This document shows positions 1 to 64,000 of a stretch of DNA of 64,000 nt, in pieces. A program made the position numbers and the translations under genes. The notes under the pieces were generated by a model that was not told where the DNA came from, made no database searches, and worked only from the letters and a program-made list of their open reading frames with translations. Positions within the stretch are counted from its first letter, which is position 1. Every line of letters starts with the position of its first letter. Source of the stretch: Eledone cirrhosa (Eukaryota); the NCBI GenBank assembly GCA_964016885.1, contig OZ024741.1, positions 27,714,001 through 27,778,000 on the forward strand. The letters are read 5' to 3'.

Positions 1-447
1 CCGAGGAATATGTGACTAAAAGAAATTGATGGTAAAATGGGAGGTTGGCTTATCTATACCATTTAAACAATGGTGTTGCTTAGCTGCCTTGGTTTATAAA
101 TGGGGTTGGGATCTTTGACTATTTCTCTGACATAAAATAGTGGGAAGAGATCGGCTTATATTCAAATATATATAGTATATATTGTTTTTCTTAGCTATTG
201 TTTGGTATGTGTGTGAGTGTGGTGTGTGTGTTATTATTCCAACATACCTCTTATAGTAGAGAAAAAGAACATGGAGGACTTCTTAAAGAGCTTCTAACCA
301 TTCGTTATGTAAATGTGTATTAAATAGTTAGTGATAAAAAAAAGCAGCTTGCACCATATAAGATACATTGAGTACTCTTACTTGGTCTTCATATATAAGA
401 AATATAATAATAAATTGTTTTGAGAAAAGAGCTAGGACAAAAGTATG

Positions 448-507
448 TCAAAGCAAGGGTGTCAACAATTCGTCCACATCAAGAACATCCACAAAATCTT
501 CCTGGTC
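448..507 (-). CDS. Candidate terminal NHE exon DQEDFVDVLDVDELLTPLL*
   Basis: Long pyrimidine tract then cgag|GAC, phase 0, 19 codons then TGA; the gAG acceptor is atypical. Confidence 0.45.
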   Translation of the reverse strand, partial: DQEDFVDVLDVDELLTPLL

Positions 508-648
508 CTCGAAAAAATATATAAAATGAAATTAAAAAAATGTAAAAAAAAGAGAAATATTTTAAAGTTAAAAAAAAAAATTTTGTAGCGGAAAAAAAAA
601 ATGTTGTATCTATATATGTAAGTATATGGGCATCTTTGTTATATATGG

Positions 649-714
<66 letters not shown>

Positions 715-774
715 GTGTATATATGTATATATGGGTCTACAGATATCTTGTCTGGGGCTTTAACAATCCTAACA

Positions 775-940
775 AACCCCATACCCCTCCTCAGTACTAG
801 ACTGGTACTTTATTTTATTGACCCTGGATGAAAAGCAAAGTTGACCTCAACAGGATTTGAACTCAGAGCACAGAGAGTTGGAGCAAATATCAGAAAACAT
901 TTTAATCCAACATGCATATGAGTCTGCTAATTCATCAGCA
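775..940 (-). mobile_element. tRNA-derived SINE with Meta-type central domain, degenerate
   Basis: ctggtactttattttattgaccctggatgaaaagcaaagttgacctc...gatttgaactc (B box on minus strand); same family as 53512-53700. Confidence 0.65.
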
Positions 941-2321
941 TGTGTTTGGATATGCAGAGACTCATTAGCCACAAGTATACATATATGCACATAAATAATA
1001 GGAGAGGAGGCAGTAATTTATAGCTGGAAACAGGTCAATTCTTAGTGCATGTGTGTATATGTATATATATATATATAATCAATGGGACTAACACAGCTAG
1101 GGTCAAGATAGAGGTGTATTAATATACAACAAACATATAAGAGTCTTGCAGTGAATGTTTTAAGCTGTGATCATGTCACAGCCATCTGGTGAGAATGTCA
1201 GACATGTTTCTGGAGTTTTATCTGTCATTGAGACGCTTGTATGTTTATTGTACGTAAATATATATATAAGCCTTCATATAGACACCCCCACCCATATATA
1301 TATATATATATATATATATGTCTGTGTGTGTGTGTTAAACTAATATATTTATTCAATGTACTGTGTACTTTTTACATATATATATATATATAAAACACAA
1401 ATGCCCGGGTGTGTGTGTGTGGCATAAATGACCCTATGCTAATACTACTGCTATAAGTGATGCAAATGAAATTGAACACAGAGTATATATGATTTGTTAA
1501 TGGGATGATGAAATTAAGAAGACAAAGTATGCAAACAAAAGCTTAAAATTAAAAAGCATGCCTCTACGTGTTTTTTATCTAACGACAGAGCAGCTGGCCA
1601 CAATACCACTACTTGGCTTTATATATATATATATATATATATATATGGTTTATGATGTATACTCAACCCTCAAGTATTTAAACTAACTTTTTCATTCTTT
1701 GTAAATGTTTTGTTTGTTTGTCTGTTCCTCAATTTGTTTCACAATTTCCATACAGCAACTGGTCTGTTTTGGGCCTAACACTGGTTAGTTCCAAGTGAAG
1801 GTTTTCTGCTCCCCCCCCCCCCCCCCAAAAAAAAAACTGAAGTTGCTCAGTATGAGTAGCTAGTGAATGGAAAAGTTTGATGGTTTTGTCCTACTTTCCA
1901 CACACACACATACATAATTATGTGTATGAAAAGCAAATAGACAAAAAGTAGCTCATTTTTCTTTGTAGTTCCGACTGCGCAGTTTCGCCGACTGGTATGC
2001 AGTTAAAGTGTACCCAAGCTGTGAGGTAGTCAGCTTGTCAAGAGACTCCCTCAGTGCAAGGACAAATCCCCCAAACTGACTGCTACCAGTGAAATTTTTC
2101 AAAACAGAAAATTATCACATGGTTTTACAGTCCATACAGAAGGGTAGTAAAGGGAAGTCTCTTGGTGAGTAACAGACTTGCTAGAAGAAGCAGTCTATTT
2201 CAGCCTCTGGGCTCCTGCTACCAATAACGATGGCAATAGCATCAAACATAATTTTTGGAGTCCAGGATTGCTATGCCATATACACCAAGATTATATATGT
2301 GTGAATTTATACTATATGAAT

Positions 2322-3776
2322 CATCATCATCATCATCTTTGTTTAACGTCCATCTTCCACACTAGCATGGGTTAGATGAGAGTTGTCCCACTTGAGGCAA
2401 GGTTGGTCGGGTGACCCTGTCTCGCTCATATAGGACTATCTAGCAGGTTTTCTATGGCTGGATGCCCTTCCTAATACCAACCACATTTACAGTTAGGATT
2501 GGGAACTTTTTACCGTGTTACCTACACGGCCACATTACGTGGACTGTGTTTTTTGTTGTGACACCTACACGATCTCATTATCTCAGTAATTTGGACTGGA
2601 GGTTGTGGTACCAACTTTACAGAGAGAGGGTGGTGTTGGTGGGAGTGGGAGGATGGAGTAGGGGTAGTGGATTGGGGGTGTATATTTGGTTAAGAGGTGC
2701 CTTCTGACTGTAGGTTTCGCTTTGTACATAGGCAAGGCAGGTCTTCTGTATTACTGCGTGGCACCAAAGATCTCGGTCCAGTGACATTGTTTTAGAGAGG
2801 TGCAAGTGTGTAAGGTCAGAATTTATCAGATCATCCCAGGTTTTTCTGGGTCTACCTACTCCGTAACTACCATCAATTTTGATCACCCTGCATTTTTTTA
2901 TACAGCTGTCGTCTTTCATGCGCATGACGTGGCCATACCAATGTAGTCTTCTCTCGAGTAAACAGCATCTGATCCCTCTTATTCCTAATTTCTCACTTAG
3001 TTCATTTATGCTTTGCCGTTCATGTATTACACATCCAATGGAGCATGCATGCTTCATTCTTTTCCAGTCTGCACAGGTCCTCTGCACGTAATGCCCATGT
3101 CTCACTGCCATGTAGCATTGCTGTTCGTATGCAGGCATCATATAATCTGCCTTTCATTTTTAGAGAGAAACCTTTTGTGGCCAACAGCGGTATAAGCTCT
3201 CTGAACTTTTTCCATCCCATTCTGACTCTGGCTACTGTACTTTCAGAACACCCTCCACCACTGCTGATTTCGTCATCCAGGTAACAGAAAGTGTCCACTA
3301 TTTCTATAGAACCATCTGGGCAATAGAAGGAGCTAGTATCCTGTGGACACTTGCTACTTATTGCACCTGAGCATCGGCCACATATAAAGTCTACGTTCTT
3401 AGATAGTTTACCTGTGATCCTACTACATCTGTTATGTACCTATACTTTGCATTTTACTAATTGACAGATCATTGTGAAAATTTGCAGTAAACTAAAGTAA
3501 AGACAAATATTTAATGTGATGCAGTCATAGTGCTGTCTACGTTCTTAGATAGTTTACCTGTGATCCCACTACATCTTTTATGTACCTATACTTTGCATTT
3601 TGGACATAAAATGGAATTTCTGCCTACTCCTTTCCTACACACTGAGCATGGCCATTTTCCTGGGGGCACCTGTGCCTTATTTTCCTTTCTACAAACTAGA
3701 ACTTTAGTCTTAGACAAGTTAACTTTAAGGCCTTTTGATTCTAGGCCATGCTTCCATGTTTGGAATTTCTTCTCTA
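2322..3776 (-). mobile_element. RTE LINE copy A, 5'-truncated and decayed, with internal rearrangement
   Basis: RT C-terminal ORFs (LHGSETW, LHWYGHVMRM, GRPRKTW), family 3'UTR and (GAT)n tail. Confidence 0.9.
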
Positions 3777-4734
3777 ATATCTACCCTGTATATAAGCAGT
3801 GAGTGTTGGTGTCACAAAATAAAACATCTAGTCTACCCTGTAACGTGGTAGTGCTGGTGCTACCAAAAATGCTCCCAGTACATGCTGTAATGTGGATGTC
3901 ATTAGAAAGGACATCCAGTCATAGAAAACAAAGTCAAATATGGAACATATGAGCAAGACAAGGTCAGCTGGGCCATCTAACCTCAGAACCTGACCGACAT
4001 GCAAACATGGAATAAGATGTTAAAGAGTGTTAATTCAAATGTTTATAGTATCTTTACTAGTTGACAGATCATTGTGAAAATTTGCAGTAAACTAAAGTAA
4101 AGACAAATATTTAATGTGATGCAGTCATAGTGCTGTTTTGTAGTTTTAAAAAATGTTTTGCTAATGAAGTTTGTTATTAAAAATATTTATAGTATCTTTA
4201 ATACTGGACAGATCCTGGTAAACATTTGCAGTTGATTAAAGATTTTAATTTTTCATGTGCTGCATTCATAGTGCTGTTTTGTATTTTTCAAGAAAGTCTT
4301 GCTAATGTGTTTTCATGTGGTACAGGACATTAAGAGTTAATTTTTTTTAAAGTAGTGACACAGATGGCATTATGGCATTGATGGTTTTTTGAGAAATGTA
4401 TTAGAAGTACTACTTGAATTAAAACAGCTACAAGCAGTAATAACAAAAATCACAACCAGCTCAATAGGTCAGGAGGACCTTGTGAGCTTACTACAAATGT
4501 ATAACATTCAATAAATAATAGGCAAAAATAAAATAACATGTTTTGAAAATAATGAAGAATTTAAAGAGATTCAGTAATACAATTTTCTCATTATAAAGCT
4601 GGTATTTGGAACATAAAATGGTTCTTACATATAATTGTGATGGAAGGTTTTTAGATAAATATAAAAACATTACATGATAGACTCAGGGATCCCTATGTTG
4701 GCTCATATACTGTGGTATATTGTGCTTCGTGTGA

Positions 4735-4885
4735 AGATACATGGCTTAGTGGTTTGGTTATTCAGTTCATGACTGTAAGGTCATGAGTTTGATTCACAGC
4801 ACTATGTTGTGTCCTTGAGCAAGATATTTTATTTTACATTGCTTCAGTCCACTCAGCTGGCAAAAAATGAGTAGTACCTTTAGTT
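4735..4885 (+). mobile_element. CORE-type tRNA SINE, degenerate
   Basis: A box tggcttagtggt, B-box-like gagtttgattc, core gtccttgagcaaga; homologous to 37485. Confidence 0.7.
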
Positions 4886-5079
4886 TTCCACAATATAAAT
4901 GAAATATTGTTGAACCTTTGTTGATTCCAATGATGAGTGTATTAGTTGTTGGAACAGCCTGCTCATGAAACTGACATGCAAGTGGTTGGATATTTCCCAT
5001 AACAGAATTCTCAGGGATATTCAGCCTGACATAGTAAGTGACAAGGCTGGCCCATTAAATTACGGCTTCAACAAATTTG

Positions 5080-5210
5080 TTCCACTTGAGTAGACTGGAG
5101 CAACATGATATAAAGTGTCTTGCTTAAGGACACAACATACTGCTGGGAATTGAAGTCATGGCCTTATGATCATAAGCTGAAGACCCTAACCACTAAACCA
5201 TTTGCCTTCA
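5080..5210 (-). mobile_element. CORE-type tRNA SINE, inverted relative to the 4735 copy
   Basis: Reverse complement of the same head and core (aaagtgtcttgcttaaggacac...taaccactaaacca). Confidence 0.7.
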
Positions 5211-5258
5211 CACATAAATATATATATATATAAATGAAAATAATGAAAGTGAAATTAC

Positions 5259-5387
5259 TTGTAATGTTGGTTTTCTGTCTATCATGTCAGATGTATGTCC
5301 AGAGGCAACACTGGTGTTCTCTCCATATGACTCACTGTGGTCAATTATCATATCTGTATCAGAGTCAGACTCCCTCTTGTGGAGACC
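5259..5387 (-). CDS. SLC9A6/7/9: NHE exon: GLHKRESDSDTDMIIDHSESYGENTSVASGHTSDMIDRKPTLQ
   Basis: ttttgcag|GGT ... CAA|gtaatt; acidic DSDTDMII..SYG resembles DDDSDLIL..LTYG of NHE6; 129 nt, phase 0/0. Confidence 0.87.
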
Positions 5388-6067
5388 CTGCAAAACCACA
5401 TTCATTTCAGTCAAGAGAAAAAACACAATGTCAATATTAGGCATGCATACACAAACATGCATGCATGCATACACGCGCATGGAGTGTCTGTATTATGAAG
5501 ACTGGGAAGACCACAAATCAGGGTAGTATTCAATGCCTGATGAAATGCAGAGTGAATATATTGAAGAGATAGATTTCTGACAACAAGCCCTCTCATTTCA
5601 TCTTGTTTCCTCAAGCTTCTTTGAGGGGAACTTTGAAAAATCTTGAGAAAAAAAAGTTAAAATGACAGGACTTGCAGTTGAAATCTTACTTCTTCAACAC
5701 ACACATTTTTATTAAATCTAATATTGTATCCAGCTTCAAAAGAGTAGCCAGCAGTATATTTGGTCTTCTCAAAGCAATCAAGAATTTGGAGAGATTTAGT
5801 AAATAACTAACTTTCTCATGTTTAAGCAAGTATTTGGAACATAACTTAAGAAAAGTTTCTTGTATAAAAATATAACAGAAGGTTAACAAAACTGGTTTTT
5901 CATCATAGAACTAGAGACAGTTTTTTGCTTGTTGCATTCCATATTTGACATAATTTCTATGGCAGGATACCCTTCCTAATGTCAACCACGTTACAGAGTG
6001 TACTGGGTGCATTTCTGTGATACCAACCCTACCACTCTACAGTATGGACTGGGTGCACACTTTAAAG

Positions 6068-6231
6068 AAAGCATGGGCAACCTTTTTCGAGCAGTTCGCA
6101 GCATAGAAAGTGGTTCCTCATAACGCAGGTTGCACTAATAGAAAATTCAAGACAATTTTGAAATTAGGCATACCATTAAGAAAGCCAAATAGGCCGCATG
6201 CAGCTCGCAGGCTACAATTTGCCCATGACTG
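6068..6231. mobile_element. hAT-type MITE (164 bp)
   Basis: 8-bp TSD CTTTAAAG on both sides (6060-6067, 6232-6239); TIR core catgggcaa/ttgcccatg. Confidence 0.8.
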
Positions 6232-6378
6232 CTTTAAAGGGTATACTGGGGGTATTTTATAGTAGGACCAATATATTGAAAAGTCCTCTTCAATTGCCAA
6301 ATGCTGTAGCCTCCAATCAGTCAGCATATTTACTTTTAGTGGAACAGTGCAGAAAAGAACACAGTAAATATTCCTTAC

Positions 6379-6487
6379 TTCAGATAATTGTTCATTTGTA
6401 GTTAAAAGTTTTGCTATAGGTAAACACCAGGTTGGTAGAGTTTCTGTGAGCAGGGGTCGACTGTTAGTCAAAAATGGCTTCATGTAC
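6379..6487 (-). CDS. SLC9A6/7/9: NHE exon: (K)YMKPFLTNSRPLLTETLPTWCLPIAKLLTTNEQLSE
   Basis: ttctag|G TAC ... GAA|gtaagg; matches YLKPLLTHSGPPLTTTLP..C.PIAR.LT of NHE6; phase 2 to phase 0. Confidence 0.92.
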
Positions 6488-6699
6488 CTAGAACAACAAC
6501 AAAACAAAGACATTAGTAATAGCATTAACACAACATTAGTCAGAATAAAGACAAATATGGACCCATATCGATCCATCCAAGGGCCCCAAGCGAATGTCTC
6601 CACATATGGCATGTTAAGTATTTTAACCTGGGAAGGGGGGAGACAATCCTCTCTATGTCTGAACACAGCTGATTTCTTCTTCAGAGAGAGAGAGAGTGA

Positions 6700-6840
6700 G
6701 ACTGATTATTTATCAACCTTGAAAGGATGAAAGACAAATTTGACCTCAGCTGTACTTGAATTCAGAATGAAGAGAGATTAAGAGATTAGTGTAAAGTATT
6801 CTATCCAATGTTCTAACAACTCACTGAATACTCCGCCTTA
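6700..6840 (-). mobile_element. Meta-type SINE remnant
   Basis: ttttatcaaccttgaaaggatgaaagacaaatttgacctc, homologous to 53512-53700. Confidence 0.55.
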
Positions 6841-6860
6841 TAGAGTCATATACAGTATAT

Positions 6861-7572
6861 AATAATAATAATGATAATAATGAAATTATTGTGTAAAGTG
6901 TTCAGGTGCACTACAACTCGTCAAAGGTGCATGTATAGTACATAGAATAATATAAAAATGTCAGGGAAGTGAATAGTGTATGAGTCATGATATACATGTG
7001 TGTATGTGTATGGAGGGGGAATATTAGGTGTAGTGTTGGCGAATCTCAGGAAGCATGGAGGTTTTAAAGGATGCAGTGTTTCGACAGCTAACAATTGATG
7101 GAGGTAGTTTGTTCCATTCTTCAGTAACTCCCAGCGTAAAAAAATGTTTCCGAAAGTCATGGGAGCTGTGCTGTTTTCTACTTTGTGGGCATGCCCACGT
7201 GTGTTAGACACATGGAAATCAAAAAGGTACTCAGGGTTGTTGTTGGCAAGATGGTTAACAATTTTGTGGGTGTTTACCAAGTCAGTTGCCAGACGTCGGA
7301 GCTTCAATGTATCCATGCCCAGCGTAGCAAGGCGTTCAGAGTATGGTAGATGCCTGATGGAGGGTATTCGCTTGGTTGCACGTCTCTGAACAATTTCCAG
7401 GCGGTCACTGTTCTGAGCAAGATAGGGGTTCCAGACTGGTGATGCAAATTCTAAGTGTGGCCGCACCATAGCTATGTACAGCTTTAAATAGATAGCTGGA
7501 GAGCGGCTGACAAAGGTCTTGCTGAGTGATGCTAAGACACCCTCGGCCTTCTTGACAATTTTAGAGACGTGC

Positions 7573-7575
<3 letters not shown>
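6861..7575 (-). mobile_element. CR1-clade LINE 3' fragment, downstream half
   Basis: LYIAMVRPHLEFASPVWNPY..LEIVQRRATK..Y.ERL..L, TRGH, (ATT)n tail; one frameshift near 7170. Confidence 0.9.
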
Positions 7576-7603
<28 letters not shown>

Positions 7604-7941
7604 ACGTTTAACGTCCGTGTTCCACGCTTGCATGGGTTTGGACGGGGGTAGTCCCACTTGAGGCAAGAGTGATTGTCTTGCTCGCATAGGACTGTCTGGC
7701 AGGTTTTCTACAGTTGGATGCCCTTCCTAACACCAACCACATTTACAGTGTGGGTCTGGGAGGTTTTTACCGTGTTGCCTACACGGCCACATTACAGCGT
7801 GGACTGTGTGTTTTTTTTGTCGTGACACCTACACGATCTCATTTGTTTCGGCCCGGATGGCGCGGCACCAACATAACTTTACATAGGACGGGGTGGTGTG
7901 GATGGGGTGGGGGTGGTGGTGGTGGGACGGGGTGTATTTTG

Positions 7942-10900
7942 TTAGAGATGCCTACTGGCAAGGCGGGTCTTCTCTGTTACTGAGTACCGCCAAAGGTCTC
8001 GGTCCAGTGACATTGTCTTGGAGAGGTGTAAGTGTGTGAGGTCGGAGTTTATCAGCTCGTCCCAGGTTTTTCTAGGTCTGCCTATTCCGTGGCTACCGTC
8101 TATCTTTATTGCCCTGCACTTTGTTATACAGCTATCGACTTTCATGCGCATCACGTGTCCATACCAACGTAGCCTTCTCTCGAGTAAACAACATCTGATC
8201 CCTCTTATCTCTAATTTTTTCCTTAGTTCGTTTATGCTTTGCCGTTCACGTATATTACTGTTACACATCCAGCGGAGCATGCAAGCTTCGTTCCTCTCTA
8301 GTCTGCGTATATCCTCTGCACACAATGCCCAGGTCTCACTGCCATGCAACATTGCTGTTCGTATGCAGGCATCGTACAACCTGCCTTTCATTTTTAGGGA
8401 GAACCCTTTAGCAGCTAATAGTGGTATAAGCTCTCTGAACTTTTTCCAACCAGTTCTGACTCTAGCTACAGTACTTTCAGAGCACCCTCCCCCACTGCTG
8501 ATTTTATCGCCCAGGTAACGGAAGCTGTCCACTATTTCTATAGAACCCTCTGCGCAATTGAAAGAGCTAGTATTGTGTGGGCACTTGCTGCTACTTATTG
8601 CACCAGAACACCGGCCACATGTAAAATCTATGTTCTTAGTTAGCTTACCTGTGATCCCACTACATCTTTTATGCACCCATACTTTGCATTTAGGACACAA
8701 AATGGAGTTTCTACCTACGCCTTTCCTACACACCGAGCACGACCATTTCCCAGAAGGGACCGCCGCCTTGTTTTCTTTCCTACAAACTAGAACTTTGGTC
8801 TTAGCCAGGTTAATTTTAAGTCCTTTTGACTCTAGGCCGTGCTTCCATGTTTGGAATTTCTTCTCTAGCTCGGCCATTGATTCCGCTATGAGTGTCAGGT
8901 CGTCTGCGTATAGGAGTTCCCATGGGCAGCCTGTCTTGAACTCCTCTGTTATAGCCTGAAGGGCAATAATAAATAAATAGTAGGGGGCTGAGAACAGAGC
9001 CCTGATGGACGCCAACTTTTACGCTAAACTCTTCACTATATTCGTTGTTAATTCTAACCTTGCTGACTGTTTCTTTATACATGGCTTGTATAGCCCTCAC
9101 AAGCCATTCGTCAACGCCTAGTTTTCTAAGAGCCCACCAGATAATGGAGCGGGGGACTCTGTCGAAGGCTTTCTCCAAGTCGACAAAAGCTAAGTAGAGG
9201 GGTTTACCTTTAGCTAGGTACTTCTCCTGTAGTTGTCGTACTATGAAAAGAGCGTCTGTGGTACTTTTGCCTGACACAAACCCGAACTGCATTTCATCTA
9301 GGTCAATTCTCTCTCTGATTAATTGCGCTATTACTTTTTCTGTGACCTTCATGACCTGGTCGATTAATTTAATGCCTCTATAGTTACTCCTATCTAGGGC
9401 GTCTCCTTTACCCTTATAACAGTTAACGATGATGCTGCTATGCCAGTCCTTCGGAACAACCCCATTCTGTACGACTTGGTTAACTATGCGGGTGACCATG
9501 GTGTGTCCCACCGTGCCAGATGCCTTCAGCATCTCAGCAACTATTTCCGAAGGCCCAGCCGCCTTACCTGTCTTCATATCCTTGATTGCCTTACTTATTA
9601 TACTCCCCTCGACTAACACTGCTGGTCCCTCTATTGGGTCGACATGGGGGAGACTGTCTTTCTCCCATTTATTCTCCTCATTTAGTAGCCTTTCATAGTG
9701 ACACTTCCAAGCTGCCTTCTTATCGGTGTCGGTGATGGCAAGTATGCCATCATCGTTAAGTACACACTTCTCCCCGACAATATCACGGTTTTCCTTGACG
9801 CATTGCCTAGCAATCCTGAACACCTCACGTTTTTGGTCATCGCGTTGTAGGACATGCTTGAACTTTCTTTCCTCAGCTTCCCTTCTTGCTAAGTACACTT
9901 CTCTCCTAGCTTCCCTCCTGGCCACTTGATAGTCTACTCTACTTCCCCCATCCCGCCATACTTTCCAAGCCTGCTTTTTGGCCTTAATTGACTCCTCCAC
10001 CTTACTGTTCCACCACCATGTTACTCTCCTCCTGCCTACAGGCCTGCTCCAGCCACAGACTTCGTCTGTGGCCAACAGCAGGTTTGCTTTCAGAAATTCC
10101 CACTGTCCCTCTATATTGTCCGACTCTAAGTGTTCTTCCTTACTGTCGAAAGCATCAAGTAATATGTTTTGAAATTTATTTTTGGCTGTGGGGTCCTTTA
10201 GCTTCCATATTTTTCTCCTGAGGATAGTCCTCTTCTGCTGTCGAGTACGTCTCGACCTGACTATGAGGTCGCTAATTATCAGTCTATGTTGGGAGGTGCA
10301 TTCTTCATGGGGGAGGGATTTAGTGTTTACAACAGACACTCTGTCACGTCTTCTGGTAAGGATATAATCTACCTGGCTTGTGTGTTCCCCGGATCTATAG
10401 GTGATCAGGTGATTGTCACGTTTTTTGAAGTTAGTGTTACAGATAGTTAGGTTATTTGCATCACAGAATTCCAGGATTCTGGAGCCTTCCTCATTTCTAG
10501 TACCAAACCCATAGCCTCCATGGATTTTGTCGTAGCCGTCACAATGTTGCCCAACGTGACCATTTAGGTCGCCTGCAATAATTATATAGTCACTGTCAGA
10601 TATTTGGGAGGTAGTGAGCATCAGTGTCTCATAGAATCTGTCTTTTATAGTGCCGGGCAGTCCGGATTGGGGTGCATACGCAGATATTACTGTCACCGTA
10701 GTTCTATTGAGGACAAGTCGTATTTTAATTATTCTGTCGTTCACTCTATTTACGTCTATTATCTTATCCGCCCACTTTTCTGCTACCATGATTCCTACTC
10801 CACCCAGCCCATCGTCGTTTCCCACCCAGAAAAGCTTATAACATCGTTTTTTACCCTCAATGAATCTAGCAGACCCACCCCTCCACCTGGTCTCTTGAAT

Positions 10901-11128
10901 ACAACAAACATCGACCTCCTTACGTTCAAGCATTTCTACAACCTCGTTAGCGCGCCCCTTGAGGGTGCCTACATTTATGGTACCAACACTGAAGTTTTGG
11001 ATCGCGTTTGGAGGGTGGGGGTGGTGTGGGGCGGGGGGAGATGGGGTTATGTTAGCCATCCGCGGGCGAAACAAAGAAGAGTGCTCGCATTCTCGTCCAC
11101 GAGGTGAATTTGACTTTAGCATTGGCAT
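7942..11128 (-). pseudogene. RTE polyprotein (APE endonuclease, RT, PHD-like Cys/His insert) with one frameshift
   Basis: [33 protein letters not shown]; FVDLEKAFD, GVHQGSVLSP, LYADD. Broken by a 4-bp AATA duplication near 8971 compared with copy C. Confidence 0.93.
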
Positions 11129-11413
11129 TTTCGCTCTGAGCGTCCAGATTTTTCTCTCCCCTCCACTCTCCAGGATTCCGCAGTCCGTCCATCCATCCAT
11201 CCATCATATATCGAAGGCAACCGTGCAAGCGATAGTATAGGCCTCTGGCTTATGATTGGTCCGCGTAATAATAATAATGGTGATGCGTGTGGGGGGGGGG
11301 GGGTCTCTGGCTTATAGTAATAATGGTGATGCGTGTGGGGGGGGTCTCTGGCTTATGATTGGTCCACGTATTAAGAATGGTGGTGTGTGGGGGCGGGTGG
11401 GAGGGATGTGGGG

Positions 11414-11694
11414 TAGCTAGCTGGAAGGTTATGAATGATTACCAGCGAGTAACAAAAAGCAAAACTGCAAGATTTGTTCTGTTCAATACGACAAAAACAC
11501 CGTATTTAAACCTTAATAAATAACAAAAAATACAGATTTCGGATTTTGCGGGATTGGATGTTTGTACGAAATTGTGGTGTGTGGAGGAGATAGGAAAAAC
11601 GTGAACGTTACGATTACATGGTTACACCGTAGTAGGGGTAGTTGAAGCAGCAATTGTTTGGCGAAAGTGAATAAACATGAACGGGAATTTATCT

Positions 11695-11725
<31 letters not shown>

Positions 11726-12332
11726 AGCTAAGAGAGAGAGAGAGAGAGTGGGAAGGGGGAGAGAGAGAGAGAGAGAGTGGCTGACCGCAACCCCTCGTGA
11801 AGAAAATGGTGGGTGAAGGGTGTATGAGCGGGATTTTTGACTTTCGAGGTAGCATGATATATATATTTAAAGTAAATTATAAGAAGTAGAATGGAAAGGA
11901 TTTTGTTGTTTTTTGTTTTTTTGTTTGAGAATACGATAGAATTAGGGAATTGGAGGATACGATAGAATTAAGAATGGGAAGGATTTTGTTTTTTTTGTTT
12001 GGGAATACGATGGAATTAAGGAATTTAAGGAATTGGAGAATACGATAGAATTAGCTAGCTGGAAGGTTATGAATGTTTACCAGCGAGTAACAAAAAGCAA
12101 AACTGCAAGATTTGTTCTGTTCAATACGACAAAAACACCGTATTTAAACCTTAATAAATAACAAAAAATACAGATTTCGGATTTTGCGGGATTGGATGTT
12201 TGTACGAAATTGTGGTGTGTGGAGGAGATAGGAAAAACGTGAACGTTACGATTACATGGTTACACCGTAGTAGGGGTAGTTGAAGCAGCAATTGTTTGGC
12301 GAAAGTGAATAAACATGAACGGGATTTTATCT

Positions 12333-12363
<31 letters not shown>

Positions 12364-12969
12364 AGCTAAGAGAGAGAGAGAGAGAGTGGGAAGGGGGAGA
12401 GAGAGAGAGAGAGAGTGGCTGACCGCAACCCCTCGTGAAGAAAATGGTGGGTGAAGGGTGTATGAGCGGGATTTTTGACTTTCGAGGTAGCATGATATAT
12501 ATATTTAAAGTAAATTATAAGAAGTAGAATGGAAAGGATTTTGTTGTTTTTTGTTTTTTTGTTTGAGAATACGATAGAATTAGGGAATTGGAGGATACGA
12601 TAGAATTAAGAATGGGAAGGATTTTGTTTTTTTGTTTGGGAATACGATGGAATTAAGGAATTTAAGGAATTGGAGAATACGATAGAATTAGCTAGCTGGA
12701 AGGTTATGAATGATTACCAGCGAGTAACAAAAAGCAAAACTGCAAGATTTGTTCTGTTCAATACGACAAAAACACCGTATTTAAACCTTAATAAATAACA
12801 AAAAATACAGATTTCGGATTTTGCGGGATTGGATGTTTGTACGAAATTGTGGTGTGTGGAGGAGATAGGAAAAACGTGAACGTTACGATTACATGGTTAC
12901 ACCGTAGTAGGGGTAGTTGAAGCAGCAATTGTTTGGCGAAAGTGAATAAACATGAACGGGAATTTATCT

Positions 12970-13000
<31 letters not shown>

Positions 13001-13607
13001 AGCTAAGAGAGAGAGAGAGAGAGTGGGAAGGGGGAGAGAGAGAGAGAGAGAGTGGCTGACCGCAACCCCTCGTGAAGAAAATGGTGGGTGAAGGGTGTAT
13101 GAGCGGGATTTTTGACTTTCGAGGTAGCATGATATATATATTTAAAGTAAATTATAAGAAGTAGAATGGAAAGGATTTTGTTGTTTTTTGTTTTTTTGTT
13201 TGAGAATACGATAGAATTAGGGAATTGGAGGATACGATAGAATTAAGAATGGGAAGGATTTTGTTTTTTTTGTTTGGGAATACGATGGAATTAAGGAATT
13301 TAAGGAATTGGAGAATACGATAGAATTAGCTAGCTGGAAGGTTATGAATGTTTACCAGCGAGTAACAAAAAGCAAAACTGCAAGATTTGTTCTGTTCAAT
13401 ACGACAAAAACACCGTATTTAAACCTTAATAAATAACAAAAAATACAGATTTCGGATTTTGCGGGATTGGATGTTTGTACGAAATTGTGGTGTGTGGAGG
13501 AGATAGGAAAAACGTGAACGTTACGATTACATGGTTACACCGTAGTAGGGGTAGTTGAAGCAGCAATTGTTTGGCGAAAGTGAATAAACATGAACGGGAT
13601 TTTATCT

Positions 13608-13638
<31 letters not shown>

Positions 13639-14244
13639 AGCTAAGAGAGAGAGAGAGAGAGTGGGAAGGGGGAGAGAGAGAGAGAGAGAGTGGCTGACCG
13701 CAACCCCTCGTGAAGAAAATGGTGGGTGAAGGGTGTATGAGCGGGATTTTTGACTTTCGAGGTAGCATGATATATATATTTAAAGTAAATTATAAGAAGT
13801 AGAATGGAAAGGATTTTGTTGTTTTTTGTTTTTTTGTTTGAGAATACGATAGAATTAGGGAATTGGAGGATACGATAGAATTAAGAATGGGAAGGATTTT
13901 GTTTTTTTGTTTGGGAATACGATGGAATTAAGGAATTTAAGGAATTGGAGAATACGATAGAATTAGCTAGCTGGAAGGTTATGAATGTTTACCAGCGAGT
14001 AACAAAAAGCAAAACTGCAAGATTTGTTCTGTTCAATACGACAAAAACACCGTATTTAAACCTTAATAAATAACAAAAAATACAGATTTCGGATTTTGCG
14101 GGATTGGATGTTTGTACGAAATTGTGGTGTGTGGAGGAGATAGGAAAAACGTGAACGTTACGATTACATGGTTACACCGTAGTAGGGGTAGTTGAAGCAG
14201 CAATTGTTTGGCGAAAGTGAATAAACATGAACGGGAATTTATCT

Positions 14245-14275
<31 letters not shown>

Positions 14276-14882
14276 AGCTAAGAGAGAGAGAGAGAGAGTG
14301 GGAAGGGGGAGAGAGAGAGAGAGAGAGTGGCTGACCGCAACCCCTCGTGAAGAAAATGGTGGGTGAAGGGTGTATGAGCGGGATTTTTGACTTTCGAGGT
14401 AGCATGATATATATATTTAAAGTAAATTATAAGAAGTAGAATGGAAAGGATTTTGTTGTTTTTTGTTTTTTTGTTTGAGAATACGATAGAATTAGGGAAT
14501 TGGAGGATACGATAGAATTAAGAATGGGAAGGATTTTGTTTTTTTTGTTTGGGAATACGATGGAATTAAGGAATTTAAGGAATTGGAGAATACGATAGAA
14601 TTAGCTAGCTGGAAGGTTATGAATGTTTACCAGCGAGTAACAAAAAGCAAAACTGCAAGATTTGTTCTGTTCAATACGACAAAAACACCGTATTTAAACC
14701 TTAATAAATAACAAAAAATACAGATTTCGGATTTTGCGGGATTGGATGTTTGTACGAAATTGTGGTGTGTGGAGGAGATAGGAAAAACGTGAACGTTACG
14801 ATTACATGGTTACACCGTAGTAGGGGTAGTTGAAGCAGCAATTGTTTGGCGAAAGTGAATAAACATGAACGGGAATTTATCT

Positions 14883-14913
<31 letters not shown>

Positions 14914-15520
14914 AGCTAAGAGAGAGAGAGAGAGAGTGGGAAGGGGGAGAGAGAGAGAGAGAGAGTGGCTGACCGCAACCCCTCGTGAAGAAAATGGTGG
15001 GTGAAGGGTGTATGAGCGGGATTTTTGACTTTCGAGGTAGCATGATATATATATTTAAAGTAAATTATAAGAAGTAGAATGGAAAGGATTTTGTTGTTTT
15101 TTGTTTTTTTGTTTGAGAATACGATAGAATTAGGGAATTGGAGGATACGATAGAATTAAGAATGGGAAGGATTTTGTTTTTTTTGTTTGGGAATACGATG
15201 GAATTAAGGAATTTAAGGAATTGGAGAATACGATAGAATTAGCTAGCTGGAAGGTTATGAATGTTTACCAGCGAGTAACAAAAAGCAAAACTGCAAGATT
15301 TGTTCTGTTCAATACGACAAAAACACCGTATTTAAACCTTAATAAATAACAAAAAATACAGATTTCGGATTTTGCGGGATTGGATGTTTGTACGAAATTG
15401 TGGTGTGTGGAGGAGATAGGAAAAACGTGAACGTTACGATTACATGGTTACACCGTAGTAGGGGTAGTTGAAGCAGCAATTGTTTGGCGAAAGTGAATAA
15501 ACATGAACGGGAATTTATCT

Positions 15521-15551
<31 letters not shown>

Positions 15552-16158
15552 AGCTAAGAGAGAGAGAGAGAGAGTGGGAAGGGGGAGAGAGAGAGAGAGA
15601 GAGTGGCTGACCGCAACCCCTCGTGAAGAAAATGGTGGGTGAAGGGTGTATGAGCGGGATTTTTGACTTTCGAGGTAGCATGATATATATATTTAAAGTA
15701 AATTATAAGAAGTAGAATGGAAAGGATTTTGTTGTTTTTTGTTTTTTTGTTTGAGAATACGATAGAATTAGGGAATTGGAGGATACGATAGAATTAAGAA
15801 TGGGAAGGATTTTGTTTTTTTTGTTTGGGAATACGATGGAATTAAGGAATTTAAGGAATTGGAGAATACGATAGAATTAGCTAGCTGGAAGGTTATGAAT
15901 GTTTACCAGCGAGTAACAAAAAGCAAAACTGCAAGATTTGTTCTGTTCAATACGACAAAAACACCGTATTTAAACCTTAATAAATAACAAAAAATACAGA
16001 TTTCGGATTTTGCGGGATTGGATGTTTGTACGAAATTGTGGTGTGTGGAGGAGATAGGAAAAACGTGAACGTTACGATTACATGGTTACACCGTAGTAGG
16101 GGTAGTTGAAGCAGCAATTGTTTGGCGAAAGTGAATAAACATGAACGGGAATTTATCT

Positions 16159-16189
<31 letters not shown>

Positions 16190-16795
16190 AGCTAAGAGAG
16201 AGAGAGAGAGAGTGGGAAGGGGGAGAGAGAGAGAGAGAGAGTGGCTGACCGCAACCCCTCGTGAAGAAAATGGTGGGTGAAGGGTGTATGAGCGGGATTT
16301 TTGACTTTCGAGGTAGCATGATATATATATTTAAAGTAAATTATAAGAAGTAGAATGGAAAGGATTTTGTTGTTTTTTGTTTTTTTGTTTGAGAATACGA
16401 TAGAATTAGGGAATTGGAGGATACGATAGAATTAAGAATGGGAAGGATTTTGTTTTTTTGTTTGGGAATACGATGGAATTAAGGAATTTAAGGAATTGGA
16501 GAATACGATAGAATTAGCTAGCTGGAAGGTTATGAATGTTTACCAGCGAGTAACAAAAAGCAAAACTGCAAGATTTGTTCTGTTCAATACGACAAAAACA
16601 CCGTATTTAAACCTTAATAAATAACAAAAAATACAGATTTCGGATTTTGCGGGATTGGATGTTTGTACGAAATTGTGGTGTGTGGAGGAGATAGGAAAAA
16701 CGTGAACGTTACGATTACATGGTTACACCGTAGTAGGGGTAGTTGAAGCAGCAATTGTTTGGCGAAAGTGAATAAACATGAACGGGAATTTATCT

Positions 16796-16826
<31 letters not shown>

Positions 16827-17438
16827 AGCTAAGAGAGAGAGAGAGAGAGTGGGAAGGGGGAGAGAGAGAGAGAGAGAGAGAGAGTGGCTGACCGCAACCC
16901 CTCGTGAAGAAAATGGTGGGTGAAGGGTGTATGAGCGGGATTTTTGACTTTCGAGGTAGCATGATATATATATTTAAAGTAAATTATAAGAAGTAGAATG
17001 GAAAGGATTTTGTTGTTTTTTGTTTTTTTGTTTGAGAATACGATAGAATTAGGGAATTGGAGGATACGATAGAATTAAGAATGGGAAGGATTTTGTTTTT
17101 TTGTTTGGGAATACGATGGAATTAAGGAATTTAAGGAATTGGAGAATACGATAGAATTAGCTAGCTGGAAGGTTATGAATGTTTACCAGCGAGTAACAAA
17201 AAGCAAAACTGCAAGATTTGTTCTGTTCAATACGACAAAAACACCGTATTTAAACCTTAATAAATAACAAAAAATACAGATTTCGGATTTTGCGGGATTG
17301 GATGTTTGTACGAAATTGTGGTGTGTGGAGGAGATAGGAAAAACGTGAACGTTACGATTACATGGTTACACCGTAGTAGGGGTAGTTGAAGCAGCAATTG
17401 TTTGGCGAAAGTGAATAAACATGAACGGGAATTTATCT

Positions 17439-17469
<31 letters not shown>

Positions 17470-18072
17470 AGCTAAGAGAGAGAGAGAGTGGGAAGGGGGA
17501 GAGAGAGAGAGAGAGAGTGGCTGACCGCAACCCCTCGTGAAGAAAATGGTGGGTGAAGGGTGTATGAGCGGGATTTTTGACTTTCGAGGTAGCATGATAT
17601 ATATATTTAAAGTAAATTATAAGAAGTAGAATGGAAAGGATTTTGTTGTTTTTTGTTTTTTTGTTTGAGAATACGATAGAATTAGGGAATTGGAGGATAC
17701 GATAGAATTAAGAATGGGAAGGATTTTGTTTTTTTTGTTTGGGAATACGATGGAATTAAGGAATTTAATGAATTGGAGAATACGATAGAATTAGCTAGCT
17801 GGAAGGTTATGAATGTTTACCAGCGAGTAACAAAAAGCAAAACTGCAAGATTTGTTCTGTTCAATACGACAAAAACACCGTATTTAAACCTTAATAAATA
17901 ACAAAAAATACAGATTTCGGATTTTGCGGGATTGGATGTTTGTACGAAATTGTGGTGTGTGGAGGAGATAGGAAAAACGTGAACGTTACGATTACATGGT
18001 TACACCGTAGTAGGGGTAGTTGAAGCAGCAATTGTTTGGCGAAAGTGAATAAACATGAACGGGAATTTATCT

Positions 18073-18103
<31 letters not shown>

Positions 18104-18710
18104 AGCTAAGAGAGAGAGAGAGAGAGTGGGAAGGGGGAGAGAGAGAGAGAGAGAGTGGCTGACCGCAACCCCTCGTGAAGAAAATGGTGGGTGAAGGGTG
18201 TATGAGCGGGATTTTTGACTTTCGAGGTAGCATGATATATATATTTAAAGTAAATTATAAGAAGTAGAATGGAAAGGATTTTGTTGTTTTTTGTTTTTTT
18301 GTTTGAGAATACGATAGAATTAGGGAATTGGAGGATACGATAGAATTAAGAATGGGAAGGATTTTGTTTTTTTGTTTGGGAATACGATGGAATTAAGGAA
18401 TTTAAGGAATTGGAGAATACGATAGAATCAGCTAGCTGGAAGGTTATGAATGTTTACCAGCGAGTAACAAAAAGCAAAACTGCAAGATTTGTTCTGTTCA
18501 ATACGACAAAAACACCGTATTTAAACCTTAATAAATAACAAAAAATACAGATTTCGGATTTTGCGGGATTGGATGTTTGTACGAAATTGTGGTGTGTGGA
18601 GGAGATAGGAAAAACGTGAACGTTACGATTACATGGTTACACCGTAGTAGGGGTAGTTGAAGCAGCAATTGTTTGGCGAAAGTGAAATAAACATGAACGG
18701 GAATTTATCT

Positions 18711-18741
<31 letters not shown>

Positions 18742-19347
18742 AGCTAAGAGAGAGAGAGAGAGAGTGGGAAGGGGGAGAGAGAGAGAGAGAGAGTGGCTGA
18801 CCGCAACCCCTCGTGAAGAAAATGGTGGGTGAAGGGTGTATGAGCGGGATTTTTGACTTTCGAGGTAGCATGATATATATATTTAAAGTAAATTATAAGA
18901 AGTAGAATGGAAAGGATTTTGTTGTTTTTTGTTTTTTTGTTTGAGAATACGATAGAATTAGGGAATTGGAGGATACGATAGAATTAAGAATGGGAAGGAT
19001 TTTGTTTTTTTGTTTGGGAATACGATGGAATTAAGGAATTTAAGGAATTGGAGAATACGATAGAATTAGCTAGCTGGAAGGTTATGAATGTTTACCAGCG
19101 AGTAACAAAAAGCAAAACTGCAAGATTTGTTCTGTTCAATACGACAAAAACACCGTATTTAAACCTTAATAAATAACAAAAAATACAGATTTCGGATTTT
19201 GCGGGATTGGATGTTTGTACGAAATTGTGGTGTGTGGAGGAGATAGGAAAAACGTGAACGTTACGATTACATGGTTACACCGTAGTAGGGGTAGTTGAAG
19301 CAGCAATTGTTTGGCGAAAGTGAATAAACATGAACGGGAATTTATCT

Positions 19348-19378
<31 letters not shown>

Positions 19379-19984
19379 AGCTAAGAGAGAGAGAGAGAGA
19401 GTGGGAAGGGGGAGAGAGAGAGAGAGAGAGTGGCTGACCGCAACCCCTCGTGAAGAAAATGGTGGGTGAAGGGTGTATGAGCGGGATTTTTGACTTTCGA
19501 GGTAGCATGATATATATATTTAAAGTAAATTATAAGAAGTAGAATGGAAAGGATTTTGTTGTTTTTTGTTTTTTTGTTTGAGAATACGATAGAATTAGGG
19601 AATTGGAGGATACGATAGAATTAAGAATGGGAAGGATTTTGTTTTTTTGTTTGGGAATACGATGGAATTAAGGAATTTAAGGAATTGGAGAATACGATAG
19701 AATTAGCTAGCTGGAAGGTTATGAATGTTTACCAGCGAGTAACAAAAAGCAAAACTGCAAGATTTGTTCTGTTCAATACGACAAAAACACCGTATTTAAA
19801 CCTTAATAAATAACAAAAAATACAGATTTCGGATTTTGCGGGATTGGATGTTTGTACGAAATTGTGGTGTGTGGAGGAGATAGGAAAAACGTGAACGTTA
19901 CGATTACATGGTTACACCGTAGTAGGGGTAGTTGAAGCAGCAATTGTTTGGCGAAAGTGAATAAACATGAACGGGAATTTATCT

Positions 19985-20015
<31 letters not shown>

Positions 20016-20621
20016 AGCTAAGAGAGAGAGAGAGAGAGTGGGAAGGGGGAGAGAGAGAGAGAGAGAGTGGCTGACCGCAACCCCTCGTGAAGAAAATGGT
20101 GGGTGAAGGGTGTATGAGCGGGATTTTTGACTTTCGAGGTAGCATGATATATATATTTAAAGTAAATTATAAGAAGTAGAATGGAAAGGATTTTGTTGTT
20201 TTTTGTTTTTTTGTTTGAGAATACGATAGAATTAGGGAATTGGAGGATACGATAGAATTAAGAATGGGAAGGATTTTGTTTTTTTGTTTGGGAATACGAT
20301 GGAATTAAGGAATTTAAGGAATTGGAGAATACGATAGAATTAGCTAGCTGGAAGGTTATGAATGTTTACCAGCGAGTAACAAAAAGCAAAACTGCAAGAT
20401 TTGTTCTGTTCAATACGACAAAAACACCGTATTTAAACCTTAATAAATAACAAAAAATACAGATTTCGGATTTTGCGGGATTGGATGTTTGTACGAAATT
20501 GTGGTGTGTGGAGGAGATAGGAAAAACGTGAACGTTACGATTACATGGTTACACCGTAGTAGGGGTAGTTGAAGCAGCAATTGTTTGGCGAAAGTGAATA
20601 AACATGAACGGGAATTTATCT

Positions 20622-20654
<33 letters not shown>

Positions 20655-21261
20655 AGCTAAGAGAGAGAGAGAGAGAGTGGGAAGGGGAGAGAGAGAGAGA
20701 GAGAGAGTGGCTGACCGCAACCCCTCGTGAAGAAAATGGTGGGTGAAGGGTGTATGAGCGGGATTTTTGACTTTCGAGGTAGCATGATATATATATTTAA
20801 AGTAAATTATAAGAAGTAGAATGGAAAGGATTTTGTTGTTTTTTGTTTTTTTGTTTGAGAATACGATAGAATTAGGGAATTGGAGGATACGATAGAATTA
20901 AGAATGGGAAGGATTTTGTTTTTTTGTTTGGGAATACGATGGAATTAAGGAATTTAAGGAATTGGAGAATACGATAGAATTGGCTAGCTGGAAGGTTATG
21001 AATGTTTACCAGCGAGTAACAAAAAGCAAAACTGCAAGATTTGTTCTGTTCAATACGACAAAAACACCGTATTTAAACCTTAATAAATAACAAAAAATAT
21101 AGATTTCGGATTTTGCGGGATTGGATGTTTGTACGAAATTGTGGTGTGTGGAGGAGATAGGAAAAACGTGAACGTTACGATTACATGGTTACACCGTAGT
21201 AGGGGTAGTTGAAGCAGCAATTGTTTGGCGAAAGTGAATAAACATGAACGGGAATTTATCT

Positions 21262-21292
<31 letters not shown>

Positions 21293-21898
21293 AGCTAAGA
21301 GAGAGAGAGAGAGAGTGGGAAGGGGGAGAGAGAGAGAGAGAGAGTGGCTGACCGCAACCCCTCGTGAAGAAAATGGTGGGTGAAGGGTGTATGAGCGGGA
21401 TTTTTGACTTTCGAGGTAGCATGATATATATATTTAAAGTAAATTATAAGAAGTAGAATGGAAAGGATTTTGTTGTTTTTTGTTTTTTTGTTTGAGAATA
21501 CGATAGAATTAGGGAATTGGAGGATACGATAGAATTAAGAATGGGAAGGATTTTGTTTTTTTGTTTGGGAATACGATGGAATTAAGGAATTTAAGGAATT
21601 GGAGAATACGATAGAATTAGCTAGCTGGAAGGTTATGAATGTTTACCAGCGAGTAACAAAAAGCAAAACTGCAAGATTTGTTCTGTTCAATACGACAAAA
21701 ACACCGTATTTAAACCTTAATAAATAACAAAAAATACAGATTTCGGATTTTGCGGGATTGGATGTTTGTACGAAATTGTGGTGTGTGGAGGAGATAGGAA
21801 AAACGTGAACGTTACGATTACATGGTTACACCGTAGTAGGGGTAGTTGAAGCAGCAATTGTTTGGCGAAAGTGAATAAACATGAACGGGATTTTATCT

Positions 21899-21929
<31 letters not shown>

Positions 21930-22535
21930 AGCTAAGAGAGAGAGAGAGAGAGTGGGAAGGGGAAGAGAGAGAGAGAGAGAGTGGCTGACCGCAACCCCTC
22001 GTGAAGAAAATGGTGGGTGAAGGGTGTATGAGCGGGATTTTTGACTTTCGAGGTAGCATGATATATATATTTAAAGTAAATTATAAGAAGTAGAATGGAA
22101 AGGATTTTGTTGTTTTTTGTTTTTTTGTTTGAGAATACGATAGAATTAGGGAATTGGAGGATACGATAGAATTAAGAATGGGAAGGATTTTGTTTTTTTG
22201 TTTGGGAATACGATGGAATTAAGGAATTTAAGGAATTGGAGAATACGATAGAATTAGCTAGCTGGAAGGTTATGAATGTTTACCAGCGAGTAACAAAAAG
22301 CAAAACTGCAAGATTTGTTCTGTTCAATACGACAAAAACACCGTATTTAAACCTTAATAAATAACAAAAAATACAGATTTCGGATTTTGCGGGATTGGAT
22401 GTTTGTACGAAATTGTGGTGTGTGGAGGAGATAGGAAAAACGTGAACGTTACGATTACATGGTTACACCGTAGTAGGGGTAGTTGAAGCAGCAATTGTTT
22501 GGCGAAAGTGAATAAACATGAACGGGAATTTATCT

Positions 22536-22566
<31 letters not shown>

Positions 22567-23171
22567 AGCTAAGAGAGAGAGAGAGAGTGGGAAGGGGGAG
22601 AGAGAGAGAGAGAGAGTGGCTGACCGCAACCCCTCGTGAAGAAAATGGTGGGTGAAGGGTGTATGAGCGGGATTTTTGACTTTCGAGGTAGCATGATATA
22701 TATATTTAAAGTAAATTATAAGAAGTAGAAAGGAAAGGATTTTGTTGTTTTTTGTTTTTTTGTTTGAGAATACGATAGAATTAGGGAATTGGAGGATACG
22801 ATAGAATTAAGAATGGGAAGGATTTTGTTTTTTTTGTTTGGGAATACGATGGAATTAAGGAATTTAAGGAATTGGAGAATACGATAGAATTAGCTAGCTG
22901 GAAGGTTATGAATGTTTACCAGCGAGTAACAAAAAGCAAAACTGCAAGATTTGTTCTGTTCAATACGACAAAAACACCGTATTTAAACCTTAATAAATAA
23001 CAAAAAATACAGATTTCGGATTTTGCGGGATTGGATGTTTGTACGAAATTGTGGTGTGTGGAGGAGATAGGAAAAACGTGAACGTTACGATTACATGGTT
23101 ACACCGTAGTAGGGGTAGTTGAAGCAGCAATTGTTTGGCGAAAGTGAATAAACATGAACGGGAATTTATCT

Positions 23172-23202
<31 letters not shown>

Positions 23203-23808
23203 AGCTAAGAGAGAGAGAGAGAGAGTGGGAAGGGGGAGAGAGAGAGAGAGAGAGTGGCTGACCGCAACCCCTCGTGAAGAAAATGGTGGGTGAAGGGTGT
23301 ATGAGCGGGATTTTTGACTTTCGAGGTAGCATGATATATATATTTAAAGTAAATTATAAGAAGTAGAATGGAAAGGATTTTGTTGTTTTTTGTTTTTTTG
23401 TTTGAGAATACGATAGAATTAGGGAATTGGAGGATACGATAGAATTAAGAATGGGAAGGATTTTGTTTTTTTGTTTGGGAATACGATGGAATTAAGGAAT
23501 TTAAGGAATTGGAGAATACGATAGAATTAGCTAGCTGGAAGGTTATGAATGTTTACCAGCGAGTAACAAAAAGCAAAACTGCAAGATTTGTTCTGTTCAA
23601 TACGACAAAAACACCGTATTTAAACCTTAATAAATAACAAAAAATACAGATTTCGGATTTTGCGGGATTGGATGTTTGTACGAAATTGTGGTGTGTGGAG
23701 GAGATAGGAAAAACGTGAACGTTACGATTACATGGTTACACCGTAGTAGGGGTAGTTGAAGCAGCAATTGTTTGGCGAAAGTGAATAAACATGAACGGGA
23801 ATTTATCT

Positions 23809-23839
<31 letters not shown>

Positions 23840-24445
23840 AGCTAAGAGAGAGAGAGAGAGAGTGGGAAGGGGGAGAGAGAGAGAGAGAGAGTGGCTGACC
23901 GCAACCCCTCGTGAAGAAAATGGTGGGTGAAGGGTGTATGAGCGGGATTTTTGACTTTCGAGGTAGCATGATATATATATTTAAAGTAAATTATAAGAAG
24001 TAGAATGGAAAGGATTTTGTTGTTTTTTGTTTTTTTGTTTGAGAATACGATAGAATTAGGGAATTGGAGGATACGATAGAATTAAGAATGGGAAGGATTT
24101 TGTTTTTTTGTTTGGGAATACGATGGAATTAAGGAATTTAAGGAATTGGAGAATACGATAGAATTAGCTAGCTGGAAGGTTATGAATGTTTACCAGCGAG
24201 TAACAAAAAGCAAAACTGCAAGATTTGTTCTGTTCAATACGACAAAAACACCGTATTTAAACCTTAATAAATAACAAAAAATACAGATTTCGGATTTTGC
24301 GGGATTGGATGTTTGTACGAAATTGTGGTGTGTGGAGGAGATAGGAAAAACGTGAACGTTACGATTACATGGTTACACCGTAGTAGGGGTAGTTGAAGCA
24401 GCAATTGTTTGGCGAAAGTGAATAAACATGAACGGGAATTTATCT

Positions 24446-24476
<31 letters not shown>

Positions 24477-25082
24477 AGCTAAGAGAGAGAGAGAGAGAGT
24501 GGGAAGGGGGAGAGAGAGAGAGAGAGAGTGGCTGACCGCAACCCCTCGTGAAGAAAATGGTGGGTGAAGGGTGTATGAGCGGGATTTTTGACTTTCGAGG
24601 TAGCATGATATATATATTTAAAGTAAATTATAAGAAGTAGAATGGAAAGGATTTTGTTGTTTTTTGTTTTTTTGTTTGAGAATACGCTAGAATTAGGGAA
24701 TTGGAGGATACGATAGAATTAAGAATGGGAAGGATTTTGTTTTTTTGTTTGGGAATACGATGGAATTAAGGAATTTAAGGAATTGGAGAATACGATAGAA
24801 TTAGCTAGCTGGAAGGTTATGAATGTTTACCAGCGAGTAACAAAAAGCAAAACTGCAAGATTTGTTCTGTTCAATACGACAAAAACACCGTATTTAAACC
24901 TTAATAAATAACAAAAAATACAGATTTCGGATTTTGCGGGATTGGATGTTTGTACGAAATTGTGGTGTGTGGAGGAGATAGGAAAAACGTGAACGTTACG
25001 ATTACATGGTTACACCGTAGTAGGGGTAGTTGAAGCAGCAATTGTTTGGCGAAAGTGAATAAACATGAACGGGAATTTATCT

Positions 25083-25113
<31 letters not shown>

Positions 25114-25719
25114 AGCTAAGAGAGAGAGAGAGAGAGTGGGAAGGGGGAGAGAGAGAGAGAGAGAGTGGCTGACCGCAACCCCTCGTGAAGAAAATGGTGG
25201 GTGAAGGGTGTATGAGCGGGATTTTTGACTTTCGAGGTAGCATGATATATATATTTAAAGTAAATTATAAGAAGTAGAATGGAAAGGATTTTGTTGTTTT
25301 TTGTTTTTTTGTTTGAGAATACGATAGAATTAGGGAATTGGAGGATACGATAGAATTAAGAATGGGAAGGATTTTGTTTTTTTGTTTGGGAATACGATGG
25401 AATTAAGGAATTTAAGGAATTGGAGAATACGATAGAATTAGCTAGCTGGAAGGTTATGAATGTTTACCAGCGAGTAACAAAAAGCAAAACTGCAAGATTT
25501 GTTCTGTTCAATACGACAAAAACACCGTATTTAAACCTTAATAAATAACAAAAAATACAGATTTCGGATTTTGCGGGATTGGATGTTTGTACGAAATTGT
25601 GGTGTGTGGAGGAGATAGGAAAAACGTGAACGTTACGATTACATGGTTACACCGTAGTAGGGGTAGTTGAAGCAGCAATTGTTTGGCGAAAGTGAATAAA
25701 CATGAACGGGAATTTATCT

Positions 25720-25750
<31 letters not shown>

Positions 25751-26356
25751 AGCTAAGAGAGAGAGAGAGAGAGTGGGAAGGGGGAGAGAGAGAGAGAGAG
25801 AGTGGCTGACCGCAACCCCTCGTGAAGAAAATGGTGGGTGAAGGGTGTATGAGCGGGATTTTTGACTTTCGAGGTAGCATGATATATATATTTAAAGTAA
25901 ATTATAAGAAGTAGAATGGAAAGGATTTTGTTGTTTTTTGTTTTTTTGTTTGAGAATACGATAGAATTAGGGAATTGGAGGATACGATAGAATTAAGAAT
26001 GGGAAGGATTTTGTTTTTTTGTTTGGGAATACGATGGAATTAAGGAATTTAAGGAATTGGAGAATACGATAGAATTAGCTAGCTGGAAGGTTATGAATGT
26101 TTACCAGCGAGTAACAAAAAGCAAAACTGCAAGATTTGTTCTGTTCAATACGACAAAAACACCGTATTTAAACCTTAATAAATAACAAAAAATACAGATT
26201 TCGGATTTTGCGGGATTGGATGTTTGTACGAAATTGTGGTGTGTGGAGGAGATAGGAAAAACGTGAACGTTACGATTACATGGTTACACCGTAGTAGGGG
26301 TAGTTGAAGCAGCAATTGTTTGGCGAAAGTGAATAAACATGAACGGGAATTTATCT

Positions 26357-26387
<31 letters not shown>

Positions 26388-26993
26388 AGCTAAGAGAGAG
26401 AGAGAGAGAGTGGGAAGGGGGAGAGAGAGAGAGAGAGAGTGGCTGACCGCAACCCCTCGTGAAGAAAATGGTGGGTGAAGGGTGTATGAGCGGGATTTTT
26501 GACTTTCGAGGTAGCATGATATATATATTTAAAGTAAATTATAAGAAGTAGAATGGAAAGGATTTTGTTGTTTTTTGTTTTTTTGTTTGAGAATACGATA
26601 GAATTAGGGAATTGGAGGATACGATAGAATTAAGAATGGGAAGGATTTTGTTTTTTTGTTTGGGAATACGATGGAATTAAGGAATTTAAGGAATTGGAGA
26701 ATACGATAGAATTAGCTAGCTGGAAGGTTATGAATGTTTACCAGCGAGTAACAAAAAGCAAAACTGCAAGATTTGTTCTGTTCAATACGACAAAAACACC
26801 GTATTTAAACCTTAATAAATAACAAAAAATACAGATTTCGGATTTTGCGGGATTGGATGTTTGTACGAAATTGTGGTGTGTGGAGGAGATAGGAAAAACG
26901 TGAACGTTACGATTACATGGTTACACCGTAGTAGGGGTAGTTGAAGCAGCAATTGTTTGGCGAAAGTGAATAAACATGAACGGGAATTTATCT

Positions 26994-27024
<31 letters not shown>

Positions 27025-27630
27025 AGCTAAGAGAGAGAGAGAGAGAGTGGGAAGGGGGAGAGAGAGAGAGAGAGAGTGGCTGACCGCAACCCCTCGTGAA
27101 GAAAATGGTGGGTGAAGGGTGTATGAGCGGGATTTTTGACTTTCGAGGTAGCATGATATATATATTTAAAGTAAATTATAAGAAGTAGAATGGAAAGGAT
27201 TTTGTTGTTTTTTGTTTTTTTGTTTGAGAATACGATAGAATTAGGGAATTGGAGGATACGATAGAATTAAGAATGGGAAGGATTTTGTTTTTTTGTTTGG
27301 GAATACGATGGAATTAAGGAATTTAAGGAATTGGAGAATACGATAGAATTAGCTAGCTGGAAGGTTATGAATGTTTACCAGCGAGTAACAAAAAGCAAAA
27401 CTGCAAGATTTGTTCTGTTCAATACGACAAAAACACCGTATTTAAACCTTAATAAATAACAAAAAATACAGATTTCGGATTTTGCGGGATTGGATGTTTG
27501 TACGAAATTGTGGTGTGTGGAGGAGATAGGAAAAACGTGAACGTTACGATTACATGGTTACACCGTAGTAGGGGTAGTTGAAGCAGCAATTGTTTGGCGA
27601 ATGTGAATAAACATGAACGGGAATTTATCT

Positions 27631-27661
<31 letters not shown>

Positions 27662-28267
27662 AGCTAAGAGAGAGAGAGAGAGAGTGGGAAGGGGGAGAGA
27701 GAGAGAGAGAGAGTGGCTGACCGCAACCCCTCGTGAAGAAAATGGTGGGTGAAGGGTGTATGAGCGGGATTTTTGACTTTCGAGGTAGCATGATATATAT
27801 ATTTAAAGTAAATTATAAGAAGTAGAATGGAAAGGATTTTGTTGTTTTTTGTTTTTTTGTTTGAGAATACGATAGAATTAGGGAATTGGAGGATACGATA
27901 GAATTAAGAATGGGAAGGATTTTGTTTTTTTGTTTGGGAATACGATGGAATTAAGGAATTTAAGGAATTGGAGAATACGATAGAATTGGCTAGCTGGAAG
28001 GTTATGAATGTTTACCAGCGAGTAACAAAAAGCAAAACTGCAAGATTTGTTCTGTTCAATACGACAAAAACACCGTATTTAAACCTTAATAAATAACAAA
28101 AAATACAGATTTCGGATTTTGCGGGATTGGATGTTTGTACGAAATTGTGGTGTGTGGAGGAGATAGGAAAAACGTGAACGTTACGATTACATGGTTACAC
28201 CGTAGTAGGGGTAGTTGAAGCAGCAATTGTTTGGCGAAAGTGAATAAACATGAACGGGAATTTATCT

Positions 28268-28298
<31 letters not shown>

Positions 28299-28560
28299 AG
28301 CTAAGAGAGAGAGAGAGAGAGTGGGAAGGGGGAGAGAGAGAGAGAGAGAGTGGCTGACCGCAACCCCTCGTGAAGAAAATGGTGGGTGAAGGGTGTATGA
28401 GCGGGATTTTTGACTTTCGAGGTAGCATGATATATATATTTAAAGTAAATTATAAGAAGTAGAATGGAAAGGATTTTGTTGTTTTTTGTTTTTTTGTTTG
28501 AGAATACGATAGAATTAGGGAATTGGAGGATACGATAGAATTAGGAATGGGAAGGATTTT
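11414..28560 (-). repeat. Tandem array of ~637-bp units, ~26.9 copies, nearly identical
   Basis: gctagctggaaggttatgaatg recurs 27 times (about 11415, 12053, 12691 ... 27352, 27989); the last unit is truncated at 28560. Confidence 0.98.
11662..11700 (-). promoter_or_regulatory. Putative TATA + Inr core promoter in the first monomer, repeated in every unit
   Basis: Minus strand TATAAGA (T at 11698) lies 30 nt upstream of the A in TTCACTT (11668); (CT)n and (CA)n tracts upstream. Confidence 0.55.
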
Positions 28561-28780
28561 CGTCCAACGCAAACCGCTGCTGACCGTAATGCCCAGGTCA
28601 CATTCACAGGAAGACTTCTTGATATTAGTGTTGTGGAGGGAGTATGTGGACGCTGGGTTTTTACTCCCAAAATGCATGGTGGTACACTTGTCCACAGCCA
28701 GCTTCAGTTGCCAGTCTGTGATCCATTGTTGCATTATGTCCAGGTCAGACTGCAGGCAAGATCAATAGTGTTCAGGATCT
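28559..28780 (-). mobile_element. CR1-clade LINE fragment, upstream half of the element at 6861-7575
   Basis: WQLKLAVDKCTTMHFG...DLGITVSSGLRWTK continues in frame as HVSKIVKKA at 7572. Confidence 0.88.
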
Positions 28781-29185
28781 GTCCTTTTTATCTCAATAAT
28801 AAACATACATTTAATCTCACTGTATTTTAAGGTATTGGGCGACAAGCAATGTATACAAGCATTTCAGATTGGTATCTTTTCTTCAGCACTCAACTAAGAT
28901 CAGGTAAAGCAGTAAAGACATAGATTTTACACCCACCAGTCATGATACCACTTCCAACACGGGCTGCGAATGTCAATCCTGTTTATGAAAATAATTGTTT
29001 CTACTTTTGGCACAAGGCCAGCAATTACCCAGTGCATTACTGGTACTTTATAATGAACATAAGAGGTGACAGTACGTACCCTTGGTGGCGTCTGACTCCC
29101 ACATCGAATGCATGTATACGTTGTAAATAAAAAAACAGATACATACACATACCAGAAGTATATTTCAAAGGAAGTGGTAACTTAC

Positions 29186-29268
29186 TTAGTATCAAAGTTA
29201 TACCAATGAAGCACAAGCCAAGCTTTCTCTCCTGAAGGAGGTTGTTCACTTGGCACTGAACCAGGACT
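29186..29268 (-). CDS. SLC9A6/7/9: NHE exon: [27 protein letters not shown](K)
   Basis: ttttcag|AGT ... AA|gtaagt; EKAWL..WYNFD matches the ESAWLFRMWYNFD motif of NHE6/7; phase 0 to phase 2. Confidence 0.92.
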
Positions 29269-29306
29269 CTGAAAAATAGTAGTTTTAAGGAAATTCATTT
29301 TAGATT

Positions 29307-29338
<32 letters not shown>

Positions 29339-29347
29339 TGTATATAC

Positions 29348-29396
<49 letters not shown>

Positions 29397-29919
29397 CATA
29401 TATATGTATATATATATATACATCATCATCATCAGGTTTAGCGTCCGTGTTCCACGCTTGCATGGGTTTGGACGGGGGTTTTCCCACTTGAGGCAAGAGT
29501 GGTTGTCTTGCTCGCATAGGACTGTCTGGCGGGTTTTCTACAGTTGGATGCCCTTCCTAACACCAACCACATTTACAGTGTGGGGCTGGGAGGTTTTTAC
29601 CATGTTGCCTACACGGCCACATTACAGCGTGGACTGTCTGGCGGGTTTTCTACAGCTGGATGCCCTTCCTAACACCAACCACATTTACAGTGTGGGGCTG
29701 GGATGTTTTTACCGTGTTGCCTACACGGCCACATTTACAGCGTGGACTGTGTGTTTTTTTGTCGTGACACCTACACGATCTCATTTGTTTCGGCCTGGAT
29801 GTTGTGGGACCAACATAACTGTACATTGAAAGGGGCGGTGTGGATGGGGTGGAGGTGGTGGGACGGGGGGGTGTTTTGATAGAGATGCCTACTGACTGTA
29901 GTAGGTTTTTACTTTGTAT

Positions 29920-32900
29920 TTAGGTAAGGCGGGTCTTCTCTATTACTGAGTACCGCCAAAGGTCTCGGTCCAGTGACATTGCCTTGGAGAGGTGTAAGCG
30001 TGTGAAGTCGGAATTTATCAGCTCGTCCCATGTTTTTCTGGGTCTGCCTACTCCGTGGCTACCGTCTATCTTTATTGCCCTGCACTTTGTTATACAGCTG
30101 TCGTCTTTCATGCGCATCACGTGACCGTACCAACGTAGCCTTCTCTCGAGTAAACAACATCTGATCCCTCTTATTTCTAATTTTTTCCTTAGTTCGTTTA
30201 TGCTTTGCCGTTCACGTATATTACTATTGCACATCCAGCGGAGCATGCAAGCTTCGTTCCTCTCTAGTATATCCTCTGCACACAATGCCCAGGTTTCACT
30301 GCCATGCAGCATTGCTGTTCGTATGCAGGCATCGTATAACCTGCCTTTCATTTTTAGGGAGAACCCTCTAGCGGCTAATAGTGGTATAAGCTCTCTGAAC
30401 TTTTTCCATCCAGTTCTGACTCTAGCTACTGTACTTTCAGAGCACCCTCCCCCACTGCTGATTTTGTCACCCAGGTAACGGAAGCTGTCCACTATTTCTA
30501 TAGAACCCTCTGCGCAGTTGAAGGAGCTAGTATTTTGTGGGCACTTGCTGCTACTTATTGCACCAGAGCACCGGCCACATGTAAAATCTATGTTCTTAGT
30601 TAGCTTACCTGTGATCCCACTACATCTTTTATGCACCCATACTTTGCATTTGGGACATAAAATGGAGTTTCTACCTACGCCTTTCCTACACACTGAGCAT
30701 GGCCATTTCCCAGATGGGACTGCCGCCATATTTTCTTTCCTACAAACTAGAACTTTTGTCTTAGCCAGGTTAATTTTAAGGCCTTTTGATTCTAGGCCGT
30801 GCTTCCATGTTTGGAATTTCTTCTCTAGTTCGGTCATTGATTCAGCTATGAGCGTTAGATCATCTGCGTATAGGAGTTCCCATGGGCAGCCGGTCTTGAA
30901 CTCCTCTGTTATAGCCTGAAGGGCAATAATAAATAGTAGGGGGCTAAGAACAGAGCCCTGATGGACACCAACTTTTACGCTAAACTCTTCACTATATTCG
31001 TTGTTAATTCTAACCTTACTGACTGTTTCTTTATACATGGCTTGTATAGCTCTCACAAGCCATTCGTCAACACCTAGTTTTCTAAGAGACCACCAGATAA
31101 TGGAACGGGGGACTCTGTCGAAGGCTTTCTCCAAGTCGACGAAAGCTAAGTATAGGGGTTTACTTTTAGCTAGGTACTTCTCCTGTAGTTGTCGTACAAT
31201 GAAAAGAGCGTCTGTGGTACTTTTGCCTGACACAAATCCGAACTGCATTTCATCTAGATCAATTCTCTCTCTGATTAGTTGCGCTATTACTTTTTCCGTG
31301 ACCTTCATGACCTGGTCGATTAATTTAATGCCTCTATAGTTACTCCTATCTAGGGCATCTCCTTTTCCCTTATAGCAGTTAACGATGATGCTGCTACGCC
31401 AGTCCTTCGGAACAACCCCATTCTGTACGACTTGGTTAACTATCCGGGTGACCATGGTGTGTCCCACCGAACCAGATGCCTTCAGCATCTCAGCAACTAT
31501 TTCCGAAGGACCAGCCGCCTTACCCGTCTTCATATCTTTGATTGCCTTGCTTATTGTACTACCCTGGACTAACACTGCTGGTCCCTCTATTGGGTCGATG
31601 TGGGGGAGACTGTCTTTCTCCCATTTGTTCTCCTCATTTAGAAGCCTTTCGTAGTGACACTTCCAAGCTACCTTCTTATCAGCGTCGGTGATGGCAAGTA
31701 TGCCATCATCGTTAAGCACACACTTCTCCCCGACAATATCACGGTTTTCCTTGACACATTGCCTGGCAATCCTGAACACCTCACGTTTTTAGTCCTCACG
31801 TTGTAGAACATGCTTGAACTTTCTTTCCTCTGCTTCCCTTCTTGCGAAGTACACTTGTCTCCTAGCTTCCCTCCTGGCTACCTGATAGTCTTCTCTACTT
31901 CCCCCATCCCGCCATGCGTTCCAAGCCTGCTTTTTGGCCTCATTTGACTCCTCCACCTTACTGTTCCACCACCATGTTACTCTCCTCCTACCTACAGGCC
32001 TGCTCCAGCCACAGACTTCGTCTGCCGCCGTCAGCAGGTTTGCTCTCAGGAATTCCCACTGTTCCTCTATATTATACGACTCTAATTGCTCTTCCTTACT
32101 GTCGAAAGCGTCAAGTAATATGCTTTGAAATTTATTTCTGGCTATGGGGTCCTTTAGCTTCCATATTTTTCTCCTGAGGATAGTCCTCTTCCGCTGTCTA
32201 GTACGTCTCGTCCTGACTATGAGGTCGCTAATTATCAGTCTATGTTGGGAGGTGAATTCTTCATGGGGGAGGGATTTAGTGTTAACAACAGACACTCTGT
32301 CACGTCTTCTGGTAAGGATATAATCTACCTGGCTTGTGTGTTCCCCCGATCTATAGGTGATCAAGTGATTGTCTCGTTTTTTGAAGTTAGTGTTACAGAT
32401 AGTTAAGTTATTTGCGTCGCAGAATTCCAGGATTCTGGAGCCTTCCTCATTTCTAGTACCGAACCCATAGCCTCCATGGATTCCGTCATAGCCGTCACAA
32501 TGCTGTCCAACGTGACCATTTAGGTCGCCTGCAATAACTATATAGTCACTGTCGGTTATTTGGGAGGTAGCGAGCATCAGTGTCTCGTAGAATCTGTCTT
32601 TTATAGCACCGGGCAGTCCGGATTGTGGTGCGTACGCAGATATTACTGTCACCGTAGTTTTATTGAGGACAAGTCTTATTTTAATTATTCTGTCGTTCAC
32701 TCTATTTACGTCTATTATCTTATCTGCCCACTTTTCTGCTACCATGATTCCTACCCCACCCAACCCATTGTCATTTCCCACCCAGAAAAGCTTATAGCAT
32801 CGTTCTTTACCCACGATGAATCTAGCCGACCCTCCCCTCCACCTGGTCTCTTGAATACAACAAACATCGACCTCCTTACGTTCAAGCATTTCTACAACCT

Positions 32901-33085
32901 CGTTAGAGCGACCCTTTAAGGTGCCTACATTCATGGTACCAACTCTGAAGTTTTGGATTGCGTTTGGAGGGTGGGAGCGGTGGGGCGCGGGGGGGGGGGG
33001 GGTTATGTTAGCCATCCTGGGCCGAAATAAGGCGGAGTGCTTGCATTCTCGTCCACGAGGTGAATTTGTCTTTATCTTTGGCATT
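29920..33085 (-). pseudogene. RTE polyprotein of copy C, split by in-frame TAA at 31789-31791
   Basis: ...HVLQRED*KREVFRIA...; also a 2-codon deletion (EDILERNE versus EDIRRLERNE). Confidence 0.92.
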
Positions 33086-33251
33086 GTCGCTGAGCGTCCA
33101 CATTTTTCTCTCTTCAACTCTCCAGAATTCCGTAGTCCATCCATCATATCGAAAAGCAACCAGTTAGGCGATAGTATGGGCCTCTGACTTATGATTGGTC
33201 CACGTAATAATGGTGGTGCGTGGGGGCGGGTGGGAGGGATGATGTGTTGTT

Positions 33252-34243
33252 AGCGAGAATGTAAGGTTTAAGATAAGATCGCCGTATTTTGGGCATAATT
33301 TAACAATAAACGAAAATACAAGATTTGTTTTGTTTAAGAAAATACGATAGAGAAAATGCGGTGATAGGGAAAATATGATTTTTAGAGAAAAAATATGATA
33401 TAGAATGGTGAAAATATGATATAGTGTGAAATTAGGACATAGAACAGTGATTGAATGAATGGATTCGAATGGAGAGAAGAATCGAGAAAAATATTTGGAC
33501 GTTACTTTATACCGCAAGAACAGCCATCCCAGAAATAGCGAGTTGGCGATTGTGATTAATTTTGGTAGGGATTTATCTTATATGTATAGAGAGGGATGGG
33601 GGGGGGAGGACAGGAACCAGCATGATGTATGGGTAGGGGGTAGAAGATGGGATGGAGCAGAGGTTAAGAGTTTAAATAGGTACTAGAAGTTTTGCGTAGA
33701 ACTTAGCAAGTTTAACAAAATATATTTAAAGGAATATATAATAGTGATTTGTTTTTGTTATGAAAATACGACAGAATATGAAAATATGACAGAATTAAGC
33801 GAGAATGTAAGGTTTAAGATAAGATCGCCGTATTTTGGGCATAATTTAACAATAAACGAAAATACAAAATTTGTTTTGTTTAAGAAAATACGATAGAGAA
33901 AATGCGGTGATAGGGAAAATATGATTTTTAGAGAAAAAATATGATATAGAATGGTGAAAATATGATATAGTGTGAAATTAGGACGTAGAACAGTGATTGA
34001 ATGAATGGATTCGAATGGAGAGAAGAATCAAGAAAAATATTTGGACGTTACTTTATACCGCAAGAACAGCCATCCCAGAAATAGCGAGTTGGCGATTGTG
34101 ATTAATTTTGGTAGGGATTTATCTTATATGTATAGAGAGGGATGGGGGGGGGGGGGGGGCAGGAACCAGCATGATGTATGGGTAGGGGGTAGAAGATGGG
34201 ATGGAGCAGAGGTTAAGAGTTTAAATAGGTACTAGAAGTTTTG
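33252..34243 (-). repeat. 546-bp tandem monomer (33252-33797, partial 33798-34243)
   Basis: agcgagaatgtaaggtttaagataagatcgcc at 33252 and 33798; TATA/Inr at 33582/33553 and 34128/34099. Confidence 0.95.
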
Positions 34244-34316
34244 TATATGTATATAAATATATATGTATATATATATATACATATATATTTATATACATAT
34301 ATACATATATATATAG

Positions 34317-34351
<35 letters not shown>

Positions 34352-34361
34352 CAGTATATAA

Positions 34362-34408
<47 letters not shown>

Positions 34409-34545
34409 GAGCGATCGACTTTCGTCAAATCGGAGCGAGGAAACTGTTTCCGTTGGTCTTTCCAATTGCTAATACTATCTATCGGTTGCAACTCCAGGTA
34501 GAAGGAGCAACGTGAAATAAATATGTATATATATATATATGTATG

Positions 34546-34583
<38 letters not shown>

Positions 34584-34760
34584 AATATATATATATACAT
34601 AAATATATATATATACATAAATATATATATATACATATATGTATATACACATATATATATATATATATATACATATATGTATATACACATATATATATAT
34701 ATATATATACATATATGTATATACACATATATATATATATATACATATATATATGCATAC

Positions 34761-34833
<73 letters not shown>

Positions 34834-34899
34834 TATATATATACATATATATATATACATGCATACATATACATATATATATATATATGTACATATATA
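34244..34899. repeat. Complex (TA)n/(CA) microsatellite with a ~115-bp unique island
   Basis: Direct reading. Confidence 0.95.
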
Positions 34900-36168
34900 C
34901 AGGGTGTGGACGATATTTGTTCGCAATTTTCAACTGCTAATTTTATGCAAATTTTTTTACTTCCGTTGTTATTCTTGTCTTCATAAAAACAGTGACTATA
35001 TTTCCATTATTTTTTTTCAGAATAATTGATTATGAATAATTTTGAACCTCCAAATTTGTGGAAGAGACACCGGGAGGACAAATAAGGAAATTTCAGACTT
35101 TCTAAGTGTCAGCAGGAGAATGGTGGAAAAGGTCAGAAAGGAATTGGAAGATTCAGGATTCGACTACGATGCAACATCAGAGAGGAAAACACATGATCGA
35201 CGATCTGACGCCTTCAGAACGTCTGAGTTCGTCGCTGAAGTTCAGGATATCATCAACAATGAACCTAGCAAGTCGATGCGTGCCATTGCAAGGGAGAAAG
35301 GCGTGGATGAAAAGCTCATTAGGCTGGTGGTACATGAAGACATTCACTACGTTTCATACAAGATGAGGAAAGGACAATTTCTGTTAAAGGCGATGCAAGA
35401 AAAGCGACTGAAGCACGCAAAGAAGCTGATCAACAAGTTGAAACACCCACTGGAGCCAGACATGCTGTGGTTTTTCTTCGATGAGAAAAACTTCTGCCAA
35501 GACCAGAACAACAGGTGGCTCGCTGTCTCATCCAAAGACGTGCCCAGAGTCATGCAGACAAAGTTTCCAGCGACAACATTGGTCTTAGGTGTCGTCAGCC
35601 GTCAAGGTGACGTCATGCCACCTCACTTCTTCCCTGAGGGCCTCAAGCTGAACACCGATGGCTACATCCGCGTTTTGAGTGAGGTAGTTATAGCCCTGGA
35701 TGAACCAGGTAGCTGCAGGTAGGCTGTACGTGTGGCAGCAAGACTCAGCGCTCTGCCAGACCAGCCGAAAGACCCAAGCCTGGCTGTCAGAGAACTTCGT
35801 CGACTACACTTCACCTGACATCTGGCCTCCCAGCTCGTCTGACTCCAACCCCCTCGACTTCTTTGTGTGGGGCGCAGTGGAACGAGACACCAACAGATCT
35901 AGCTGCAATACGTAAGACGATCTGAAGGCCAGGATCACAAGTGCCTTTAGGGGTCTAAGTCGGGGGACAGTGATGAAGGCCTGTAGCCGGTTCCGAGGCC
36001 ACCTTGAGGCTCTCATCAAAGCCAATGGAGGGTTTATCGAGTGAGATCGAAAGAACATGCCATGAAGACAAACTGACCCAAGTTTGATAAATAAATCTTA
36101 AAAAATAAAACTACTGTGTTATTTTTTCATAGACAGTAATCTTGCGAACAAATATCGTCCGCACCCTG
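34900..36168 (+). mobile_element. Tc1/mariner transposon, DD37D (maT/mori-type), complete ends, frameshifted transposase
   Basis: 27-bp TIR cagggtgYggacgatatttgttcgcaa, TA flanks; FFDEKNF, WQQD-37aa-D (WPPSSSDSNPLD); frameshift near 35695. Confidence 0.93.
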
Positions 36169-36200
<32 letters not shown>

Positions 36201-36217
36201 TACATATATATACATAT

Positions 36218-37436
36218 ACAAATTCCAAACTTGGAAGCAGGGACTAGAAAGAAAGGGTCTCAAAGTCAACATAACAAAGACTAAGGTCCTTGTAAGTAGA
36301 CGAGAAAACAGAACCCAGATCCCCTCAGGGAAATGGCCTTGCTCAGTATGTAGGAAAGGTGTAGGTAGGAACTCCATTCTCTGCCCCAAATGCAAGCAAT
36401 GGGTACACAAGAGATGTAGCGGGATCTCAGGAAGCTTAATTAAGAATGTAGGCTTCACATGCAGCAGCTGTTTTGAGACAGCAAGCAGCAAACAGCCACA
36501 GGAAACAAGTACCACCAATCTCTGGGAGGGCTCTGTAGAAACAGTAGACAGCTTCTGCTACCTAGGTGACCGAATTAGCAGCGGAGGTGGGTGTTCAGAA
36601 AGTACAATAACTAGGGTAAAAACGGGATGGAAGAAGTTTAGGGAACTACTACCACTGCTAGCTGCAAAAGGCTTCTCCCTCAGAATGAAAGGCAGACTGT
36701 ATGATGCGTGTATCCGAACAGCAATATTGCATGGTAGTGAGACCTGGGCGCTGAAGGTGGAAGACTTACGTAGATTAGAGAGAAACGAAGCCTGCATGCT
36801 CCGATGGATGTGTAACAGTAATAAACGTGAACGACAAAGCATAAATGAATTGAGAGAGAGATTGAGCATAAGAGGAATCAAATGCTGTGTGCAGGAGAGG
36901 CGGTTGCGCTGGTATGGACATGTGATGCGTATGAAGGATGACAGCTGCATAAAAAGGTGCAGAGCACTAGAAGTTGATGGAAGCCGCGGAGTGGGGAGAC
37001 CCAAGATGACCTGAGATGAAGTGATAAAAGCCGACCTTACCCAATTACACCTCTCAAAGGCAATGACACACAACCCTGACTTCTGGCATCATGCAGTAAT
37101 ACAGAGTACCCGACCTCCCAATGGTATAAGCTGAAGCATATAGACAATATGCCCCCACTCCCCTCACCACAAGGTAGTCGTGGAGGTGCCACGGCAAAAA
37201 AGCACGCAGCCCACACTGTAAAGTGGACGTGTAGGCGCCACGAAAAAGCACCCAGCACTCACTGTAAATGAGATTGGTGTTAGGAAGGGCATCCAGCTGT
37301 AGAAATCAAGCCAAATCAGTTCCTGTATGAGTAAGGCATGGTCAGCCGACCAGACACAGCGCACAACAGGACAACCTGTCTAACCCATGCTAGCGTGGAA
37401 GAACGGACGTAAAACGGTGATGATGATGATGATGAT
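36218..37436 (+). mobile_element. RTE LINE copy D, 5'-truncated, more divergent subfamily
   Basis: KFQTWKQGLERKGLKVN...GRPKMT*, distinct 3'UTR, (GAT)n tail. Confidence 0.9.
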
Positions 37437-37448
37437 ACATATATATAT

Positions 37449-37479
<31 letters not shown>

Positions 37480-37484
37480 TACAT

Positions 37485-37825
37485 GGAGGCACATGGCTTA
37501 GTGGTTAGAGCATTGGCCTTGCAATCGAAAGGTTGTGAGTTCAATTCTCAGACTGGGTGATGTGTTGTTTCCTTGAGCAAGACACTTTATTTCACATTGC
37601 TCCAGTTTACTCAGCTGTAGAAATGAGATGATAGGGACTGGGGTCCATATCATTCCACTGCAAAGTGGTCGTGGAGGTGCCACGGCAAAAAAGCACCCGG
37701 CACTCACTGTAAATGAGGTTGGTGTTAGGAAGGGCATCCAGCTGTAGAAATCAAGCCAGAATCAGTTCCCATCCCACCCTTGCAAGCAGGGAAAAAGCGG
37801 ACGTAAAAATGAAATGAATGATGAA
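37485..37825 (+). mobile_element. CORE-type tRNA SINE with RTE-derived 3' tail
   Basis: A box tggcttagtggttag, B box gagttcaattct, core ccttgagcaagacactt; 3' half matches the copy D/H 3'UTR. Confidence 0.88.
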
Positions 37826-37896
37826 TACGTATATGTATACGGTAGCCATATATAAAAATATATATACATATATATATAAAAATATATGTACATATA

Positions 37897-38921
37897 TCAT
37901 CATCATCAACGTTTAACGTCCGTGTTGCACGCTTGCATGGGTTTGACGGGGGGTTTATCTTGTGATTATCTTGCTCGCATAGGACTATGTGGCGGGTTTT
38001 CTACAGCTGGATGCCCTTCCTAACACCAACCACATTTACAGTATGGGGCTGGGAGGTTTTTACCGTGTTGCCTACACGGCCACATTACAGCGTGGACTGT
38101 CTGGCAGGTTTTCTACAGCTGGATGCCCTTCCTAACACCAACCATATTTACAGTGTGGGGCTGGGAGGTTTTTACCGTGTTGCCTGCACGGCCACATTAC
38201 AGCGTGAACAGTGTTTTTTTGTCGTGACACCTACACGATCTCATTTGTTTCGGCCTGGATGTTGTGGCACCAACATAACTTTACATTGAAAGGGGCGGTG
38301 TGGATGGGGTGGGGGTGGTGGGACGGGGGTGTATTTTGTTAGAGATGCCTACTGACTGTAGTAGGTTTTACTTTGTATTTAGGTAAGGCGGGTCTTCTCT
38401 CTTACTGAGTACCGCCAAAGGTCTCGGTCCAGTGACATTGTCTTGGAGAGGTGTAAGTGTGTGAGGTCGGAATTTATCAGCTCGTCCCAGGTTTTTCTGG
38501 GTCTGCCTATTCCGTGGCTACCGTCTATCTTTATTGCTCTGCACTTTGTTATACAGCTATCGACTTTCATGCGCATCACGTGACCATACCAACGTAGCCT
38601 TCTCTCGAGTAAACAACATCTGATCCCTCTTATTCCTAATTTCTCACTTAGTTCATTTATGCTTTGCCGTTCACGTATATTACTATTACACATCCAACGG
38701 AGCATGCAAGCTTCGATCCTCTCCAGTCTGCGTAGATCCTCTGCACACAATGCCCAAGTCTCACTGCCATTTAACATTGTTGTTCGTATGCAGGCATCAT
38801 ACAGCCTGCCCTTCATTTTTAGAGAGAAACCTTTAGCGGCCAATAGTGGTATAAGCTCTCTGAAATTTTTCCATCCCGTTCTGATTGTAGCTACTGTACT
38901 TTCAGAGCACTCTCCACCACT
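37897..38921 (-). mobile_element. RTE LINE copy E, 5'-truncated
   Basis: SGGECSES...EKTRLT, 3'UTR with duplicated module, tail. Confidence 0.9.
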
Positions 38922-39277
38922 CCCAGTCCACACTGTAAACGTGGTTGGTGTTAGGAAGGGCATCCAGCCGTAGAAAACCTGCCAGAGAGTCCTATACGAG
39001 CAAGACAACCAATCTTGCCTCAAGTGGGAAAATGCCCGTCCAAACCCATGCTAGCGTGGAAGATGGACGTTAAACGATGATGATGATGATAATATATACA
39101 TATACATATATATATATATATATATACATATACGTCTAACCCATGCTAGCATGGAAAGTGGACGTTAAACGAAGATGATGATGATGATATATATATATAT
39201 ATACATATATATACATATACGTCTAACCCATGCTAGTGTGGAAAGTGGACGTTAAACGAAGATGATGATGATGATGA

Positions 39278-39281
<4 letters not shown>
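38922..39281 (+). mobile_element. Three short RTE 3'-end fragments with (GAT)n tails
   Basis: aacccatgctagcRtggaa...gacgttaaacga(a)gatgatg at about 39042, 39133 and 39220. Confidence 0.85.
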
Positions 39282-39320
<39 letters not shown>

Positions 39321-39372
39321 TATATACATATATACACATATATATATAGATATATATATATATATATACACT

Positions 39373-41603
39373 CATCATCATCTTCGTTTAACGTCCATAT
39401 TCCACGCTAGCATGGGTTTGGACGGGAGGTTTCCCACTTGAGGCAAGAGTGGTTGTCTTGCTCGCATAGGACTGTCTGGCGTGTTTTCTACGGCTGGATG
39501 CCCTTCCTAACACCAACCAAATTTACAGTGTGGAACTGAGAGGTTTTTACCGTGTTACCTACACGGCCACATTACAGCGTGGACTGTGTGTTTTTTGTCG
39601 TGACACCTACATGACCTCATTTGTTTCGGGCTGGATGTTGTGGTACCAACATAACTTTACATTGAAAGGGGTGGTGTGGATGGGGTGGGGGTAGTGGTAC
39701 GGGGGTGTATTTTGTTAGAGGTGCCTACTGACTGTAGTAGGTTTCACTTTGCACTTAGGTAAGGCGGTCTTCTGTATTACTGTGTAGCGCCAAAGATCTC
39801 GGTCCAGTGACATTGTCTTGGAGAGGTGTAAGTGTGTGAGGTCGGAATTTATCAAGTCATCCCAGGTTTTTCTGGGTCTGTCTACTCCGTGGCTACCGTC
39901 TATTTTGATCGCCATGCACTTTTTTATACAGCTGTCGTCTTTCATGCGCATCACGTGACCATACCAACGTAGTCTTCTCTCGAGTAAACAACATCTGATC
40001 CCTCTTATTTCTAATTTTTTCCTTAGTTCGTTTATGCTTTGCCATTCACGTATATTACTATTACACATCCAGCGGAGCATGCAAGCTTCGTTTCTCTCCA
40101 GTCTGCGTATATCCTCTGCACACAATGCCCAGGTCTCACTGCCATGCAACATTGCTGTTCGTATGCAGGCATCATACAGCCTGCCTTTCATTTTTAGAGA
40201 GAACCCTTTAGCGGCCAATAGTGGTATAAGCTCTCTGAACTTTTTCCATCCCGTTCTGACTCTAGCTACTGTACTTTCAGAGCACCCTCCCCCACTGCTG
40301 ATTTTATCACCCAGGTAACGGAAGCTGTCCACTATTTCTATAGAACCATCTGTGCAATGGGATGAGTTAGTATTCTGTCGGCACTTGCTGCTACTTATTG
40401 CACTAGAGCACCGGCAACATATAAAATCTATATTCTTAGTTAACTTACCTGTGATCCCACTACACCTTTTATGTACCCATACTTTGCATTTGGGACATAA
40501 AATGGAGTTTCTACCTACTCCTTTCCTACACACTGAGCATGGCCATTTCCCAGATGGGACCGGTGCCCTATTTTCCTTCCTACAAACTAGAACTTTAGTC
40601 TTAGACAAGTTAACTTTAAGGCCTTTTGATTCTAGGCCATGCTTCCATGTTTGGAATTTCTTCTCTAGTTCAGCCATTGATTCAGCTATGAGCGTTAGAT
40701 CGTCTGCATATAGGAGTTCCCATGGGCAGCCGGTCTTGAACTCCTCTGTTATAGCCTGAAGGGCAATAATAAGTAGTAGGGGGCTAAGGACGGAGCCCTG
40801 ATGAACACCAACTTTTACGCTAAACTCTTCACTATATTCGTTGTTAATTCTAACCTTGCTGACTGTTTCTTTATACATGGCTTGTATAGCTCTCACATGC
40901 CATTCATCAACACCTAGTTTTCTAAGGGCCCACCAGATAATCGAGCAGGGTACTCTGTCAAAGGCTTTCTCCAAGTCAACAAAAGCTAAGTATAGGGGTT
41001 TACTTTTAGCTAGGTACTTCTCCTGTAGTTGTCGTACAATGAAAAGAGCGTCTGTGGTACTTTTACCTGACACAAACCCGAACTGCATTTCGTCTAGATC
41101 AATTCGCTCTCTGATTAGTTGCGCTATTACTTTTTCTGTGACCTTCATGACCTGGTTAATTAATTTAATGCCTCTATAGTTTCCCCTATCTAGGGCATCA
41201 CCTTTACCCTTGTAGCAGTTAATGATGATGCTGCTGCGCCAGTCCTTCGGAACAACCCCATTCTGTATGACTTGGTTTACTATCCGGGTGACCATGGTGT
41301 GTCCCACCATTCCAGAGGCTTTCAGCATTTCGGCAACTATTTCTGAAGGCCCAGCCGCCTTACCCGTCTTCATGTCTTTGATTGCCTTACTTATTATACT
41401 ACCTTCAACTTGCACTGCTGGTCCCTCTATTGGGTCGATGTGGGGGAGACTGTCTTTCTCCCAATTATTCTCCTCATTTAGTAGCCTTTCGTAGTGACAC
41501 TTCCAAGCTACCTTCTTATCAGTGTCAGTGATGGCAAGTACACCATCATCATTTAGGACACACTTCTCCCCGACAATATCACTGTTCCTTGACACATTGC
41601 CTC
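39373..41603 (-). mobile_element. RTE LINE copy F, 5'-truncated; RT region open (39715-41595)
   Basis: 626-aa ORF with YADD; 3'UTR and tail. Confidence 0.92.
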
Positions 41604-42004
41604 AATAAGTGCATATTGAGAGATTTTTTAAGGTCCTTTTACGAGATCCCAAGTCTTTTACTTTTAATACGTAAATTATAAATTATCTAATTTTTAACCT
41701 TCAATCCCTGACTCTCAGGACATTTTCAAATTCTCTTAACTCCCCATAACTCATCCCTTTTACAATTCCGACAACTAATATAAAAGAGCCCCCTTAGAAT
41801 ATAGACCCCAAATATACAAGCGGAGCTGCTGATGTATACCACAATTTCAAACTGCTAGTCTTAAGTGATACGTTGATGTAAATAATGATCTTACAATCAC
41901 ATGTTATATGCCTTGAAAAGTCCCACCATATGGTCGGACGAAACGGCTGTCGGCAATAAACTTGTTATAATGTCATAATAGTTCCTTTGTTCTTTTTCAT
42001 TAAT
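41604..42004 (+). mobile_element. Penelope-like element terminal remnant
   Basis: Hammerhead motif followed by AATAAA; upstream sequence weakly resembles a GIY-YIG C-terminus (FYEIP...TFNP). Confidence 0.55.
41907..41958 (+). ncRNA. Minimal type I hammerhead ribozyme, U3:A8 core variant
   Basis: TGCC-TTGAAAA-GTCC[cACCATATGGTc]GGAC-GAAA-CGGCTG-TC-GGCA; all three stems are in register. Confidence 0.75.
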
Positions 42005-42697
<693 letters not shown>

Positions 42698-45600
42698 ATA
42701 ACCCCATCCCCCCCCCCCCCGCGCCCCACCGCTCCCACCCTCCAAACGCAATCCAAAACTTCAGAGTTGGTACCATGAATGTAGGCACCTTAAAGGGTCG
42801 CTCTAACGAGGTTGTAAAAATGCTTGAACGTAAGGAGGTCGATGTTTGTTGTATTCAAGAGACCAGGTGGAGGGGAGGGTCGGCTAGATTCATCGTGGGT
42901 AAAGAACGATGCTATAAGCTTTTCTGGGTGGGAAATGACAATGGGTTGGGTGGGGTAGGAATCATGGTAGCAGAAAAGTGGGCAGATAAGATAATAGACG
43001 TAAATAGAGTGAACGACAGAATAATTAAAATAAGACTTGTCCTCAATAAAACTACGGTGACAGTAATATCTGCGTACGCACCACAATCCGGACTGCCCGG
43101 TGCTATAAAAGACAGATTCTACGAGACACTGATGCTCGCTACATCCCAAATAACCGACAGTGACTATATAGTTATTGCAGGCGACCTAAATGGTCACGTT
43201 GGACAACATTGTGACGGCTATGACGGAATCCATGGAGGCTATGGGTTCGGTACTAGAAATGAGGAAGGCTCCAGAATCCTGGAATTCTGCGACGCAAATA
43301 ACTTAACTATCTGTAACACTAACTTCAAAAAACGAGACAATCACTTGATCACCTATAGATCGGGGGAACACACAAGCCAGGTAGATTATATCCTTACCAG
43401 AAGACGTGACAGAGTGTCTGTTGTTAACACTAAATCCCTCCCCCATGAAGAATTCACCTCCCAACATAGACTGATAATTAGCGACCTCATAGTCAGGACG
43501 AGACGTACTAGACAGCGGAAGAGGACTATCCTCAGGAGAAAAATATGGAAGCTAAAGGACCCCATAGCCAGAAATAAATTTCAAAGCATATTACTTGACG
43601 CTTTCGACAGTAAGGAAGAGCAATTAGAGTCGTATAATATAGAGGAACAGTGGGAATTCCTGAGAGCAAACCTGCTGACGGTGGCAGACGAAGTCTGTGG
43701 CTGGAGCAGGCCTGTAGGTAGGAGGAGAGTAACATGGTGGTGGAACAGTAAGGTGGAGGAGTCAATTAAGGCCAAAAAGCAGGCTTGGAAAGCATGGCGG
43801 GATGGGGGAAGTAGAGAAGACTATCAAGTGGCCAGGAGGGAAGCTAGGAGACAAGTGTACTTCGCAAGAAGGGAAGCAGAGGAAAGAAAGTTCAAGCATG
43901 TTCTACAACGTGAGGACTAAAAACGTGAGGTGTTCAGGATTGCCAGGCAATGTGTCAAGGAAAACCGTGATATTGTCGGGGAGAAGTGTGTACTTAACGA
44001 TGATGGCATACTTGCCATCACCAACGCTGATAAGAAGGTAGCTTGGAAGTGTCACTACGAAAGGCTTCTAAATGAGGAGAACAAATGGGAGAAAGACAGT
44101 CTCCCCCACATCGACCCAATAGAGGGACCAGCAGTGTTAGTCCAGGGTAGTACAATAAGCAAGGCAATCAAAGATATGAAGACGGGTAAGGCGGCTGGTC
44201 CTTCGGAAATAGTTGCTGAGATGCTGAAAGCATCTGGTTCGGTGGGACACACCATGGTCACCCGGATAGTTAACCAAGTCGTACAGAATGGGGTTGTTCC
44301 GAAGGACTGGCGTAGCAGCATCATCGTTAACTGCTATAAGGGAAAAGGAGATGCCCTAGATAGGAGTAACTATAGAGGCATTAAATTAATCGACCAGGTC
44401 ATGAAGGTCACGGAAAAAGTAATAGCGCAACTAATCAGAGAGAGAATTGATCTAGATGAAATGCAGTTCGGATTTGTGTCAGGCAAAAGTACCACAGACG
44501 CTCTTTTCATTGTACGACAACTACAGGAGAAGTACCTAGCTAAAAGTAAACCCCTATACTTAGCTTTCGTCGACTTGGAGAAAGCCTTCGACAGAGTCCA
44601 CCGTTCCATTATCTGGTGGTCTCTTAGAAAACTAGGTGTTGACGAATGGCTTGTGAGAGCTATACAAGCCATGTATAAAGAAACAGTCAGCAAGGTTAGA
44701 ATTAACAACGAATATAGTGAAGAGTTTAGCGTAAAAGTTGGTGTCCATCAGGGCTCTGTTCTTAGCCCCCTACTATTTATTATTGCCCTTCAGGCTATAA
44801 CAGAGGAGTTCAAGACCGGCTGCCCATGGGAACTCCTATACGCAGATGATCTAACGCTCATAGCTGAATCAATGACCGAACTAGAGAAGAAATTCCAAAC
44901 ATGGAAGCACGGCCTAGAATCAAAAGGCCTTAAAATTAACCTGGCTAAGACTAAAGTTCTAGTTTGTAGGAAAGAAAATAAGGCGGCAGTCCCATCTGGG
45001 AAATGGCCATGCTCAGTGTGTAGGAAAGGCGTAGGTAGAAACTCCATTTTATGTCCCAAATGCAAAGTATGGGTGCATAAAAGATGTAGTGGGATCACAG
45101 GTAAGCTAACTAAGAACATAGATTTTACATGTGGCTGGTGCTCTGGTGCAATAAGTAGCAGCAAGTGCCCAAAAAATACTAGCTCCTTCAACTGCGCAGA
45201 GGGTTCTATAGAAATAGTGGACAGCTTCCGTTACCTGGGTGACAAAATCAGCAGTGGGGGAGGGTGCTCTGAAAGTACAGTAGCTAGAGTCAGAACTGGA
45301 TGGAAAAAGTTCAGAGAGCTTATACCCCTATTAGCTGCTAAAGGGTTCTCCCTAAAAATGAAAGGCAGGTTGTACGATGCCTGCATACGAACAGCAATGT
45401 TGCATGGCAGTGAGACCTGGGCATTGTGTGCAGAGGATATACGCAGACTAGAGAGGAACGAAGCTTGCATGCTCCGCTGGATGTGCAATAGTAATATACG
45501 TGAACGGCAAAGCATAAACGAACTAAGGAAAAAATTAGAAATAAGAGGGATCAGATGTTGTTTACTCGAGAGAAGGCTACGTTGGTACGGTCACGTGATG

Positions 45601-46196
45601 CGCATGAAAGACGACAGCTGTATAACAAAGTGCAGGGCAATAAAGATAGACGGTAGCCACGGAGTAGGCAGACCTAGAAAAACATGGGACGAGCTGATAA
45701 ATTCCGACCTCACATGCTTACACCTCTCCAAGACAATGTCACTGGACCGAGACCTTTGGCGGTACTCAGTAATAGAGAAGACCCGCCTTACCTAAATACA
45801 AAGTAAAAACCTACTACAGTCAGTAGGCATCTCTATCAAAACACCCCCCCCGTCCCACCACCTCCACCCCATCCACACCGCCCCTTTCAATGTAAAGTTA
45901 TGTTGGTCCCACAACATCCAGGCCGAAACAAATGAGATCGTGTAGGTGTCACGACAAAAAAACACACAGTCCACGCTGTAAATGTGGCCGTGTAGGCAAT
46001 ACGGTAAAAACCTCCCAGCCCCACACTGTAAATGTGGTTGGTGTTAGGAAGGGCATCCAGCTGTAGAAAACCCGCCAGACAGTCCTATGCGAGCAAGACA
46101 ACCACTCCTGCCTCAAGTGGGAAAACCCCCGTCCAAACCCATGCAAGCGTGGAACACGGACGCTAAACCTGATGATGATGATGATGATGATGATGA
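42698..46196 (+). mobile_element. RTE LINE copy G, near full length, in-frame TAA at 43918-43920
   Basis: APE ORF 42775-43920 and RT ORF to 45795; almost identical to copy C in inverted orientation. Confidence 0.94.
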
Positions 46197-46243
46197 TATA
46201 TATACATACACATATATATATATACATACATATATATATATAT

Positions 46244-46276
<33 letters not shown>

Positions 46277-46730
46277 CATACATACATACATATATATATA
46301 CATACATACATACATATATATATACATACATATATATATATATACATACATATATATATACATACATATATATATACATACATATATATATACATACATA
46401 TATACATACATATATACATACATACATATATATATACATACATATATATATACATACATATATACATACATACATATATACATACATACATATATACATA
46501 CATACATATATATATACATACATATATATATACATACATGTATATATACATACATATATATATACATACATATATATATACATACATATATATATACATA
46601 CATATATATATACATACATATATATATACATACATATATATATACATACATATATATATACATACATATATATATACATACATACATATATACATACATA
46701 CATATATACATACATACATACATACATACA

Positions 46731-46764
<34 letters not shown>

Positions 46765-46829
46765 CATACATACATATATACATACATACATATATACATA
46801 CATACATATATACATACATATATATATAT

Positions 46830-46860
<31 letters not shown>

Positions 46861-47011
46861 CATACATATATATATATATACATATATATATACATACATA
46901 TATATATACATACATATATATATACATACATATATATATACATACATATATATATACATACATATATATATACATACATATATATATATATATATATACA
47001 TACATATATAT

Positions 47012-47050
<39 letters not shown>

Positions 47051-47201
47051 CAAATATATATACATACATATATACATACATATATATATACATATATATA
47101 TACATACATACATATATATATATATACATATATATATATACATATATATATATATACATATATATATATACATATATATATATATACATATATATATATA
47201 C

Positions 47202-47248
<47 letters not shown>

Positions 47249-47293
47249 CAAATATATATACATACATATATATATATACATACATATATATAC

Positions 47294-47330
<37 letters not shown>

Positions 47331-47332
47331 CT
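46197..47332. repeat. ~1.1-kb (TA)n/(TACA)n microsatellite
   Basis: Direct reading. Confidence 0.97.
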
Positions 47333-47337
47333 TATAT

Positions 47338-47718
47338 GGAGGCACATGGCTTAGTGGTTAGAGCATTGGGCTTGCAATCGAAAGGTTGTGAGTTCAATTC
47401 TCAGACCGGGTGATGTGTTGTTTCCTTGAGCAAGACACTTTATTTCACATTGCTCCAGTTTACTCAGCTGTAGAAATGAGATGATAGGACTGGGGTCCCT
47501 ATCATTCCACTGCAAAGTGGTCGTGGAGGTGCCACAGCAAAAAAGCACCCAGCCCACACTGTAAAGTGGATGTGTAGGTGCCACGGAAAAAAAGCACTCA
47601 GCACTCACTGTAAATGAGGTTGGTGTTAGGAAGGGCATCCAGCTGTAGAAATCAAGCCAGAATCAGTTCCCGTCCCACCCTTGCAAGCAGGGAAAAGCGG
47701 ATGTAAAATGATGATGAT
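47338..47718 (+). mobile_element. CORE-type tRNA SINE with RTE tail, sister of 37485 with one extra 3' module
   Basis: Near-identical head and core. Confidence 0.88.
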
Positions 47719-47723
47719 ATATA

Positions 47724-48150
47724 CAGTCCCACACTGTAAACGTGATTGGTATTACAAGGAGCATCTAGCAGCTGTAAAAACCCAGCCAAAATACAGTCCC
47801 ATATGAGCAAGGTACGGTACAACCAACTGGTCAGATATGACTTATAAGTGGGATCACCCAGTCCCGCACTGTAAATGTGATTGATGTTAGCAAAGGTATT
47901 CAGAAGCCGTAAAAAGAAACAGCCAAAACACAAGTCTTGCTATGTGTAAAGTTCGGCACGGCCAACTGGCCAGACCCCTCTCCATACTGTAAAGTGGTTG
48001 GTGTTAGGAAGGGCATCTAGTTGTAAAAAAAACCCTAGCTAAAATACAGTTCTACTTGAGCAAGGTACGGCACAACCAGCTGGCCAGACTGGCCTCATGA
48101 ATGACCTGTCTAACCCAAGCATGGAAAATAAAATGTTATGTGGTGATGAA
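47724..48150 (+). mobile_element. Older RTE 3'UTR-derived modules in tandem
   Basis: Three degenerate cactgtaaa.gtg.ttggtgttag.aagggcat units and the terminal aaccca.gcatggaa motif. Confidence 0.7.
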
Positions 48151-48156
48151 GATATA

Positions 48157-48463
48157 CACGTGTGTGTGTGTGTGTTTCTGCACGTGTGTGTTTGAGCATG
48201 TGTGTGTGAGCATGTGTGTGTAAGCATGTGTGTGTGTGAGCATGTGTGTGTGTGTGTTTGAGCATTGTGTGTGTTTGAGCATGTGTGTGTGTGCATGAGC
48301 ATGTATGTGCGTGTGTGTGTGAGCATGTGTGTGTGTGTGAGCATGTGTGTATGTGAGCATGTATGTGTGTGTGTGTGTGCATGTGTGTGTATGAGTATGT
48401 GAGTGTGTGTGTGTGTGTGTGAGCATGTGTGTGTGAGCATGTGTGTGTGTGAGCATGTGTGTA
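48157..48463. repeat. (GT)n array punctuated by GAGCAT
   Basis: Direct reading. Confidence 0.9.
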
Positions 48464-50521
48464 TAGCAAATATTTGGTTGAACAAACATTAATTTGAAAA
48501 TTTGCAAGTAAAACACTGACAAAACCAAAGCCAACAAAAATGTACAAATGAATTCAATGAAACAATAAGTTCATGCAATAAAGCAGTTTACATAAATAGC
48601 AAATAGCAATCATTCTGAAATTAAATGTCAAATATTAAAAGCTGCCAAAGGACAAAGATACTTTTTAGATAATAAAATAAAGAAATAAAAATGATTAAGA
48701 AATTAGGATTTTTTTTTTTTGTTTTCATGTGTTATCAAGCACAAAGTCAACTTTGAATGAATTTGAACTCAAAATGTACAGGTCTAAAACTAAAGAGGAC
48801 AAAGTATTTGACCTTTCCATAACCATAGTTGTAAGAAATACTGTTTTAATTTCTAATTAATATTGTAGATAATCAAGGATCAAGATATCTAACTTTCTGA
48901 TTAATACTAACCCTCCCACGGCCATATTTCTAATGAAATGTTATTTCAATTACTTAATGAAGAATTTTGAGGGATTTACTAAAATTATTGATTATTTCAT
49001 TACTAAGATAGAAACTCAACATATGGTTCTTATATAAGATAATGTTGGAAGATTTTGGTTTAAATAGGAACACTTTAAAATGGGTGGTTTTGTTTCATAG
49101 AACCAGAGCTGGTTTTGGTTGGGTTGCTATCAAAATGGTTAAGCCAGCGTTTGGTGCATAATTTAATAAAAATGCTTTTACATAAAATTATAATAAAATG
49201 TTTTTAACTTAAATATAAACAGTTTTTAACGGGTAATTTTGTATTATAGAACCAGAGTTGTTTTCAGACTAGTTTGTATCAAAACGATTAAATTAGTTCA
49301 ACAAAAATATTTTGACAGTCACGTACTGATGTATCCTGATATCCCTGTCCTATACAATGGCAGGCTGTGGTATTTACCCACTGCTTCTAGTACTTTCTAA
49401 TCTAGATCCTGAATCTTACTGGATGGAAGAAAACTTTTACAATTCTTATGTAACTCAATTCAATTTTTCAGTCACAGGTGACAAAGGGGATCTTATAAAA
49501 AACATCAACAGGAGTTAAGGAGCTGATAGACACAAGGATATGAAGAGAGACTTAGATCCTATAAAGATCAGTGTTAGATTGCTGAGAGATCCTTCAGCTC
49601 CAAGTTGATCCAAAGTGAAATACAATAAATTGGAATATAATAGGTTAAGTGAAGAGTATAGAGATTATAGATGCAAGTTCCTCTCAGGACAGGAGTCAGA
49701 AACCCACAGCTTTTTAGCAATCTTGTATTAAAATAAAAGTCACAACTTATGACCCAAACAAAGAAATTTCAGTTAAGATTCCAATCCAACATTCACATTT
49801 AGTAATAGAAATGGCAGCAAACATTTTCTTGTATGTATTTTTGTTTATAATTATTTTTAAAAACTAAAAATGGCTCTTCAGATAAAAAAAAATGTTTGAC
49901 TCTTCCGCTAATAGATACAGTAAATGACAGAGTGCTTGTCTGTGGATATGACAAAGTTAAAGGCAGCTAAACTCAGATGCAGACCTTCAGATATAAGATT
50001 GCATCTAGGGTTAGCAACCCTGCAGTGTAAAAACATTTTTTGCCATGAAAACATTCACAGTTTTAAAGTTATTTTTCTTTGCCAAAGCAAAGGTCATTTT
50101 CTGCAGTAAAGTCTTGCAAGATTCATAACATGGAATCCTCTTGGAGGTGACATTTTACAGCCAGCTGCTCTTCCTAGCATTAACCCTTTTAGTCACCTCT
50201 TACAAAGATTCGATATACCTATTATAAACTGGATATGTGTGAAAATATCCACAAACTGCAGAACAAACACTTCTACCTTGAACAAGAAAGTGTGACACAC
50301 TTTTTCTCTCTGACATTGATGACATCTTCTGATTGAAGATCTTCTAAAGAAGATGGAAAGAACAAAGAAATATGAGAAGGAATTGCAGAGGAGATGAACA
50401 CTTGAAAGGTAAATGTTAATAGCCTATGCCCTAAGACGATGAGACCCTCTTTAGTTATGACTGATTATGAGTTTGCACCCGAAAAGTTTCTTTCCAAGGT
50501 GCAAACCTGGGCAAGATGTTT

Positions 50522-52765
50522 CGTGGAAAACTAGCAGTCACCAATGCATGCCAGTCTCTCTTCACCATGTCACCAACGTGGAAAACCAGCAATCACCCAT
50601 GCATGCCAATCTCACTTCATCATGCCATCAATGTGGGAAAACTAGCAGTCACCCATGCATGCCAGTCTCACTTCACCATGCCATCAATGAGGGAAGACTA
50701 GCAGTCACCCATGCATGTCAATCTCACTTCACCATGCCACTAATGTGGGAAGACTAGCAGTCACCCATGCATGCCACTCTCACTTCATCATGCCACCAAT
50801 GTGGGAAGACTAGCAGTCCCCCATGCATGCCAGTCTCACTTCACCATGCCACCAATGTGGGAAGACTAGCAGTCACCCATGCATGCCAGTCTCACTTCAC
50901 CATGCCATCAATGAGGGAAGACTAGCAGTCACCCATGCATGTCAGTCTCACTTCACCATGCCACCAATGTGGGAAGACTAGCAGTCACCCATGCATGCCA
51001 TCAATGAGGGAAGACTAGCAGTCACCCATGCATGCCAGGCTCACTTCACCATGCCACCAATGTGGGAAGACTAGCAGTCACCGATGCATGCCAGTCTCAC
51101 TTCATCATGCCATCAATGTGGGAAGACTAGCAGCCACCCATGCATGCCAGTCTCACTTCATCATGCCATCAATGTGGAAAAACTAGCAGTCAGCCATGCA
51201 TGCCAGTCTCACTTCACCATGCCACCAATGTGGGAAGACTAGCAGTCACCCATGCATGCCAGTCTCCCTTCACCATACCACCAATGTGGGAAGACTAGCA
51301 GTAACCTATGCATGCTAGTCTCACTTCATCATGCCATCAATGTGGGAAGACTAGCAGCCACCCATGCATGCCAGTCTCACTTCATCATGCCATCAATGTG
51401 GAAAAACTAGCAGTCACCCATGCATGCCAGTCTCACTTCACCATGCCACCAATGTGGGAAGACTAGCAGTCACCCATGCATGCCAGTCTCCCTTCACCAT
51501 ACCACCAATGTGGGAAGACTAGCAGTCACTCATACATACCAATCTCTCTTCACCATGTCCCCAATGTGGAAAACCAGCAGTCACCCATGCATGCCAGTCT
51601 CACTTCATCATGCCACCAATGTGGGAAGACTAGCAGTCACCCATGCATGCCAGTCTCACTTCACCATGCCACCAATGTGGGAAGACTAGCAGTCACCCAT
51701 GCATGCCAGTCTCACTTCACCATGCCATCAATGAGGGAAGACTAGCAGTCACCCATGCATGCCAGTCTCACTTCATCATGCCATCAATGTGGGAAGACTA
51801 GCAGTAACCTATGCATGCTAGTCTCACTTCATCATGCCATCAATGTGGTAAAACTAGCAGTCACCCATGCATGCCAGTCTCACTTCACCATGCCACCAAT
51901 GTGGGAAGACTAGCAGTCACCCATGCATGCCATCAATGAGGGAAGACTAGCAGTCACCCATGCATGCCAGGCTCACTTCACCATGCCACCAATGTGGGAA
52001 GACTAGCAGTCACCCATGCATGCCAGTCTCACTTCATCATGCCATCAATGTGGGAAGACTAGCAGTAACCTATGCATGCTAGTCTCACTTCATCATGCCA
52101 TCAATGTGGGAAGACTAGCAGTAACCTATGCATGCTAGTCTCACTTCATCATGCCATCAATGTGGTAAAACTAGCAGTCACCCATGCATGCCAGTCTCAC
52201 TTCACCATGCCACCAATGTGGGAAGACTAGCAGTCACCCATGCATGCCAGTCTCCCTTCACCATGCCACCAATGTGGGAAGACTAGCAGTCACTCATACA
52301 TACCAATCTCTCTTCCCCATGTCACCAATGTGGAAAACCAGCAGTCACCCATGCATGCCAGTCTCCCTTCACCATGCCACCAATGTGGGAAGACTAGCAG
52401 TCACTCATACATACCAATCTCTCTTCCCCATGTCACCAATGTGGAAAACCAGCAGTCACCCATGCATGCCAGTCTCACTTCACCATGCCATCAATGAGGG
52501 AAGACTAGCAGTCACCCATGCATGCCAGTCTCACTTCACCATGCCACCAATGTGGGAAGACTAGCAGTCACCCATGCATGCCAGTCTCACTTCACCATGC
52601 TATCAATGAGGGAAGACTAGCAGTCACCCATGCACGTCAATCTCACTTCACCATGCCACCAATGTGGGAAGACTAGCAGTCACTCATGCATGCCAGTCTC
52701 ACTTCACCATGCCACCAATGTGGGAAGACTAGCAGTCACTCATGCATGCCAGTCTCACTTGACCA
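50522..52765. repeat. 56-bp minisatellite, ~40 copies
   Basis: Unit actagcagtcacccatgcatgccagtctcacttcaccatgccaccaatgtgggaag. Confidence 0.97.
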
Positions 52766-53511
52766 TGAAACTGATGTTGCAAAGGCCAATGCAATTAGGT
52801 AGCTGTGTTGTCACTATATACATTATATATTATGTCCCAAGGAAAATGTCACAACTTACATATACACTATATTATATATGATGTTGTTCCTGGGACAGTG
52901 TTGTCACAACTCATTTTTTTTCCAGCTGAATAGATGGGTGTGTCATCAAATATAGTGTCTTGTTCAAGGGTACTATGTGCCACCTGGCCTGGCAATGAAA
53001 CTGATGTCCTTACATTCAGGAGCCCAACACTAACTAAAAGGATCTACACCTTGACCCTATACTCAACGTGGAAGATGATGGTGATGAAGATGATGATAAT
53101 AATGAAGATAATAATGAAGATAATGATGATATGGATGAGGATGATAATGAAAGGTGAAAGATGAAAAAGACATTGGCTAATGTACATAAGAGATGTGACT
53201 ATAACATATGTTGATATGTATGAACAATTCAGGGCATACTTAGTGTATTCATCACACTAACCCAACCTTTCTGAAGCTGGAACTGCAAAGGCCTCAAAAC
53301 ATTAGTACACACCAGGTGTTAGGAACATAATTGTTTTAAACCAAACATAAAAAAATAATAATGGAATATTATAAATCCTTAATAAAAATGATGTAACTGA
53401 AGCACAGTCATGTTTTCAATATAACACGTTTAAAAGAAAAACTGTTCCCTAAATATGTGTGTGTGCATGTGCGGTTGATGCATCCAGAACACACTTAAAT
53501 GTGGCTGGCAT

Positions 53512-53700
53512 TAATAATTGTTTCTAGTTTTGGCACAAGGCCAGCAATTATCCCAGTGTATTACTGGTACTTTATTTTATCGACCCCATAAGAATGAAAG
53601 GCAAAGTTAACCTCAACGGGATTTGAACTCAGACCATTAAGGGCCATAACTCTTTGCTGCAAAACATGGTGCCCGACCCTCTACCGATACTGCCAATCCA
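53512..53700 (-). mobile_element. tRNA SINE with Meta-type domain, best-preserved copy; fragments also at about 28990, 54590, 57750, 59245, 60820
   Basis: Minus strand: gagttcaaatccc B box, ctttgcctttcattcttatggggtcgataaaataaagtaccag, 3' ggccttgtgccaaa. Confidence 0.72.
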
Positions 53701-53936
53701 GAAACTGAACCAAATATGGAACATAGGCGCAAAATGAGGTTGCTGTGACCCGTCTTGGCCTTGTTTTGGGACAACCCTCCTCACCTATATCAGCTTGAAC
53801 AGAGAACATATAAGGATGATGAGATAAATCCACTAAAAATGTTCTTGAAGTAATTCATGAAGTGCATCAACAACAGCAGTGAGGCAGGTTTTAATATATT
53901 TAATTCCAGAAACAACTTGAAAAGTATTAAAGACAC

Positions 53937-54495
53937 ACGCGAATGGCAAAGCATAAATGAATTGAGAGAGAGACTGAGCATAAGAGGAATCAAATGTTGT
54001 GTGCAGGAGAAGCAGTTGCATTGGTATGGACATGTGATGCATATGAAGGATGACAGCTGCATAAAAAGGTGCAGAGCACTAGAAGTCGATGGAAAGCGCG
54101 GAGTGGGGAGACCCAAGAAGACCTGGGATGAGGTGATAAAAGCCGACCTTACCCAATTACACCTCTCAAACGACCGTGACCTCTGGTGTCGCGCAGTAAT
54201 ACAGAAGACCCGACCCTCCACAGGTACAAGCCGAAGCTGAAGCATATAGACAATATGCCCCCACACCCTCCCACTGCAAAGTGGTCGTGGAGGTGCCACG
54301 GCAAAAAAGTACCCAGCACTCACTGTAAATGAGGTTGGTGTTAGGAAGAGCATCCAGCTGTAAAAATCAAGCCAGAATCAGTTGCCGTATGAGCAAGACA
54401 AGGTAGGTCAGCCGACTGGACACTGCCCACAACAGGACAATCCGTCTAACCCATGCTAGCATGGAAGAACGGATGTAAAACGGTGATGATGATAG
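53937..54495 (+). mobile_element. RTE LINE copy H (D subfamily), 3' fragment
   Basis: REWQSINELRERL...GRPKKTW, 3'UTR, tail. Confidence 0.88.
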
Positions 54496-55049
54496 CGTGG
54501 AAAAATGGACATTAAACTGTGATTATGACACACACTATGGGCTTCTATCTACCAGAGAGATTAAGAGAGGGAGAGTGAGAAAGAATTGACCCCAGTACTG
54601 GACTGATACTTTAATTATCAACCTCAAAAGAATGAAAGGCAGAGAATCAGAAAGAATACTGCTCTGTATTCTATCTAGCACTCTAATGACTCTACCATGT
54701 CATCGAGCTGGCAAAGTCATCAAATAAATACTCCTTTTAAAACTACAAACAAATGTCTTAACATCCTGTACCACACAAAACCTCATTACTAAGACATTCT
54801 TGAAAAGTACAAAACATCACTCTGTCTGCATCACAGAATTATTAGTCTTTACTTTAATACTGCAAAATTTTTACAACAATCTGTCCGCAAATGAAGCTAT
54901 GACAACTATATTGATTAACAAAACTGTTTTTAGACATTTTCAACAAAATCATGATAGGCTTTTAAGAGTTAAGTAATGATGAGTACTTGCTTTATACAAA
55001 GTTAAACTTATTAACAAATAATTGTTTTTAATGCAATGAAAGAGGCGCA

Positions 55050-55115
<66 letters not shown>

Positions 55116-55292
55116 TTCATACACTATGGTTACTGTAGCAGAAACCTAAGAACAAAACAGCAAAAGAAAAAAAGCAGCCATTCGAAAAACCAAAAAACAA
55201 AAAAAAGGAAATTGATTCAAGCAAGCAAAATAAAGGTAAAGCAGAACTGAGCTTAATGAAACACCTTCACTTTAGGGGAGACTTTGTCTCAT

Positions 55293-56130
55293 ACCTAGTT
55301 ACCTAACAACAGTTGTACCTAGTTACCTAACAACAGTTGTACCTAGTTACCTAACAACAATTGTACCTAGATACCTAACAACAGTTGTACCTAGTTACCT
55401 AACAATGGCTGTACCTAGTTACCTAACAATGGCTGTACCTAGTTACCTAACAGTTGTACTTAGTTACGTAACAGTTGTACTTAGTTACGTAACAGTTGTA
55501 CTTAGTTACCTAACAACAGTTGTAGTGTTACCAAACAGTTGTACCTAGTTACCTAACAACAGTTGTACCTAGTTACCTAACAACAGTTGTACCTAGTTAC
55601 TTAACAACAGTTGTAGTGTTACCAAACAACAGTTGTAGTGTTACCAAACAACAGTTGTACCTAGTTACCTAACAACAGTTGTGTTACCAAACAACAATTG
55701 TACCTAGTTACCTAACAACAGTTGTACCTATTACCTAACAACAGTTGTACCTAGTTACCTAACAACAGTTGTACCTAGTTACCTAACAACAGTTGTACCT
55801 AGTTACCTAACAACAGTTGTACCTAGTTACCTAACAACAGTTGTACCTAGTTACCTAACAACAGTTGTACCTAGTTACTTAACAACAGTTGTACCTAGTT
55901 ACTTAACAACAGTTGTACCTAGTTACTTAACAACAGTTGTACCTAGTTACTTAACAACAGTTGTACCTAGTTACTTAACAACAGTTGTACCTAGTTACTT
56001 AACAACAGTTGTACCTAGTTACCTAACAACAGTTGTACCTAGTTACCTAACAACAGTTGTACCTAGTTACTCAACAACAATTGTAGTTTTACCTAGTTAC
56101 TCAATAACAATTGTAGTTTTACCTAACAAC
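55293..56130. repeat. 24-bp minisatellite, ~35 copies
   Basis: Unit acctagttacctaacaacagttgt. Confidence 0.97.
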
Positions 56131-56828
56131 AAGTGTATTAAAACAAAATATTGTAAGGCCTATTTTTCTATCTATTTCTGTTATTGTAATGGCATTATTG
56201 TCCACAGCATGGGTTGGACAGATTGTTAAAATCTGAGACTAAAAACATCTTGCTCATATGTTTCGGATTTTGGTATGGTTCTAAAGCTGCATGCTCTTCC
56301 TTATGCCTACTGCTGTGGCAACCACACTACAGCCTTACAGTATGTACTGGGAGTGTGCCAGATCCATTTTATCTTAGCATCAGCACTAGCATGGCTGTCA
56401 TGTACTCAGCAAAACTGAAAAGTCCTCTACCCTACATTGTCTCAGTTCAGAGTGCATTTATCTGTGGTACCAGCACTAGACATCTTGCCAAGACCAAAGG
56501 GTCCTTTACTACTACAATGCCTTGTTCCATTCATCAACCACTATGAAAATAAATTTCATTACTATAACATAAATAGTTTAAAAGATGGTCCTATAATTCT
56601 GAGGTGTTTTATTACAACTGCTATCAAATAATTGGGTATGAAAAAAAACGTCTCCCTCAAAAAGAAAAGCAGACAGACCAATCAAATTTAGGCTTGGAAT
56701 AACGTCAAATAAATTAAAGAAGTCAATAAAAAAAAATAAAATAAAATATACAAACTAAAAATATTTTTCGCAAAACTGACAACATAATATTAAAAACAAA
56801 AATGCTCCCTTTTAAAAAAGCAACGAAC

Positions 56829-56957
56829 CGTGGTGGTCTGATTTGGGATTCCTGGTGCGGTAGCGTTGGATGGTGTGGTGACACCAGCTGCAGAAGCTGA
56901 AACTTGATCAGTTGCTGGCCCATCCATCGTACTATACTGCTTCTGGCGATTAATAGC
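56829..56957 (-). CDS. SLC9A6/7/9: NHE exon: AINRQKQYSTMDGPATDQVSASAAGVTTPSNATAPGIPNQTTT
   Basis: cccacag|GCT ... ACG|gttcgt; 129 nt, phase 0/0, GC-richer than flanks; phase-compatible with neighbours, but no recognisable family motif. Confidence 0.72.
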
Positions 56958-57238
56958 CTGTGGGCAGGTGATAGTCATTAAAATAACAAGAGGAGATGCT
57001 TCAAACTTGGTGTAACAAACAAAAACATCAAATCTATATCTTTAATGGCTTAATCCTTTTGTTACTAGATTTCTAATGAAATACACTGCAAATGTGTTTC
57101 AGTTAATTTTGAAATTAACTGAAATTTTAGAAAAATTTGGTAAAATAATTTTTTCATTATTTGTTGATGTTTGAAACATTTCTTAAGAAGTTCATAAAAT
57201 TATATTTAAAAACTTTAATTTAAATATGAACACTTTAA

Positions 57239-57459
57239 CCCTTTAGTATTTACATTACTCTATATATACTATTGTATTTTTGTGGTAAACACTTTATTTC
57301 ATATAACTATCTCACATAATATTGAATCTATGAAATTTTGATATTATTTATTAAGAGAAAAATACCTTAACATCACTATGAGCGACCGATTACAGTCGGT
57401 TTGAACAGAAAGAAGTGAGAGAATTCTGGCCGGATATAGCCGGTTTAGATGCTAAAGGG
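57239..57459. mobile_element. TTAA-flanked piggyBac-like MITE
   Basis: TTAA|CCCTTTAG...CTAAAGGG|TTAA. Confidence 0.8.
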
Positions 57460-58504
57460 TTAAAACGAGCAGTTTTGTATCATAGAATCAAGGGTGATTT
57501 TAGGCAACATGGTATCAAATGGGTTTATACTATCCCACGAAAGGTCAGCCTGCTGGGAAAGGGATATACTATCTATCTGCCTTTTAAGTCAAATACTTCC
57601 TAATAGAGGCCAGCCTGCTAAGGAAGATTTAGCCTTGCCATTTTTTCAGTGATAAGAGGTGGTATTTGAACTCAGAGTGTATAGAGCTGGAACAGATACC
57701 ACAAAGCATCTTAACCAAGTCTTTAACAATTCCACCAAACCAAAATACCTGGATTGATACTTCATTTATTGATCCTGAAAGGACGAAAGGCAAAGTTCAT
57801 CATGGTAAGATTTGAGCTCAGAATGTAGTGGGCCAGAACAGATACCAAGGAATTTAATCCTGCTCCCTAACAATGAGTAATTTGTCACCTGTCATTAACT
57901 TTTCACAAATTAAACCCTATACATACTATAGTGTGGCTGTTAAATAATGTTTTTCAGTTTAAAAATTGGTTTATACTACACTGTACAGTGTTAGTGTTGA
58001 TACCATGATAAAATGCACCCAGTCCACTATGCCTAGTGGTAGTGCTATATTAAGGGCATACAGCTGTAGTAACTATACAAGCATGGAAAACATATATATG
58101 ATGATCATGATGTGGCTAATATCCATTATATAAGAAATTTGTTGTAGTTACTTCATAAGTGAAGAGTGTATTTTGATAACACTTGAATGTACATGAAAAC
58201 ATCTGATGTCAGACCAACATGTGTCACAACAATCACATTGACAGGATGACATTATGGCTGTAAAGTGTTATGAAATTGGAGCAATAATAGTTACAACAGC
58301 TATCAAGTGTGTTATTTTATAGAGAAAATGTCCATTTATATTACAACTGTGCAGCTATTGTGTCCATCTGTCACACATAAAGGCTACAATTTGTCCAAAA
58401 ACATACTAGAATTATATTTAAGATTAATGGAACACAAAAGAAAAGGAGGATTAAAACTGTCCTCTGTCAGATTCTCTCTCATACATATACATAATTTTAT
58501 ATAT

Positions 58505-58851
58505 ATAGTGTACCCCCGACATTCAGGGTCCCGGTTATTCGCGAAATTTTCCTTACACCCTAACTAATAATTGTTCGTAGAAACCAACACATATTTGTGG
58601 AATCATAAATATCTTCCATGATTTTTTTAATGGTTTTTTCGTGGCAATATATATTTTTTAATGCTAAATTATTAACAATATACCATATTTGCCGGCCTAT
58701 TATGGACGCCCCTTCGCATAAGACACTCCTTTTTTTTAAATTATATTTTACATTATATTTTGACATTTATAGGCATTTTTATGAACCACGTCCAATATTT
58801 GCAGTTTTTCAAGGAACATAACCCCCTCAAATACCGGGGGGGGACAACTGT
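58505..58851. mobile_element. Probable pogo/Tigger-like MITE
   Basis: Degenerate TIR tagtgtacccccg / cgggggggg-acaactg|ta, TA flanks. Confidence 0.45.
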
Positions 58852-58877
58852 ATGTGTGTATATATATAATATATATA

Positions 58878-59796
58878 TTAGTAGAAGTACCCAGTGTTGC
58901 CCAGGTTAAAGGAAATTTTATTCAAAACTTTTTCTAGGTATATTTCAAACTTCTGATATAGCTGTTTTTTTTATGTAACATATCTTTTAGTTGCAATAAG
59001 ATTTTGTACTTAGTTTCTTTATTTCTTTCATATCTTGTCTGTGATTGGATTTTCATATCACTGATAAAATACAGTTGTAAATATTTTGGTTCTTCTTCTG
59101 AAAGTGGCTGAAGTGGTCCAAATCTGTGGGACACTTGCTATTGGATCTTGAAAGTGAGTATAAAGCCACCTTCGTGGATGACATTTGCACCAAATGATGC
59201 CATTTAGAATACATTATGGTACTTCTGTATTTTACGGCATCAATAAAATAAAGTACCAGTAATGCACTGTGATAATTGCTGGCCTTGTGCCAAAAGTAGA
59301 AACAATTATTGTACTTCTGTATATTTTGAAGAAAGTGTCTTGATTCAGTAGTTGTACCAATCAGCAGTCTCCACAAGGGTTTTGGCATTTGAGGTAATAG
59401 TTTAAACTTAATCTTTCTATTTAAACAGCACAATCCAGTTGACTCACCATTCCATTTTCTAGCACCACAATTTGGACAAATTTTGTTCATTGAAGAAATT
59501 CAAATTAAAGGTTGTGAGGCATAGTCTTGATGTGGATTGTAACTAAAAGCAGCAAAGTTTCACATGGCAACATTTTAAATCATAAATCTTCCTTCTGTTC
59601 TTTGAGCCTCAGTTTCTTCATGCCACCTTTGAGCTGCTCTATTTCTCTCCATTTGCTGTCTTAATGATTTTCATACATCTGATTCCTCTTGATGAATAGT
59701 TGCTTCCATTGTCCTATTTCCAGCAACCCACTTTGATCGTTGCGCATCTGATTATCTATCTATCTCTCTCTATATATAGGTAGATAGATAGATAGA
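58878..59796 (-). mobile_element. Internally deleted Helitron with Rep N-terminal remnant and nested SINE fragment
   Basis: CPNCGARKWNGESTGLCC...FLQNIQKYNNCF and EPKYLQLYF...NSYIRSL; 5' TCTATC; 3' cctgggcaacactggg hairpin remnant then CTAA (CTRR). Confidence 0.8.
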
Positions 59797-60319
59797 TATA
59801 TGCTAAAACACTTGCCACTGAAATTGATGGGGGAGGGGTCCAACACACACAATCCATAAATATAGCTTTGTTACAATTTTCTGTGGAAACCAAATATTAG
59901 TTATTTGGTCCATAAAACAATGAGTTATATACTATTAAAAATGGAATGAAAATCAAAGTTACTGAAGAAGATACTAAAACTTTGAAATAAGAAATTATTT
60001 TGATCAAGTGTGTTGGTTTTTACAGAGATAAACTTTTTTTTAATAGGAATTTATAGATGAAGAGTGAACAACAATGGCAAAATATATATTTGGTTGTAGA
60101 AACAGGAGAAATAGAAGTCAATACTTATACATCCAGAATTATTCAGTCATTCTGTTGCTCTTGTGCCAGCTGTGTGTGTCCAGTTTAGAATACATACACA
60201 GTATGAATTCTAAACTGGACACACACTGTAACAGGCAACTAAAAGGGTTGGTGCCAGAAAGGGCATCCAGCTGTAAAACATTGCTTCACTAACACCTGCC
60301 ATAGCAGGGGAAATCTTAA

Positions 60320-60492
60320 CCCTTTAGCATTTAAACTAGCTATATCCGGCCAGAATTCTCTCACCTCTTTCTGTGTTCTCAAAATAATATCAAAATTTCA
60401 TAGATTCATTGCTATGTGAGATAATTATGTAAAAGAAAGTGTTTACCATGAAAATAGAATAGTAAATATATAGTAATGTAAATGCTAAAGAG
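60320..60492. mobile_element. Second copy of the TTAA MITE, inverted relative to 57239
   Basis: TTAA|CCCTTTAGCAT...ATGCTAAAGAG|TTAA; shares gctatatccggccagaattctctcac. Confidence 0.8.
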
Positions 60493-61556
60493 TTAAAACA
60501 CTTGGTGAGTTCACTCTGTTGGCCTTGGGTCACAGATATGAAACTTGAAATGTTGTTTGCTCTCACATTGTACCAGCATGTCCTCCAGTAAGGAGGACAT
60601 GCTGGTACAATGGTACAACACCAAAAAAGCACCCAGCCCACTCTGTAGAATGGTAGTGCTGGTGACATGGAAAAAGCTCTGAGTACACACTGTAATGTAG
60701 TTAGTGTTAGGAAAGGCATCCAACAATCGAAACCTGAGCCAAAGTTGGATCATATAAGCAAGGAGTGGTCACCTAATCTGTCTGGCCTCATAACATGAAA
60801 ATAGATGTTAAACAGTAATAATTGTTTCTACTTTAGGCACAAGGCCAGCAATTACCCAGTACATTACTGGTACTTTATTTTATCGATCCTGTAAGGATGA
60901 AAGGCAAAGTTAACCTCGGCGAATAATGATGATTTCCTGGCATTGAAGGTATTCTAACGTGGATACAACACTGCTTCCTTTTGAATATTTAAGTTTAGGG
61001 CTAAGATACTAACATAGCCTTCAGCCTCCAAGATGCAAGGTAATTTATCCAGAATTATTTTGACAATGAAAAAGATGCAGTTATGTTTAAGTAAAAATAG
61101 AAAATAAATAAATAAATTTATAGGAGGTTAATGTAAGCATGCAAGAACCTAACATGCACATCTACTAAAGTAAGGAAAGGGATTAGGTAAACACAAGATA
61201 GCAAAGTGCAATATGGTTAGAAATAGATGAGGAAGTTGACAACAACAACACAAACATTATATCAAAGGATAACAAAAAAACAAACAACCAAACAAACAAC
61301 AATAAAAGGAACAATTTTACCAAAACATATAAGAGGTTATTTGGAAATCTGAAGGACAAACAAAGCCTACTAAATTCCTTTCATTTTTGTTCTTATTTTT
61401 TTTTTAGATTCTAAAGCTGTATATAATGTTTAGGTTCCTTATTGAAGCCTGAACTTCTTGACCAAAGCGATAAATACATGAATAAATAAAAGCATTCCAT
61501 CCCTGAAAGATTACACCAAGAGCAAGGAGAAGAAATCAGAGGTTGAGTTTGTTTGG

Positions 61557-61602
<46 letters not shown>

Positions 61603-61694
61603 ATACTTTGGGAGGGTCATGCTGCCAATAAAATATACATATACTGTTATACTTTGGAAGGGTCATGCTGCCAATATATATATATATATATAGA

Positions 61695-62156
61695 AGTATT
61701 GCCTATGGATGTGCAATGTTAATATGTGTAAATGACAAAGCATGGATGAACTAAGAGGAGAAAAGCTGGGTATAAGACGAATAAGATGTAGTGTAAACAG
61801 GAGAGAACCTGGTGTGGACAGGAAAAATGTCATGAAATCCCAGTGGAAGAAGGTGCAGTGGAGGGAAACCTGAGCAAGGTTGAGAGCTGATCTCAAATCA
61901 CTGAAGCTCAAAGGGATGATGACGAAGGAATACAACAAATAAAGGGATGCTCTGCTGGAAAAGACCCATCCAACCTATGCTCAAGACTTCCTTGGTCTCC
62001 CTCAACTGTAGCTTCTTTCCACTGGGATTTCTTGATTCTTCATCGCCCAATGATAAACATCACATGTCCATACCAGCACAGTCTTCTCTCCTGCACACTA
62101 CATCTGATTCCTCTTATATACAGCCTTTCTCTCAACTCATCCATGCTTTGTCCATA
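61695..62156. mobile_element. Two old RTE RT-end fragments in opposite orientation
   Basis: tggatgtgcaatgt...agcatggatgaactaagaggagaaaagctggg on plus, and its reverse complement at 62045-62150. Confidence 0.6.
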
Positions 62157-62234
62157 TACATATATATATATACATCTTTGGAATATATATCATCATCATA
62201 TTTATATATATGTGTGTGTGTGTGCATGTATATA

Positions 62235-62271
<37 letters not shown>

Positions 62272-62384
62272 TCAACATCACCGTTTTACGTCCATTTTTG
62301 CACGCTAGCATGGGTTAGACGAGTTATCCTGTTGTGGGCAATGTCAGGCCAGGTGATCATGTCTTGCTCATACAGAACTGATTT

Positions 62385-62421
<37 letters not shown>

Positions 62422-62500
62422 GTATATACACACACACACATATATATATATTCCAAAGGTACATTTGTCATGTCAACAATTAACTTCTAGTAATACTTAC

Positions 62501-62549
62501 GGTACGTACAGGTTCAAATGGTTGCTCATGTTCTTCATCCACACCAACT
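62501..62549 (-). CDS. SLC9A6/7/9: NHE exon: (R)VGVDEEHEQPFEPVRT
   Basis: tttcag|A GTT GGT GTG ... ACC|gtaagt; completes the AG+A Arg codon; matches the IRVGVD motif of NHE6/7/9. Not in the ORF track. Confidence 0.9.
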
Positions 62550-62634
62550 CTGAAATGGACCAAAGAAAAGATGTGAAGTAATTGTATGAACAGTATGACA
62601 GCATGAAACCATCACAAGTTCAACACTAAGTTAC

Positions 62635-62765
62635 AGCTGGTAATCACGAACTGGAGTAACATGAAATGAAATGCCTTGCTCAATGAGACAACTTGCCACA
62701 TACGCCAAGCTGTTGAATTCAGAATTTTATGATTATGAACTCAACACTCAAGCCATTAGACACAA
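62635..62765 (-). mobile_element. Degenerate CORE-type SINE
   Basis: ctggagtaacatgaaatgaaatgccttgctcaa = reverse complement of the core. Confidence 0.55.
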
Positions 62766-62889
62766 GGGATTGAAATGGTTACAAATAACAATCAAAAATG
62801 GGCCCTTAGCTTGAATGACTCAGAAGTTTTCATCAAAACACAGTAAAGTAAATATTTCAAAATCTCTTTAAAGAATCTGTTTGATTTAA

Positions 62890-63138
62890 CCCTTTTCATA
62901 CCAAACTACCTAAATCCAATCCTGGTTCTACAATATATAATTGTTTGTTTTAAAGTATTTGTATTTATCTAAAAATCCTTCATAATTTTATGTAAGAACC
63001 TTTGATGAGTTATCTTCCAAATACCAGCTTAATAATGAGAAAGCTATATTACTAAATCCTTTCAAATTATTAATTATTTTCAAAATAATTTGAAAATTAA
63101 TCGCAATGTCTTTCATTGGAGACATTGTAATAAAAGGG
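62890..63138. mobile_element. TTAA-flanked MITE, second family; relatives near 48910-49140 and 57050
   Basis: TTAA|CCCTTTT...AAAAGGG|TTAA. Confidence 0.65.
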
Positions 63139-63668
63139 TTAAAGTGTTTACATTCATCTAAAAACCTTCCCTCAAAATTTTATGTAAGAACTTCATGTTT
63201 GAAATATGAGCTTAATAAGGAGAAAGTTAATTATATTACTAAATACATCAAAATTCTTAATTATTTTTTAAATAATTTGAAAAATCATAGGCAATGTCTT
63301 TCATTAAAAATGTGGTAATGAAAGAAGTAATTATTTAAAAAAAAAAAGAATGTTTGGATTTGAATTTAGTTGTTTAATTAATCATGTTTTGTTGGGTGTG
63401 TCCGTAATGATAATGTGATATGCATGAACGAAGAAGCATGGATGAGTTGAGAGAAAAAGAGTGGAATCAGATGTTACATGCAGAAGAGAAGATTTGACTG
63501 GTTTGGATACGAGCAGAAGTAGTGAAAGCTGATCTCAATAAACTACACCTCACTAAGGAGATGACAAAGGAAAGATGCAAGTGAAAAGATGATGTTCTGG
63601 AGGGATGGTGTACTGGTTTAACCCATGCAAGCATGGAAAAATAGACATTAAAAAATGATGATGATTAC

Positions 63669-63822
63669 CTGATCTTAAGCCACTGTAACATAGGTGTAGT
63701 CATACTTCCACAAACTATAACTGTTACAAGAACAACCATCATGATGGCAGACACCATGTACTGCCGGGCTGCTGTTGATGTGTTTCGGATAGCTAAAGCA
63801 AAAGCTATTGCTCCTCTTAATC
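63669..63822 (-). CDS. SLC9A6/7/9: Endosomal Na+/H+ exchanger (NHE6/7/9-like), first exon in window: GLRGAIAFALAIRNTSTAARQYMVSAIMMVVLVTVIVCGSMTTPMLQWLKIR
   Basis: CPA1 signature GLRGA.AFALA plus last TM segment; acceptor ctacag|GA, donor AG|gtaatc; 154 nt, phase 1 to phase 2. Upstream exons lie beyond the window end. Confidence 0.93.
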
Positions 63823-63949
63823 CTGTAGACAAATACATATTGGAAATATCAATTATCAGCACATACTTAAATCATACAAATACATATATAGTCACACATA
63901 CATATAAACATACATACAATCAAACACATAGCTAGAGTCTACTAATAGA

Positions 63950-63980
<31 letters not shown>

Positions 63981-64000
63981 TGATACACACACACATATAT

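Follow-up and report, generated by a model that had tools for sequence, protein, structure and literature searches.

The window, a 64,000-nt stretch of the Eledone cirrhosa genome, harbors two examined copies of one element on the minus strand, copy B (~21 kb) and copy C, each with tandem 5′ units, an ORF region and a 3′ UTR ending in a (TGA)n tail (Table 1). The copy B array contained 27 TATA blocks, at 11698 and in 26 more units up to 28271 with a spacing of 634–643 bp, while copy C contained TATA boxes at 33582 and 34128, 546 bp apart. Both TATA-initiator blocks quoted in the initial annotation (41 nt in copy B, 40 nt in copy C) were found on the minus strand, and its arithmetic for the predicted initiators at 11668, 33553 and 34099 was correct. 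The two copies themselves start mid-unit, copy B at unit position 340 and copy C 114 nt upstream of a TATA, neither of them at an initiator. The copy B ORF is split by a frameshift near 8975 that is private to this copy.

Table 1 Parts of copies B and C and of the interrupted repeat, in window coordinates.
Feature	Position	Strand	Remarks
Copy B 5′ array	11414..28560	-	outer partial unit from unit position 340, 26 complete ~637-bp units, last partial unit (positions 1-288)
Copy B innermost TATA-spacer-initiator block	11658..11698	-	predicted +1 at 11668 (putative start site); recurs every ~637 bp to 28271
Copy B unique tether, array to ORF	11201..11413	-	kept across lineages
Copy B single ORF region	7942..11200	-	APE endonuclease, reverse transcriptase, PHD-like finger
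Copy B 3′ UTR and (TGA)n tail	7574..7941	-	
Copy B 5′-junction target duplication, 2-3 nt	28559..28561	-	same letters again at 7573-7575
Older repeat split by copy B, 5′ half	28562..28840	-	outer boundary approximate
Older repeat split by copy B, 3′ half	7020..7573	-	outer boundary approximate
Copy C 5′ units	33252..34243	-	outer partial unit, one complete 546-bp unit, final partial unit
Copy C inner TATA-spacer-initiator block	33543..33582	-	likely start 33553-33557 (predicted)
Copy C outer TATA-spacer-initiator block	34089..34128	-	likely start 34099-34103 (predicted)
Copy C ORF region	29920..33147	-	interrupted by in-frame stop at 31789-31791
Copy C 3′ UTR and (TGA)n tail	29421..29919	-	112-bp duplication within; tail runs into (TA)n tract

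Of 3644 aligned body sites, 221 distinguish copy B from copy C. Matches to Pfam PF03372/PF14529 and PF00078 placed an APE endonuclease and a reverse transcriptase in one ORF with no separate ORF1, the single-ORF arrangement being assessed against the RTE clade definition in the consulted part of PMC2887409. An ORF of at least 1000 aa was retained in 22 of 52 long loci (single ORFs of 1006–1099 aa), and a (TGA)n tail, not poly(A), closed both window copies and all 16 of the 16 loci displayed. Membership of the L1 clade was rejected, as one ORF and a (TGA)n tail were found where ORF1, ORF2 and poly(A) are expected. Among the 120 homologous matches listed (48–67% identity, domain order mostly the same), none carried an element name.

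Some RTE elements carry a 5′ self-cleaving ribozyme with an HDV-like or hammerhead fold. Such a ribozyme was considered here and was unsupported by general folding and Rfam: a search of positions 10900–13100 against Rfam was empty up to an E value of 5, and the conserved block 11030–11140 folded no better than shuffles (z 0.65).

Tandem units and their TATA block

The initial annotation held that the units of copies B and C are alignable only in short blocks. This did not survive alignment, as the units, diverged as they are, proved homologous along their whole length, with 372 of 665 columns identical and an alignment score of −186 versus at most −257 among 30 shuffles. The units (35–39% GC) evolve at a far higher rate than the body and build up sub-repeats of their own, yet are homologous between lineages and follow the body tree; as read from these alignments, the units have evolved by descent, not by swapping. 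Each of the two main body-tree branches keeps tandem units, the tether is conserved, and the number of TATA units per element ranged from 0 to 3 among 87 C elements and from 0 to 27 among 98 B elements.

The pattern running from the TATA block to TCGCCAA had 745 exact matches in the 3.0-Gb genome, compared with 1 for the reversed control, an excess well above what chance would give. Across 11 lineage representatives, ATATAAGATAA was the sole invariant run of at least 5 nt within the unit, an apparent invariance that is favored because most representatives were found via the TATA pattern itself, the exceptions being lineages G and H, recruited from junction searches, and lineage F, recruited from a search anchored on CGCCAA. 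Older lineages were also sought with a negative pattern, which proved too unspecific (58 matches versus 29 in the control) and yielded only lineage F.

The TATA box consensus is TATAWAWR. TATAAGAT matches it imperfectly, with a perfect match located 2 nt further upstream in copy B and one mismatch there in copy C, so that a TATAWAWR-like box precedes a pyrimidine-purine start as far as sequence matching goes. The TATA-to-CA spacing, described in the initial annotation as conserved, was indeed 29–31 nt in most units, whereas over all lineages it ranged from 26 to 34 nt, with 26–28 nt in lineages E and F. The spacing of most units fits the TATA window of −32 to −29 reported for mouse promoters in the consulted part of PMC1779604. 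Downstream, TCGCCAA is variable, and one sub-lineage without it still builds arrays of at least 6 units.

5′ ends of genomic copies and the candidate start site

LINEs normally need internal promoters, given that upstream elements are lost on retrotransposition. To place the 5′ ends of copies, we took the first 100 of 243 C junction matches and the first 100 of 295 B junction matches without selection, which gave 83 readable 5′ ends in the C lineage and 91 in the B lineage; BLAST match lists, which hold best-scoring candidates only, were left out of the statistics. In the C lineage, 14 of the 83 ends fell at unit positions 20–45, where 1.85 were expected (p about 1e-8), the window having been picked after the results of the genome-wide negative-pattern search described below were known. 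The expectation was 1.63 when microhomology classes were taken into account and 2.49 at the higher rate of the upstream half (p 4e-7), and the neighboring windows held about as many ends as expected (1 versus 1.4 at positions 1–19 and 3 versus 2.5 at 51–76). The B-lineage signal was weak and not robust, with 8 of 91 ends at positions 20–45 versus 3.9 expected (p 0.04) and 5 versus 4.0 at positions 25–50 (p 0.38). Thus, the expectation that long copies start at the initiator was strongly upheld in the C lineage and weakly in the B lineage. An apparent second peak at positions 77–102 (10 versus 2.5) was discarded, as taking the sub-repeats within the units into account reduced it to 8 versus 5.2 (p 0.16).

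A genome-wide negative-pattern search gave 20 matches, all of them without the TATA, and 18 of the 20 begin no more than 10 nt before CGCC; its control windows held 4 events plus 1 at the edge in one case and 1 event in the other. The ends were spread over ~20 nt rather than fixed at one base, and the C preceding the predicted A was kept in 12 of 20 initiator-starting C-lineage copies; the main C-lineage start probably lies 1–4 nt before that A. Of the passes reaching each successive C-lineage initiator, 8/48, 4/12, 1/4 and 1/1 stopped there, such that ~4/5 of passes read through an initiator, while thinly sampled upstream windows gave 2/15 to 3/16 stops per pass. Because these starts occurred at the first to the fourth initiators, 6 of the 14 initiator-starting C copies carry whole TATA units downstream, as the initial annotation had anticipated for copies starting in an outer unit.

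Taking the C-lineage pile-up 20–45 nt after the TATA block together with the shared box, the units are likely promoters. The family is of RTE type and young, and tandem units of 0.5–1.3 kb in variable number make up the 5′ end of this LINE. We consider it probable that each unit acts as an RNA polymerase II promoter with its TATA box ~30 nt upstream of the start, so that RNA from an outer unit would carry the inner promoters along. The pile-up likely marks the RNA end, a location that does not in itself prove that the TATA box sets that end.

The leading alternative, which we regard as unlikely, is that the units are promoters of the usual internal LINE type, with signals at or downstream of the initiator, the TATA-like run being a captured (TA)n remnant or a minor aid and the tandem arrangement adding strength only, as in mouse L1. 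It expects the same pile-up of 5′ ends and would accommodate both the copies L160 and L164, which have a long intact ORF and no TATA unit, and the short motifs downstream of the initiator that are common to most lineages. The adjacency of the TATA block to a CA/TA microsatellite in the B lineage also agrees with it, as does the use of internal promoters by most non-LTR elements examined, according to the consulted part of PMC1636488. However, the sole invariant run of the unit sits upstream of the start, at TATA distance, and a sub-lineage that has lost TCGCCAA, the strongest downstream motif, has spread all the same.

The pile-up could instead arise because reverse transcriptase stops there, the RNA is cleaved or ends are joined to (TA)n targets by microhomology, with transcription from host promoters or by read-through, an explanation that we judge distinctly improbable. 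In its favor, TA-rich 5′ flanks were counted for 63 of the 83 C copies and for 60 of the 91 B copies; the B lineage also has ends clustering in the CA/TA run that precedes the TATA and gives a weak initiator signal. By contrast, the 14 ends observed far exceed the microhomology-adjusted expectation, the more TA-like positions 1–19 hold just 1 end, the search of Rfam gave no match in the interval described above, and the pile-up sits where the TATA box predicts a start. Among 5′ junctions, one possible case of an untemplated G was noted (L154), (TA)n targets being unreadable for such a G.

It is very improbable that the units lack a function and, like a satellite, hitch-hike on the element and expand by recombination, with the shared block a chance survival in AT-rich DNA. 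This reading would account for the fast change and internal sub-repeats of the units and for the probable growth of very long arrays after insertion, but would leave unexplained the invariant 11-nt block with its kept spacing, the end pile-up behind it and the persistence of tandem units in each of the two main body-tree branches.

Insertion and proposed growth and regeneration of the array

Copy B is one insertion into an older repeat. In 14 of 14 other copies of the repeat that it interrupts, the two flanks directly adjoin each other, which, together with the target duplication of 2–3 nt, assigns the array to the element; the duplication overlaps microhomology at both ends, and duplications are unreadable in (TA)n targets. 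Unit number changes in place, as one insertion was seen twice with identical flanks, carrying two versus one initiator segments. At the truncation rate measured here, 1.2e-3 per nt and assumed constant, the chance that a 17.1-kb tract is copied whole is about 1e-9, and very long arrays probably grow after insertion. With a difference of 0.18% among the copy B units and of 0.16% between its body and the nearest relatives, dating array against body is uninformative. Comparison of four contig sets with the copy B 5′ junction gave no bridging piece, and array length is not addressed by this comparison.

In the proposed tandem TATA-promoter mechanism, each unit would fire as a promoter, and RNA starting in an outer unit would take whole inner-unit promoters into the new copy; reverse transcription reaching the RNA end would then produce the pile-up of 5′ ends. 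Each round would cost the upstream part of one unit, a loss that has to be made good, most likely through DNA-level recombination. Once a copy has inserted, its repeats may recombine unequally or slip against each other, which would restore units and may sometimes overshoot, as in the 27-unit array of copy B. The self-regenerating tandem promoter of the initial annotation holds in part, given that some initiator-starting copies do retain inner units, whereas that model omits the regain of lost units and its promoter role for the units is a predicted one.

More tentatively, and with somewhat less than even confidence, we speculate that the family has abandoned the internal promoter for a strictly upstream TATA promoter, with retrotransposition using up one unit per round and recombination minting new ones, at times into 17-kb satellites; the RTE clade would then have arrived at the rodent L1 design independently. 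Single-unit copies may even be rescued because the preferred (TA)n tracts supply a TATA box at the right distance, which was present in the target of 9 of 20 initiator-starting copies.

Comparison with known systems and implications

By analogy, the principle is that of the rodent L1 monomer-plus-tether design and is already known; the maintenance of a promoter by tandem 5′ monomers through truncation-prone retrotransposition, a less novel idea than the initial annotation suggests, is described for mouse L1 in the consulted part of PMC6454616, where the re-extension of monomer arrays is called unclear. According to the consulted parts of PMC6454616, PMC9022269 and PMC5381506, rodent L1 elements (L1Md A/Gf/Tf and rat L1) likewise have variable tandem 5′ monomers, about 200 bp in mouse and about 650 bp in rat, with a tether to the ORF. 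Their genomic 5′ ends cluster at one monomer position, taken as the start site, and their promoter is said to be maintained by monomer duplication, with unequal crossing-over as one proposed route. The Eledone family differs in its single-ORF RTE-type body with a (TGA)n tail, in AT-rich units rather than the CpG islands of rodent L1, in arrays of up to 27 units on one element, and in the TATA-like box upstream of the putative start, whereas the consulted parts of the same three papers do not contain the word 'TATA' and place Tf/Gf ends near a YY1 site.

In the Drosophila HeT-A tandem promoter and Penelope partial tandems (PMC2377424 and PMC1636488, consulted in part), a tandem neighbor similarly supplies sequence upstream of the start and offsets promoter loss. 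However, that sequence is the neighboring element's 3′ UTR, unlike the dedicated 5′ unit repeated here within one element, and the Penelope promoter is described there as internal and TATA-less. The Nicotiana SolRTE resembles this family in 5′ UTR turnover far faster than that of the body, with putative TATA boxes mentioned, but swaps non-homologous 5′ UTRs, and 'tandem' and 'monomer' are absent from the consulted text (bioRxiv 10.1101/2022.11.04.512097). The Octopus vulgaris element RTE-2_OV (PMC9115989, consulted in part) is also a single-ORF RTE, with a transcript 5′ UTR of ~600 nt compared with 470–620 nt from initiator to candidate start codons here. It encodes 1109 aa with a C2H2 finger rather than about 1080 aa with a PHD-like finger, and tandem 5′ units are unreported in that part of the source; identity with it was rejected, as 2 of 2 primers tried had no match within 3 mismatches. 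The consulted part of the TRE5-A report (PMC3159450) describes a 200-bp promoter module and makes no mention of tandem copies. A search of titles and abstract openings, covering few subscription papers and run without Repbase, found no tandem 5′ monomers in an RTE element. The Eledone family thus stands apart through its RTE-type body, a putative TATA box that precedes the start and, as the alignments indicate, unit evolution by descent rather than swapping.

The finding addresses the old question of how a LINE promoter survives when RNA copying drops everything upstream of the start, and would provide a second, independent case beside mouse L1, in which a dispersed element is seen seeding kilobase satellites. 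With its sharply predicted start, an 11-nt box that can be mutated, several lineages that differ stepwise in age and young, nearly identical copies in the hundreds, the family allows direct tests of both the promoter model and unit regrowth. If the strict upstream-TATA reading is true, the family would be a clean system for testing how monomer arrays are regenerated.

Structure of the tandem 5′ arrays

In each of 14 other copies of the interrupted repeat, the sequences flanking copy B adjoin with an overlap of 2-3 nt. The 21 kb from array to tail therefore fill a single insertion site, and the array belongs to the element. Elsewhere in the genome, the same unit followed by the same tether, the unique piece between array and ORF, was found in arrays of 1-7 units. 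The interrupted repeat (1648 first-look candidates in the genome) had no Pfam match and resembles the 3′ portion of a CR1-type LINE.

Copy B contained 27 TATA blocks spaced by 634-643 bp and 26 complete units with a mutual difference of 0.18%, and in copy C two TATA blocks lay at a distance of 546 bp. The coding region of both copies specifies an APE endonuclease, a reverse transcriptase and a PHD-like finger, and an ORF of at least 1000 aa is kept in 22 of 52 long loci of the family. Copy B is very young, differing by 0.16% from its nearest relatives, and its frameshift is private (1 of 72 matches). Among 89 matches, one of them copy C again, the in-frame stop of copy C was confined to copy C and a third copy in the window; local duplication or conversion may account for this, or descent of both from a defective source. 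Many of the RTE-type fragments in the window lie inside (TA)n tracts. A separate 228-aa frame had no Pfam match but resembles a fragment of a Tc1/mariner-type transposase.

Coordinates of features in the window
Feature	Position	Strand	Remarks
Copy B array	11414-28560	minus	17.1 kb
Copy B tether	between array and ORF region	minus	0.2 kb
Copy B ORF region	11200-7942	minus	single
25-nt block near ORF start	11085-11110	minus	
Copy B (TGA)n tail	end at 7574	minus	
Repeat split by copy B	6921-7573 and 28562-28840	minus	
Copy C	34243-29421	minus	
In-frame stop in copy C ORF	31789-31791	minus	
Third copy	42708-46085	plus	5′-truncated; 98.9% identity to copy C
Further truncated or older RTE-type fragments	2325-3776, 36220-41602, 47521-47811, 53937-54212		71-92% to copy C
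228-aa frame	35036-35722	plus	
56-bp minisatellite (~40 copies; 37/93/149-bp higher-order variants) and 24-bp minisatellite (34 copies)	50525-52767 and 55292-56125		

The TATA block and the probable descent of the units

The initial annotation had described two monomers with conserved spacing between the TATA and the initiator, the predicted CA start. The blocks are present, and the pattern from TATA to TCGCCAA gave 745 exact matches in the 3.0-Gb genome (the first 100 listed) versus 1 for the control, but the TATA-to-CA distance ranged from 26 to 34 nt across lineages, mostly 29-31. About eight unit lineages (B to H and variants) were recognized by the TATA pattern and by junction-based searches, and ATATAAGATAA was the sole invariant run of at least 5 nt within the unit among 11 lineage representatives, most of them picked via the TATA pattern (G, H and F were found otherwise). 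Sub-lineage H (L290, L382, L385, L390, L407 and L412) has lost TCGCCAA, yet forms arrays of six or more units in which the TATA persists and the CA stays at 31.

Said to be alignable only in short blocks, the B and C units instead proved homologous end to end, with 372 of 665 columns identical and an alignment score above 30 of 30 shuffles; in their bodies, 6% of sites are different. A tree of 49 bodies placed the C-type units in a single clade and gave a ladder of E, D and B types as the other, with one G row and one unlabelled row sitting among these groups. That the units are homologous and follow the body tree suggests that they evolve rapidly by descent and were not acquired as unrelated 5′ ends.

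C-lineage units increase from 546 to 1295 bp via an internal ~200-bp sub-repeat (L041-L052, L086, L155, L161 and L187). At locus L364, a ~26-bp piece of the unit-tether junction forms a long array; both cases are nested tandem growth. Near the ORF start, all 11 lineage representatives share an invariant block of 25 nt that encodes NSPRGRE and resembles part of an HDV-like ribozyme loop; fold analysis of this block gave no stable fold.

Start positions of genomic copies

A search for initiator segments without the upstream C-run returned 20 C-lineage matches (one an inverted fragment, two a single duplicated insertion), all 20 lacking the TATA, 18 starting at most 10 nt before CGCC and 7 containing at least two units. 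In control windows of 16 nt, there were 4 events among 29 matches, with 1 more at the edge, and 1 event among 2 matches; the same search with the young B unit gave 6 matches, 4 of which were truncations. Since 12 of the 20 C copies retain the C before the predicted +1, the main start of this lineage probably lies 1-4 nt further upstream or is spread. The 5′ junctions of L168 and L157, one carrying its own first 14 nt again in inverted form and the other with a short template jump exactly at the initiator, look like events at the RNA template end.

An unselected census took 100 junction matches per lineage, the first ones listed out of 243 (C) and 295 (B). Merging same-element rows gave 87 C elements, and the 5′ end was readable in all but 4 of them, giving 83 ends; after two B rows were left out (one taken from the wrong side, one containing N), there were 98 elements, 7 unreadable, and 91 ends, two placed by eye. 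The window of unit positions 20-45 was picked after the targeted search, making the p values optimistic. It held 14 of 83 C ends versus 1.85 expected from exposure (p 1e-8), 1.63 once TA microhomology is allowed for, or 2.5 at the higher upstream-half rate (p 4e-7). Windows 15-45, 25-50 and 26-47 held 14-15 ends, and neighbouring windows 1 (positions 1-19) and 3 (51-76). A sliding scan placed the top stop rate at the initiator window (12/57 passes), with 2/15 to 3/16 passes in thinly sampled upstream windows, and stops per pass at initiators one to four were 8/48, 4/12, 1/4 and 1/1. For B, 8 of 91 ends fell at 20-45 versus 3.9 expected (p 0.04), a result unstable to window choice, and ends also clustered in a CA/TA run upstream of the TATA, which microhomology with targets would explain. 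The prediction that long copies start at the initiator thus found support in the C lineage but little in the B lineage, and both window copies stopped early. A C-lineage array of at least 38 TATA blocks with 694/846-bp units (L184, contig C1, ~365.68-365.71 Mb; array portion read) has its 5′ end at unit position 42, just past the initiator.

Proposed loss and regrowth of probable promoter units

Judged from sequence, a TATA-initiator promoter is probably present in each unit. RNA begun in unit k would include the complete units inside it, and the finished cDNA would start at the outer unit's initiator, so that inner promoters would be retained; copies starting at an outer-unit initiator with inner units present were seen. 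The early-stop rate of cDNA was ~1.2-1.4e-3 per nt, and most cDNAs stopped early; every round loses sequence, so units must be regained. At this rate, assumed constant, the chance of copying the 17.1-kb tract whole is ~1e-9, and the two occurrences of a single insertion carry two initiator segments in one case and one in the other; both facts point to change in place, with unit number likely altered by recombination. Positions 289-339 are present in the units of copy B yet absent from both partial end units, so this copy must have had at least two TATA blocks on arrival. Flanks on the 5′ side were TA-rich for 63 of 83 C and 60 of 91 B ends, with TATAWAWR 24-34 nt upstream in 9 of 20 initiator-starting copies, and a side route via such flanks is possible. 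We infer that the units act as promoters, that this activity depends on the TATA and that units regrow by recombination.

The initial observation is confirmed, and its interpretation as a self-regenerating tandem promoter is partly supported: the DNA-level evidence is good in one lineage, the C lineage, but regaining units needs a further step.

Passages on mouse and rat L1 describe tethered monomer arrays, clustering of the mouse 5′ ends at one monomer position matched by CAGE, and monomer duplication said to maintain the promoter, with unequal crossing-over as one proposed route (PMC6454616, PMC5381506, PMC9022269). HeT-A and Penelope are described as using a tandem neighbour (PMC2377424, PMC1636488), and tobacco RTEs as swapping non-homologous 5′ ends (bioRxiv 2022.11.04.512097). 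Term searches of two octopus papers (PMC9115989, PMC13282606) returned no mention of tandem 5′ units, and no tandem 5′ array in an RTE element was found in the literature accessible to the search. The element would thus work like the rodent L1 promoter, yet it is not an L1 and is RTE-type by anatomy.
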